A stretch of 60,287 nt of DNA, the filler included. It is 4 parts of 4 records of this genome, joined end to end, with 100 filler letters (N's around TTAATTAATTAA, not from the genome) between each part and the next. Parts side by side here need not be neighbours in the genome. Positions count along the whole stretch, not along the records: positions 16,569 to 42,701 come from SRR20825019_1959; 3 more parts are not named here. The stretch is one strand, 5' to 3'. Positions within the stretch are counted from its first letter, which is position 1, and every line of letters begins with the position of its first letter. A model generated the notes under the pieces. It saw only the letters and a list, made by a program, of their open reading frames with translations. It had not been told where the DNA came from and made no database searches. A program made the translations under genes and the position numbers. Positions 1 to 60,287 of the stretch are shown here, piece after piece.

Positions 1-465
1 GGCGAGATCGACGGCTTCATCGGCCCGCGCTGGCCGCGCTGCTTTGCCGAGGGCCATCCCCATGTCGGCCGCCTGTTCCGCGACAGCATCGGCGCGGCCG
101 AGGAGTATTTCCGCCAGACCCGCATCTTCCCGGTGATGCACGTTCTGGGCGTGCGCCGGACCTTGGTCGAGGAATACCCCTTTCTGCCCGCAGCGCTGCT
201 CAAGGCGTTCTCGGAGTCGAAGAAGCTGGCCGAAGAGGCCTTGAACGACACCTCGGCCACCAAGGTGACGATGCCCTTCGTCGAGGACACGCTGAACCGT
301 GCCCGCGCGCTGATGGGCCCCGATCCCTGGAGCTATGGCGTCGGCGCCAATGCGCATGTGCTCGACAAATTCCTCGACTACCATTTCGCGCAGGGCCTCT
401 CGCCGCGCCGGGTGCAGGTCGACGAGCTGTTCCACCCCTCGACCCTCGAAGCCTACAGCCTGTGA
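1..465 (+). CDS. 4,5-dihydroxyphthalate decarboxylase-like / periplasmic-binding-fold protein, 5'-truncated by window edge
   Basis: Frame 1 is open from base 1: GEIDGFIGPRWPRCFAEGHPHVGRLF...IFPVMHVLGVRR...DPWSYGVGAN...FLDYHFAQGLSPRRVQVDELF. This matches my recollection of the Pht5/OphC family C-terminal half. Confidence 0.7.
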   Translation, partial: GEIDGFIGPRWPRCFAEGHPHVGRLFRDSIGAAEEYFRQTRIFPVMHVLGVRRTLVEEYPFLPAALLKAFSESKKLAEEALNDTSATKVTMPFVEDTLNRARALMGPDPWSYGVGANAHVLDKFLDYHFAQGLSPRRVQVDELFHPSTLEAYSL

Positions 466-478
466 GCAAGGAGGCCCC

Positions 479-922
479 ATGAGCCGTTACCAACCCGGCG
501 ATATCGTCGAGATCCGGCTGGAGCAGGGCCTCGCCTATGCCCAGCTGACCCATGAGCACGAAAGCTACCCGCCCGTCGTGCGCCTGTTCCGGGGGCTGAG
601 CGACAGCCGCCCCTCCGATCTGGAGGCGCATGTCGCGCAGGCTCCGCGCCTGACGGCGATGATCCCGCTGGAACAGGCGCTGGACCGGCTGGGGCTGGCG
701 CATGAAAAGGCGGGCAGCGCCGCGCTGCCCGAGGACGAGCGCAAGTTCCCCACCTTCCGCATGCCGATCCGCGACAAGCAGGGCGAGATTGTCTATTGGT
801 GGTTCTGGGACGGGCAAGGGCTGAGCTATTCGGTCGAGCTGGACGCGATCCAGGACAGCCTGCCGCTGCGCGAGGTGATGTCCTCAGCCAGGTTGCTGCA
901 GGAATTGCAGGCCCCGGCCTGA
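479..922 (+). CDS. hypothetical protein, Imm26-like N-terminus (147 aa)
   Basis: AGGAGG RBS at 469-474, ATG at 479. PGDIVEIRLEQGLAYAQLTH resembles the GD(I/V)xEI...AYxQ start of Imm26-like proteins. Confidence 0.55.
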   Translation: MSRYQPGDIVEIRLEQGLAYAQLTHEHESYPPVVRLFRGLSDSRPSDLEAHVAQAPRLTAMIPLEQALDRLGLAHEKAGSAALPEDERKFPTFRMPIRDKQGEIVYWWFWDGQGLSYSVELDAIQDSLPLREVMSSARLLQELQAPA

Positions 923-944
923 GCACGAAACACGACAGGTCCCC

Positions 945-1913
945 ATGATCCCCTTTATCGGCGAGATCTTCGCCATCCTCGCCGCCTTTTGCTATGCCTT
1001 CGGCTCGGTCGCCGCGACCAAGAACGCGCGCGAAAAGGGCGGGCGGGGCAATGCCGTGCTGCTGTCGATCGTGTTGACGGCGCTGTTCTCGGGCGGGTTG
1101 TGGCTGATCATGGGGCCGTCGCTGCCGCCGATTGACACAGGCTTCTGGATCGGCGTGGCGATCTTCGTCGTCGCCGGCATGCTGGCCACGGTGCTGGGGC
1201 GGATCTTCTTCTTCCGCTCCATCGAGCTGGCCGGCGCCATCGAGACCGGGCTCATCCGCCGGCTGATCCCGGTGTTCGCCGCCGTGCTGGCGATCCTGTT
1301 CCTGGGCGAGAGCCTGACCATCGCCAGCGCGCTGGCCTTCGTGCTGGTCTTCGCCGCCGTGGCGCTGGTGGTGTTGTCGAACAGGGGCCAGATCGTCGCC
1401 GATGACGAGGACGCCCGGCGAGCGGCCGGCGAGCGCAACACCGGCCGTGTCCTGGCGCTGATGTCGGCGGCGAGCTATGGCGGATCCTACGTGGCGCGCA
1501 AGTTCGCCATGCGCTGGCTGCCCGATCCGCTGATCGGCGCCTTCATTGGCGCGGTAGCCGCCTTCGTGTGGTTCGCCGTCGCAGCCCTGTTCAGCGCCGC
1601 CTATCGCCGCCACCTGAGCGAACTGTTCCGCCGCCCGACCGGCTGGCAGCTGGTGGCGGCCGCCTTCGTATCGCTGGGCCAGACCGCGCAATTCGTGGCG
1701 CTCAGTTTCACTACCGTCACCGCCGTGGCGATCATCGGCACGATCGAGATGTTCCTCGCGGCCTGGCTGGCCGCCTGGGTCCTGCGCACCGAGGATCGCC
1801 CCGGCCCGATCTTCGCGCTGGCTTCGCTGATGGCGATGGCAGGCGTGATCGTGCTGGCGCTGGTGCGCACCAGAAATAACACAAGAATTCCGAAACGGGA
1901 GAGAGACAGATGA
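945..1913 (+). CDS. DMT/EamA-family transporter
   Basis: 322 aa with about ten hydrophobic segments in two EamA-like halves (PVFAAVLAILFLGE motif). Confidence 0.85.
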   Translation: MIPFIGEIFAILAAFCYAFGSVAATKNAREKGGRGNAVLLSIVLTALFSGGLWLIMGPSLPPIDTGFWIGVAIFVVAGMLATVLGRIFFFRSIELAGAIETGLIRRLIPVFAAVLAILFLGESLTIASALAFVLVFAAVALVVLSNRGQIVADDEDARRAAGERNTGRVLALMSAASYGGSYVARKFAMRWLPDPLIGAFIGAVAAFVWFAVAALFSAAYRRHLSELFRRPTGWQLVAAAFVSLGQTAQFVALSFTTVTAVAIIGTIEMFLAAWLAAWVLRTEDRPGPIFALASLMAMAGVIVLALVRTRNNTRIPKRERDR

Positions 1914-3670
1914 CCAGGGAAACCGACCGCCCCACACCCTGCGAGGTGAAGACGCTCTACGGCAGCGACGCCATCGCCGAGATGCTGCGCCGGCTCGACA
2001 CGCCCTACGTCGCGCTCAACCCCGGCTCGAGCTTCCGGGGCCTTCATGACAGCATGGTCAACTACCTCGGCAACCAGGATCCGCACATGCTGCTGTGCCT
2101 GCATGAGGAACACGCGGTTTCCATCGCCCATGGCTGGGCCAAGATCACCGGCAAGCCGATGACCGTGGTGCTGCACGCGAATGTGGGCCTGATGCACGCC
2201 GCGATGGCCATCTACAACGCCTGGTGCGACCGCGTGCCGATGCTGATCCTCGGCGCGACCGGCCCGGTCGACGCGGCCAAGCGTCGGCCCTGGATCGACT
2301 GGCTGCATACCTCGCGCGATCAGGCGGCGGTGGTGCGGCCCTATGTGAAATGGGATGATCAACCGGCGTCGCTGGCCGCCTCGCTGTCGTCGCTGATGCG
2401 GGCGATGCAGATTACCACCTCGGCCCCGATGGCGCCCACCTATGTCTGCTTCGACGTGACGGTGCAGGAAACCGCCATCGAAGCCATGCCCGCGCTGCCC
2501 GATCCCGCGCGTTTCGCAGCCCCTCAGGCCCCGGGTGCGAGTGCCGCGCAGGTCTCGGCCCTGGCCGACATGCTGGCCGAGGCGCAATCGCCGGTGATCC
2601 TGATGGGCCGCGTCTCGCGCGATGAAGGGGACTGGGCGCGGCGCGTGGCGCTGGCCGAGTATTTCGGCGCCCGCGTCATCACCGACATCAAGACCGGCGC
2701 CGCCTTCCCGACGCGCCACAAACTGCACGCGGGCGCGCCCGGGTTCTTCCTGTCGGCTGAATCGGTCGAGGCGCTGTCGGGCGCGGATCTGGTGCTGTGC
2801 CTCGATTGGGTGGACCCGGCCGGCACGCTGGCGCAGGGCAAGCTGGGCGCCGGGGCCAAGGTGGTCAACGCCACGCTCGAGCCGATGCTGACGAACGGCT
2901 GGTCGATGGATCATCAGGACGTGGTGGCGAGCGATCTCACCATCCTGACCGAGGCCGATGCGCTGGTCGCGGCGCTGTGCGAACGGCTGGGGCTGGAACC
3001 CGCCGCACCCGCGCCCCGCACGGCACCCGCGCCGCACGGGCAGGAGCCCGATGCCGTGCTGTCGCTCGACGCGCTCTCGCATGTGCTGCGCGCGGGGCTG
3101 GCCGAGGATCCGCACACGCTGGTGCGTCTGCCCCTGGGTTGGGACGGTCGCCATTGCGATTTCACCGGGCCGCTCGATTATCTGGGCTATGACGGCGGCG
3201 CAGGCATCAGCTCGGGCCCCGGCATGGTCGTGGGCGCGGCGCTGGCACTGAAGGACACGGGCCGCATGCCGGTCGCGGTTTTGGGCGACGGCGATTTCAT
3301 CATGGGCGCGACCGCGCTGTGGACCGGGACGCATCAGAGCGTGCCGATGCTGATCGTGGTGGCCAACAACCGCTCGTTCTTCAACGACGAGATCCACCAG
3401 GAACGCGTCGCCCGCGACCGCGACCGCCCGGTCGAGAACAAGCATATCGGCCAGGCGATCGACGAGCCGGATATCGACATCGCCGGCCTCGCGCGGGCGC
3501 AGGGCGCGGTGGGCATCGGCCCGGTCGCGACGGTGGCCGCCTTCGAGGCCGCGCTGGCCGATGCCGTGGCGCAGGTGCGCGCGGGCAAGTCGGTGGTGAT
3601 CGACGCCCGCATCCTGCGCGGCTACGTCAAGGAGATGGCCGAAGGCATGACCGCGGAACAGGACGGCTGA
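1910..3670 (+). CDS. thiamine-pyrophosphate-dependent enzyme (acetolactate synthase / benzoylformate decarboxylase-like)
   Basis: NPGSSFRGLHDS, LHEEHAV catalytic Glu and GDGDF...NN TPP motif; ATGA overlap with the upstream gene. Confidence 0.9.
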   Translation: MTRETDRPTPCEVKTLYGSDAIAEMLRRLDTPYVALNPGSSFRGLHDSMVNYLGNQDPHMLLCLHEEHAVSIAHGWAKITGKPMTVVLHANVGLMHAAMAIYNAWCDRVPMLILGATGPVDAAKRRPWIDWLHTSRDQAAVVRPYVKWDDQPASLAASLSSLMRAMQITTSAPMAPTYVCFDVTVQETAIEAMPALPDPARFAAPQAPGASAAQVSALADMLAEAQSPVILMGRVSRDEGDWARRVALAEYFGARVITDIKTGAAFPTRHKLHAGAPGFFLSAESVEALSGADLVLCLDWVDPAGTLAQGKLGAGAKVVNATLEPMLTNGWSMDHQDVVASDLTILTEADALVAALCERLGLEPAAPAPRTAPAPHGQEPDAVLSLDALSHVLRAGLAEDPHTLVRLPLGWDGRHCDFTGPLDYLGYDGGAGISSGPGMVVGAALALKDTGRMPVAVLGDGDFIMGATALWTGTHQSVPMLIVVANNRSFFNDEIHQERVARDRDRPVENKHIGQAIDEPDIDIAGLARAQGAVGIGPVATVAAFEAALADAVAQVRAGKSVVIDARILRGYVKEMAEGMTAEQDG

Positions 3671-3841
3671 ACAGAATGGCTATGCGGGGCGTCGTGGATG
3701 GGCAACGGGTGACACGAAACGGTTGAAAAGACATCTAACCCTTGCGTCCTGCACGGGAAATCAGCACAAATGGAAGCGACCCGTCGCCGGCATCGCGCTG
3801 GCGACGGGGCTTTCGTTTCTGGCCGATTGAGACCGTTCCAC

Positions 3842-4363
3842 ATGGATGAAACCGCGCCCTCGGGGCATGAAGACTTCGATCCCAAGCTGACCGAAGAGCG
3901 CCTCGCGCGTCTCGTTCGTCTCGCCGCCAGGGCTTTCAACCGTTCGCTGCAGATGCGCCTTCAGGACGAGGGGATCACCTTCGGCCAATGGATCTTCCTG
4001 CGCATCCTTTGGTACAATGACGGGTTGTCGCAGCGCGAGCTGAGCCAGCGCGCGCATCTGACCGAACCCACCGCGCATGCCGCGCTGACCAAGCTGGAGA
4101 AGCAGGGCGTGATCACGCGGCAGAAGATGGACGGCAACAAGCGGACTTTGCGGATATTCCTGACGCCCAAGGGCTGGGAATTGCGCGACCGGCTGGAGCC
4201 GATGGCGCATGACGTCAACCTGATCTCGCTGAAGGGGCTGGAGGAGGACGAGGTGCGCGTGCTGCGCAAGGGTCTCCTGGCGATCATCACGAATCTCGAG
4301 GCCGATGAGAACGCCGCCGCCGAGCAGGGGATCAAGGTGCCCGCGACCCGGTCGAGCTTCTGA
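3842..4363 (+). CDS. MarR-family transcriptional regulator
   Basis: ITFGQWIFLRIL...LSQRELSQR...LEKQGVITR...KRTLRIFLTPKG winged HTH. Start could be 3770 or 3842. Confidence 0.85.
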   Translation: MDETAPSGHEDFDPKLTEERLARLVRLAARAFNRSLQMRLQDEGITFGQWIFLRILWYNDGLSQRELSQRAHLTEPTAHAALTKLEKQGVITRQKMDGNKRTLRIFLTPKGWELRDRLEPMAHDVNLISLKGLEEDEVRVLRKGLLAIITNLEADENAAAEQGIKVPATRSSF

Positions 4364-4399
4364 CCGGGTCGCAGGCGGGTTGGTGGGGCAGGGCGCCGT

Positions 4400-5023
4400 T
4401 CAGGCGCCCGCCATCTCGCGCATCAGCGCCGCGTCGAGCGAGACCACGTCGGCATATTTCGCCTGCAGGTCCAGCAGGCTCTGCTCATGTGCGGGCTGGC
4501 TGCGGTCGCCCACCGCCTCGCGCACGACGATCGGACGGAAGCCGTTCTGCAGCGAGTCCACCGCCGTCGCGCGCACGCAGCCCGAGGTCGTGCACCCGGT
4601 GATCACGAGCGTGTCGACACCCTCGGCCACCAGCCGGCTCGACAGGTCGGTGCCGAAGAAGGACGAGGCGTATTTCTTCACCAGCGTGCGTTCTCCGGCC
4701 GCGAGGCTCAGCCTCGGGTCCAGCTCGGCCCCATCGCCGCTGGCGGCCAGAGTCTTCAGCCCGCCCTGTTTCAGTGGCCAGATCCCGGCGTCAGACAGAT
4801 CCGGCTCGTCGTAGCGCACGGTGGTGAAGAACACCGGCTCGCGGCGGGCCGCGAAATCGGCGATCAGTGCGTTGATCGCCACGATCTGCGACGACAGGTC
4901 CGCGCCCAGCGGCAGGTCGGGATTGGTGAAACCCTTGATGACATCGATCACCACCAGCGCCGAGCGGCGGCCGAAACCGATGGTCTGCCCGAATCCACGG
5001 GCCTTGAAGGCTTGTTCGTCCAT
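4400..5023 (-). CDS. isochorismatase-family cysteine amidohydrolase (maleamate amidohydrolase / N-carbamoylsarcosine amidase-like)
   Basis: ALVVID, KKYASSFFGT and GCTTSGCVRATAVD supply the Asp-Lys-Cys triad; LQAKYADV C-terminus. Confidence 0.88.
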   Translation of the reverse strand: MDEQAFKARGFGQTIGFGRRSALVVIDVIKGFTNPDLPLGADLSSQIVAINALIADFAARREPVFFTTVRYDEPDLSDAGIWPLKQGGLKTLAASGDGAELDPRLSLAAGERTLVKKYASSFFGTDLSSRLVAEGVDTLVITGCTTSGCVRATAVDSLQNGFRPIVVREAVGDRSQPAHEQSLLDLQAKYADVVSLDAALMREMAGA

Positions 5024-5033
5024 GAAGTTTCTC

Positions 5034-5861
5034 TCAGTTTGGATCCCGGAAGCCCAGGGATCGGGATATGGAATGGGCATAGAGGCGGTTGAGCCGCCCG
5101 GTATCCTCGCGCCGGCCGTCGCGGCTGCCGTCACGGTCGTAGATCGTGCTGAGCACGCCCACCGGCGCACCGGTCTCGTCGCGGAAGGCGCATGCTGTGC
5201 CCTCGATATTCTCCAGCCCGCTGCCGAGGTTCTCGGCGTAACCCAGGTCGCGGGCGGCGGTGACGTGCTCGGCCAGACCCTCGTAGGTCAGGCCGCTGTC
5301 TTCCAGGTGGCGGCTGATCTCATCGCGGCGCGAGGTCAGCTCGACCTCGGGCTTGGCGGCGATATAGGCGATCTGGAAGGCCACGAAATCGGACCAGCCG
5401 TTGATGATTCGCCAGATCGGCACGCGGGTGCCCGTGGGCCAAAGCCTGCGCATGGGATGGGCGATCGGCGTACCGATCCGATCATAGAGAATCAGTTCCT
5501 GGCTTTCCTCGGCTGCCAAAGTGATGTGCACGAGGCAGTTCGCCTTGAGCGCGAGCCCGTCCGCGTCGTTCAGCGCAACTTGCCCCGCGCGCGAGTGCAG
5601 CCAGACCTCGTAGCCCATCTCCCAGTAGCGCAGCGAAGGGCTGTAGCGGGACTTGGCGTTCTTGTGAACGAATCCATACGCCGCAAGGGTTTGCAACAGG
5701 CGGTGCACGTTGCTCTTGGTCATGCCGAGAGCCGCCGACAGGTCGCTGATGCCCGCCGGCGCCTCGCAGGTTGCCAGGTGCCGCAACAGGATCAGCCCCT
5801 TCGAGAAGGACTTGTCAAGACCTGCCTTATTGTAGGGCAGATCGGGGCTTTCGTCGGTCAT
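5034..5861 (-). CDS. IclR-family transcriptional regulator
   Basis: SFSKGLILLRHL...GISDLSAALGMTKSNVHRLLQTL HTH followed by a GAF-like effector domain (RDLGYAEN). Confidence 0.85.
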   Translation of the reverse strand: MTDESPDLPYNKAGLDKSFSKGLILLRHLATCEAPAGISDLSAALGMTKSNVHRLLQTLAAYGFVHKNAKSRYSPSLRYWEMGYEVWLHSRAGQVALNDADGLALKANCLVHITLAAEESQELILYDRIGTPIAHPMRRLWPTGTRVPIWRIINGWSDFVAFQIAYIAAKPEVELTSRRDEISRHLEDSGLTYEGLAEHVTAARDLGYAENLGSGLENIEGTACAFRDETGAPVGVLSTIYDRDGSRDGRREDTGRLNRLYAHSISRSLGFRDPN

Positions 5862-5923
5862 GCTGCACGCCTCACTCGACGGAAAGAAATGTGAAAGACT
5901 ATTCTCTAATTCCGGTACGCATT

Positions 5924-5938
5924 TTCTACAATATAGAA
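5924..5938. promoter_or_regulatory. candidate IclR operator (imperfect palindrome TTCTA-caata-TAGAA)
   Basis: 15-bp palindrome in the AT-rich gap between divergent iclR and the dctP remnant. Confidence 0.5.
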
Positions 5939-5952
5939 CACTGGAGGCCAAT

Positions 5953-6142
5953 ACGATCCGCCATACCGGAAAGCCCCTTCTCACCACCGCGCTTTCTTCC
6001 GCGCTGTTCGCAGGTGGCTTCACCGGCCCCGCGCTGGCGCAGGAGCTGAGCCAAGGGCATCTCAACATCATCGGGCTCAGCCAGCTTCATGCCGCTCTAT
6101 GCCGAGCGGGATATGCCGTTCTGGACCCAGACCCTGGCCGAG
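5953..6142 (+). pseudogene. TRAP substrate-binding protein (DctP-like) 5' remnant
   Basis: GGAGG RBS at 5943, then ACG where ATG is expected, then a signal peptide ...PALAQELSQGHLNII. An extra G at 6073-6075 shifts the frame into GSASFMPLYAERDMPFWTQTLAE, after which the similarity stops. Confidence 0.65.
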
Positions 6143-6204
6143 GTGTTCTCTGTGACCTCGAACTGAACGGGGCGTTGGGTCTTGCTCTGGATGACGGAGA
6201 CGCG
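6143..6204 (-). pseudogene. tyrosine recombinase (phage integrase family) fragment
   Basis: Minus strand reads RVSVIQSKTQRPVQFEVTENT, matching my recollection of the catalytic-Lys region (QxKTxRPVQFE) of small alphaproteobacterial integrases. Confidence 0.6.
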
Positions 6205-6305
6205 CACGCAACCGCCGTTGACACCGTGAACCTTGATCGCCTCATTGTCCGTCTCCTGGTTGGGGCGGACTCTACCTCAAACTGGAGGAAGAAGTGGGGC
6301 TCAGG

Positions 6306-7649
6306 TCAGAAGGAGCGATGCTTACGTAGACAGCATTTAAAACCCCACTGCATCATCCTATCCGGAAGATATGTGGCCAACGCCGGGAACAGGATCAGGA
6401 TCCCCACCAGCAGGATCATCGCCACCCAGAACGGCAACACGCCGAGGAAGATTTCAGCCAGCGGCACCCGGGGCGCGATGGATCGGACGATGAACACATT
6501 GACCCCGACCGGTGGCGAGATCATCGCCATTTCCAGCACGATGACGATGATGACGCCGTACCAGATCGGATCGAAGCCCAGCCCGATGACGATGGGGTAG
6601 AGGATCGGCATGGTCAGCACGATCATCGACAGCCCCTCAAGGAAGCAGCCCAGCACCAGATAGCACAGCAGGATCAGCACCAGCGTGGTGATCGGCCCGG
6701 CGGTGACCCCGGCCAGCCATTCGCCCACCACATGCGGCACGCCGGTGAGCGAGATGAACGGGTTCAGGATATAGGCCGAGATCAGGATCAGCATCACCGT
6801 CGCCGTGGTCCGGCCGCTGCCGAGGATCGCCCGCCAGAGCCCCGCCAGCGTCAGGCGGCGCAGCGCGAAGCCCAGCACGATGGCCAGTCCCGCGCCGACG
6901 GCCGAGGATTCGATGGGCGAGAAGATACCGGTGTAAATCCCGCCGATGGAGACGAGGATGATCGCCAGGATCGGCAGGGCGCCGAGGGTCGCGCGGGCCT
7001 TCTCGGTCCAGTTGGTGCGCGGGCCGCGGGGCCCCCAGCTGGGGAAGATCGTGCACAGAAGCGTCACGGTGCCGACGAACAGCAGCGCCAGCAGGATCCC
7101 GGGCACCACCCCCGCCAGGAACAGGCGGCCGATGCTCTGCTGGGTCAGGATCGCGTAGAGCACGAAGCCGGTCGAGGGCGGGATCAGAATCCCCAGCGTG
7201 CCGCCCGCGGCGACCACGCCGGTCGACAGGCGCGGGGAATAGCCGAAGCGGTCCATCTCGCCGATCGACACCTTGCCCATGGTCAGCGCCGAGGCGATCG
7301 ACGAGCCGGACAGCGCCGCAAACCCGGCGCAGCCGACGATGGTGGCCGAGGCAAGCCCGCCCCTTAGCCGCCCGATCCAGGCGTAGGCCGCGTCGTAGAG
7401 AGAACTGCTCATCCCGGCCTGTGTCGCAACATTGCCCATCAGGATGAACAGCGGCACCACGATCAGCTCATAGGAGGTGGCGACGGTGAAGCTCTCGGTG
7501 GCCAGCATGCTCAGCGCCGGGTTCAACCCGTTCAGCGCCGCGGTTCCGGCCAGACCCACGGCCAGCATGGCAAAGGCGATGGGGACGCGGATCGCCATCA
7601 GCACGAAGAGGGCGAGGATCCCCAGCCCCCCGATCATTGCGGGTGTCAC
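6306..7649 (-). CDS. dctM: TRAP transporter large permease (DctM)
   Basis: GTG start overlaps the dctQ stop. VPLFILMG, SGSSIAS, GTLGILIPPS and ISPPVGVN motifs. The C-terminus runs about 14 aa past the usual end (QWGFKCCLRKHRSF). Confidence 0.88.
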   Translation of the reverse strand: MTPAMIGGLGILALFVLMAIRVPIAFAMLAVGLAGTAALNGLNPALSMLATESFTVATSYELIVVPLFILMGNVATQAGMSSSLYDAAYAWIGRLRGGLASATIVGCAGFAALSGSSIASALTMGKVSIGEMDRFGYSPRLSTGVVAAGGTLGILIPPSTGFVLYAILTQQSIGRLFLAGVVPGILLALLFVGTVTLLCTIFPSWGPRGPRTNWTEKARATLGALPILAIILVSIGGIYTGIFSPIESSAVGAGLAIVLGFALRRLTLAGLWRAILGSGRTTATVMLILISAYILNPFISLTGVPHVVGEWLAGVTAGPITTLVLILLCYLVLGCFLEGLSMIVLTMPILYPIVIGLGFDPIWYGVIIVIVLEMAMISPPVGVNVFIVRSIAPRVPLAEIFLGVLPFWVAMILLVGILILFPALATYLPDRMMQWGFKCCLRKHRSF

Positions 7650-8155
7650 GTTGCGGGCTCCTGCTGCGCGGCGGGGGATTGGGCCCGACCCAACGCGATT
7701 TCGATCAGGTGCAGCACCATCGACAGCGCGACGATGCCCGAGGCCAGGGTGATGGCGATCTGGAACGGCGCCTTGGGGATGCGCAGCACATTGGTGCCGA
7801 GGTTCAGCATCCGCGAAATCTGCGCCGCCTCCCAGCATTTCCAGCCGATCAGCACGAAAAGCGCGGCCCCCAGCGCCGTGGCGATCAGGTCGAAGACGCG
7901 GTTCAGGGCGGGCGGGAACAGGGTTTCCAGCAGATCCAGCCGCACATTGCCCGCGGTGCGTTCGCACAGCGGCACACAGCCGAAGACGATGACCACGAAG
8001 CACATCTGCACGATGTCGGGCGAGCCGGACAGCGGATGCCCGAAGGCCCGGGCGATCACGTCATATAGCACGACGCCGAGGCCTGCGGCCAATCCCAGGC
8101 CGCCGACCCAGGCCGAGAGGGTGACCAGAAGGTCGACCCCCTGACGCGCCACCAC
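7646..8155 (-). CDS. dctQ: TRAP transporter small permease (DctQ), start probably lost
   Basis: Four TM segments, DVIARAFGHPLSG and GNVRLDLL motifs. The only available start lies at the junction with a nuclease remnant and has no RBS. Confidence 0.75.
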   Translation of the reverse strand: MVARQGVDLLVTLSAWVGGLGLAAGLGVVLYDVIARAFGHPLSGSPDIVQMCFVVIVFGCVPLCERTAGNVRLDLLETLFPPALNRVFDLIATALGAALFVLIGWKCWEAAQISRMLNLGTNVLRIPKAPFQIAITLASGIVALSMVLHLIEIALGRAQSPAAQQEPAT

Positions 8156-8340
8156 CAGATGTCAGCATCCACCTGCGCGATCACATCACGTACGCGCTGG
8201 AAGTCCGCCTCACTTCGCGGTCGGCATCCACGATCGGTATCAGCGACCAGATGCTCGATGTTCCAGCTTGCGATCCGTAGCGTCTCTGCATGTGCAAGTA
8301 GCGGAGCGATCAGAAGCGTGATGAGCAAAAGAAATCGCAT
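8156..8340 (-). pseudogene. endonuclease/exonuclease/phosphatase (EEP) family 5' fragment
   Basis: Signal peptide followed by TLRIASWNIEHL...IAQVDADI, the first EEP motif. Truncated just before the expected ALQE motif, where it abuts dctQ. Confidence 0.7.
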
Positions 8341-8482
8341 GAACTTTCCCGTTGAGGCCTGAGAGGCAACAGATTTCCTAGCCTCGATCCGCAACGGGCA
8401 TCCGGGTAGCGCAAGACGGGCAAACTGCAGACATGTTACCGGAAAAACCGCGCCCGGGCCAGACTTTACCGGATTTCAGACG

Positions 8483-8761
8483 CTATTCGAGAGCGTGCTG
8501 GAACTGTCCGTACTGCTCGACCACCTCACGCGCCTCGACAAAGGCGCGCGCGCGTTCCTCGTCAAGGCAGCGGAAATAAGTCTGGACCTCGGCGATGTAG
8601 GTCTCGAAGTCCGCGCGCAGCAGATCGGCGTAGCGGCGCATGTCCTCGCGTGATTGCGGCAGGAAGGGGCGTTCGGGTGCGAGACAGGGTGCAGCCACAG
8701 CGGCTTGCGCTGGTGTCGCCACGATCATCAGCGCAAGAATAGCGTTGCGTGCACATGACAT
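8483..8761 (-). CDS. small exported hypothetical protein
   Basis: 92 aa with signal-like N-terminus and CLAPERPF...YFRCLDEER. Plausible codon usage; function unknown. Confidence 0.6.
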   Translation of the reverse strand: MSCARNAILALMIVATPAQAAVAAPCLAPERPFLPQSREDMRRYADLLRADFETYIAEVQTYFRCLDEERARAFVEAREVVEQYGQFQHALE

Positions 8762-8954
8762 GTGCAGGGCAAAACTCCTTTTGCGCCTTTAATGTTGCAA
8801 TCTCGTCCTGTAGCACCGTTATCAGAGCAAGGCGATTTTCGTCAAGTCGTTATTATTGTCTTGCTATCGTTCATGTTGTCTCGTATCGACCGCGGTGTTG
8901 CGACCCCGCGGGCCGATGCTGCACCCCAGGCAGGAAAGGACCCAAGGGAAGGCC

Positions 8955-9002
8955 ATGATAGAAGAAGCACCGAATGTGGTTACAGAAGACGGGCTGCGCG
9001 GC
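8955..9002 (+). CDS. hypothetical protein start, cut by contig end
   Basis: Purine-rich RBS (AGGGAAGG) then MIEEAPNVVTEDGLRG. Confidence 0.4.
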
Positions 9003-9102
9003 NNNNNNNNNNNNNNNNNNNNNNNNNNNNNNNNNNNNNNNNNNNNTTAATTAATTAANNNNNNNNNNNNNNNNNNNNNNNNNNNNNNNNNNNNNNNNNN
9101 NN
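9003..9102. other. artificial contig spacer (44N-TTAATTAATTAA-44N)
   Basis: Identical 100-nt block with stop codons in all six frames occurs three times. Confidence 0.98.
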
Positions 9103-9426
9103 GAGCCGCTCGGCATCCGGGTGCGCATCGTCCAGCCGGGGATGATCAGGACAGATTTCGGCGGCCGGTCCTTCGACTTCGCGATGGAGGAAACGCTCGC
9201 GGACTATGCCCCGACCGCCGCGGCGATGGGCCGGTTGTTCGGCAAGCTCGCCACGAACCCTTCGCCCCCGGAGGTCGTCGCCGAGGTGATCTGGCACGCC
9301 GTCAACCACACAGGAGACCGCCTGCGATTTCGCGCAGGCCCCGATGCCGAGGCTTTGCTGGACGAGCGAAAGGCCCGGGACGACGCCACGTTCATCGGCG
9401 GGATCAAGGCCAAGATGGAAACTTGA
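9103..9426 (+). CDS. short-chain dehydrogenase/reductase, 3' part only
   Basis: EPLGIRVRIVQPGMIRTDFGG...PEVVAEVIWHA...LRFRAGPDA, a typical SDR C-terminus. Confidence 0.8.
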   Translation, partial: EPLGIRVRIVQPGMIRTDFGGRSFDFAMEETLADYAPTAAAMGRLFGKLATNPSPPEVVAEVIWHAVNHTGDRLRFRAGPDAEALLDERKARDDATFIGGIKAKMET

Positions 9427-9440
9427 CGTCCAAGGGGCCA

Positions 9441-10322
9441 TCAACCGATGAAATCCGCCCGCCGTTCCAGCAGGCTCTCGTAGAGGAAATCGACAAACAG
9501 CCTGACCCGATGCACCCGCCGCAGATCGCCGTGCATCAGCACCCAGGTCGAGCGGCTCTGGTCGAGGTCGGTTCCTGGCACCCGTTGCAACTCGGGAAAG
9601 ACGCTTTGCACCCAGGCCGCCAGAAAGGTCATGCCGGCACCGGCCCGGGCGAGGTGCATGTGCATCGCCGGATCGGCAATGGCATGGCGTACCGTTGCCC
9701 GCGGAAAAGGCGAGGCCGCGATCATGGCCTGCAACTCCGGCACCTCGCCGTAGCCAAGCCAGGTCAGCCCCTCGCCGCGCGGCCCAGCATCGTGCAGATG
9801 CCTGTCGATGTAGCTGCGCGAGGCGCAGACACCCAGCGACAACGGAAACAGCTTGCGCCCCACGGCGTCGCCGGTGAGGTCGCGGACATGGCGGATGGAT
9901 ACGTCGGTTTCCAGCCTTTCGATCGAGTCGATGGCGTAGGACAGATTCATGTCGATGTGGATGTCGGGATAGAGCGACAGGAACTCGCCCAGAACCGGCG
10001 CCAGCAGGAAATGCGCCGTCATCGGGTCGGCCGACAGCCGGATGCGGCCCGCCGCTTCGCTGTCGAGCCCGCGGACGGCGTTGAACCCCTGACGCAGGGC
10101 CGCTTCCGCCTCGAGCGCCTGAGGCAGCAGCTTGCGGCCCGCCGCCGACAGTTCCAGCCCGCCTGCGCTGCGCCGGAACAGCTGGACACCCAGTTGCGCT
10201 TCCAGCCCTTCGACCTGCCGACGCAGGGTCGCATGGGTGCCGCCGGTCTGCTCGGCCGCCCCGCGCAAAGAGCCCGCCCGCGCGACGGCCAGAAAGGCCG
10301 GGAGAGATTTCCAATCCACCAT
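9441..10322 (-). CDS. LysR-family transcriptional regulator
   Basis: DWKSLPAFLAVARAGSLRGAA HTH, LEAQLGVQLFRR, substrate-binding domain; divergent from an oxidoreductase. Confidence 0.9.
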   Translation of the reverse strand: MVDWKSLPAFLAVARAGSLRGAAEQTGGTHATLRRQVEGLEAQLGVQLFRRSAGGLELSAAGRKLLPQALEAEAALRQGFNAVRGLDSEAAGRIRLSADPMTAHFLLAPVLGEFLSLYPDIHIDMNLSYAIDSIERLETDVSIRHVRDLTGDAVGRKLFPLSLGVCASRSYIDRHLHDAGPRGEGLTWLGYGEVPELQAMIAASPFPRATVRHAIADPAMHMHLARAGAGMTFLAAWVQSVFPELQRVPGTDLDQSRSTWVLMHGDLRRVHRVRLFVDFLYESLLERRADFIG

Positions 10323-10419
10323 GCGGAACGATTATGAACCACACTGGTGCAGCTTCGGCAATATGCGGTGAATATCCGGTCCGATAGGCGTTGGGCAATC
10401 GAACTGGAAGGAGCACCTC

Positions 10420-11400
10420 ATGACTGCCACTCTCACCGCCTGGAGCATTGAACGCTATGGTCCACCCGAGGTCCTGAACCCCGTGACCCGCCCGATTCCA
10501 GCGCCTGGACCCAGCGAAGTCCTGATCCGTATCCGCGCCTCGGCCGTGACCCGGGCCGACGGCATGATGCGCGCCGGACGGCCGCTCTTTGCGCGACCGT
10601 TCCTCGGCCTGCGCCGCCCGCGCCGGAATCTGTCAGGCACCGGGCTGTCGGGCGAGGTGATTGCGGTGGGTGACCGGGTCAGCCGGTTCGCGGTGGGCGA
10701 TGCGATCTTCGGCGAGGCAGGGCTCAGGTTCGGGGCCAATGCCAGCCATATCTGCCTCGACGAGGGCGGCGTGCTGATGAAGAAGCCCGCGGCGCTGTCG
10801 CATGAGGAGGCCGCAGTGATGTGTGACGGTCCCCTGACCTCGCACCATTTCCTGCACGAGGTCACGCAGCTGCAACCGGGACAGCGTATCCTGATCCTTG
10901 GCGGGTCAGGCAGTCTCGGCACGGCGGCGGTGCAGATCGCCAAGGCGGCCCGGGCCCATGTCACCGCAACCTGCAGCACGCGAAACTCCGCCCTCGTTAC
11001 GGGGCTCGGGGCGGAGCGGGTCATCGACTATACCCAGGAGGATTTCTCCGTTCTGCCAGAGAGCTACGATGTGATCTTCGACACGCTCGGCATCAGCTCC
11101 TTCGCTGCGGCCAAGGCCCGGCTGACGGATACCGGCCGCTATCTCTGCCCCGTGCTGACGCTGCCGCTGCTGGGCGCGATGCTGCGCAGCCGCCTGAACG
11201 GCGGGCGCCGCGCCCTGTTCAGCGCCGCTGGCCTTCAGGCGCCAGAGATCCTGCGCGCCCACCTCGAACGCCTTTTGGCAATGGTGGAGGCCGGAACCTT
11301 GTCCCCGGTGCTCGACCGCGTCTATCCACTGACCGATCTGATCGAGGCACATCGCCACATGGAAACGGGGCACAAGCGCGGCAACGTGGTCGTCGTTTGA
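10420..11400 (+). CDS. NAD(P)-dependent medium-chain oxidoreductase (quinone reductase / alcohol dehydrogenase-like)
   Basis: GGAG RBS; YGPPEVL, GGSGSLGTAAVQIA Rossmann motif, GHKRGNVVV end. Confidence 0.88.
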   Translation: MTATLTAWSIERYGPPEVLNPVTRPIPAPGPSEVLIRIRASAVTRADGMMRAGRPLFARPFLGLRRPRRNLSGTGLSGEVIAVGDRVSRFAVGDAIFGEAGLRFGANASHICLDEGGVLMKKPAALSHEEAAVMCDGPLTSHHFLHEVTQLQPGQRILILGGSGSLGTAAVQIAKAARAHVTATCSTRNSALVTGLGAERVIDYTQEDFSVLPESYDVIFDTLGISSFAAAKARLTDTGRYLCPVLTLPLLGAMLRSRLNGGRRALFSAAGLQAPEILRAHLERLLAMVEAGTLSPVLDRVYPLTDLIEAHRHMETGHKRGNVVVV

Positions 11401-11559
11401 CTTTCGCGGCGCGTTCCCTCGACGACGGGTCGGCTGTTCCGGTCCCTGCGGAAACGCCGGAAATCCTCGTGCATCGGAGCCCATGCGACCGGGGACCACA
11501 ATGGCAGCAGGATCGTCATCCCTGCGGCTCGACTTGCCTCTCGTTTACTTTCCCTTTGG

Positions 11560-11900
11560 CGTCGCGATAGTGGCCCCCCATCCGGCTCGTGTGACCCGGA
11601 TCATCAACCTGGCGGTGCCTTACGAGCCCAGCCCTCCAGTCCCCTGGAACGGGTTCATGGGCAGCGTACTCGGACCAGACAAGGATATCGTTCACCGCAA
11701 CCGTCGGCCCGGTGTCGCGGCCTCTGTGCTGGATGCCCACGCCGATCGCTTCCTGTGCAACCCGTTCCTCAAGTAGCTGCCGCTTGCGCCGCCCGCGGGC
11801 GATCCCACGCTGAGCGGCGACGATCTTGCCGTCTCCAATGCAGCCTCGACGGCGGCAACTGGATCCGGCAGGAGAAGGCCGACGAGACCACTGGGGAACC
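11560..11900 (+). pseudogene. alpha/beta-fold epoxide hydrolase remnant
   Basis: Disjoint frames give HPARVTRIINLAVPY...PGVAASVLDAHADRFLCN and SLDGGNWIRQEKADET (a degenerate CGHWIQQE catalytic-His motif). Boundaries approximate. Confidence 0.55.
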
Positions 11901-12038
11901 TGAACTGGCTTGTGGTTCGGCAGGCGGCCCAAGCGGCGGTCACGGACCTTCGGCCGGTGGGGACGCAATCCGTTCGCGCCTTGCCGTGACCGTGGTAGGG
12001 TCGAAGGGCATGCGACCCGCAAGGAACGACCGAGAAAA

Positions 12039-12926
12039 ATGGACAAGCTTTCCGTCATGCACGCCTTCCGCCGCATCGTCGATCGCGGCAGCTTCGCGCG
12101 CGCAGCGGAGGATCTTTGCGTGTCGCCCGCGCTTCTGAGCCGCGAGATCAAGTTGCTCGAAGAGAGTCTCAGCACGACACTTCTCACCCGCACGACGCGG
12201 TCCATGTCGCTCACCGATGCCGGGCGGCTCTATTATGACGAGGCGACCGGCATTCTGGATGCCGTTGCCGGGGTCGAGGCGCGCATCCGCGACGGCGCCG
12301 GGGCGGTGCGGGGTCACCTGAAGGTTAATGCCTCAAGCTCGTTCGGGCAGACGGTGATCGCGCCGATCCTGCCGACGTTTCTGGACGCCTATCCCGATCT
12401 TCGTCTCACCCTGTCCCTGGATGACCGGGTGGTGGACATGGTCGAGGGAGGGTTCGATGTTTCGATCCGCATTCGGCCTGCCATGCCGGACTCGGCGCTG
12501 GTGGCGCACAGGATCGGGACGATGCGGCAGCGGATCTTCGCGGCGCCCGCCTATCTGGAAAGCGCGGGCGTGCCGATTGTCCCGCAGGACATCGCCCGGC
12601 ACCGGGTGATCGGCTTCCTGCTTGCGGACCACCTGACCTCTTGGGCGCTGACTGGCCCTTCCGGCACAGTCACGATAGACCTCGATCCGCCGGTTCGTGT
12701 CGGCAACAGCCTCGTGCTGCGCGACCTCCTGATCGCGGGCCAGGGCATCGGCACCTTGCCGGACTTCGTCTCGAACGAGGCCGAGGCGCAGGGCGCGCTG
12801 GTCCGCGTCCTGCCCGGTTGGGAGCTTCCCGCGCCGGAGATCTTTGCCGTGACGGCCTCGCGGCTGGGGATGGACGCGAAGGTCACGGCCTTCCTCGACC
12901 ACCTGCGCGCGGCGCTGCGGTCCTGA
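12039..12926 (+). CDS. LysR-family transcriptional regulator (CrgA/DmlR-like)
   Basis: MDKLSVMHAFRRIVDRGSFARAA, LLTRTTRSMSLTDAG, VDMVEGGFDVSIR. Confidence 0.92.
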   Translation: MDKLSVMHAFRRIVDRGSFARAAEDLCVSPALLSREIKLLEESLSTTLLTRTTRSMSLTDAGRLYYDEATGILDAVAGVEARIRDGAGAVRGHLKVNASSSFGQTVIAPILPTFLDAYPDLRLTLSLDDRVVDMVEGGFDVSIRIRPAMPDSALVAHRIGTMRQRIFAAPAYLESAGVPIVPQDIARHRVIGFLLADHLTSWALTGPSGTVTIDLDPPVRVGNSLVLRDLLIAGQGIGTLPDFVSNEAEAQGALVRVLPGWELPAPEIFAVTASRLGMDAKVTAFLDHLRAALRS

Positions 12927-12927
12927 C

Positions 12928-12950
12928 ATTCTTCAGCTTGCGTAAAGAAT
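12928..12950. promoter_or_regulatory. LysR-type binding site ATTCTT-N11-AAGAAT upstream of wrbA
   Basis: Inverted 6-bp arms containing T-N11-A, immediately after the lysR stop. Confidence 0.6.
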
Positions 12951-13033
12951 GAAGTGACAGTCGGCGGGTTATTCCGGCCCGGCCGATCCCCGATCCTCGC
13001 AGGCATCGAAACCCGAAGCCCCGAGAGGATCCC

Positions 13034-13657
13034 ATGACCCGCGTGCTCGTTCTTTACTATTCCAGCTATGGCCATGTCCGTGCCCTTGCGCAGGCCGAAG
13101 CCGAAGGCGCGCGCAGCGTGCCCGGCACCCATGTCGACCTGCGTCGCGTGCCTGAAACTGTTCCCGAGGAAATCCGGCAGAAGGCTGGCTTCGTGGCGGA
13201 TGACACGCCCGTTGCCGCACCGGGCGATCTGGAGGCTTACGACGCCATCATCTTCGGCACGCCGACGCTGTTCGGCATGATGGCCGGGCAGATGAAGTCC
13301 TTTCTCGACCAGGCCGGTGGCCTCTGGGCGCGGAACGCGCTGGTGGGCAAGATCGCAGGCGTCTTCGCCTCCACCGGCTCGCAGCATGGCGGCCACGAGG
13401 CGACGCTGCTGTCGACCCAGATCCCGCTGCAGCATTTCGGGATGCTGATCGCGGGCATGCCCTATACCTTCGCCGGTCAGACGACGGCCGAGGGGATCGT
13501 CGGCGGCGCGCCCTATGGCGCGGGCACCATCGCCGGGGCCGACGGTTCCCGTGCGCCCAGCGCGACCGACCTGGCCGGCGCGCGGTTCCAGGGCGCGCAT
13601 GTCGCCCGGATCGCCGCGCGGCTGGCTGGGGTTGCCCTGACCGAGGAGGCCGCGTGA
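13034..13657 (+). CDS. wrbA: NAD(P)H:quinone oxidoreductase WrbA
   Basis: [49 protein letters not shown] and ARFQG signatures. Confidence 0.93.
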
Positions 13658-14295
13658 TGGCTTCCCTCACCGTCGACTTCTTCCACGACGTCGTCTGTTG
13701 CTTGTGCTTCAACGTCTCGTCGCGGATGCGGGCGCTTGCCGCCGAGTTCGACCTCGACATCCGGCACCGCACTTTCGTCCTGCAAGCCAGCCGCGCCGAG
13801 ATGGCCACCCGCTGGGGCGGGCCCGAGGACGCCCGCGAGACCATCCTCAGGCACTGGGCGGTCTGCCGGCAGGTCAGCGACCGGCCGGACCTCGTTGATA
13901 TTGAGGCGATGCGCGCGGCGCCGTTCGAGTATCCCCACGGGCTGACCGCCGCGCTGGGATGCAAGGCGGCGGAGCGGCTTGGCGGACAGGCTGCGCACTG
14001 GGACATGTTTGACCGCCTGCAGCGCGCACATCTGACCGAGGCGCGCAACGTCGCCGACCCGGCAACCGTGCTGCACGCTGCCCGGGCCCTGGGTTTCGAG
14101 GGTGCTGCATTCGCCGATGCTCTCGAAGCTCCGGAAACCCTTTGTGCCGTCGAGGACGACCGCCAACACGCCCGCGCCCTCCAGGTCCGGTCCATTCCGG
14201 CCCTCATCGTCCGCGAGACCGGCGCCCGGCTCGTCAACGGACCGCGCGAGGATCTGGCTGCGCAACTGCGCGCCGCCCTCCGCCTCGTCGCCTGA
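13657..14295 (+). CDS. DsbA/FrnE-like thiol oxidoreductase
   Basis: FFHDVVCCLCF CxxC motif and cis-Pro motif VRSIPAL; start overlaps the wrbA stop. Confidence 0.82.
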   Translation: MASLTVDFFHDVVCCLCFNVSSRMRALAAEFDLDIRHRTFVLQASRAEMATRWGGPEDARETILRHWAVCRQVSDRPDLVDIEAMRAAPFEYPHGLTAALGCKAAERLGGQAAHWDMFDRLQRAHLTEARNVADPATVLHAARALGFEGAAFADALEAPETLCAVEDDRQHARALQVRSIPALIVRETGARLVNGPREDLAAQLRAALRLVA

Positions 14296-14408
14296 AAGGA
14301 AATGCCATGACGCTCCGGTTCCTCCGCACTGCAGCCCGAGGCTGCCACCGCATCCCGCGCTTGCCCGTCCATCCGCTTTCGCAAGCACCTGCCAGAGGAG
14401 ATACAGCC

Positions 14409-15284
14409 ATGTCCCGCACCACCGACATCCTTCTGACAGCGCTCGCCCCGGCGGTCTGGGGAAGCACTTATCTCGTCACGACCGAGGCGCTGCCTGCGGG
14501 ATATCCCGTGACCCTTGCCGCGCTCAGGGCCTTGCCAGCGGGATTGTTCTTGCTTGCTGTCACGCGTTGCCTGCCACCCCGTGCCTGGCTCGGTCGCGTC
14601 TTCCTGCTGGGCAGTTTCAACTTCGCGCTGTTCTGGGCGCTGCTGTTCGTCGCGGCCTACAGGCTTCCCGGCGGGGTGGCGGCCACACTCGGGTCGCTTC
14701 AGGCCATGATGGTCATCCTGATGGCGCGTGGATGGCTCGGCACGCCAATTCGGGCAGGAGCGGTTGCCGCGGCAGCCACCGGCGTTCTGGGCGTGGCGCT
14801 GCTGCTGATCGGTCCCGACGCCGCACTGGACCCGGTGGGCATTGCCGCCGGGCTGGGTGGCGCTGCGTCCATGGCGGCGGGCACGGTTCTCAGCCGCAGA
14901 TGGCAGCCGCCGGTATCCGCCCTCAGCTTCACGGCGTGGCAGCTGACTGCCGGGGGGTTGATCCTGTTGCCGCTGGCGCTGATGATGGAGCCCGCGTTGC
15001 CGCCACTCACGGCGACGAACCTGGCCGGGTTGGTCTGGCTCGGGCTCATCGGGGCCGCTGCCACCTATGCGCTCTGGTTCCGGGGCGTCGCCCGGATCGA
15101 GCCCGGCGCGGTCTCGATGCTGGGCATGATGAGCCCAGTGACGGCCGTGGCTCTCGGCTGGGTCGTACTGGGTCAGTCACTGTCCCTGCCGCAGGGGCTC
15201 GGCGCGCTGATCGTCCTTGGCTCGGTCTGGGCAGGTCAACGGACGAACCAAGCGCCCGGATCTGCTGCACCGCGTCCCGCTTGA
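14409..15284 (+). CDS. EamA/DMT exporter, PecM-like
   Basis: GAGGAG RBS; LTALAPAVWGSTYLVTTEALP...LRALPAG, AYRLPGGVAAT. Confidence 0.88.
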   Translation: MSRTTDILLTALAPAVWGSTYLVTTEALPAGYPVTLAALRALPAGLFLLAVTRCLPPRAWLGRVFLLGSFNFALFWALLFVAAYRLPGGVAATLGSLQAMMVILMARGWLGTPIRAGAVAAAATGVLGVALLLIGPDAALDPVGIAAGLGGAASMAAGTVLSRRWQPPVSALSFTAWQLTAGGLILLPLALMMEPALPPLTATNLAGLVWLGLIGAAATYALWFRGVARIEPGAVSMLGMMSPVTAVALGWVVLGQSLSLPQGLGALIVLGSVWAGQRTNQAPGSAAPRPA

Positions 15285-15907
15285 ACGCGTCGCCGCAGTT
15301 GATCGACCCCCTCTCAGCCCCCTGGGACCCAAGGGAGGGGGCAGTGCGTCCACAAATCCAGGGGCTATTCAGTCTGTAGCAGCAACGGTCATCGGCGCCA
15401 GCGCGAACGGACGACTTCTCTGGATGCTTACGGATGGACGCACGTAAGCGGACTCGAAGACGGGCCAGGACGTATCGAACGGAACTTCGAGCTGACAATC
15501 ACGAAAGAATGCACCCAGGGTTCGATATTTGTCCCATAGCGGCGCATGCCCCTGAAATCGAAGTGATTTGCCGCGTCAATCAACAATCGTCACATTTTCA
15601 GAGACTTGGATTGAGTTCACCGGATCCGTGCAGGCAACAGGCTAGGATAATATGGGTCCGGAGAGAAGGCGTGTGCGCCCTTAGGGGGGCGGAGAACAGA
15701 TTTTCATGCATAACCCCGAATACGACAGAAAAATCCGGCCGCGGCCGGATCGTGAGAACGCTTTCGCGTGGAGCTAATGGTGGAGGGGATGGGACTGACG
15801 TCCAACCCTTTCCAGTTAAAGTCTTTGATATTAAACGATTACGTGGATAGTTCGCACGTCCCACCTAATCTGTCCGTCAGGCGGCACTTCTGCTCGGTCA
15901 TCCTGGC

Positions 15908-16387
15908 TTAGTCTGCCTGCGACATGCGTTGTTGATAGCTGCGCTCGCGCTCTGGCCAGGTGCTCTTGATATAGTCGAGAACGGCACGGATCTCCTCATC
16001 GCTCAGCAGGTCTGCGAAGCCGGGCATGTCGCTCTCGTATCCACCACCGACGATGGCGGCGGTGCCTTCCTTGACGATCCGGAACAGGATCTCGTCGGAA
16101 TGGTGCCATGTGTGGCCGCTCTCGTCGTGCGGCGGTGCGGGCAATCGGCCGGATGCAAGCGGCCTGCGCCAGTCGGGCTGGCCCTCCCGGTCCGTGCCGT
16201 GGCAGGCGGCGCATTGATCGGCATAGATCTGGCGTCCTTGCGCGATGATCTCCGCCGACGCCACGGCGGTGGATGCGGTATCGGCATATCGCCAGCCGGC
16301 AAAGACCGCGAGGATCACACTTCCCACCACCAGACCGATCCCGACAGTATTCCGGAGAGTTCTTTCCAAGACGTCTGTCCCGATCAC
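15908..16387 (-). CDS. membrane-anchored class I cytochrome c
   Basis: CAACH heme motif, PAPPHDESGHTWHH, distal Met in SDMPGF; N-terminal TM segment. Start uncertain. Confidence 0.88.
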   Translation of the reverse strand: MIGTDVLERTLRNTVGIGLVVGSVILAVFAGWRYADTASTAVASAEIIAQGRQIYADQCAACHGTDREGQPDWRRPLASGRLPAPPHDESGHTWHHSDEILFRIVKEGTAAIVGGGYESDMPGFADLLSDEEIRAVLDYIKSTWPERERSYQQRMSQAD

Positions 16388-16468
16388 TGCAGACTATCAT
16401 TCGCGTTTGGTCGATACCACTTTCTGCCCGCGGCGAGACGCCTGCGACAATGGACATTCTCGTGAGCA

Positions 16469-16568
16469 NNNNNNNNNNNNNNNNNNNNNNNNNNNNNNNN
16501 NNNNNNNNNNNNTTAATTAATTAANNNNNNNNNNNNNNNNNNNNNNNNNNNNNNNNNNNNNNNNNNNN
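16469..16568. other. artificial contig spacer
   Basis: 44N-TTAATTAATTAA-44N. Confidence 0.98.
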
Positions 16569-16854
16569 TCGCAGGAGGCAGGAGGCGCTGGCGCCCCCGC
16601 CCCTCCCCCCCCCCGGCAATCATGCCCATCCGGCAATGGCCCACTACCGCCCCGACGAGTGAGCCCGGCTGCTCACCAGTGCCGCCAATGGACATTGGAG
16701 AGCCTCAGTGCTCCGATCCGATGGTTCGGTGTTGGAAACTTGCCGCTCCTTTGCCGACCGGCCGATTTCGGCGCAAGGAGTTGTGGCTGTTTGCATCCAG
16801 GAGGACACTATCACTGCGCAACTGTCAGTAAAGGAGTCTACCATACGAGCAGCG

Positions 16855-16864
16855 TATATAAATA
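16855..16864 (+). promoter_or_regulatory. TATA box candidate for msrB
   Basis: TATATAAATA about 40 nt before ATG 16896; CCAAT and ATTGG near 16685-16700. Confidence 0.45.
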
Positions 16865-16895
16865 CCCGCCGCAACTGCCATCCCTGAAAGAAGAG

Positions 16896-17618
16896 ATGAC
16901 TAACAGAGCAACTCAAAGGCTTGCTTCACTGTAAGTGCAAGTAGTATGAACAGTTCTCATGTACTTAAGAGTGTGGTGCGATCAGGTTACAAACTTCAGG
17001 TTTACTCTCTGTAACTTCACGACAACCTTCACATCAAGTCCTTCGCCCAACACTAATTAGACCTTTCTTTACCATGGGTTCTAGTGATTCCAAGACCATT
17101 GACAACAGCAGTGAAAGTATGACCATCTCTCGGACTAGAGATAACCCCAGGCTTACGTTTTAAACTTCAGATTTCAAAAATATCAAGAGAGTTAAGAAGA
17201 CTGAGCAGGAGTGGAAGTCCGTGCTCACCAAAGAGGAGTTTTACGTGTGTAGGAAAGCAGGCACGGAGCGTGCATTCACAGGAAAATACCATGACTGCAA
17301 GACGAAAGGGACCTACGTGTGCACTTGCTGCGACCATCCACTATTCAGCTCGTCCACAAAGTTCAACAGTGGGACCGGTTGGCCGTCATACTTCGCTCCC
17401 TATGCTGATGACAGTATAAAGACAAAGGCGGACTACAGCTTCGGAAAGCGTATTGAGGTCTTGTGTGCGAAGGTGAGGATGCTCGACGCCACAGATAGTG
17501 TAGCTCACAGTAGTTGCAGTGTGATTCCCACCTGGGCCACGTATTCGATGACGGACCGATGCCTACTGGGAAGCGCTTTTGCATCAACTCAGTTTCTCTC
17601 AAACTCCGTGCCGAGTAG
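16896..17618 (+). CDS. msrB: eukaryotic peptide-methionine (R)-S-oxide reductase MsrB, 4 exons
   Basis: Exons 16896-16930, 16986-17116, 17171-17472 and 17520-17618 splice in frame through GT-AG introns of 55, 54 and 47 nt. [36 protein letters not shown]. Confidence 0.92.
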
Positions 17619-17770
17619 AACTAGGGTTCCTCCTTATACCTTAGAGATCATATACGGAGATCATCTTTTGTACCCTATATCAATGAAGTAGCCATTGTCT
17701 ATGTTATCTATGGTGCCCTATTTGCTGAGGAACTGGAAACGCCCCACATTGGTAGTATGGACTGCAAATT

Positions 17771-20591
17771 CTATGCATCTTCATGGGCCTCCAGGTTCTT
17801 GGTCATCTCAATGGTTTCCTCGACTATCCTGGACTGCTCCTCAGCTATTTCCACAATCTGAGCATAACCCCGAGTCAGCATCAGCATGAGTCAGGCCAAC
17901 ACAGAGTTCAAGCACTCACAGCTTCTACTGCGTCAGGAATGTCCTGAAAAGCCATCCCATCCCACCTCGGTCCCAGTGCCCGTTTCAAGACCTTCTTAGC
18001 ATGTTTCCGGCACCCAGTCAAAACGAATATAATCCCCCTTTTCTTATACTGCGCCAGAAGCTCTGCATGATGCATGGGTGCCAATTCAAATCACAGCAAA
18101 CGCGACGTTACTACACACCTTCAATGGTGTGAATGCCATCGCTATCAACCGCCGGCACAGAAGACATGTCCAGTACCACAAATCGAAGAGGTGGCTTCTC
18201 TAACCATCTGAGTTCTACATCCTCGAGCTTCCATTTAAGGAAGGCCGAGTTTAAGTCTGCGCATGCAAACATGAAGTCAGACACATTACCGCGAAAACAC
18301 ATATTTCAGTCACCCACATGACAATGAATCTTCAAAACCAAGTATGATGGTATGTGGGAGGGGCTCTGGGGCATAAAACTCTTTCATATCCTACAATCAT
18401 CTTGGTTAGATCGTCGTTTAGAGCCAATGAATATTTCTCGCCAAACCTGATACACCGTGGTCCCTGGAATGCATCCAATCACACGAGTGTGAGGTCTCAT
18501 ATTCCGGTAGCTAAGGCTCATGAGTGAACAGATTGCCCCAACCGCTAGACTCATGGACACTCCGAAAACAATTGCAGATAAAAACGTAAGAATCCACACT
18601 AGCGCGTCCCGAGGCTTTGCCTTGAATAGAAATATGAACTCCTTGAAGTCAAACAGAGTCACACAAGTAGCCATCAATATCGCAGCAAGGACACACTTCG
18701 GTATGTACTTGAACACAGAAGTGAGGAATGAAAGGGCAATTGCTACGGTGATGACACTGATCAGGGATGCGATCTGGCTCTTGCCTCCACACGAGTCCAT
18801 AACAGTGGAGCGGGTCGCGCTGCCACAATGGGGATAGCACTGGAATACAGAAGATACAAGATGGGTAATTCCAAGCGCCCGAAGTTCCTGGTCGGGATTG
18901 ACATCGGTTTCATGCTTTGATGCTAGACGCATGGCAACTGGGTGAGACTCCAGGAACATTGCTACACAAAGGGTGATGGCCGCTGCAGGTACGCAGTGAG
19001 TGGTAATTCGCATCATCGAACCAACGTGCTTACAGGGAACCAGCAAGACAAACCGATTGTAATCTAAACCCGCAACGGGGTTGATTGGAGATGGAAATCC
19101 ATTCGGGATCTCACCGATGCTTTTTAAACTGAGCAAAGGCTATATCAGCTTGAAAGTCACGCAAAAAACTTCCAAAACCTACTCGCTCTTCCCATCGGAT
19201 AGCCATCCCACTAATATCCCGACAACCAATACCACCAGCTGTGCCATGCCTCCTATCCACTTGAACGGTGGGTATGGAATATATTTGCAGGCTAGCAGGA
19301 ACACAAGGCATATGAGTCCGAATAAGAACGGTTGCCAATTGACACTGCCTTTTGCAATCTGCTCGGCTATCACGATCCATGACCTGTACACCTTATCTTC
19401 ACTGCTCGTGGTCAGCCCCAGGAAGTTCTGCAATTGGCTCGTGCTTAGAGTTACGGCTAGACCACTCATGAAAGCAGACAGAACGGTGTGAGATATGAAG
19501 TTTGTCAATGTCTACATCGCCACTAAGATTCCATTTCGAATTAACACGCCACTACGCCACTTACCCCAGCCCGCAGAATGCCTGCAAGGAAGTAGAATAT
19601 GCCACAGAGGAACGTCAGATTCATCATGTGCTGTGTATACTCCTCCTGATATTCCGCATAATCATCAGGAAGCGACTCTTTGTCGGGGGCGGGCCCATTC
19701 ATCGCCTTCAGCATCAGTTCTGCCGCAACAATCGACGATAGTGATGTTGCTCCAACATGAAGCTGCGCCGATGTCCCCAACAAAATGTACACGAATGCTG
19801 GCACCATGCATGTATACATGCCCATAACAGGCTCTAGTTTGGACAATGTTCCATATGCAAATCCCCTATTCGTGGCCACTGACATTAGAACAAGGAATAG
19901 ACATGTCTTCTGGTATACATACTGAGGTATGCACATGCAGCCCACCGTGATCCCAGCAACGATGTCCGGGAATATCATCTTCAGTCGGTACTTTGGCAGC
20001 CATAACAAAGGAGGAAATAATCCAAAGATAGTCTTTGCTGAACACGCACTGCGTTTGTGGGGGGGATTCCGAGGGGTGGGCTCATTGTCTATCTCATAGA
20101 TGTTGGCTGTGTCGCGCGATGTAATTATACACAAACCGTACCTTCTTCGTCATAGTCAGAGTCTGTATCCTCCGTCCTCGGAACGACTGCATGAACATAC
20201 TCGTCACCGCTAACAGACCCGCTTTGCGACAGTCGCCGACGGCCAACTAACGAACGCGCCCTGGGCCTCGGATCGCTTGACGTACGAGACGAACGTGCTA
20301 GGTGTGTGGTGAGCCAGGCAAATTATACTTCATCAAGTTCTTACACAAGCGTGACCTCTCCTTGAGGGGATTTTCGAAAGACTGATTTGATACAGTCTGC
20401 TCAACCAGTTAGTTCCGACAGAAAGAGAGCTTCGTGGTGCATACCGATAGAATGCTCATGCGCTGGTGTGCCGAACCGGGCACACTCTGACGAGGATTGA
20501 TTATCTGGTGATTCGGCGCAAAAAGGGCGTCGCTTCGGCTCGGCGACCCCAGGAGGGGGCTGCCCAGACCCTTGCTACTGGAAAAAGACAT
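17771..20591 (-). CDS. eukaryotic SLC26/SulP anion transporter with STAS domain, multi-exon
   Basis: WLPKY...DIVAGITVGCMCIPQ|GFAYG, NFISHTVLSAFMSG, NPDQELRALG, STAS VLDMSSVPAVDSDG. Short GT-AG introns; start and stop inferred by hand splicing. Confidence 0.85.
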
Positions 20592-20761
20592 TCGAAGGAG
20601 AACACCTTCAGCAAGCATTCCTGTAGTCAGCTTTTCCAATATTTAGCGACAGTAAAGACATAGGCGAGCCAAGGTTATCGGGCGCTGCCGCAGCAACAAC
20701 GGCAACCTTAGTGAGTGTTGTCAGGCGAAAGGAAACATGCGCCTCGTCTGGCGACTGACAA

Positions 20762-21330
20762 GTGCCCCCGGGCCAAGGACCCGCCGGCGCGCGGGGGGCG
20801 TCGGCCGGGCCGCCGGCACCGGCCCGCCCGGGCGCGGGGGCGGCGGCTGGGCCGTCGCGTCGTCGGGACGGCCCGGCGTCGGTCGCCGCGGCCGGCGGGA
20901 CCGGCGGGCCGGCCCCGGCCCGCCGCCGACTCGGGACGGGGCGCACGGACGTTTGACTCTGAACTGAACACTGCCCGCGCAGTGGTGTTCCAAAACTTCA
21001 AAGACGATTAATCTGAGGTCATAATAAATCATGAGTTAATCAGCGGTTAAAAATTGTTCAGACCGTTATATTCGTGAATTGACACGGGCCCGGCAGCAGG
21101 GCGGGCGACCGGCGGCGTGCCTCGGCCACTCCGTTGCCCGCGTGCAGTGCCCTCTCAACTGGGCCCGGCCTGCCAGTGGTGAGCGCCTTGTCGAGTACGG
21201 TGCCCACGGCACCCTGTGGGTGCGGCCTGGCCCTCGGAATAGCCCGAGCCGAGCGTCGGCCCGGAGCCGGCCGCGCTCGTGCGCGACGGCTGACGGCACC
21301 GCTGACAAGGTGACGCTGCGGCTCTAGTTC
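20762..21330. promoter_or_regulatory. GC-rich island pair with AT-rich core (about 21000-21080) between divergent genes
   Basis: Runs such as CCGGCGCGCGGGGGGCGTCGGCCGGGCCGCCGG flank ATAATAAATCATGAGTTAATC. Confidence 0.6.
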
Positions 21331-21511
21331 CAAGCTGCCAGAGTACCCGACCGGCAGCAAGCTATGCCGTCAGGTTTCATCGCGCGCTTCAACAGTCATA
21401 TGTATGGATGCCACACCAACCATCAAAAACTGTCAAGCGCAGACCAGGGTGGAATGCAACACTCTTGAACGAGAATTAGTTAACAGTTTAGATATTTAGG
21501 GAGTGGTCAAG

Positions 21512-24500
21512 ATGCCTAAACTACCTCCTGCCCCGGTGGTCATAGCATCAGAGTAAGGATGGGCGACGCAGAACTTGTCATTGTAACCTGACCACGTTTC
21601 ACAGCCCGCGACCACTTAAACACCCCCATGGCACCTTCCGCTCTGTCCTGAGCAGTGGCTTGGGAAAGCAATTAGTCTCTGGTCTCCCATGGCCTGCAGC
21701 GCCACCCACAACTGCGCAGCTCAGACTCGCTCAGGAGCAAATTGAGTTTGATTTGGATGACTTGTCAGTTGCCCACCATCAGAGTTTGGGGGCATCCGCA
21801 AAGTATGCGGAGGATGACCTTAGAATCCAGTGGCATGACGCCGTGGAGCGTGCACTGCTGACCGCCACTCAGCTTCTCCTTCAAGGTGGGTTCTTTTCAT
21901 ACATGCTGTCATTGTATTATGCTAATGGCAGCGCTGCAGACGAGTCAGATGGCGCCTTTCATTTACTGCAGCTGGTAGAGAATTTTACCACAAAGGAGTT
22001 TGAACAGTACTTTCCTGAGTCGATTGAGTTCCGCGCCATAGCACTGCATGTTGAGGCTTATTATTATAGAAAGAGGAACAAGCTCAACGCGGCTCTGATC
22101 AACACGGACAAAGCCATGGCGGTAGAGACTATGTCCAAGAGCTCTCGAGAGCCTGGGTATGGCTGGTTCCATCTTGGCATCATTCATTCCTTGATGGGTC
22201 AGCATGACGAGGCACTGCTGATGTACGAAACGGCAAGTCGATACTATATTGAACAGGAACTTGAGATGAAGTGCAATCGGGCTGAGGGTGAGGAAGGGGA
22301 AGTTCAGCCTTTGGATGAAAAGGTGGCGGAGTATTTCTCGAGCATGTTGGCCATCACATATCATAATTGCGCCACTTCTCTTCATTGGCTTGGCACGGAT
22401 CCGCCAAAGGCAATGCACTACCACGAGAAAGCGCGGTTGCAGGGTAGTACCCTTGCTCAAGACAGCCCCCTAGTGCAGAAGGTCTTGGTGGGTGCAGTGG
22501 AAGGAGAAGCGTACACCAAATCTCGTCAGGAACGGAATGATCGTATTGCCGCAGAGAAGGCAGCTCGCGGAGGAGGGAATTTCAACGAAATGAAGACGAC
22601 CACCGAAAATAGCGAGGCTTTCCTGCCTGCCATTTCTAACCGGCCAGTATCAAATGTTCCATCTTCCACCGTCCCCAGCATTCCGCCGAGAACGCCTTTG
22701 GGGGATTCAACTTGTTCTTTGAATACCAGTTTCCGTGATGACAACATGGTTCCCGTGCGTCCAAGCACAGCCCCGGACAAGAAAGCAGTTGGACTGCCCC
22801 AAAGACCACAGTCCAGACAACTGAAGGCAAAGGGAGATCTTAAACTGCAAACTTGGGTAGACACGGAGAGTTTTCGGAGTGTGGCATCTTTTGCTTCTGC
22901 GAAAGAACCCGGCAAGATTCCAGTGGCCAGGCGAGCCTCCGCCCTAGCAGCGGTGCCATCTTCAATTGGAATCATCAAGCGATTGGGAGGCACGTTTTCA
23001 TCTGCTAAAGAAGTCCATCACCTCATGATGGTTGTCCACGACCAAGAACCTAACACCAGCGCTGAGGCGAAACGTGGGATGTTGGCCAAGGTTTTTAAAG
23101 AGGCAATGCAGAAAAGTAACAGTGCGGGGTCTCCCCGAAGCAAGCGCGCGGCAATGTCACAGATGCTGAAAATTCACGGCACCAAATCGCCGTTTCAGCA
23201 CTATGATGTTGATGGTGAGTCGTACCCACTGGCTAGGGTCATTGATGAAAACAAGAGATCGCGGGTGATGATGAAGCAGTTCAAGATGGTAGCTGACGAA
23301 ATCGAGGCCGGCAAGAAAATTCTTGCCTTGTGGAGGGATTATCAGATGCTGCTGAGGCCATTCCGACGACTCAGAAAGCGCAGAATCAATTGGGGAGCCT
23401 TTATCGTGCAACGATGGTATCGCCAAGTTAAGGCAGACCGCAAAGTCACTGAGGTAATGTATAGCAGAGCAAAGATGCTTGCCAGAGTTCTGGCGTGGAG
23501 TTATCGTAGGCAATATAAGATCACATTGAAGACGTACGCTTATCTCAATCGCTTCCTGCGGATGGCGATGTCACAAAAACGTGTTTGGAAGTACATGGTG
23601 CCTAGTGCCAAGAAAATACAAGCCACTGTCAGGGGATCCGTGCATCGCAATCTGCACCTCAAGAGGATTGCTGCGGGAAGGAAGATTGCCGCGACAATTA
23701 AGGCATGGATTAGAAGGAATCACGATGGAGACCTTTATCAGCCAGCAGTTACTATTCAAAAATGTGTCCGAGGAATGATTGCTCGTGGGGAGTTAAGAAA
23801 AAAGGATCGCAGCGCCAGAATTATTGCAAGTGCTTATACTGCTCACAAAGAAAGGGAATTCATGGCTGAATTGAACACTCACATGTCCAAGTTCCAGGGG
23901 TATTTCTTCCGCTACACAACCTTACAGGAGTTAAAATTCCGGAATATGAAAGCAAGTATTATACAGGCTGGTATGCGGGGATGGAAGGTCAGAAAGATGC
24001 TAAGAAGAACAAGAACCTCCATGCTTCGTCTACAGGCCCATGTTAGACGGAGGCTCACTCAAAAGCAAGTAGCAGATATGAATGTCAAGGCCATTGTTGT
24101 CCAACAGTACATTCGAGGCTTCATAGCACAACGGCGTGTGCAGAGGTTAAACTTCCTGGGTACAACATTACAACGCTGGCTGAAAAGAAATTGGGCAAAG
24201 CAAAGTATAGGGACTGACAAAGATGCGTGTGCTGCAAGGATTCAGGCATGGTGGGCGGTGGTGAGGGTCAAGAAACACTTCTGGCGGTGGGTACAAGCGC
24301 AATTGCCTTCAAGCGAAGTGATACAGACAAGGTGGAGGGGTTACGCAGTGCGAAATATGATTGACAAGTGGGATGCGGCTCAGAAGGTGATTGCGAGGCG
24401 ATGGAGGACATATACTACCCAAAAGAGAACCAGCTTCTTCCTGTACGCCATTAAGATGTTGACCAACCTTGCCAAAGGCTTAATATTTAGAAGAAGGTAC

Positions 24501-27153
24501 CTACGGTTTCGTGAATCAGTTTTGAAGATACAATGCTGGTGGAGAATGAAAAGGCAACAAGTGAGGCTCAAAAGACAGAGAGAAGCAGCTCGAATTATTC
24601 AAACATTTATGAGATGCGAGCTTATGCAGTTGCGTTACGAGACTGTTGTGAAATCAGCAATTCGTACAATTCAGTCTTGGGGGAAATGCTGGGCGCAACG
24701 CATTCGGTACCTTCGGGTACGGTCTGCAGTAGAATCAATTCAAATGGCGTACAGACAGCACTTGGCGAGAAAGCGGGTAACGAAAATGAATGAGGCGGCT
24801 ACCTCCATTCAACAATTCTTCCGGTGCCGAGGGTATAAGCAGATTGCGCTGGGTCATGAGGTGAAAAAGAAGGTTCTGATTTCAAGGATTGACCATTTCC
24901 TGTTAGAAATGCAGCAGCGCTTCGAAAAGCTTAATCGCGAGTTCCAAGAGAAACAGGATGCTCTTCGTAACGGCAAGTGGGCAATGGATTATATATTCAA
25001 GCTTGCCGCATTTGAATTCGATGAAGAATGGGGAGAGACCTATCGAACTGACTGCCGCAGTGTGGCTGATAGGAACTCTGAAAGCATTATTCGTCGGGCG
25101 ATTCAGAGGATTAACGGACCGAAGTACATGTTCTGTTTGGACATCATGTATGATATATCCGATGGTGCTGTCCAGCGATACCTTGAGCCACAGGCTGCCG
25201 GTGTTATACAACGCCATTTGAGGAAGATGATAGCGATGAGAAGAGTTCGAAAGAAACTCCAGGCAATACACAAGATCCAAAACCATACTAGAGTATTTCT
25301 GGCGAAGGACAAAGCCGATCGCTTGCGCTCCAGTAACTATGTCAGCAAGCGCATAGTTGATGACGTCTGGAGGGATGCAGTCAAGCGAGCTGCATTGCAT
25401 CGCTTAGACAGGCTTAATCTCAAGATTAAGTGTGCCACTCGAATTCAAGCTAGGTTTAGGGGTATGCAGGGGCGAGCTCGAGTCAGGTTAGCAAGGCAAA
25501 ATCTCGAAAGATTCAATGAATGTGCTGCTCAAATCCAGAGGGCATGGAGATGCCATGTTGCTAGGCAATACTTGGGACTGCTGAAATACCAAAAGGGCCG
25601 GGCCATTGCGATTCAAAGGCTTTATCGGGGTCACCAAGCTCGTGTCAAGTATGAAGAAGCCAAAGCTGAAAGAAAAAAGAAGACCATTTCTGCAACAAAG
25701 ATTCAATCCACATTCCGTGGTCATATTTCTCGCAAGAGGACAAAGCCCCTGTTCGATGACCTCTCTGAGCGCAAGAAATGCGCTACAAACATCCAGAGAG
25801 TCTATCGTGGTCATCAAGGACGCAAGAAGGCTGCGGCAAAGCAAGTAGAAGTGATGAGGGCTCGATGTGCCACGCAGATCACCCGAATTTGGAGGGGCAT
25901 GATGGGACGCAGATATGCAAGGAGAATGAAGAAGATCATTGAGGAGAAGCATAGAATGGCCAGAATAATCCAGGCGTACATGCGCAAATGGCTTGTGTAC
26001 AACCGAATAAGGAAGATGGCGAGGGCTGCTTTCGTTATTCAAACCGCATGGCATGGATGCAAGGGCAGAATGCGCTACCGCTATTATCGGAAAATGCGAC
26101 GATGTGCGAATGAAACGACAGATGATGTCCTCGAGAAGGTGTTTGACATGATGTCTACCAGGATTATGAAGGCCCGTGAGGGAAAGGTCATAAGCAAGGA
26201 GCTCATCACCGAATTCATCGAAAGAGCTATTTGCCTGACAGACCCAAGCTACAGGCGCCGGCGCAAACGCTTAAACAATATGTACCAGCGTGGCCTCGGG
26301 ACATCCGCAATGCCAGAATTGAAGGGTGTTAAATTCGATATCAGCATTGACGAAGGTGAACTATCGAGTGAGGATGAGCTTGAAGAATGGGAACTGGAGC
26401 TCATGAAAGAAGAGTGAGTGCTGTCGCCTTGAGTTGTCGCTATTGTTTTCTGATGTCTATTGCAGGGAAATGGAGGAGCCGCTCGAGAATGAACAACCCG
26501 AGAGTGGAATAAGCCGAACGGAGAGTAAGATAAGCATCGGGCGGGCTGAAAGTAGGACTAGCATAGTGTCGAGAGATTCGTCGCAGTCAGCCAAGGAAGC
26601 ACTGAAGAAGGCTCGTAGGCGAAGTCAAAGCTTATCCACCATCGCTAATATTGGGCAGCCTGCGAGCGCCCAAAAAGAGAACCATAAGAGTGCGAGCAAC
26701 CTATTACGACAGGATGAGCGATCAGAATCGCCCGCCGCGGTCCGGACGGAAAACTCCCAAGAGGAAGCCAAGAGCCCCGCACAAGTGCTGGCGGAGCAGC
26801 CACCCGACTACACGAAGAGGTTTGACACGGTAGAGAGGGGTGCATGGGAAGACGAACTCGATCTTCGAAACCTGGATCCTATGCAGCGCAGGCGGAGTGA
26901 CCTCGCGTTTGAGGATCTTGCTGAGCGCAGCTGGGAAGGAATGGCCGAGCGCAGTTGGGAGGAAGAATTGGATGCAAAATCCCGGCCTGTCTCGCCGGAA
27001 ATGCCCGCTACGTCTTTGCTCTCGAATGTTTCCAAGCCGATACGATATGGTGTCGATGGCTCGGAGACCCCCGTGGAGGAAATCAAACGGCGACCCCCCC
27101 GTCGACAAGTGTTGCGAATGCTCTACAAGAAACGCGGTGTTCACAAGTGGTAA
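21512..27153 (+). CDS. very large TPR-like plus multi-IQ-motif (calmodulin-binding, ASPM-like repeat) protein, 3 exons
   Basis: Introns 21553-21604 and 26414-26465 (52 nt each) join the ORFs in frame. TPR-like GWFHLGIIHSLMGQHDEALLMYE; roughly 20-25 IQxxxRG-like motifs. Confidence 0.8.
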
Positions 27154-27256
27154 CTCTTTCAACAACACCGACCTGTCATCATTGCGCGTGTGCGGGAGAG
27201 GTGAGGCTAGGAATTACCAACAGACCAATACAACAAAACCTCTGAATGAAGTGCCT

Positions 27257-30200
27257 TTAATACATATCACCAGTGTCCAGGTCAAAGTCATCTTCAAAGT
27301 CATCGTCATCGTCAAACTCTTCGAGTTTGATGTCCGACACTTGCGGCCCTCCACTACCGAATCCTGTGGGACCTGAACTGGCCGCCGCAGCAGCCTCCTT
27401 CTCCTTCTCACGTTCACGTCGGATCTTCTCTTGCCTCTCCTCGAGTTCACGACGATCCTGCTCTGCTCGGTCAGCCGCCTCCTTGGCCTTCCTTTCTTGC
27501 TCAAGCCTCTCCTCGTCTTCCTTTTTTTTCTTTTCCAACGACTCGCGGCGGCGAGTGATGCTATCTTCTGTGTCGTCGTCGAACGGCTGGATCTCGGTAG
27601 AGCTGTCCAAGTCTTCGGTTTCTAAACCAACCTCGGTAGGTGATGGCACGTCATCCTGCACAGCACTATGAGGCCGTGCAACCTCGACTGGGGGTGGTGC
27701 GCCCGATGATGCAGGCTCCGGGTCCTTGTGAACAGCGACCGGAACACTGCCCTCACTCGCCGGCTTGCTGTGGTTGTCAGTTGGAGACGGGTTGCGAGAA
27801 GCCGTTCGGGATGCATCATGTACTTCGTCGAGATCGATTTCACCAATCGAATCGGTAGAAGACTGTACGGACAATCGCCCGGAACTGCCATCGCGGTTCT
27901 TTTTCTTGCTCTTACGGAAGGGATTGGCGATAGTCTTGCCAACAGTCTTCACAGCCCCGATAATGCCGTGGGATTTTCGGGGGGACGGTCCTTCACTTCC
28001 GGTGAAGTTCGAGTCGTGACTAGAGGACACATCGATACTGCTCACCCTGTCCGAACCAGCAGATGGGCTGCGCTGCATTCGCCGTTCCTCCTTCGCAGCC
28101 TTCTTGGCAGCTTTGGCTGCCGCTTTGGCTGCCTTCTTAGAGGCCTTGTCCTGTCTTCCACTGGGACTGCGGCCTCGTTCGCTATCCACGGAACTAATAC
28201 TCTCCCGGGACATCCGCTTAGCCATATAATTAGGAGGTGACTGATCTCGCGTTGGCGACCGCGGGCCATCATCGTGGGAATGTGGGCCGGGTGGCGGTTT
28301 GCCAATTGGGCTCCGACCTGAATAAACATCATCAGCATTGGTTGACCAATCAAAAATCTCTAACTCACTGTGTTCAACCTCCTCCCTTTCGCGGCGGGCA
28401 GCCTCTTTGCGCCGTTCTTCCTCCAACTGCTGTTCACGCTCACGCTGCCTTCGCTCCTCTTCAAGACGCTGACGTTCCTTCTCCGCTCTCTCGCGCTCTA
28501 CCTTCTCGCGCTCTGCTTTCTCGCGTTCCTCTCTTTCTCTCTCACGTTCAACCTCGAGGCGCCGCTCTTCGGCCTTTCTCTCCTCCTCGCGCCTCTGCAT
28601 GTCTTCTTGCTCCTTGCGCCTTGCCTCGGCGGCGCGTTTGGCTTCCTCCTCCTCTTCAAGACGGATCTTCTCTTGTCGCTCACGCTCAATGCGTTCGCGC
28701 TCTCGCTGTTCCTTCTGCAAGCGAAGCTCCTCCTCCTTTCGTCGAAGCTCAAGCAGTTCCATGGCATCCCTGCGCTCCTGTTCACGCTTCTGCCTGTCGT
28801 CCTCCATCTGCCGATGACGTTCCTCATCTTCCTTCTCTCGAAGGCGCCTAGCTTCAGCCTCTCTCTCTTGCTTTTCCTCTTCTTCGCGTCGCTTCTTCAT
28901 CTCATGCTCATTCTCCCTCTCCTTCAAATTCTTCATAGCATCCATCTTGAACTCCTGGCTCTGAAGGGACAAGGATGTCGGCTTCGATTGCTGCAAGGAC
29001 TCGGTCCCCGGCAAGGGGGTTCCACATGTTGGGCATTTCAGGTCTTTGCCGGTTCGGAAGGTGGCTCCGCACGTTCCGCACACGCTTATGGCTGCTGAAA
29101 GCACAGGGCTTGTAGGCCGCGAATCTGCCTCTGATGAATTGGAAGGCTTCTTATGGGCCTTTGACCACTTAGAGGAATCGATCCCCACCCCTTCTGAGGA
29201 GGCCTTCTGCAAATTCAAGCGAGGACTGATCATGATTGTTGCCATCCGGGCGCGTTCCTCCTTTTGGCGTTGCTCCTCAAGGCGACGATTGCTCTCCTCG
29301 ACCCGTTTCCGCTCTTCGAGGCGCCTCTCTTCGTCACGCTTCGCTCGCAATTTCAATCGTAGTGACTGTGCCTGCCGGATGTCGCGCTCCAAAGCCCGCT
29401 CGTATGCCACCAAGCGATTAAAGTCGGCCTTTTGCGTGGCATTCTTCGAAGGAAGATACTTCAAGATGCTGACTTCGCCACGGAGGCGCTCCAGCTTGTC
29501 ATCAAGTTCGGTGTTGTGCTCATTTTTGATATACTCAAACATGCGCCTGTGATGGAAGGCCCGGGCAGCCGCCTGAATGCGAACAGCAGCGGCATCACGC
29601 TTCTTCTGCTCCGCTGGTGAAGGCTTCACTACAGACGGCTTCGCCCCGTCAGATTCCTTGCGAGGCGCCGACTGCTTGCGCGGGGGCGAGTGATCACTCT
29701 CTAGATCCACCACAACCTCGTCATCTTGCTCATAACGATTCTTGGCAGTGATACGTCCGTTGTCGCCATCGCCGACACCTTGCGAACCTCGCCGACTATC
29801 AGCCCATTTCTCATCCACTGGATTGTCGTCAACAGAGGCAGGCTTGCTAGAACGGCGGCTGGACACGGCGCTGCTCCGACGTTTCCCCTTCTTGGACTTC
29901 TTCTTCCTGTCATATGATGACTCCGATGTCGCCGAAGACGTACGCGAGGACGAGGACGAGGACCGTTCACGACGGCTCTTCTTTTTCTTTTTCTTCCTCT
30001 GATCCTTCTGCCACCATTCCCTTGATTCCCAGAATCCAGGCGGAGGATAGAATTGCGAGGATCCGGCCGGAGCAGTGTACATCATAGGGTGGGCTTGTGG
30101 CTGTTCGAAGGCCTGTGGCTGTTGTACGGGGGCAGGGGGCTGCTGGGCTGAGTACGGGCCTTGTGAGGCGCGAGGATCGAACACCGCGGGATAACTTGCA

Positions 30201-32041
30201 GTCATCTGCGGATAACCACCGGCGGCCATGCGCTGAATAGATGCGAGGTTGTTCAGAGAACTCTCGTACCGAGATCCCAGCTCCACATCAAGGGCTGTGC
30301 GTGCTTGCTGGTTCTGAATGCGCGACTCGGAAAGTTCGCGCCGGATACTCTGCATCTCCAGTTCTGCTTCCTGGAGACGACGCGCAACTGCATCACCGGA
30401 CTGTTTTTCCTGCTCCAAACGGCCTGTGAGCTTTTGCTTCTCCAAAAGCCAGTCCTGCTCTTGCTTGCGCCATGCTGACCGTTCGTTGTGTACTGCCTTG
30501 CGGCTTTCCTCACGAAGGAATGCCATTTCATTGTTGTGATTGGCACGCTCCCGTGCAAGGTCTTCGCGAAGTTCCGCGACTTGCTGTGACATCTTGTCAA
30601 CAGTAAACTTAGCGTCACCAGTCCGATTGCGAATCTGCTCGTGGGCTTCTGCGAGCTCTCCCTTTAGCCGAATGACCTCATCTTTTGTGGTGCGGAGTTC
30701 AGCTACGGTCCTATTAAGCTGGTTCGTTTCATCCATTGCCCCCTCCTGCGCCTGCAAAAGCCTTTTCCGCAGCTGTTCCATCTCCATGGCCTGCGTCTGG
30801 TGCTTCTGCTGGGCCGCCTCCAACTCAGCCTGTGCACGCAGCACCTTCTCGTGCAACTCATTCTTGACATCAACAAGCTTGTCGTGGTCCTTGAGCTTCT
30901 CCTCTATCTGCTTCTTATCATCTACAAAGAGGGCACGATCGCTTTGCAGCGCGTTCATTTCCGAGTCATGCACACGCTTCAGCTCGGCCTTGTAGCGATC
31001 CATTTCATCGGATGACTGCCGCCTTAGTTTTTCTTTGAGAGTCTCGATGTCAGTGAGCCTCTCCTGCAGTATCTTGTCTTTTTCGGCAAGCCTCTCCTTT
31101 TCCAATTGAGCTTGTCTGGCCTCAATTTCGTTTGACCGCTTCAAATTTGACTCCTTGTTGCGAAGTTGCTCCATTTCGGCCAACATCTGTTGCCTATGGT
31201 CGTAGCTTTGGCGCTCGAATTGCTTTTCCTTCTCCTGGTATCGAGTAATGAGTTCATTCTCTCTCCGTTGCAAAGACTCAATCCTCTCCGCGTGAACTCG
31301 ATCCAAATCGGCACGAACTCTTTCAAGTTCCATCCTGTGCTTGTTGGATTCTTCCAAGCGAACCGCAGACAACTCGGCCTCACGGATGCGAGCCACCTCA
31401 GTAGATATCTCGATCTTAACCCTTTCGTCGCACTCTTGCTGATACTTCAACATGCGTTCTTCAATAGTGCGATTCGGGGCCTGCTTTTCCCACTCTGCAC
31501 GAACTAGGAAGGCGTCATCAATCGCCGCCAGCTTACGATCAAGGGAGGCGTCAGAGTCCGTCTGAGTTTCGATCTCTCTGTGATCAACGGATCGCATGCG
31601 CACTAACTCCTTCATCAAATGATAGAAGAGTGACCCCTGGCCCTTCGAATCACCACCCTTATCTTTGTGCTCGGCAACTACACGCTTGTACAGATCAGAG
31701 TTAGGGTCGACACCGGCTGCAGTAAGGATATCCCCTCCTTTGAAAATATGTTTGGGATTCATGCCTGTTTCGGGAACAAATACTGATTGAGTGTAAATGT
31801 AGTCACTAGTCTTCAGGTGCTCAAGCACCATGCTATTGATGGCCATTTGCATGGGTGTAAGTGGGGTGCTGCTAGGCTGAGGAACACCACCAACACCGGA
31901 GTGTTCCCGTTTCAACTCGCGAATCATATGTTCTCTCAATTGGGCCTTCAGCCGATCTACAACGCCAGCATGTCGCAACGTGCTGTACACGCGATCTCGA
32001 AGATCGGAGTCCTGCATTTCACCGGACGGCCGTGCCGCCAT
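27257..32041 (-). CDS. OFD1-like centriole/basal-body protein (LisH N-terminus, long coiled coil), intronless CDS
   Basis: LRDRVYSTLRHAGVVDRLKAQLRE...NSMVLEHLKTSDYIYTQSVFVPETG, then SLDRKLAAIDD and IEERMLKYQQECDER, which match my recollection of OFD1. Also an IQ motif, a CxxC-CxxC motif and a charged single-helix region. Confidence 0.75.
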   Translation of the reverse strand: MAARPSGEMQDSDLRDRVYSTLRHAGVVDRLKAQLREHMIRELKREHSGVGGVPQPSSTPLTPMQMAINSMVLEHLKTSDYIYTQSVFVPETGMNPKHIFKGGDILTAAGVDPNSDLYKRVVAEHKDKGGDSKGQGSLFYHLMKELVRMRSVDHREIETQTDSDASLDRKLAAIDDAFLVRAEWEKQAPNRTIEERMLKYQQECDERVKIEISTEVARIREAELSAVRLEESNKHRMELERVRADLDRVHAERIESLQRRENELITRYQEKEKQFERQSYDHRQQMLAEMEQLRNKESNLKRSNEIEARQAQLEKERLAEKDKILQERLTDIETLKEKLRRQSSDEMDRYKAELKRVHDSEMNALQSDRALFVDDKKQIEEKLKDHDKLVDVKNELHEKVLRAQAELEAAQQKHQTQAMEMEQLRKRLLQAQEGAMDETNQLNRTVAELRTTKDEVIRLKGELAEAHEQIRNRTGDAKFTVDKMSQQVAELREDLARERANHNNEMAFLREESRKAVHNERSAWRKQEQDWLLEKQKLTGRLEQEKQSGDAVARRLQEAELEMQSIRRELSESRIQNQQARTALDVELGSRYESSLNNLASIQRMAAGGYPQMTASYPAVFDPRASQGPYSAQQPPAPVQQPQAFEQPQAHPMMYTAPAGSSQFYPPPGFWESREWWQKDQRKKKKKKSRRERSSSSSSRTSSATSESSYDRKKKSKKGKRRSSAVSSRRSSKPASVDDNPVDEKWADSRRGSQGVGDGDNGRITAKNRYEQDDEVVVDLESDHSPPRKQSAPRKESDGAKPSVVKPSPAEQKKRDAAAVRIQAAARAFHHRRMFEYIKNEHNTELDDKLERLRGEVSILKYLPSKNATQKADFNRLVAYERALERDIRQAQSLRLKLRAKRDEERRLEERKRVEESNRRLEEQRQKEERARMATIMISPRLNLQKASSEGVGIDSSKWSKAHKKPSNSSEADSRPTSPVLSAAISVCGTCGATFRTGKDLKCPTCGTPLPGTESLQQSKPTSLSLQSQEFKMDAMKNLKERENEHEMKKRREEEEKQEREAEARRLREKEDEERHRQMEDDRQKREQERRDAMELLELRRKEEELRLQKEQRERERIERERQEKIRLEEEEEAKRAAEARRKEQEDMQRREEERKAEERRLEVEREREREEREKAEREKVERERAEKERQRLEEERRQREREQQLEEERRKEAARREREEVEHSELEIFDWSTNADDVYSGRSPIGKPPPGPHSHDDGPRSPTRDQSPPNYMAKRMSRESISSVDSERGRSPSGRQDKASKKAAKAAAKAAKKAAKEERRMQRSPSAGSDRVSSIDVSSSHDSNFTGSEGPSPRKSHGIIGAVKTVGKTIANPFRKSKKKNRDGSSGRLSVQSSTDSIGEIDLDEVHDASRTASRNPSPTDNHSKPASEGSVPVAVHKDPEPASSGAPPPVEVARPHSAVQDDVPSPTEVGLETEDLDSSTEIQPFDDDTEDSITRRRESLEKKKKEDEERLEQERKAKEAADRAEQDRRELEERQEKIRREREKEKEAAAAASSGPTGFGSGGPQVSDIKLEEFDDDDDFEDDFDLDTGDMY

Positions 32042-32229
32042 TATACCAGTCTGACCAACCTGCAAGGCGCTGACATTCGCCACTGTTTAAGTGAACACGT
32101 ACTTATCCTAGAGTCCAAAACGGCAAGTGTATGCCCAACTACCAACACCCTCAGCATTCCTTGGCAGCTGCGGAACAATCCGGCGCAGCAGAGGTGTCGG
32201 CGCGAGTCACCGTATCGTCTGGAGTCTTT

Positions 32230-33150
32230 CCCTGTCAGTGCTTGTTGGCGCCCGACAGGAGTGACAGCAAGAGAACAACCGCCACTACTGAGTCATCGTA
32301 GGGCGGGGCGTGGACTGGGGGAGGCCGCTCGGAAAGCACTGTGACGGCCCGACTCGTCGGAGCGCATTGGCATACCTTGGACAAGAACCAGCAGTGAGCT
32401 GAGCAGCCAGACGTGCGCCCCGGCTCGGCACACCGCAGCGCTCTGACCCCTATAGCTGTCCGGGGTGGAGTGCTCCGCGGCTCGCCACTCAGCGTAGCCT
32501 TTCCTCCCGCGGGTGGCAAACCGACTGAGGAGAGTAACTCACAGTCCGGACCGAGGGGTGGCCTGGCGGAGCCGGGCGCCGTCCGCCGGCAGCCGGGTCG
32601 CGCGCCGACGTCAAGCTCGCCCGTGATTGTTGACAGGAGGATCGCCTCACTGCTACTTCAAAAATGAAGTTTGGCGGGACGGTCCTTTGAATACTCATTG
32701 TATAATGGACAGTTGTAAATAGGTACATCTATATAACCAAATATCCTGGTAAAACGATCATGAAATCTACTCGAACCTTTTCTTGGTCTTGCTGTGCCTG
32801 CCGCGGGCAGCCGCCCGCCCGGCCGAGCCGGCGGCAGTGCGTCGTCCGGCTGGGCGCCAGGGCCGCCCGGCTGCCGGCGCCCGGCCGGGCGCCGCACGGC
32901 TGCGCACCGGGCCTCGACGTCACTCACTGAGTCCGCCGCGTGCCGGCCCGGCCAGGGCCCGGCCGGCGGCCGGGCTGACGGCGGCGACTGGCGGCCCGCC
33001 GCCCCCCAACTGGGTTGGAGCCTCTGTCGCGCTGCACTGCCGGGCAGGCTACTCCGCGGCACCGCCTCGGCACGCTGCACCGGCGGTGAAGTGAAAGCAA
33101 CTATTTGCTCGGAGCTGGCCATGCAGCCGGGCGCCTGCCCTGAGCCAGAC
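32230..33150. promoter_or_regulatory. GC-rich island pair with AT-rich core (about 32660-32785) between divergent genes
   Basis: Composition switch visible by eye; no credible ORF. Confidence 0.6.
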
Positions 33151-33210
33151 TGCCTTTTGCATCTGTGTATGAATAAAGGTTTCGAGCTATTTCAAGATAT
33201 TGTATAGAAA

Positions 33211-33810
33211 ATGAGAGTCTTCCTACTTCTCTGTATTTTAGGGGTAGCACTCGGGGTCAACGTAGAGTTGAGGGGCAAGCTCTCTGAAGGTTCTACAGAG
33301 ATGACAACTACCGGAAGCTATCCCGGGGTTTGCTTCGGGGTGAAATGCACTGGGGTGTGCTATTACAAGAAGACGGATAACTCGAAGGCGTTTGTGTGCA
33401 ACGAGTTCGGTATGGTGGCATCAGCAGACAAGCTTTTCGCAATGGAAAACGAGATGAAAGGGCTTGTTACTTGTGCGTCTATAGCAGACTGCAAGGAGTC
33501 TTACTGCAAGCGTTACCCTGAAGCTACCGAGTGCAGACTCAACAAACTGTCAAAGGCTTGTGTAGATGCAGAGTGTGACGGTACTTGCTATTACACTATT
33601 ACATCTAAGGGAAGGATGTTTATGTGTGAGAATGGGTCGGACTTTGCATCGAATATGAGCCAAATCTTTGTTCAGCCAGGACCTTTGGGAAAGAGCGGGA
33701 AGCGGGAGCCAGTGAAGTGCGACACCCGTCGTGCTGGCGGAGACTGCCAGTTCATTCACTGCAGCCAGCAGTCCAACAGCGCGGACTTACCAGAGTGCAG
33801 GACCATGTAA
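33211..33810 (+). CDS. secreted cysteine-rich protein with two tandem 8-Cys repeats
   Basis: Signal peptide MRVFLLLCILGVALG; repeats CFGVKCTGVCYY...ECR and CVDAECDGTCYY...ECR. Confidence 0.75.
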   Translation: MRVFLLLCILGVALGVNVELRGKLSEGSTEMTTTGSYPGVCFGVKCTGVCYYKKTDNSKAFVCNEFGMVASADKLFAMENEMKGLVTCASIADCKESYCKRYPEATECRLNKLSKACVDAECDGTCYYTITSKGRMFMCENGSDFASNMSQIFVQPGPLGKSGKREPVKCDTRRAGGDCQFIHCSQQSNSADLPECRTM

Positions 33811-34106
33811 TGTAAAGTACGTCAACATGAGGTAATTCAGGCTTTGCATAGGTCGTACGACGAGTGCTCAGAGAGCATTCAACACATCTGTGGGGCATAG
33901 AATGCGACTGCGAAGGGAGTACTTTACTCAGCACATAGCAAACACTCTACTAACTTCATATCCGACCCTAGGGCTTTCTCACCCCCTTCTCAGTCATTCT
34001 AGCACCTCACCATATGTACACAAGTGAGCCAGATCACTACCTAAATGATTGTAACTGCCTACTCCTAGCATCCTCAGCCAACTTTCCAATGCCTTACCAT
34101 GGCATG

Positions 34107-35028
34107 CTATTCGGTGACGGTATATTTAGCAAACAGATTCTCAGGTTTGGTCATGGCCTTGAACTCAAGATTGTTACCGGATGGGTCCTATGAAGTAGCA
34201 ATATGATACGACACTGTTAGGAAGAATCATCTACATGCTTCTTGTTGAACCTGCCCCACCTTGAAGAACATTGTCCACTGCTCACCCGGCTGGCCCTCAA
34301 AGCGCAGGTGAGGCTCAATGATGAAGCTCACACCTGACTTCTTGAGGTGTCCAGCGAGGCGCTGAAACTCTTCGACAGACAGTGCACATCCGAAGTGCGG
34401 TACGGGGACATCATCACCATCTGAAGCCAAGTTCACAAGTGTTAGTACAGCAGACCCTGCTGGTCCTTGCTAAATACAATACCAACTGGGTTGTAGTGAT
34501 CGGTAGCCCGGTAATCTGGCGTAGTCAAATGCTATGATGACACAGGAATCAGGCTTCAACATTCTCACAGGCCAAGACACAACATACTGCGACAATTTGG
34601 TGCCTGCAGTTAAAGGTGAGCTACAAGTCTTCTGCATTACAAGAGAGCCAAATATCATACCCGTATAGGTTGTAGTCAATCCAGTTCTTTGACGAACGCC
34701 CTTCCTATCCAAGGTTCAGTCCCAACCAATCTGAAAACCAACTTGCACACGACCAACCTCACACTGCAAGACATTTCCATAAAACTCTCGCGCCTTGTCC
34801 AAATCATGGACCTGTGGAAGCACAAGAAACAAAGCAGTAAGTCAAACATAGAAGCACCCTAGTTCTCACGGAAGGCTCACCGGAAACGCATGATGGAATG
34901 GATAGAGGGCACTCAAGTGCCTCGAAAACCTTACCGAAAGTGGCTATGTTGGCTACAGTTAGCACAGTTCATTTCCTAAAGAATAACCAGACACAGTTCA
35001 ATTCTACCTTGACGAATGCTGAAAGCAT
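34107..35028 (-). CDS. VOC/glyoxalase-superfamily protein, intron-rich, possible mitochondrial presequence
   Basis: Hand splicing gives MLSAFVK|PLSVRFSRHLSALYPFHHAFP|VHDLDKAREFYGNVLQCE|EGRSSKNWIDYNLYG|HQIVA|H...NPV|DGDDVPVPHFG...GEQWTMFFK|DPSGNNLEFKAM. Confidence 0.85.
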
Positions 35029-35124
35029 GTAGTCTTTTTCAGTGTGTTATTGTTCAGAACTGTATATGTGCATCCCTGATATCTATCAGACTTGGTGGTG
35101 GTCCCAGTAGCCCAAGCAAATGGT

Positions 35125-35645
35125 TCCGGGGACGCGTTAGCGGTCGACGGTCACTGGTCCAGCGCAGGCCCCGCCGGGGGGCGCCAGGCGCGCCACCGCA
35201 CGGCCGGGGCGTTCCGTTCAACCTAGCTGACTCCGTCCCGGCCCGGGGTCCTGGGCTCGGGAGCCGGACCGGCGAGCCGGACGCGGCCGCCACGGCGCCC
35301 GCGGCGGCACCCGCCTGGCGGACCTGGCATCAGGCCGGGCCGGGGGACCGGACACCGGCAGCCCGGCCACTCGACCGGACCCATCACTTCACGGGCCTGG
35401 CGGCGCGGCGGCCCAGCCGAGCGCCGCGGGGGCGCGCCCGGCGGCCGGCCAGGCGCGTGCGCCCCTCACGGCTCCACCGCCCGGCCCCGGCCCTTGCCGG
35501 CCCCGGTCGCTCAGGGGCCGGGCCGGGCACGGCTGAGCGGCCGGGCCGCTCGGTGCCCCGCGTCGGTGGTGGCTCGCGGGGCCGCCAAGCCGGCCCTTGG
35601 CTGCCGTGGGCCGGCCCCGTACCGGCGGGGTCCGGTCAGACGTCA
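35125..35645. promoter_or_regulatory. GC-rich island between divergent VOC and lpxD genes
   Basis: About 500 nt almost entirely G/C, bounded by AT-richer flanks. Confidence 0.6.
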
Positions 35646-35712
35646 ATAGTAGGCAAAGGGTAATTACTTAACTCAGGAGAGGTTATACTTCGGGTCATAT
35701 AACGTGGAGGTC

Positions 35713-36754
35713 ATGTGGAAGTCCGTCCTTCTACCATCTTCCAGGGTAAGTTTCTGTCAAACTTTGAAACTCCATCCCAGGTAACTGACTACTGACTTAA
35801 ACAGTGGGGTGGACTCTATATCTCTTCCCGGGGTTTATATATTTCGTGTCGCGATAGCGCGTACCACGTTCATCCTGGATCATATGTGCATGAGACGGCG
35901 ACTCTGTCTCATGGTGTTGTAATTGAAAGAGGTGCTAAGGTATCATTTTTTTTGCCCGAGTAAGTTGCTAGAATCTCAAACTTCTGTTGTGAAGGTCGGT
36001 GCCGGAGTTGTGCTCGGTGCAAATTCCGTAGTCGGTTCGGGTGTGAGTATAGGCCACAACTCGAAGATTGGATATAATGTGTCGCTATCCAACTGTAAGA
36101 TCGGATCCAACGTAGTCATTTTTCATGGAACATGCATAGGGCAGGTATGGATAAGGAACACATATGGCTCTCCATTTGAATGTAAAGTTGTCGCTCTAGG
36201 ATGGCTTTGGCCACAACATCGACCCACAAACTGGGGAGCTCCTGAAAAAGGAACAGGAGTTGTCTGTCGAAATCGGACATAATGTTGAGATTGGAGCAGC
36301 CTGCACTATAGACCGAGGCAGCTGGCGTAACACAAGCATAGGAGATGGGTGCAAGCTAGATAATCAAGTTCATTTGGCACATAATGTTGTTGTCGGAAAT
36401 CATTGTGCTATGGCTGCTATGGTTGGGATCGCAGGTATGTAGCGTGTACCACAGTGTCATCGTGCTCACTGACGCTGCCAATGATAGGGAGCGTTACCAT
36501 CGGTAACCGCGTTCTTGTCGGGGGGCAGGTTGGTATCGCACAGCATCTGCAAATTGGAGACGATGTTCATATCGCTGCAAAGAGCGGTGTGATGCACAAC
36601 TTGCTGGAAAAAGGAAAATATGGTACATATACGAAAGCCGTGCTTTTGCGAGCCTAACCATCTTCCAGGCGGTGTCCCCGCTATCCCACTTGTACAACAT
36701 CACAGACAAACTATTGCCCTAAGAAAACTAGCGGCAGTGTCGTACACAGAATAA
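35713..36754 (+). CDS. lpxD: eukaryotic UDP-3-O-acylglucosamine N-acyltransferase LpxD, multi-exon
   Basis: Hexapeptide repeats, CIGQ|DGFG, VEIGAACTIDRGSWRNTSIGDGCKLDNQVHLAHNV, GQVGIAQHL, AAKSGV, GVPA; interrupted by GT-AG introns. Confidence 0.88.
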
Positions 36755-36832
36755 GCTGAGTTTATAGATACAAAAACACGCCATGGAATTGTGCTTCTAC
36801 AAAGCCTCTGCACCGACAGCTCACGCGGGGCG

Positions 36833-38844
36833 TTATGAAGGTCTGCCGGGCGACATCGGATCGCTCTTGATTGTTGTTGCTGTCAGCACAGGGCTATCAA
36901 CTGGCATTTCTGTTTTCTTGTGCCAGCTTGCCATCGATTCGTCATTTGATACTGCACTTAAAGCACTGCCCTGCTCCCGTATTGAAGCCCGTCCAGTGTT
37001 CGGTGTCATCATGCGGTTGCCATCAGCATCCTCCGAGTCTCCTATTGAAACTTGCAGTGATTTCCGAAGCTCTGGTATTGTGGGTAGAGTAAAAGATGAT
37101 TGTGCAGGTAACTAATTCAAGATATCAGTAATTCGCCAGCAGAGACAACACTCAGCTTACCGTAGCGGATGCATTGGGGTGGGCCTTGTTGTGGATGTTC
37201 ATAAATGATTTGGCTGCAACCAACGCGGGAACAAAGAAAACCATCATATCGCCTTGTGCATTTCCACACGCAATCTGACGGCCGTTTGGAGATGCTGCAG
37301 TCGCATTAATCCAACCAAGGAACCCTCCAGGGCCTTCAACGCAGCCAACTTCTTCTATTGCTTCTGCTATATCATATATGCGCACCCTGTGGTCTCTACA
37401 TCCTGATATCACACGGAAACCACGCGAAGCGAACGCGCAAGTCAGAACCCAGTTACCATGATCCCCTATGATGGCAGTTGGCGATGATGGTGTCGCAAGA
37501 TTCCATAGCAAAACCTTTCCATCTTCCGAACCGGACAAGATAAATTGTCCATTCGGAGAGAATTGCACTTGTCTGTAGGGACATGGTCAACAATGCCATC
37601 TCTCCAGAAGGACTTCAGGGCGCTCACCTTACTGCCCCATCATGACCCCCAAGCGTATGTAACTGCTTAAGCCCCTTGACCTCCCACACATGCACCAGCG
37701 CATTGTATGTGCCAGTGGCTATCTGCCTTGAGTTGGGTGACCATGCAATAGTATATACCAGCTGTCCATCCTGACGACCTTTAGACATTCTATGTGCACT
37801 TTTCCTCCGGAAGTCAATGGCCCACACACTAAAGACACCCTTCCTGCACACATGGTTAAGGACCACACCCCTTACTCCTCGCACAGGCACTCTGACCTTC
37901 CAGCACATGCTAATCGTTTCGAATTAAATGAAAATGAACAACACGAGAGCTCGTAATCTTCGTTAACAGTGACCTCAGGACTTGATACCTTGGATATCAT
38001 GATTCCAGCCTCTTTTTCTCTTCTAAATATTTCCATGTGTACATTCCAAACCAGTACAAGTCCCTCCTGAAGAAAGATTCAGCCCTGCACAAGTAAGAGC
38101 GAGTCATTCCTTTCCTACCTGGTGACAAGTTGCAAGGTATGCAGAGTCGCCGGAATATGAACATGAGATAGGAGGTCCGCCAGAGAAAAAAGAACCCGGG
38201 TCCACCTCGGCCCTCAATTTGTGTGTATATGCATCCCATATCAATATCGATCCGTCGGCACTGCATGACGCTATTGCCTGAGCATCGGGTGAGAAAGCCA
38301 CACTTGTAATGGCGTCTTTGTGCCTCGAACTTCTAGTGCCTTTCAGATGAGTAATTTCTGAGTGTATTCTGAAGTCGTTGTTGTGGTCTCTCTTTGCCCC
38401 CCTGCTGGGTTTTCCCGATGACCAATCTCCCGCCCTGGTCATATCTAGAGGATTCGACATAGCGAACATGGCACCAAGAGAATATCGCCTTCCCTGTCGT
38501 GCCGCACTAGGGAAAGGCATAGTAGGATCTATGGCATTTGTCACTAAGTTAACTTGGGCCGCGGTTTGTGCATGGTCGGCTGCATGACGAGCCTTTTCCT
38601 CCGCTTTCTTTCGCATTTGCTGAGCCTTCAGCTGTGCTCGGGCATCATAAGCACTCTTCCTGCTCTGCTCCGCCTCGCGTTCTTCCTCCGCCCGCTTTAG
38701 GCGCGCTGCTGTTCGTTTAGATAGGGGCGATTCGCCAACCGGCTTTGATCCACTTGGAGGGCCTCGAGGAGACGGACCACCAATACTATTACTCCGTGGA
38801 GTGGTCAAGGAAGACCGGGGGCTGCGAGCAGGAGAAGGTGACAT
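36833..38844 (-). CDS. WD40-repeat protein with low-complexity termini, multi-exon
   Basis: HKDAITSVAFSPD...ILIWD, QFSPNGQFILSGSEDGKVLLWN, HGNWVLTCAF; short introns. Confidence 0.8.
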
Positions 38845-39039
38845 GGCCACGGCCCAAACGTACTGACGCCCTTCCTCCCCTTTCCTTGCATATGTTGAAG
38901 CCAAGAGTTCACACTTACTTCTAGAATAGAAGCGTAGGGCCCATTTCGCGGTAAGGGTGGCGTTATTACGATGGCCTAGCGGGCACGGGTGGTCACAGGA
39001 GTTCATCACCGTGGCAATGATAGGTTGGTTGGCTTCAGT

Positions 39040-39810
39040 GGGGCGGCCGCGCCACGGAAACCTATGGCACTCGGCTGCGTGACCGACCCGGCCCCCGGCC
39101 GGACGATCCGAACGGCCGGTCCGACACGGCGGAGTGAGTCGCCCAGCCCGGCCGGAGGGAGGTGGGAGTCCGGTCCGGCACACGACTTGAAGTGCCCGTA
39201 CCGCTCCCATCCGAAGCATAAACAACCGGTCAGTGATCGATGAGTCCATCCGTCACTGATGCAGTACGCCTCGGGTGCCTTGAAGGCGTACGCCCAGCGC
39301 AGGCCCAGAGCGGCAGCGCCACCGTTACTGTTCATGATTCGGAGTCCCATTATACGATATCACGATAGGTTAAGGTTTGTGGGCAATTATAAGACTTTTT
39401 ATGGTTACATATCAGTGGGCTAAAATTAGTCGCCCGGCCGGCACTTGATGGCCGGGCCCGTCCCGAGAGTCTGATACCACACCGAGGCACCGCCCGCGAC
39501 TCGCCGTGTTGGTCAGTCTCTGACGGCCGGGCGGTGCCAGCCGCCCGAGCGGCGCCATGCGGACCGCCGGCGGCGCGCGGCCGGCCGCGTGCCGGGCGTG
39601 CCGTGCCTGACCGGGCGGCCGCCGCCCGGGCCGCCCGCCGGCAGCCCGGCCCGCCGGCCACTGGCACGGCCGGACCGGCGCACGGCCACGCTCATCATAC
39701 GGCATGCGGGCGGCACGGGACGGAAGCTCACTCTCGGCCAGCCAACCCGGCGCGGTCCCCGGGTGGCCGCCCAGGGAGTGGCACACCAGCCGCCGAGACG
39801 CCCAACCCGT
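39040..39810. promoter_or_regulatory. GC-rich island pair with AT-rich core (about 39345-39430) between divergent genes
   Basis: GC blocks flank ATTATACGATATCACGATAGGTTAAG...CAATTATAAGACTTTTTATGG. Confidence 0.6.
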
Positions 39811-40031
39811 AGCTGACTTCTCATCAGTGTCGCACTCAAGTGCACTCCCAAGTTCGGGGCACGCGGTAACTTGCACTTTGTAGCTTACTCTCATTCTGGC
39901 TGAAGCACATAGGGATAGCGATGGGGGGCCACACGTCACGGAAAGCTACAAAGTCGGACATGTTGGTTATATCTATGAGAGTTAACTGTCACAACAAGAA
40001 TACCAGTGTTTTCTTACCAGGTTCTGAAAGG

Positions 40032-41078
40032 ATGGACTCTCCCACGTCCTCATCAGAGGATGAAGGGAGTGTCCACGGGGACTTATATGGTACTGAACGG
40101 GATGCAAACGGCCTATGGTCTTGTTCATTTCCTGGTTGTGACAAACAGTTTAAGAAGCGGGGGCACCTCGTCAGTCATGGCTTTGTTCACACTGGTGAGA
40201 GGCCCTTTGTGTGCATGGTGAAAGGGTGTGGGAAGGCGTTTACCCGAAGCAACCACTTGAAAAGGCACTCTTATAGCCACACGGGAGAACGTCCATATAA
40301 GTGTGATTATCCCGGCTGTAGTGAGTCTTTTGTGGATCCTACTCACCTCAAGCGCCACCAAAGCCGTGCTCATGCCCCAACTCTTCCTTATCGATGCAGT
40401 GAAGAAGGATGTGAGGCTGGGTTTGCCAAGAAGAAACAATTGAGTATGCACGTGATGGAGGTGCATGGAAAGAGTGGTCTATTCGTCTGTGGTATTGAAG
40501 GTTGCGGACAGACTTTTTCTACTGCTCAAAGGCTTAAAAAGCATTCCGCAGTGCACTCGGAAAAAAAGAATTATATATGTGGATCGGAAGGATGCAGTGC
40601 TGCGTTCCGGCTGCACAAAGAGCTGCGCGCCCATATTCTCGCCGAGCACCCGTTCAAGCGAGAGTTTCCTTGCACTTCATGCGGAAAATCATTCAAACGC
40701 AAATCAGATCTTGTCATGCATATTCGGATGGTACACGAAATTGCAACGAGGGTTCAGTGCCCCGTGGACGGCTGCGGATCATCATTCGCTAAGAAAGCAA
40801 ATCTTGATGCACACATGCTATCAGCCCATGGCGAGAAGAAGCCATTCTTGTGCGCACTTTGTGGCAGTGGATTTAGCACAAAACAGAATATGATCAGGCA
40901 CATGAATAAGAAGCACCGGAACAGTCATGGAGAGGACGAGGTTCCTACGGTGGATTCTCCCCAACCGCTGAAAAAAGCTCGCAAAGGGAGTGCAGAGATT
41001 TCAATACCATGTTCACAACAGCATTCTCTGAAAGAAGTGGATATGGTTGTTGACTCGTCGGCAGTATTAGTGCGTTAG
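40032..41078 (+). CDS. nine-finger C2H2 protein, transcription factor IIIA-like
   Basis: Nine consecutive C2H2 fingers, mostly C-x4-C, with TGERP linkers after fingers 1 and 2. The ORF is open from 39921, and a CAG acceptor at 40018-40020 suggests the start is 40032 or lies in an upstream exon. Confidence 0.75.
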   Translation: MDSPTSSSEDEGSVHGDLYGTERDANGLWSCSFPGCDKQFKKRGHLVSHGFVHTGERPFVCMVKGCGKAFTRSNHLKRHSYSHTGERPYKCDYPGCSESFVDPTHLKRHQSRAHAPTLPYRCSEEGCEAGFAKKKQLSMHVMEVHGKSGLFVCGIEGCGQTFSTAQRLKKHSAVHSEKKNYICGSEGCSAAFRLHKELRAHILAEHPFKREFPCTSCGKSFKRKSDLVMHIRMVHEIATRVQCPVDGCGSSFAKKANLDAHMLSAHGEKKPFLCALCGSGFSTKQNMIRHMNKKHRNSHGEDEVPTVDSPQPLKKARKGSAEISIPCSQQHSLKEVDMVVDSSAVLVR

Positions 41079-41353
41079 GGTTTTGGTGAACTGATTTAGC
41101 ACGAGAATGCGGCATGTCGTCGCAGGATTTGGTTCTGTTCTGACGTGCAAGCTATTGTTCATATGGTAGCCTCCTCATCACAGCAGTATTCAGAGAAGCA
41201 TTCAGAATGCAACACTATATTGAGCTAACTGTTAGTAATTTATTGGTTTGGATATAACTAAACGTAAAACACCTTCTTCTACTAGTTGTCTAGAGTTATA
41301 ATATACAAGGCATACAATGCCATCATATATAATATGATACTATGTTAGGGTAC

Positions 41354-42436
41354 TTAATGGGCCACCTCTACAAGGTTGTGGGCAAAGCTATTCTGCCTCG
41401 ACCGACTCCTAGAGCCGGGCAAATGCTGCCTGACCTTACCCAACCCAGAAAACATAATATCCAAACTCTTGTAGAAGTCTGACAAAAACGAGCTGCTCTT
41501 TGCGCCAAGAGGCCTTGGGGGAGGCATGGAGTTGATCTCGTCATCCTCATCCTTCCTCGCTTGTCCTTCCGAAATATCCATGTTGCACACTTGATCAGCT
41601 AGCCTGTTGTCCACCATGTTTGAAGAGCCTGGCATGCCGTCATCAAGATCGTCAATCCAGTCCCAGTAGTCCTGGGTGGCGTCTGCACCAGTAAACGGGA
41701 TATCATCTGCGCTCCCAACAATCCTCTTAACTTCAAGCTCGCCGCACCAAGAAGGCTCCTCCCATGTGCTTGTGTCCCGAGCCATAGAGCTCTCGTCAGC
41801 CTCCAAGTCATGAGAGGTGCTGGCCTCGGCGGCTTCGAGGGTCGTCGATGCTACGTCACCTTCAGGAGACTCGGTCTCAACCTCAGCGGCTTCGCTCGTC
41901 ACAGCAGAGTGAGCCGCAGCGGATGACGAAGCAGCAGCAGAATAGCCTGTAGAGAACGCCGCCGCCGCAGAATACGATGCCTCCGCAACTCCAGTCGTGG
42001 TTGACTCCTCCGCATCCCTTTCGAAATCTTCTTCTTCACGAAGGTGGGTTCTGATGGTCTTCATTAGCTTTGCTCCTGGGCGATGGCCGCCCGCGTACTT
42101 CTTTCGTAAGGAGGAGGAGTTCTTCCCCATAGTCTCCATAGCATACTTGCACACAACATCCTCGTCTGTTTCGGTAGCACCCTTGTTGCTAATACGCTCC
42201 GCAATTTCGTTGAGCTCTGTCCCAGAAAAGGCGAACCGCTTGGCCACCTTTTGTGAAGAAGTGGAAGAAGGAGTCTGTTTCGTGATTTTTTTCTTCTTGT
42301 TGATGTGTCGATAAAGTGTTGCATGACTCAACCCGTATTGCTTGGCAGTTTTGCGAAGACGGCCTGTCCTCAAAACCTCTTGCTCTGCGAGGTCAAGCAA
42401 AGTTTCTCTGTCCATGTTCTTGTAGTTCACTGTCAT
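41354..42436 (-). CDS. psq/CENP-B (pogo-type) HTH DNA-binding protein lacking a DDE domain
   Basis: LRKTAKQYGLSHATLYRHI HTH, a second CENP-B-like helical region, then an Ala/Ser/Glu-rich acidic tail. Confidence 0.65.
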   Translation of the reverse strand: MTVNYKNMDRETLLDLAEQEVLRTGRLRKTAKQYGLSHATLYRHINKKKKITKQTPSSTSSQKVAKRFAFSGTELNEIAERISNKGATETDEDVVCKYAMETMGKNSSSLRKKYAGGHRPGAKLMKTIRTHLREEEDFERDAEESTTTGVAEASYSAAAAFSTGYSAAASSSAAAHSAVTSEAAEVETESPEGDVASTTLEAAEASTSHDLEADESSMARDTSTWEEPSWCGELEVKRIVGSADDIPFTGADATQDYWDWIDDLDDGMPGSSNMVDNRLADQVCNMDISEGQARKDEDDEINSMPPPRPLGAKSSSFLSDFYKSLDIMFSGLGKVRQHLPGSRSRSRQNSFAHNLVEVAH

Positions 42437-42645
42437 TTTCAATATATTAAAAGTGTAGTGCGAAAAAGATTTCAACTGTAAACTTTCTGTAAATTATTGT
42501 CGTTTTCAAAGGTTTGTAACTTTGCCAAGTCGGAGTCAAAGTTTGAAACTTATCAGATAATTTCCTCTATATATTGTGTTTGAATGTATATTTGTTTCCT
42601 TCTCTTCCAAGTCTCGAAGAGTCATGGGTCGCAAAGATGTTGACT

Positions 42646-42701
42646 GGGTTGGGGGCCGGGGGCTAGGGGCCGGGGTGGGTGGGTGGGTGGGTGGGGGGGG
42701 G
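42646..42701 (+). repeat. G-tract / (GGGT)n simple repeat at contig end, G-quadruplex-capable
   Basis: GGGGCCGGGGTGGGTGGGTGGGTGGGTGGGGGGGGG. Confidence 0.8.
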
Positions 42702-42801
42702 NNNNNNNNNNNNNNNNNNNNNNNNNNNNNNNNNNNNNNNNNNNNTTAATTAATTAANNNNNNNNNNNNNNNNNNNNNNNNNNNNNNNNNNNNNNNNNNN
42801 N
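42702..42801. other. artificial contig spacer
   Basis: 44N-TTAATTAATTAA-44N. Confidence 0.98.
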
Positions 42802-42984
42802 CAGATCTCGAGGGCATTCCGGGAAGAGTAAGAGCACATGTCTGCTTAGCGCACACTTCTCCGACAAAGACCTGTGGGCGGCAAATAGACGGCCTGCGCC
42901 GCGAAGCCTGCCGCCCCCTTTTCGGGCCGGCAGGTTTGATCAGGGCGGCGGAGAGCCTACCGCCGATATCGCCGCCCAATGGCC

Positions 42985-43767
42985 CTAGGACCCTGTGGAC
43001 ACGAAACTTTCCAGGGCGGCGGTCCTGCGATTGAATTCCAGCATCTGCGCCATTTCCGTCTGCGCTGCCAGAGAATCCTTGGCACGGATTGCCTCGGCGA
43101 CCTTGATGTGGCCTTCGCGAGTCACCGGCTCGGGGCTTTTGGCCAGCACGCCATACTCGTAGGAAATCCAGAGCATGGTGAGAATGATGGGGCGCAACTG
43201 CCGCATCATCAGATTGCCGGTGGCCTCCAGGATCGTGGCGTGGAACGTGCAGTCTGCATTGAACAAATCCTCGACCGTCCCCGAGTTGGGATGCATCGCA
43301 TAGGCCGCCTCCAGAATGGTTGTCACCTGCGCCTCGGTTGCTCGTACTGCGGCCAATGCTGCTGCCTGTGGCTCAATGATGCCGCGGAGCTCGGTGGTCT
43401 CGGCGAACATGGATTGCAGCCGGGAATGAGTCGGCTCGTGCCAGGCCACGACCTCTGCATCGAGCAGGCTCCATTCCTCCACCGGGCGCACGCGCGTGCC
43501 ATAGCGCCGTGCCGTGCGCACCATGCCCTTCCCCGACAACACCTTGATGGCGTCGCGCACCGTGGTCCTGCTGACCCCTAAAGACGTCGCCAGCTCGGGC
43601 TCGGTCGGCATGATCTCGCCGGGACGATAGACATCGTTTGCGATCCGTCGCCCAAGAATGTCCACCGCGATCTTGGTGGCACCAGTCGGGAGCGCTGATC
43701 CAATCACCGCATGCAGAAGGCCGGGCATTTTTGGTCGCAGCGCCACCTGCGCGTCATCGCTATCCAC
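42985..43767 (-). CDS. GntR/FadR-family regulator (DgoR-like)
   Basis: MPTEPELATSLGVSRTTVRDAIKVL, WSLLDAEV, ADCTFHATILEATGN FCD domain. Confidence 0.9.
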   Translation of the reverse strand: MDSDDAQVALRPKMPGLLHAVIGSALPTGATKIAVDILGRRIANDVYRPGEIMPTEPELATSLGVSRTTVRDAIKVLSGKGMVRTARRYGTRVRPVEEWSLLDAEVVAWHEPTHSRLQSMFAETTELRGIIEPQAAALAAVRATEAQVTTILEAAYAMHPNSGTVEDLFNADCTFHATILEATGNLMMRQLRPIILTMLWISYEYGVLAKSPEPVTREGHIKVAEAIRAKDSLAAQTEMAQMLEFNRRTAALESFVSTGS

Positions 43768-43875
43768 TACTCACCTTTACATATGATCTAAAGAATTGCA
43801 TGATTGTTGATGATGGTGCTCCAGACGCCACCGAAATGCCAACTTGGCCACAAGGCCGCACTAGGGAGGACAACT

Positions 43876-44898
43876 ATGTTTAATACCCGTACCGCAATCG
43901 GCGCCCTTATGGGGGTGCTGTCTCTTTCATCGGTTAGTATGGCTGCCGAAATCAAGTTCGGCATTGGTGTCGCCGAGGGCGACTACCCCGAATACAATGC
44001 CGTGCTCCGCTTCAAAGAGTATGTCGAGTTCAAGACCAATGGCGAAATCACCGTTCGCCTGTTCCCGGGCAATCAGCTCGGTGGTGAACGCGAAATGCTC
44101 GAGCAGGTCCAGCAGGGCAGCCTCGAACTGACCTTACCGGCCGACGGCGCCATGGCCGGATTCTATCCGCCCATGCAGGTCTGGTCGGTGCCGTACATTT
44201 TTGAAAGCGCCCCCATCGCCTGGGAAGTCATGAATGGGCCGTTTGGCGATGCCATGCGCGAGGACATCCTGGAAGAGACCGGCATGCGCGCTCTGGCCTT
44301 TTCGCAGAATGGCTTCCGCTCGTTCACCAACAATGTGCGGCCAATCGTCAATCCCGACGACATGGCGGGTCTCAAGATCCGCACCATGGAAAGCCCGGTC
44401 TATATGGAAATGGTCAAGTCGCTGGGCGCAACGGCCGTTCCGATCAGCGGCGCTGAAGTGGTGATGGCCCTGCGCCAGGGCGTGGTCGATGGGCAGGAAA
44501 ATCCGCCCGCAGTGGTCTATAGCGGTGGCCATGGCGAAGTGCAGAAGTACTACACCTTGAACGAGCACACCTTCGGCCTGCATGTCGTGGTCGCCAATAA
44601 TGACTGGTTCGAGTCGCTCTCGCCGGGCCATCAGCAGATCATCCAGGATGCTGCCAGCCTGGCCGCGTGGACTGAGAACTTGCAGAAAACTGAGGCCGAT
44701 TGGCTCGCAAGCCGCAAACTGGCCGAAGAGCTGGGCATGGAAATCCACGTCTCAAGCCCTGAAGAAAAGACTGCATTCCGCGAGGTGGTCCAAGAGCCGG
44801 TCCTGCAGTTCATTCGCACCAATGTTGGTGATGAACTGGTGGACGAGCTTCTCGCCGAAGTGGAAACCGTAAAGTCCCGCCTGTACGGGTCTGAATAA
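43876..44898 (+). CDS. dctP: TRAP substrate-binding protein DctP
   Basis: GGAGG RBS, signal peptide, QLGGEREM, GLKIRTM, GVVDGQENP. Confidence 0.92.
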   Translation: MFNTRTAIGALMGVLSLSSVSMAAEIKFGIGVAEGDYPEYNAVLRFKEYVEFKTNGEITVRLFPGNQLGGEREMLEQVQQGSLELTLPADGAMAGFYPPMQVWSVPYIFESAPIAWEVMNGPFGDAMREDILEETGMRALAFSQNGFRSFTNNVRPIVNPDDMAGLKIRTMESPVYMEMVKSLGATAVPISGAEVVMALRQGVVDGQENPPAVVYSGGHGEVQKYYTLNEHTFGLHVVVANNDWFESLSPGHQQIIQDAASLAAWTENLQKTEADWLASRKLAEELGMEIHVSSPEEKTAFREVVQEPVLQFIRTNVGDELVDELLAEVETVKSRLYGSE

Positions 44899-44910
44899 GC
44901 GACCCCATCC

Positions 44911-44933
44911 GCCGCGGGCCTTTGGCCCGCGGC
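44911..44933 (+). terminator. intercistronic stem-loop after dctP
   Basis: GCCGCGGGCC-TTT-GGCCCGCGGC perfect 10-bp stem. No U-tract, so more likely an mRNA-stability hairpin than a true terminator. Confidence 0.55.
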
Positions 44934-44950
44934 ATTCAAGGACCCTTGCA

Positions 44951-45460
44951 ATGCAGGCTTTTGCGAAGCGCGCCGCCTTCCTGCTCGCCCGTGCGACCGA
45001 GATTCTGGCGACACTGCTTTTGATCACCGTCACCGCACTCAATCTCACGCAGGTCGTGGGCCGCTATGCCTTCAGCATCGGCTTTAGCTGGACCGAAGAA
45101 TTGATGCGCTATCTGATGATCTGGCTCATGATGCTGGGCTCCGTGGCGGCCATCTACCGGATCGAACACATGGGGGTCGAGACCCTCGAATCCATGGTGG
45201 CGCCGCGCTATGCCGGCCTGGTGCGATCGGCCCTTTACTCGTTCGGCGCCATATTCTGCCTGGTGGTGATGATCTATGGCTGGCCCCTTGCCCTACGCAA
45301 TGCAGGCCAGGTCGCCCCAGCCTCAGGCATCCCCATGATCTATCCCTATATGGCCCTTCCCGTCGGATCGGCTCTCCTGCTCATTCAGATCGGCCTGTCC
45401 TGGTTCGGTGGCTGGGAAGAGCAGGGCAAATCGTCTGACGCGGCTGGAGACGAAGCATGA
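44951..45460 (+). CDS. dctQ: TRAP small permease DctQ
   Basis: QVVGRY...SWTEELMRYLMIW...HMGVE. Confidence 0.9.
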   Translation: MQAFAKRAAFLLARATEILATLLLITVTALNLTQVVGRYAFSIGFSWTEELMRYLMIWLMMLGSVAAIYRIEHMGVETLESMVAPRYAGLVRSALYSFGAIFCLVVMIYGWPLALRNAGQVAPASGIPMIYPYMALPVGSALLLIQIGLSWFGGWEEQGKSSDAAGDEA

Positions 45461-46731
45461 TCTGGGTTGCTCTTTCCGGTCTCGGCCTGCTGCTGATCGG
45501 TGTCCCTGTTGCCTTCTCGCTCGGGCTCGCCGGGCTGGTCGGCGTTTGGCTCGCCGATATCCCGTTGTCCATTGTGACAACGCGCCTGTTCACGGGCGTG
45601 GACAGTTTCGTATTCCTCGCAGTTCCATTCTACATTCTGGCTGCCGAAATCATGAGCCAGGGCGGCATCACCACCAGGCTCATTGCCATCGCTTCGGGTG
45701 CCACGCGCAAGATGCGCGGGGGTACCGCCTATGCCAACATTGGCACGTCTGTCCTGTTTGCAGGCATTTCCGGTTCAGCCGTGGCCGACGCTGCCGCTTT
45801 GGGCAGGGTCTTCATGCAGGAAATGCCGAAGGAAGGCTATTCGCGCCCCTATGCAGCCGCGGTCACAGTCGCCTCATCCATCATTGGCCCCATCATCCCC
45901 CCCTCGGGCCTGGCCATTCTGATCGGCGCGGTGACGGGCGTCTCCATCATTGACTTGTTCCTGGCGGGCGTCGGTCCAGGCATCCTGCTGGGCTTCGCCT
46001 GCGCAGCCATCGTCTTCTTTGATGCCGTCCGGGGCCGCCTGCCCCGACCGCGTGTGGCCGACAATCAAGGGCCGCGCTGGCGCATGATTATCGAGGGTGT
46101 CGCTGTCGCCACCCTTCCGCTGATTATTGTCGGGGGCATGGTCCTGGGCGCCTATACGGCGACCGAGGGTGGTGGGATCGCGGTGGCTTATGCCATCTTC
46201 CTGTCTGTGGTCGTGTTCAGAAAGATGGATATGGCCGGTCTCTGGCGAGCCTTTATGCGCGCTGCCCGCACGTCGGCGACCATCTATTTGCTGGTGGCCG
46301 CGGCGACGATCCTGTCCTACGCGCTCAATCTGCTGGGTATCTCCGGCTTTGTCCGGGAGGCAGCGCTGATCTTTCAGGACCAACCGATATACTTCCTGTT
46401 GGCGCTGTCCGTGCTGATGCTGATACTGGGCACATTTCTCGATATCGGCGCGGCGATCCTGATCTTCATGCCGCTCGTGATGCCCGCGGTGATCGAGCTT
46501 GGCATTGATCCGCTGCAGGCCAGCATGATCGTGATGGTCACGCTGGCGATTGGCCTGGTGACACCACCGGTAGGCGTTGTCCTGTTCGTCATCATGCGGG
46601 TGGGCCGCATTGGCATGATACCACTCATGCGAGCCCTCCTGCCCTTTCTTATTGCCCAGCTCGTCGCTGTCGTGATCCTCTGCCTCGTCCCTGAAATTTC
46701 GACCTGGCTACCGCAAATTCTAAATCCCTGA
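45457..46731 (+). CDS. dctM: TRAP large permease DctM
   Basis: AVPFYILA, GISGSAVADAAA, IGPIIPPS, GLVTPPVG. Confidence 0.92.
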   Translation: MIWVALSGLGLLLIGVPVAFSLGLAGLVGVWLADIPLSIVTTRLFTGVDSFVFLAVPFYILAAEIMSQGGITTRLIAIASGATRKMRGGTAYANIGTSVLFAGISGSAVADAAALGRVFMQEMPKEGYSRPYAAAVTVASSIIGPIIPPSGLAILIGAVTGVSIIDLFLAGVGPGILLGFACAAIVFFDAVRGRLPRPRVADNQGPRWRMIIEGVAVATLPLIIVGGMVLGAYTATEGGGIAVAYAIFLSVVVFRKMDMAGLWRAFMRAARTSATIYLLVAAATILSYALNLLGISGFVREAALIFQDQPIYFLLALSVLMLILGTFLDIGAAILIFMPLVMPAVIELGIDPLQASMIVMVTLAIGLVTPPVGVVLFVIMRVGRIGMIPLMRALLPFLIAQLVAVVILCLVPEISTWLPQILNP

Positions 46732-46742
46732 GTGAGGCCGAA

Positions 46743-47921
46743 GTGAAGATAACTGCCGTCCAAACGGTGGTCGTGAACGCGATCCATCGCAATTGGGTGT
46801 TCGTCAAGGTCCTGACGGACCAGCCGGGCCTGTATGGGTGGGGCGAAGCCACGCTCGAGTGGAAAACGCGCGCCGTGTGCGCCACGATTGAGGATCTTGA
46901 ACCCTTCGTCATCGGTGAGGATCCCACCCGCATCGAGCATGTTGTGCGCCGCATGACCGGTTTCAGCTTCTGGCCCCTTGGCGCCATCGGGCTCACGGCG
47001 GTATCGGGAATTGAACACGCCCTTTGGGATATCAAGGGCAAGGCCCTTGGCGTCCCCGTCCACGACCTGCTTGGCGGGCGTGTGCGCGACAACGTGGCGG
47101 TCTATACCCATCTGCGCCGCGCCAAGATCGGCGCCCAGGTCCCCACCAGCGACATCAATGCGTTTTGTGACGCCGTGCAGGAAACGGTCGAGATGGGCTA
47201 CAACGCCATCAAGCTCGGCTTTGTCCCCTACACCGGTTACGCTGCGCCCCTGCCCGAAGTTCGCCACGTGGAAAAACTCGCGCATGCGGTACGTGAGCGC
47301 GTGGGAGACGGCGTTGAAATCATGACCGATTTCCACGGTCGCCCGGATAGTGTCGAAGCGGCGCGCGCCTATATCGATGCGATTGCCCCGATCCGGCCGC
47401 TGTTTGTGGAAGAAGCAATCCAACCCGGCGACGCCACGGCAATGGCCGACCTAGCGCGGCTGGTATCCTGTCCGCTGGCAACCGGAGAACGCCTCTTCAC
47501 ACCGCGCGAGTTCGCTGACCTCGCCGAGAAGCGGGCCGTCGCCTATATCCAGCCCGATCTGGCCCATTGTGGCGGCCTCACCGGTGGGCGCAAAATCGCG
47601 GCCATCGCGGAAGCCGCGCATATGGGTGTGGCGCCGCACAATCCCATGGGACCGGTGGCAGGTGCCGTCGCGTTGCACTTCGACCTCGCCACGCCCAACT
47701 TCGTCATCCAGGAGGAGGCCGTGGGCCTGGTTCCATGGTTCCGCGATATCTGTACGCAGACCTATCCACTCGACATGCAGAATGGCGTGTGGGGCGTACC
47801 CGATGCGCCCGGCCTCGGTATCGAGATTGATGAAGCCGAAGCGGCGCGCCATCCCTTTGCACAGGAAGAAATTCCCGCCCTTGACGCAATTCTGCCCGAC
47901 GGTCGCATCGCCAATTGGTGA
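46743..47921 (+). CDS. dgoD: galactonate dehydratase-like enolase-superfamily acid-sugar dehydratase
   Basis: GWGEATLEW, ALWDIKGKALGVPV, DFHGR, FVEE, ATGERL, QPDLAHCGG, APHNPMGP. Substrate not proven. Confidence 0.78.
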   Translation: MKITAVQTVVVNAIHRNWVFVKVLTDQPGLYGWGEATLEWKTRAVCATIEDLEPFVIGEDPTRIEHVVRRMTGFSFWPLGAIGLTAVSGIEHALWDIKGKALGVPVHDLLGGRVRDNVAVYTHLRRAKIGAQVPTSDINAFCDAVQETVEMGYNAIKLGFVPYTGYAAPLPEVRHVEKLAHAVRERVGDGVEIMTDFHGRPDSVEAARAYIDAIAPIRPLFVEEAIQPGDATAMADLARLVSCPLATGERLFTPREFADLAEKRAVAYIQPDLAHCGGLTGGRKIAAIAEAAHMGVAPHNPMGPVAGAVALHFDLATPNFVIQEEAVGLVPWFRDICTQTYPLDMQNGVWGVPDAPGLGIEIDEAEAARHPFAQEEIPALDAILPDGRIANW

Positions 47922-47997
47922 TGCTGCCGGCGATTGTGTGCATTGCCTGTTTGCGTGCCGCGTGAGGGCATGGCGCGTACGGAAACGCAGTTGCGCC

Positions 47998-48936
47998 TTA
48001 GCCTTGGTTGGTGACGTGGCCGAGCCCGCGCCGTTCCGAAAGGAGCGAGGTTGTGGTGCTCATTTCCTGTTGCAGCCAATGGATGAAGGCGTCGACGATC
48101 GGCTTTCTGGCCCTGTGGTCTGGCTCCAACAGGTAATATCCCCGGCCGGAGGGCACGCGCGCAGAATGGACCTCGACCAGGGAGCCTGCGGACAGATGGT
48201 CGGCGATCATCGCCTCCTCGGCAATGACGATCCCCATATCCTTTTCTGCAGCACCGTAGGAAAGGGCCGAGTTGAACAGGATCGTTCCCCGATCGAGGTG
48301 AAAGTTCGGAACGCCGGCGCCCAGGCACCAGAGCGTCCAGTCATCGAGGCGCTTCATGGTGTGGATGATGGCATCCGTATTGCCGGCGAGGAACCGACCC
48401 AGGTCTGTCCTGCGGGCAACGGCAGGGGATGCCACGGCAACCAGGTCGATGTCGAACAGCTTTGTCGTGAGGAAACCCTGCCACTGGTCCTGTCCCGTGG
48501 TGATGGCAACGTCTCCGACCCCGTCGAACTGCCCCAATGATGACTCCACTGCCGTGACCGTCAGGCTCGCCGATGGCCAGGCGCGCTGGAAGCTCGAAAG
48601 CCGGGGCAGCAGCCAATAGGACGCAAATGTAGGAGTAGTCTTGACCACGAGGGCATTGGGGCGGGCCAGGGCACGGGCAGTTTCAAAGGCGCCTTCCATC
48701 TCCCGCAGCGCCCCGACGGTAAGGCTGTGATACAGGCGCCCCAGCTCTGTCAATTTCACATGCCTCGCCTCGCGGCGGAATAATTCCCCGCCAACGCGGT
48801 CCTCGAGCAGGCGAATTTGCTGGCTGATCGCCGCCTGCGTCAGGTTAAGTTCTTGTGCTGCCTTGGAAAAACTTTCGAGGCGGGCACTGGCCTCGAACGA
48901 TCTGAGACTGGCGAGGGATGGCAGAGGCTGAGGCAT
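47998..48936 (-). CDS. LysR-family regulator (GcvA-like)
   Basis: LPSLASLRSFEASARLESFSKAAQELNLTQAAISQQIR, FASYWLLPRL. Confidence 0.92.
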   Translation of the reverse strand: MPQPLPSLASLRSFEASARLESFSKAAQELNLTQAAISQQIRLLEDRVGGELFRREARHVKLTELGRLYHSLTVGALREMEGAFETARALARPNALVVKTTPTFASYWLLPRLSSFQRAWPSASLTVTAVESSLGQFDGVGDVAITTGQDQWQGFLTTKLFDIDLVAVASPAVARRTDLGRFLAGNTDAIIHTMKRLDDWTLWCLGAGVPNFHLDRGTILFNSALSYGAAEKDMGIVIAEEAMIADHLSAGSLVEVHSARVPSGRGYYLLEPDHRARKPIVDAFIHWLQQEMSTTTSLLSERRGLGHVTNQG

Positions 48937-49019
48937 CTATTAGTCCCGCTTATGGATGTGCGTAGTTACTTTTGCTTGAACCACATCCAAATGCCAATAG
49001 TCTAGTCAATGTAAAATTC

Positions 49020-49036
49020 TGCCTATCAATTAGGCA
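49020..49036. promoter_or_regulatory. palindromic operator candidate TGCCTA-N5-TAGGCA
   Basis: Perfect 6-bp arms just upstream of the amidase RBS. Confidence 0.5.
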
Positions 49037-49062
49037 TTTTGGCGTTGACAAGGAGAATGGCA

Positions 49063-49779
49063 ATGTATGGTTGGGACAAATTCCTCAGCGAACGTGACAA
49101 GCTGCATGACCAGCAGTGGGGCAAGAAGGAACTGTCGGGCTTCGGCAGCAAGCCGGCCCTGGTGCTCATCGATATGTACTACAGCGTGGTCGGCCTGACG
49201 CGCGAACCGATCTTTGAATCGATGAAGACCTGGCCGGGCAGCACGGGCCTGGAAGGCTGGGCGGCCGTGGACAAGACCGCCGAACTGCTCGCCGTGGCGC
49301 GGGAAACCGGCGTGCCGGTCGTGCATATCAAGGGCCTCAACAATGGCATGAAGCCCTGGGTGCACCGCAAGCGCGGCCCCTCGACGATGAGCGCCGAAAT
49401 GAAGCTCAAGGGCGAGCAGATCTGTGACGAGGTGGCCCCGATTGCCGGCGAAGTGGTGATCGAGAAAACCGCCCCCAGCGCATTCCAGGGCACGCCCCTG
49501 GCCTTCCATCTCATTTCAATGGGCATCGACACGGTCATCCTGTGCGGCGAGTCGACCAGTGGCTGCCTGCGCGCCAGCGCCGTTGATGCGGCCACCCACC
49601 GTTTCAAGGTCGGCGTGCCAGCGGACTGCGCCTATGACCGCACCGAGGCATCGCACTGGATGAACCTCTACGACATGCATCAGAAATATTCCGATGTCGT
49701 GGATGCCGATTTTGCCAAGGCCTATTTCCGCAAACTCTCGACAGCATCTGAGCCGGCGCTCACCCGCATGGCGAGTTGA
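49063..49779 (+). CDS. isochorismatase-family cysteine amidohydrolase
   Basis: AGGAG RBS; ALVLID, IEKTAPSAFQGT and GESTSGCLRAS triad. Confidence 0.88.
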   Translation: MYGWDKFLSERDKLHDQQWGKKELSGFGSKPALVLIDMYYSVVGLTREPIFESMKTWPGSTGLEGWAAVDKTAELLAVARETGVPVVHIKGLNNGMKPWVHRKRGPSTMSAEMKLKGEQICDEVAPIAGEVVIEKTAPSAFQGTPLAFHLISMGIDTVILCGESTSGCLRASAVDAATHRFKVGVPADCAYDRTEASHWMNLYDMHQKYSDVVDADFAKAYFRKLSTASEPALTRMAS

Positions 49780-49854
49780 TCGGCCCATTCGTCCCCGCCG
49801 CTCCCTCGACGGGGGCGGCACTGCCGCCCCACCCTACCTCCTCGAGGAACGACA

Positions 49855-51396
49855 ATGATTGGCAACATCCGCAAACTGCTTGCCGCGAGCCTGACTCTGC
49901 TGGCCACATTCATGCTTGTCCTGAGCTTTTCTCCGGCCGCCATGGCCCAGGGAAAGACGCTGACTGTCCGCTTTTATGACGATCCTGCGGGGTTCGACCC
50001 CGCCAATATCTTCCGCATCGAGAACGAGAATATCGCGTTCAACATCTTCAGCGGCCTGACCACCTATGATGGTGAAACCGGCGAGATCGTTCCCGACCTG
50101 GCCCTGTCCTGGGAAACCCCGGACAACCAGACCTGGACCTTCAAGCTGCGCGAGGACGTCACCTTCCACAAGGATTATGGCGACTTCACCGCCGCCGACG
50201 TCATCTACAGTTTCAACCGCATCAAGGATCCGGCCACGGCCTCGCCCTATGCTTCCGAGCTGGCCGGCATCGTCAGCATGGACGCACCGGACCCCTATAC
50301 GCTGGTGATCGAGCTGGATGCGCCCAACGGCAATTTCCTGCACACGGTCGCAAATTACCATCAGGGGCAGATCGTCAGCCAGAAAGCCATCGAGGAGGCC
50401 GGGGACCAGGTGCGATGGCAGCCCATCGGCACGGGACCGTTCTATCTGGACTCGATCGATGTGAGCTCGCAGATCGTGCTCAAGCGTCACGAGGACTATT
50501 ACAAGGGTCCGGCCCCCATCGAGACGATCGTCTTCAATATCATCAAGGATGAGGCCACATCGACCATCGCGCTGCGCAATGGCGAGGTGGACCTGGTCAT
50601 GCGCGCCAATCAGGAAGAGAACCTGACGACGCTTGCTGACGAAGGCTTCACCATGAACTCGGTGAAGGACTATGCCGTCGTCATCGGCGTGCTCAACCCC
50701 GAGTTCGAGCCGTTCGCCAATCCGCTGGTGCGCAAGGCCATGGCGCATGCGGTGGACTATGCCTCGATCACCCAGGCCATTTCGCCCAGCCTGACCCAGC
50801 CGCACAATTCCATGCTGCTGCCCTGGATGGACGTCTATACGGACGAAATCCCGACCTACGAATACGATCCGGAGAAGGCCAAGGCCCTGCTGGCCGAGGC
50901 TGGTTACGCCGACGGCTTCACCTTCAAGAACCTGGGAACATCCGCCCAGGGGGTCACCGAGCTGCAGCAATTCCAGATCGACTTCCTCAGCCAGGTCGGC
51001 ATCAACATGGAAATGGAGCTGGTCGATACGCCCACCTTCAACCAGCGCCGCAATGCCGGTGAATTCGACATGGCCTCGCGCCTGCTGCCGGCGGTCAACC
51101 CCGACATGATCCTGTTCAGCTATCTGCACCCGGACAACATGGTGCCCAATGGCCTGAACGGCGCCCGCTACGACAATCCCGAAGTCACCGCCCTGCTCGA
51201 GGCAGCGCGTGCCGAGCCCGACAAGGACGCGGCCTTCGAGATGTACAAGCAGGTGCAGCAGATCGTGGCCGAGGACGCCGTCTATCTGGCCACCTATTCG
51301 AACAACGTCTTCTGGCCGGGCAAGCCCGAAGTGACCGGGGTGAACATCAACTACCTCGCCCAGGTCAATTTCTACGACGTCGACATAGCCGAATAG
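49855..51396 (+). CDS. ABC transporter substrate-binding protein, family 5 (peptide/nickel type)
   Basis: Signal peptide; IVPDLALSWE...WTFKLREDVTFH...FTAADVIYSF; PIGTGPF. Confidence 0.92.
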   Translation: MIGNIRKLLAASLTLLATFMLVLSFSPAAMAQGKTLTVRFYDDPAGFDPANIFRIENENIAFNIFSGLTTYDGETGEIVPDLALSWETPDNQTWTFKLREDVTFHKDYGDFTAADVIYSFNRIKDPATASPYASELAGIVSMDAPDPYTLVIELDAPNGNFLHTVANYHQGQIVSQKAIEEAGDQVRWQPIGTGPFYLDSIDVSSQIVLKRHEDYYKGPAPIETIVFNIIKDEATSTIALRNGEVDLVMRANQEENLTTLADEGFTMNSVKDYAVVIGVLNPEFEPFANPLVRKAMAHAVDYASITQAISPSLTQPHNSMLLPWMDVYTDEIPTYEYDPEKAKALLAEAGYADGFTFKNLGTSAQGVTELQQFQIDFLSQVGINMEMELVDTPTFNQRRNAGEFDMASRLLPAVNPDMILFSYLHPDNMVPNGLNGARYDNPEVTALLEAARAEPDKDAAFEMYKQVQQIVAEDAVYLATYSNNVFWPGKPEVTGVNINYLAQVNFYDVDIAE

Positions 51397-51408
51397 GAGC
51401 GCCCCGCC

Positions 51409-52356
51409 ATGGCCGAATATACCGCAAAGAAGCTGGCCCAGATGCTCGTCACCATCCTTGGCGTTGTCACGCTGGTGTTCTTCACCCTACGCCTCATTCC
51501 CGGTGATGCGGCGTCGGCCATGGCGGGCGACACACTTTCAGGCGAGGCGCTCGAGGTCCTGCGTGCCCAGATGGGCCTCGATGAGCCTCTGCTTAACCAG
51601 TATCTGGGCTTTCTGCGTGACCTGGCGGTGGTGGATCTGGGTGAAACCATCACCACCCGCATTCCCATCGCGGACCTGCTGTGGCGCGCCCTGCCGATCA
51701 CGCTCAGCATCGCCCTGGCGACCATCGTGGTGTCGGTGATCCTGTCGATTCCACTGGGAACCCTGGCCGCATACATGGCCCACAAAGGGCGCAACTGGCT
51801 GGACAACGGCTTGACCGGTGCTGCCATGATCATCGACCTGATGCCCTCGTTCTGGACGGCGCTGGTCCTGCTGCTTGTCTTCTCACTCGGCCTGGGCTGG
51901 TTCCCGGCTTCCGGCCAGCTTAACTGGAGCGATCCCTGGGCGCTCGTCCTCCGCCTGGCGCTGCCGGTCATCGTGCTGTCCCTGTCACAGGTGGCGACCC
52001 TGGCGCGGATCACCCGGACAGCCGTGCTCGAAGTGCTCAACGAGGACTATGTGCGCACCGCCCGTTCGATGGGCTGGTCGGAGCTTCGCGTCCTGTTCCG
52101 CCACGCGCTCAAGAACGCCGCGCTGCCCATCGCCACGGTTGTCGGGCTCAGTTTCGGCAATTTGCTGGGCGGCACGGTGATCGTCGAGTTCATCTTCACC
52201 ATCCCGGGTGTCGGGAACCTGCTTATCGCCGGCATTAACAGCCGCGACTACCAGCTCGTGCAGACCCTGATCGTGCTCTACGCGCTGCTGTTCGTGGTCA
52301 TCAATTTCGCGACCGACCTCATCTACAAGACCCTCGATCCTCGCGTGCAGTTCTAG
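51409..52356 (+). CDS. ABC permease, DppB-like
   Basis: EDYVRTARSMG...HALKNA EAA loop; GTVIVEFIFTIPGVG. Confidence 0.92.
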   Translation: MAEYTAKKLAQMLVTILGVVTLVFFTLRLIPGDAASAMAGDTLSGEALEVLRAQMGLDEPLLNQYLGFLRDLAVVDLGETITTRIPIADLLWRALPITLSIALATIVVSVILSIPLGTLAAYMAHKGRNWLDNGLTGAAMIIDLMPSFWTALVLLLVFSLGLGWFPASGQLNWSDPWALVLRLALPVIVLSLSQVATLARITRTAVLEVLNEDYVRTARSMGWSELRVLFRHALKNAALPIATVVGLSFGNLLGGTVIVEFIFTIPGVGNLLIAGINSRDYQLVQTLIVLYALLFVVINFATDLIYKTLDPRVQF

Positions 52357-52371
52357 GCAAGGACCCCCACC

Positions 52372-53259
52372 ATGGCTGACATCACGATCTCCGCCCCACA
52401 CAGAAGCAAGACGCGCCTGCTGGCTGCCGGCGCCGCGATTGCCCGGAACCGGATGCTGGCACACCCCAAGGTGCGGCTTGCCCTGGTGATCCTGGTGCCC
52501 ATCCTGCTGCTGACCATCCTGGCGCCCGTGCTGCCCATCCAGAAGCCGCTCGAAACCAATTTGCGCGCCATGATGCAGTTCCCCTCGATCGAGCATGTGT
52601 TCGGCACCGACAAGATGGGCCGGGACATCTTCAGCCGCACCCTGGCGGGTGTGCAGGTGTCGCTGCTCGTGGGTTTCAGTGTCGCGGCCATCGCCCTGAC
52701 CTTCGGCATGGTGCTGGGCACCCTGGCGGGCTTTTATGGCGGGCTGATCGACCGGGCGGTCATGACGGTGGTCGACATTTTCCTCGCCTTTCCCTCGCTG
52801 CTGCTGGCCATCGGGCTGGTCTCGGTCATGGGTACGGGCATTGTGCCGGTCATCCTGGCCATTTCGCTGGCCGATGTGCCTCGTTTCATCCGCCTGCAGC
52901 GCTCGCAGGTGCTCAGCCTGCGTTCACGCGCCTTCATCGATGCCGCCCGCACGGTGGATGCCTCGCAGTACTGGCTGATGACCCGGCATATCGTGCCCAA
53001 CACGATTGCAGCCATGCTGGTGGCCGCCAGCATTGCAGCGGCCAATGCCATCCTGGTCGAGGCCAGCCTGAGCTTCCTTGGCCTGGGCATCATGCCGCCC
53101 CAGCCATCGCTCGGGAATATCGTGCGGGACGGCCAGACCTATCTCGAACAGGCCTGGTGGATTTCCACGCTGCCCGGCGTGGTAATCCTGTTGATCGCCA
53201 TCGGTCTGCACTTCCTCTCGGACGGTGTCCGCGAGCTGCTCGACCCGCGTTCGCGCTAA
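52372..53259 (+). CDS. ABC permease, DppC-like
   Basis: HVFGTDKMGRDIFSR, FIDAART, EASLSFLGLG. Confidence 0.92.
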   Translation: MADITISAPHRSKTRLLAAGAAIARNRMLAHPKVRLALVILVPILLLTILAPVLPIQKPLETNLRAMMQFPSIEHVFGTDKMGRDIFSRTLAGVQVSLLVGFSVAAIALTFGMVLGTLAGFYGGLIDRAVMTVVDIFLAFPSLLLAIGLVSVMGTGIVPVILAISLADVPRFIRLQRSQVLSLRSRAFIDAARTVDASQYWLMTRHIVPNTIAAMLVAASIAAANAILVEASLSFLGLGIMPPQPSLGNIVRDGQTYLEQAWWISTLPGVVILLIAIGLHFLSDGVRELLDPRSR

Positions 53260-53274
53260 CCGGAGGAATTCGAA

Positions 53275-55222
<1,948 letters not shown>

Positions 55223-55233
<11 letters not shown>

Positions 55234-56488
55234 CGTTTTGCCTGGTGACTCTGCGGCGCGCTTTGCCCGGTTCGGTGTCATTGGCGGTGGTGTGTTCTTC
55301 ACCATCCAGGGCCTCGCCAACCCCTTTTTCGCGCTCTATGCCACCGAACTGGGGGCATCGACATTCGCGGTTGGCCTGATGGTGACCCTCAAGGCTCTCC
55401 TGCCCATCGTCATCGCCATGCCGGCGGGTCAACTCATCGACTCGATCGGGCCGATGAAGATGCTGAAATATGGCTCCTGGTTCCTGCTCGCCTCGCTGGT
55501 CTGCACGGTGTTTGCCACTGGGATTCCGCTACTGGCCCTGTCGCAGGTGCTGATCGGCGCCTCGGTCATCATCATGGCGTCTTCGTTCCAGGTCCTGGTG
55601 GCCCATGGGGACCGGGACCGGCGCAACAACGCGATCAAGCAATATTCAATGTGGATGTCCGGCGGGGGCATGCTCGGACCCATTATCGGCGGCCTCATCG
55701 CATCGGCATTTGCGGTCCCCAATGAGGGCTATCGTGCAGCATTCATAGCGTCCCTGGTCGCCTGCATATTGTTCATGCTGGTGCTGTTCTGGCTGAGCAC
55801 GCGCTATCCCCATCCCGATGCCAGCAATGTCCGGGTGCGGGATGCCTTCAGCCCCTCGGGCATCCTGACGAGCTACAAGCGCGGCATCGGGCTGGCCGGG
55901 TCGCGTCCGGTACAGTTCGGCCTGACGGGCACGTTCCTCGTCATGTATATCCAGGCGCTCTATATGAGCTTCCTGCCGCTCTACCTGGACCAGAACGGGT
56001 TTGCGACTTTCCTGATTGCCTTGACCATTTCGCTCAAGGGACTGGCCGGGATGCTGTCGCGCTTCGCGCTCAGCTGGCTCATGAAACGCTACTCCCTGGA
56101 GCTCATCCTGCTGGCGGCCGGGACAATTGCCGCAGTGGGTGTCGTGCTGACGCCGTTGGCGGTGGCCAATCCCATCACCATGCTGCTGCTGGCGGCGGTG
56201 ATCGGCGGAGCGGTCGGCGTCAACCTGCCCGTGAGCATCATGATCATGGTCGACGCGGTGGGGGAGAGCGAGCGTGGCAAGCTGATGGGGCTGCGTCTGC
56301 TCGCGAACCGGTTCTCACAGGTTCTGAGCCCCGCCATGTTCGGCATATTGGGACAATTGTTCGGCCTGACCACCGCCTTCTACAGCGGCGGAGCGGCGCT
56401 GGTGGCCACTGTCGTGGGCTTTTCGGCCTATACGATGCATCGGGGACCACTCAAATCGCCGGACAAGTCCAGCGAGCCGGCGGAATAA
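55223..56488 (+). CDS. MFS transporter
   Basis: About 12 TM segments, GQLIDSIGP motif A. Confidence 0.85.
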
Positions 56489-56491
56489 GGC

Positions 56492-58540
56492 ATGAACGCG
56501 CTTTTTGGTGACTTGCCCGTCTCTCCTGCCAGCTGGCGCGAAACGCTGAGGGCCATGCCCTATTTGCCGATCACGCTGGTCGCAGTCGCCGGGCACATGA
56601 TGCTGTTCGGCATGCTGACGCCGGTCATGGCCATCTATGCCCAGAGCTTTGCCGTTCCCGACTGGCAGATCGGGCTGATGATCACCGTGTTCGCGGCCGG
56701 CCGTCTGGCCGCAGACCTGCCGGCGGGGCACTTTGCCTCGCGCATAGGCATCCGTCCCCTGCTGGGGTTCGGGCTGCTGCTCTGCTCCCTGGGCGCCATC
56801 ATGGGCGCCATGGCGCCAAGCTATGCGATGCTCCTGGCCGGACGGGTCATGCAGGGCATTGGCTCGGGCCTGTTCATGACCGCTGCGATGATCTACCTGG
56901 CCCAGAAGAGCGATCGCCGGACGCGCGGCAAGGTCATGTCGATGTTTCAGGGCGCAACCCTGGTTGGCGGGGCCTTCGGGCCAAGCGTTGGTGGGCTGGC
57001 GGCCAATCTGTTCGGGCTTTCCGGACCCTTCTGGGTTGCTGCTGTCATTGGCCTGGTGACCGGTCTGCTCCCACTCATCCTGTTCAAGGATGCGGTTGCG
57101 CAACGCGACGAACCGGCCCAGCCAGGATCGCGCGGCACGCTGGGTCTACTGCTGATCCTGCCTTTCCTCTGCGTGCTGCTGGCCAATTTCGGGTTCTTCA
57201 TGACCCGCACGGCCGGACAGTGGCAGATGATCCCGCTGCTGGCAGACCAGCGCTATGCCATCGGGCCCGACCAATTGGGCCTCGCCATGTCGCTTTCGGC
57301 CGTGGCCAACCTGGTGTCCCTGCCGATCGCGGCCTATGTCGTTGACCGGCTGCCCCGCGCAGCCATCATCACCTTCTCGCTGCTCGCCACTGCTGCCGCC
57401 CTCATCGGCATTGCCATGGCCGACAGTCCGGCCATGCTGTTTGCCGGCATGATCGCCATTGGCCTGGCCACCGGTATCGGCGGCCCGGCCATCGGCGCCT
57501 ATGCCGTGGATGTGGTGCCGACCCGCCAGCAGGGCCCCGCCATGGGCGTGCTGCGCTTTGCCGGAGACCTCGGCTACCTCGTGGGCCCTCTCGCCATCGG
57601 CACCATCGTTGATATCGGCCAGATCGGCTACCACGGCGGCCTTTTCATCAACGCCCTGCTTCTCGTTGCCTTCGGCGCCGTCTTCGTGCTCGGCGGCCGG
57701 CGCCTGTTGATCACCAGACCACACGAGCACGTCCACAACCTCGAACCTAGGAGACCTTTGACCATGACTGAACGTATCTGGGACAAGTATCTGAGCGAAG
57801 AAGACAAGGCCGTATTCGCATCCTCGGGCTTCGGCTCGCTGGCCGAATGGGGCAAGCGCCCTGCCCTGCTGATCATCGACGTCAACTATGCCTTCTGTGA
57901 CGAGAAGCCGACGCCGATCCTGGAGAGCATCAAGAAGTGGCGCACATCGTGCGGCGAATATGCCTGGGAAGCCATGCCGGTGCTGGAAAAGCTCATCGAC
58001 ACCTGCCGTGGCAAGGGCATTCCGGTGATCTACACCACCGGCACGCAACGGCCCGACAAGTGGGATGCCGGCTCCTGGGCCTGGAAGAGTTCACGCCGCA
58101 AAGAGGAAGCCGTCGCGGCAGCGCCCTTGCTGACCAGTGATGGGCTGGACGGCAACGAGATCGTGGCCGAAATCGCGCCCGGCCCGCGCGATATCGTCAT
58201 CCACAAGCAAAAGCCCTCGGGCTTTGCCGGGACGCCGCTGATCTCGTATCTGCAGCTGCTGGGCTGCGACAGCGTCATTGTCACCGGCACCACCACTTCG
58301 GGCTGCGTCCGGGCCACCGTGCTCGACGCCTTTTCGCTCAACTATCGGGTCACCGTGGTGGAAGACGGTTGCTTTGACCGCGCTCAGGCCAACCACGCCA
58401 TTAACCTGTGCGACATGCATGCCAAATACGCCAATGTCATGCCATCCGATGAAGTGATCGAACACCTGAACGGTCTTAGTCAGGGCATGTATGACCTGCC
58501 TTCCGGTGCCGGCATGGAACGGGTTGCCGCGGCGGAGTAA
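56492..58540 (+). CDS. MFS transporter fused in frame to an isochorismatase-family amidohydrolase (internal RBS and ATG at 57764)
   Basis: First ~410 aa are an MFS (GHFASRIGIR, GRVMQGIG). From MTERIWDKYL onward: ALLIID, HKQKPSGF, GTTTSGCVRAT. Confidence 0.8.
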   Translation: MNALFGDLPVSPASWRETLRAMPYLPITLVAVAGHMMLFGMLTPVMAIYAQSFAVPDWQIGLMITVFAAGRLAADLPAGHFASRIGIRPLLGFGLLLCSLGAIMGAMAPSYAMLLAGRVMQGIGSGLFMTAAMIYLAQKSDRRTRGKVMSMFQGATLVGGAFGPSVGGLAANLFGLSGPFWVAAVIGLVTGLLPLILFKDAVAQRDEPAQPGSRGTLGLLLILPFLCVLLANFGFFMTRTAGQWQMIPLLADQRYAIGPDQLGLAMSLSAVANLVSLPIAAYVVDRLPRAAIITFSLLATAAALIGIAMADSPAMLFAGMIAIGLATGIGGPAIGAYAVDVVPTRQQGPAMGVLRFAGDLGYLVGPLAIGTIVDIGQIGYHGGLFINALLLVAFGAVFVLGGRRLLITRPHEHVHNLEPRRPLTMTERIWDKYLSEEDKAVFASSGFGSLAEWGKRPALLIIDVNYAFCDEKPTPILESIKKWRTSCGEYAWEAMPVLEKLIDTCRGKGIPVIYTTGTQRPDKWDAGSWAWKSSRRKEEAVAAAPLLTSDGLDGNEIVAEIAPGPRDIVIHKQKPSGFAGTPLISYLQLLGCDSVIVTGTTTSGCVRATVLDAFSLNYRVTVVEDGCFDRAQANHAINLCDMHAKYANVMPSDEVIEHLNGLSQGMYDLPSGAGMERVAAAE

Positions 58541-58547
58541 CGCCTTA

Positions 58548-58577
58548 GCCTCCGTGCTGTTGCATGAGCACGGAGGC
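58548..58577 (+). terminator. stem-loop closing the amidase/ABC operon
   Basis: GCCTCCGTGCT-8nt-AGCACGGAGGC, an 11-bp stem 8 nt after the stop. Confidence 0.6.
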
Positions 58578-58718
58578 GCTAGCCCCACAGGGTTCAGGAT
58601 CAGTCAACGCTTCCCGATTGGCGGCAACGCCGCTCCACTCAGTTCCGTGATAATCGGGTCGCGCGGCGATTGCGGAAAGACTAGGTGCGACCGAACCTTT
58701 TCGGAGCACTGCAGTCCC

Positions 58719-59942
58719 ATGATATTCCACTCCCGTTTTGCCCGCCTCAGCTGGTCCACCCTGGCGGCCCAGGTGGCGGAGCAGCTTGCCCTTGCGGCCG
58801 CGCCGATTGTAGCGGTGCTTGCGCTTGCGGCCGGAGCAGCGGAGACGTCCCTGCTTCAGGCGGCGCAGACGCTGCCCTTCCTGCTGTTCGCGATTCCCAT
58901 CGGACTGGTGATCGACCGCGCTCCGAAGCGGACAGTTATGGCGCTGGGCGAAATGCTGCGTGCGGCTGCCCTACTCTGCCTTGTGGCCCTGCTGATTTCT
59001 GGTCACCTCAACCTGGTGCTGCTTGCAGGTCTGGGCTTTCTGGGAGCAGTGGGCACTGTGTGTTTCACCGTAGCTGCGCCGGCGCTGTTGCCGCTGATCG
59101 TGGGGCCAAACGAGTTGACGAGCGCCAATCGCTGGTTGGAGCTCGCGCGCAGCAGCGCCTTTGTTGCAGGGCCCGCCTTGGGCGGAGCGCTGGTGGGGCA
59201 ACTTGGAGCGTCGCCCGCCTATCTGTTGGCCTTCGCTCTATCTGCCGTGTCCGTTGCACTGCTTCTAACCATCAAGGAGCCGGCGGTAAAACCAGCCCCA
59301 TCACGTCCGGTTCTCGCTGACCTTGGCGAAGGGGTCTCCTTTGTTTTCCGCCATCCATTGCTTCGACCGATCTGCCTGACGGCAGTATTTTTCAACCTGA
59401 GCTGGTTTGTCATGCACGGTGTCTTCGTCGCTTATGCGATCAGCGACCTCGCCATGAGTGCCAGCGCCGTCGGGCTTGTTCTGGGGACATATGGTGCCGG
59501 TCTGGTGGTCGGTGCGGCCCTTACGCCGATCCTTGGCCGGGTTTTTTCCACCGGCGTGCTCATTCTCATTGGCCCGGCCTGTGGAGCCTTGGGGTCGATG
59601 TTGGTTCTTTCCACTCTTTGGTTTCCCCAGCCTATGCTCGTCGTCTTGGCCTATTTCCTGATGGGTGCCGGGCCAATGGTCTGGTCGATCACCACCATGA
59701 CGTTGAGGCAGGCAGTTACCCCGCAATCAATGCTGGGGAGGGTATCTGCGGTGATTGTTACCGCAACCACTGGGGCAGCACCTGTCGGCGCAGTGGTGGG
59801 TGCAGGAGTGGCATCGACCCTGGGGGTCGGTGCGTGTCTGGTGTTGGCAAGTGCCGGGTTTCTGGTGCAGTTGGCGATCATCGCAACCTCCCCGGCGCGA
59901 CGACTGCAACATCAGCCCGTGGGAATTCTGCCTGTGACCTGA
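58719..59942 (+). CDS. MFS transporter (H+ antiporter / MFS_3-like)
   Basis: LPFLLFAIPIGLVIDRAPKR, LRQAVTPQSMLGRVSA. Confidence 0.85.
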   Translation: MIFHSRFARLSWSTLAAQVAEQLALAAAPIVAVLALAAGAAETSLLQAAQTLPFLLFAIPIGLVIDRAPKRTVMALGEMLRAAALLCLVALLISGHLNLVLLAGLGFLGAVGTVCFTVAAPALLPLIVGPNELTSANRWLELARSSAFVAGPALGGALVGQLGASPAYLLAFALSAVSVALLLTIKEPAVKPAPSRPVLADLGEGVSFVFRHPLLRPICLTAVFFNLSWFVMHGVFVAYAISDLAMSASAVGLVLGTYGAGLVVGAALTPILGRVFSTGVLILIGPACGALGSMLVLSTLWFPQPMLVVLAYFLMGAGPMVWSITTMTLRQAVTPQSMLGRVSAVIVTATTGAAPVGAVVGAGVASTLGVGACLVLASAGFLVQLAIIATSPARRLQHQPVGILPVT

Positions 59943-60003
59943 ACGCAAGCTGACATCTGGGCCGCGCGACACGAGCAGGCGCCTCAGTATCGAGGCGGAT
60001 TTC

Positions 60004-60078
60004 TGGCTGGGGCGCCAGGATTCGAACCTGGGAATGCCGGTACCAAAAACCGGTGCCTTACCACTTGGCGACGCCCCA
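60004..60078 (-). tRNA. tRNA-Gln(TTG), CCA encoded
   Basis: TGGGGCG/CGCCCCA acceptor stem, CCGGT-TTTTGGT-ACCGG anticodon arm, GGTTCGAATCC T-arm. Confidence 0.95.
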
Positions 60079-60157
60079 ACTTGGTGCCGGTTCCTACACG
60101 GTTCAGCCGCGCCGTGCAACACGATCTGCACCACGTGTAAAAGGTTGTGACAAGCGC

Positions 60158-60186
60158 TTGAACACGGAAAAGACCACAGCTATAAA
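60158..60186 (+). promoter_or_regulatory. sigma70-type promoter for tRNA-Pro
   Basis: TTGAAC-N17-TATAAA followed by a GC-rich discriminator. Confidence 0.6.
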
Positions 60187-60250
60187 GCCGCCACATCGCG
60201 GCAGGGTCGACACGTTCGGCCCATGCCTTCCCGACATGCCGCGAGTCTGA

Positions 60251-60287
60251 CGGAGTATAGCGCAGCCTGGTAGCGCACCTGCTTCGG
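60251..60287 (+). tRNA. tRNA-Pro(CGG), truncated by window edge
   Basis: CGGAGTATAGCGCAGCCTGGTAGCGCACCTGCTTCGG is the 5' half of a tRNA-Pro, up to the anticodon. Confidence 0.88.

Follow-up and report, generated by a model that had tools for sequence, protein, structure and literature searches.

Strict strand alternation of ten genes, with GC islands in the head-to-head gaps, on a 26-kb protist contig

Strand order in known genomes and on the contig

Adjacent genes of Ectocarpus and other brown algae are preferentially on opposite strands, and the spacers of close divergent pairs are short (PMC7784034; bioRxiv 10.1101/2024.02.19.579948). The close divergent pairs of Ectocarpus have one common nucleosome-depleted region, yet are regulated independently (PMC7784034). 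In chromerids, which have compact protist genomes, closely spaced genes are head-to-head above chance (PMC4501334). Typical eukaryotes have about 10% of their genes head-to-head (PMC4089025), and the vertebrate bidirectional promoter is defined by start sites under 1 kb apart (PMC2648788, PMC2559893). A search of the literature outside subscription journals showed opposite-strand bias and an excess of head-to-head genes to be known, and strict alternation with GC islands was not found in it. In nucleomorphs and microsporidia, neighbouring mRNAs reportedly overlap where spacers are very short.

The DNA analysed is a window of 60,287 nt, of which 16569-42701 is exactly one whole contig (26,133 bp). 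Three unrelated bacterial contigs are joined to it through N spacers, and the artificial spacer N44-TTAATTAATTAA-N44 marks its junctions with the preceding (16469..16568) and the next (42702..42801) bacterial contig. The contig is eukaryotic nuclear DNA, because GT-AG introns are removed in the transcripts and the spliced frames are open. It originates from a so far unsampled flagellated protist, and co-assembled bacterial contigs were concatenated with it. It is part of a compact genome, with ten genes in 26 kb and 78% of the contig in ATG-to-stop span.

The genes are ordered + - + - + - + - + -, that is, all nine neighbouring pairs alternate and five tail-to-tail pairs are formed. Brown algae and the contig have in common that neighbours tend to opposite strands, but known genomes reach about 60% and the contig 9/9. 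Divergent spacers have a median of 409 bp in Ectocarpus, compared with 648-1132 bp between 5' ends on the contig. GC islands are not mentioned in the available parts of the brown algal reports, whereas the contig has one in every head-to-head gap. The available part of the chromerid report gives a statistical excess only ('data not shown') and describes neither strict alternation nor GC islands (PMC4501334). Unlike in typical eukaryotes with about 10%, all genes of the contig are head-to-head. The overlap of neighbouring mRNAs on the contig resembles what is said of nucleomorphs and microsporidia, whose genomes are far more reduced and AT-rich than the contig and, to our knowledge, show no strict alternation and no GC islands.

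Gene models and transcript evidence

Two public runs (48 and 20 million letters), both from one sample, supplied the cDNA-like contigs used as transcript evidence. That the runs are cDNA and the loose contig ends adaptor is our reading, the kind of run being off record; we take the loose ends to be the template-switch adaptor. The comparison covered the contig outside 16569-22701, a stretch holding msrB, SLC26, and the 5' end of the IQ gene. Stretches without cDNA cover, islands included, were not counted as evidence on transcription, and contig depth is unfit to rank genes by expression. At least 15 cDNA joints were obtained. After small shifts, the 15 listed correspond to 14 canonical GT-AG introns and one micro-exon pair, in which the joint holds a 16-nt micro-exon between two canonical introns. 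Introns on the minus strand read CT..AC, and the GT-AG introns of the contig are 46-72 nt long. The frames spliced according to the joints are open over 162 aa (VOC), 257 aa (lpxD), and 600 aa (WD40).

The strict alternation of ten genes claimed by the sequence-only reading is borne out. For seven of the ten genes (OFD1, Cys, VOC, lpxD, WD40, ZnF, and HTH), splice joints in cDNA or adaptor tags at the 5' end back the strand, and the tags match the ORF strand in all seven genes whose 5' flank was compared. As 16569-22701 lies outside the cDNA comparison, the directions of msrB, SLC26, and IQ were assigned from ORFs, predicted GT-AG introns, and matches to families. One of ten adaptor tags (40770, run X2) sits within the ZnF coding region; hence a tag on a single contig is no proof of a true start. 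Reverse transcriptase stopping early near very GC-rich DNA could be a source of false 5' ends.

All 191 stop-to-stop ORFs of at least 60 aa were scanned against Pfam. The msrB gene (17074..17618, +; 147 aa) matches Pfam SelR (E 3.4e-29) and NCBIfam MsrB (E 1.9e-31), and its frame is open in a model with predicted introns at 17117-17170 (54 nt) and 17473-17519 (47 nt). The SLC26/SulP anion transporter gene (17908..20620, -) has several exons, three of which match Pfam Sulfate_transp; a STAS match, NCBIfam sulP (E 6.7e-43), and tblastn with P0001 agree with the assignment. Homology extends over 18120-20068, and the 5' end near 20620 is predicted. The best relative of an SLC26 exon is 33% identical and gives no taxonomic lead; an Atlas look-up returned the family only. 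The IQ-motif/TPR gene (21512..27153, +; predicted 1845 aa) matches Pfam IQ (E 4.8e-14). It has an open spliced frame with predicted introns at 21553-21604 and 26414-26465 (52 nt each), and cDNA contigs lie on 23369-27370. For residues 1-700 of the protein, relatives were absent among proteins of 827-2632 aa.

The OFD1-like centriolar protein gene (27257..32071, -) is a single exon with its ATG at 32041 and the tagged cDNA 5' end at 32071. Its protein matches Pfam LisH_2 (E 3.6e-9) and has 401 HMMER relatives, and five of ten clusters looked up bear the name OFD1. A word search with the N-terminus gave two matches, the better one a labyrinthulomycete transcript (32%). The stramenopile lead taken from it was dropped: the top of the full HMMER search comprises a glaucophyte, molluscs, green algae, a nemertean, Diphylleia, and vertebrates at 32-37%. 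The Cys-rich secreted-protein gene (33203..33810, +; 199 aa) was recognized from its ORF, a cDNA contig, and an adaptor tag (cDNA 5' end 33203, ATG 33211); the protein begins like a signal peptide and contains two internal repeats of a Cys pattern.

The VOC/glyoxalase-like gene (34107..35053, -; 162 aa) has eight exons and an open frame. Six of the joints listed fall in it, with canonical splice sites and the micro-exon at 34588-34603, and its cDNA 5' end is at 35051-35055. Its family match is weak (Pfam Ble-like_N, E 1.6e-4). The lpxD-like acyltransferase gene (35701..36754, +; 257 aa) matches Pfam Hexapep and NCBIfam LpxD, the latter with three exons that follow the order of the profile (positions 131-184, 185-262, and 260-311 of 345). 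Its frame is open across five RNA-verified introns (46-59 nt), with the tagged cDNA 5' end at 35701 and the ATG at 35713. The WD40-repeat gene (36833..38887, -; 600 aa) matches Pfam WD40 and is open across four RNA-verified introns (49-55 nt); its terminal exon is 36833-37111, its tagged cDNA 5' end 38887, and its ATG 38844.

The TFIIIA-like multi-C2H2 zinc-finger (ZnF) gene (40005..41078, +) is a single exon matching Pfam zf-C2H2 (E 1.8e-35), and one stretch of the protein matches solved TFIIIA (8ffz_A, E 2e-28). A tagged cDNA 5' end lies at 40005 and the first ATG at 40032. A search with the ZnF protein found no related loci in genome_contigs or metagenome_contigs. The gene termed HTH (41354..42558, -; 360 aa, family unassigned) is a single-exon ORF with cDNA contigs and adaptor tags; its ATG is at 42436 and its cDNA 5' end at 42558 in both runs. 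The Cys-rich, VOC, and HTH genes have sub-threshold family matches only, and all three are transcribed in the orientation first stated. A search of solved structures gave no match for a VOC exon or the HTH protein.

Gaps, GC islands, and mRNA starts

The stop-to-stop gaps are 289, 103, 296, 78, and 275 nt in contig order. The ATG-to-ATG head-to-head gaps are ca. 892 (predicted), 1170, 685, and 1188 nt. These ranges of 78-296 and 685-1188 nt confirm the initial estimates of about 80-300 nt and 0.7-1.2 kb. Missed small genes in the gaps had been named as what might break the alternation, and none was found, both candidate ORFs being explained otherwise. The ORF at 26470-27153 (+) is the last IQ exon, in frame via a 52-nt GTGAGT...TTGCAG intron, and the ORF at 36783-37115 (+) lies antisense to the terminal exon of WD40, which is RNA-verified. 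The ORFs found within islands were rejected as genes; their GC is flat across the three codon positions. Neither a tRNA nor any Rfam family, whether at gathering score or with E up to 0.5, was found. A codon-usage score trained on the long genes failed to split known exons from antisense frames and was set aside.

Overlap of convergent mRNAs at their 3' ends, which the sequence-only reading had proposed, is supported: two of the four convergent pairs compared are each spanned by one cDNA contig with 5' adaptor at both ends, so that paired mRNAs stop next to or within one another. Record 3 (run X1) spans lpxD/WD40 (35701-38887) with introns of both strands removed, and its full 2750 nt are accounted for by the lpxD exons, uninterrupted 36668-37111, the WD40 exons, and the two adaptors. 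Record 4 (run X1) spans ZnF/HTH (40005-42558) with an adaptor at each end. The extent of overlap is not readable from such two-gene contigs, and the cDNA pieces listed for the other two pairs do not decide overlap. The poly(A) signals AATAAA and ATTAAA are absent from all five tail-to-tail gaps.

Each of the four head-to-head gaps contains a GC island and none of the five tail-to-tail gaps does (exact P = 0.008). The islands are 580-900 bp long with 67-78% GC, locally up to 96%. Island 1 (SLC26/IQ, 20709..21368) has 69% GC, blocks up to 94%, and an AT-rich trough near 20950-21070. Island 2 (OFD1/Cys-rich, 32249..33148) has 67% GC, blocks up to 92%, and a trough at 32625-32770. Island 3 (VOC/lpxD, 35089..35668) is a single block of 78% GC, up to 96%, with no trough. 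Island 4 (WD40/ZnF, 39009..39848) has a trough at 39325-39410 and two blocks, one of 69% GC and one of 75%, reaching 92%. GC-rich DNA is also found at both contig ends, cut by them: upstream of msrB (16569..16728, 70% GC, 84% in the first 50 bp) and, G-rich, upstream of the HTH gene (42625..42701, 75-84% GC).

The island edges are sharp, GC rising from 40% to over 80% within about 50 bp. The word CCGGCC is frequent in the islands (49 seen vs 15 expected under a first-order model, z = 7.9). Compared with each other, the islands share matches of 20-41 nt at 63-90% identity, with local alignment scores of at most 20.5 and z no higher than 5.6, values at the level of motifs; their likeness is one of composition and short GC motifs, with no long consensus. 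Neither alignable full-length copies nor terminal inverted repeats were found, and the islands were rejected as a mobile element or repeat family. One 7-mer, ATCATGA, is common to all three AT-rich troughs (0.085 such words expected), a weak hint, as the contig has nine copies and the window overall shows no enrichment of it.

CpG islands are recognized by a length over 200-500 bp, high GC, and CpG observed/expected above about 0.6. In length, GC, and CpG ratio (1.01 together, 0.97-1.13 singly), the islands of the contig fall within these vertebrate bounds. The vertebrate contrast with a CpG-depleted bulk is not seen, the ratio of 0.82 outside the islands being only mildly below 1. Because there is hardly any CpG depletion elsewhere on the contig, we regard each as a GC island, not a methylation-escape island as in vertebrates. 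As at vertebrate CpG-island bidirectional promoters, the head-to-head genes flank a GC-rich, CpG-undepleted island; unlike there, the starts lie outside it behind AT-rich, TATA-like DNA, and in two of three cases are over 1 kb apart.

The mapped mRNA 5' ends are 33-178 bp outside the islands, which occupy 75-90% of the 5'-to-5' space. Divergent cDNA 5' ends are 1132 bp (OFD1/Cys), 648 bp (VOC/lpxD), and 1118 bp (WD40/ZnF) apart, so one of three measured pairs is below the 1-kb bidirectional limit. The 50 bp upstream of all seven mapped 5' ends have 28-44% GC, after which GC rises to 70-96%. By eye, A/T-rich TATA-like stretches lie near -30 at about five of the seven, and no consistent G/C strand skew was found upstream of them. 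In all seven genes, the first ATG past the 5' end opens the gene's frame, with leaders of 8-122 nt. The earlier proposal of one bidirectional promoter unit per divergent pair holds in part: a common GC island is present in all four gaps, but the mapped 5' ends flank it, each directly preceded by 50 AT-rich bp of its own. Because the 5' ends lie outside the islands, each behind such a stretch, the two genes of a pair probably use separate core promoters, one at either side of the common island, and not a single start region.

Explanations of the layout

We consider it fairly probable that the layout consists of convergent two-gene units parted by islands, and that this genome alternates its genes by rule or by strong bias and not by chance. 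It is somewhat unlikely that nine alternating pairs arose by chance in a genome with no or mild (50-62%) opposite-strand bias, where islands mark every promoter, those of tandem genes included. Known genomes, in the parts of the reports available, reach only about 60% opposite-strand (PMC7784034; bioRxiv 10.1101/2024.02.19.579948), and the probability of 9/9, 0.002 under independent random strands (50%) and about 0.01 at 60%, applies to one contig with nine adjacencies, picked after the fact from a very large scan. However, the regularity is not limited to strand: none of the five convergent gaps is long (78-296 nt), each of the four divergent gaps contains an island, and the contig ends are GC-rich. 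A flat prior, in a figure that ignores the selection of the window, also puts the alternation rate above 0.74 at 95%.

The islands themselves are rather improbable as by-products of GC-biased gene conversion at promoter recombination hotspots, with no regulatory role and with alternation merely bringing two promoters together. Such hotspots with GC-biased conversion occur in other eukaryotes, and the islands agree with this origin in not being mutual copies, in having composition and short GC motifs in common without terminal inverted repeats, and in their undepleted CpG (1.01 vs 0.82 outside); but the threefold excess of CCGGCC-type words and the sharp edges look more selected or motif-driven. 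An assembly artefact, in which convergent two-gene pieces were misjoined at similar GC-rich sequence or amplification chimeras gave inversions, is very improbable. The head-to-head joins do rest on the genomic assembly alone, no listed cDNA piece crossing an island, both contig ends lie in GC-rich DNA, and the source runs, at 48 and 20 million letters, are small. The longest inter-island repeat, however, is about 40 nt at 63-71% identity, and therefore there is nothing to collapse in assembly, and two tail-to-tail joins are independently backed by cDNA contigs. Moreover, a convergent pair reads + - either way, so misjoins at islands would leave five island-flanked convergent pairs intact.

In a layout of convergent two-gene units parted by islands, each gene would be driven from its own core promoter at the island flank. 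Both neighbours may share the island as upstream region, or it may be their nucleosome-bearing spacer or insulator. The advantage of alternation would be that termination zones face only termination zones and read-through never enters a promoter, and one upstream region and one termination region would each serve two genes. Read-through itself is evident from the overlap of the 3' ends. More tentatively, and with some doubt, the whole nuclear genome may consist throughout of convergent two-gene units whose mRNA ends overlap, with CCGGCC-rich islands as the common upstream element or insulator and alternation near 100%.

Should alternation prove to be a rule of the whole genome, there would be no cleaner natural example of a eukaryotic genome made of a single repeated module (island, gene, overlapping ends, gene, island). 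The opposite-strand preference of neighbours in compact genomes would become directly testable in a simple layout, as would the question of whether avoidance of read-through into promoters drives it, and the role of GC-rich promoter islands outside vertebrates. The presence of a eukaryotic contig among bacterial contigs of one assembly matters to users of that assembly. Transcriptome contigs of the source organism fuse convergent genes and will mislead gene catalogues built on them.

Source of the contig and families of its genes

The window consists of four contigs (1-9002, 9103-16468, 16569-42701, and 42802-60287) with three N44-TTAATTAATTAA-N44 spacers between them, and the region singled out in the sequence-only reading, 26,133 bp long, coincides exactly with the third of them. 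The remaining contigs are bacterial: their GC content is 59-68%, their dense ORFs encode typical bacterial proteins, including TRAP transporter subunits, GntR and LysR regulators, MFS efflux proteins, and a peptide ABC transporter, and they carry a tRNA-Gln. The third contig has ca. 50% GC outside its GC-rich islands and is eukaryotic. Hence, the assembly contains DNA from a eukaryote and from one or more bacteria. The genetic code is the standard one, given that genes end at each of the three stop codons, and the organism is a flagellate or ciliated cell, judging from the presence of OFD1. The collections searched yielded no close relative. Identities peak at 33% for a SLC26 exon and at 32-37% for the OFD1 N-terminus, and the ten best clusters looked up for OFD1 belong to a glaucophyte, green algae, molluscs, a nemertean, Diphylleia, and vertebrates, which gives no lead to a lineage.

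All 191 stop-to-stop ORFs of at least 60 aa on the contig (96 + 95) were scanned against Pfam. Seventeen gave a family match with E no higher than 0.01, of which 15 belong to seven genes. Specifically, msrB (+) matches SelR, SLC26 (-) matches Sulfate_transp on three exons plus STAS, IQ (+) the IQ motif with weak TPR, the OFD1-like gene (-) LisH_2, lpxD (+) Hexapep on three exons, the WD40 gene (-) WD40 on four ORFs, and the zinc-finger gene (+) zf-C2H2. The remaining two are under the Pfam cut-offs; one is EB1_binding in an antisense ORF, the other CP12 in the Cys-rich ORF. NCBIfam confirmed MsrB, SulP, and LpxD, with three lpxD exons in order along the LpxD profile (positions 131-184, 185-262, and 260-311 of 345). 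HMMER with residues 1-220 of the LisH protein returned 401 relatives (123 at E up to 1e-10, top identity 37%), and five of the ten clusters looked up among them are named OFD1. The zinc-finger protein aligns with the solved TFIIIA 8ffz_A over one stretch (E 2e-28). For the Cys-rich, VOC, and HTH genes, family matches are all sub-threshold, and these genes are taken as real because of their transcripts. For msrB, SLC26, and the IQ 5' end, which lie outside the stretch mapped with cDNA (see below), the models were derived from ORFs, family matches, a tblastn comparison with a relative of 33% identity, and predicted introns; the latter (47-54 nt, GTGAG/GTAAG...CAG) are like the other introns.

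The lpxD-like gene (35713-36754, +), a lipid-A-pathway enzyme gene in a protist, has five spliceosomal introns and encodes only 257 aa. The match of its protein to bacterial LpxD profiles begins at about position 131 of 345. The LpxD N-terminal domain seems to be missing, or to be replaced by ca. 55 unrelated residues.

Transcripts and strand order

Two small public sequencing runs (X1 and X2) from a single sample, with no kind on record, contain 0.51 and 0.10 of the sampled words, respectively, and their contigs were mapped on 22702-42701. These contigs behave as cDNA, because they are spliced and carry template-switch-type adaptors. There are at least 15 splice joints (15 listed of 18), each skipping 46-128 nt. 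The listed joints comprise five in lpxD (GT..AG, plus strand), six in VOC, and four in WD40 (both CT..AC, minus strand). Fourteen of the 15 are canonical introns after small shifts; the last has 15 letters between its sides, which gives a 16-nt micro-exon (34588-34603) with canonical sites on both sides. The 16 cDNA-verified introns measure 46-72 nt (median 55), and their removal leaves open frames of 162 aa in VOC, 257 aa in lpxD, and 600 aa in WD40. The VOC micro-exon (-) lies between introns of 56 and 57 nt and is found in cDNA contigs of both runs. The VOC frame closes early without it; the protein spans 8 exons.

Ten loose contig ends carry one common adaptor, ending ...GAGTACATGGG(G), which we take to be the template-switch oligo of SMART-type cDNA synthesis, added at the mRNA 5' end. 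It stands before the plus-strand genes at 33203 (Cys-rich), 35701 (lpxD), and 40005 (zinc finger), and as reverse complement behind the minus-strand genes at 32071 (OFD1-like), 35051/35055 (VOC), 38887 (WD40), and 42558 (HTH, both runs). In all seven genes the tag side matches the ORF strand, and the gene frame starts at the first ATG following the tag, with leaders of 8-122 nt. One of the ten tags (40770, X2) is inside the zinc-finger coding region, so an adaptor tag alone is no proof of a true start. The cDNA differs from the genomic contig (22702-42701) by at least 26 single letters, mostly transitions, and by a 4-letter insertion behind 33948, which suggests allelic or strain variation between the sequenced molecules and the assembled contig.

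The contig carries ten real genes in strict alternation, as the sequence-only reading had it: all nine neighbouring pairs are on opposite strands, on the evidence of families and, for seven genes, of cDNA joints or tags. The probability is 0.002 under independent random strands, a value that leaves out that the contig was picked for looking odd. The gaps were also inspected for small missed genes that would break the alternation. One candidate, the plus-strand ORF 26470-27153 following IQ, is the last IQ exon, linked in frame by an intron of 52 nt (GTGAGT at 26414, TTGCAG up to 26465) to give a frame of 1845 aa ending at 27153. The other, a 110-aa ORF after lpxD (36783-37115, +), is the antisense shadow of a further minus-strand WD40 exon (36833-37111) demonstrated by the cDNA joint 37111/37161. 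ORFs within the GC islands have equal GC at the three codon positions (e.g. 0.76/0.74/0.73), and neither an Rfam family (at gathering score or with E up to 0.5) nor a tRNA was detected on the contig. With both candidates dismissed and no other gene found in the gaps, the nine-of-nine alternation stands.

The tail-to-tail gaps, i.e. those between convergent genes, are at 17619-17907, 27154-27256, 33811-34106, 36755-36832, and 41079-41353. Their stop-to-stop distances are 289, 103, 296, 78, and 275 nt, in agreement with the ca. 80-300 nt proposed earlier. Overlapping 3' ends had also been proposed, and convergent mRNAs do overlap in two of the four pairs covered by cDNA mapping, lpxD/WD40 and zinc finger/HTH, where single cDNA contigs span both genes. 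X1 record 3 (2750 nt) is composed of the lpxD exons, the uninterrupted 36668-37111, and the WD40 exons, with adaptor at each end; X1 record 4 (2587 nt) spans 40005-42558, also with adaptor at both ends. Since a 31-mer assembler joined opposite-strand mRNAs, their 3' parts must share sequence. For IQ/OFD1-like and Cys-rich/VOC, the listed cDNA pieces indicate overlap neither way. AATAAA and ATTAAA are absent from all five gaps on either strand; 3'-end formation in this organism apparently relies on a different signal. Contigs of X1/X2 that fuse convergent neighbours, with a 5' adaptor at each end, would mislead gene catalogues made from these runs.

GC islands in the divergent gaps

A GC-rich island is present in all four head-to-head gaps, which separate divergent genes, and in none of the five tail-to-tail gaps (exact P = 0.008). 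The islands are at 20709-21368 (660 bp, 69% GC), 32249-33148 (900 bp, 67% GC), 35089-35668 (580 bp, 78% GC), and 39009-39848 (two blocks, 69% and 75% GC). Their 50-base windows reach 90-96% GC, compared with 50% in the rest of the contig, both ends of which break off in GC-rich DNA. The islands are neither copies of one another nor bounded by inverted ends. CCGGCC, CCCGGC, and CCGGGC occur in them 49, 42, and 37 times, a threefold excess over the 15 expected of each, and the CpG observed/expected ratio is 1.01 inside and 0.82 outside. An AT-rich trough (ca. 100-130 bp, 32% GC) splits every island but the one between VOC and lpxD, which is a single block. Each of the three troughs has one copy of ATCATGA (core palindrome TCATGA; 21028, 32757, and 39332), with 0.085 shared 7-mers expected by shuffling. 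As a common trough site it is a weak hint only, because the word is found nine times on the contig.

The mapped mRNA 5' ends are on the outer flanks of the islands, 33-178 bp outside them. Divergent 5' ends are 648, 1118, and 1132 bp apart, and islands occupy 75-90% of that space. GC content in the 50 bp directly before each mapped 5' end is 28-44%, and in about five of the seven a TATA-like stretch near -30 was recognized by eye. The sequence-only reading had one bidirectional promoter unit per divergent pair. The island common to all four head-to-head gaps agrees with this; the position of the 5' ends outside the islands, each with its own AT-rich upstream 50 bp, does not.

Interpretation of the alternating layout

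We consider it somewhat probable that the source genome follows alternation as a rule or is strongly biased towards it. Every gene would be driven by a separate AT-rich core promoter, and an island separating two such promoters may serve as a common upstream element or as a spacer. With termination as loose as the overlap of partner mRNAs suggests, a tandem layout would push read-through into the next promoter. Alternation would avoid this, one upstream region and one termination zone serving two genes.

A chance run in a genome with ordinary strand bias, for which known genomes reach an opposite-strand share of ca. 60%, is rather unlikely. It is slightly less likely that GC-biased gene conversion at promoter hotspots produced the islands as a by-product, an origin compatible with alternation as a genomic rule. 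Misassembly is very improbable, because the assembler had no repeats to collapse and because cDNA confirms two of the tail-to-tail joins. Even wrong joins within islands would leave the main facts unchanged, as a convergent pair reads + - either way round.

We found no published account of strict alternation with such GC islands in the literature outside subscription journals. Among known systems, Ectocarpus has a bias towards opposite-strand neighbours, with 61.7% of genes at such regions in divergent pairs, a median divergent spacer of 409 bp, and a common nucleosome-depleted region in pairs closer than 600 bp (PMC7784034). Chromerids have a head-to-head excess among close neighbours (PMC4501334), and vertebrate bidirectional promoters are located in CpG islands. 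The layout described here is different in that alternation on the stretch sampled is complete, the islands lie between the starts rather than around them, and the GC contrast is extreme.
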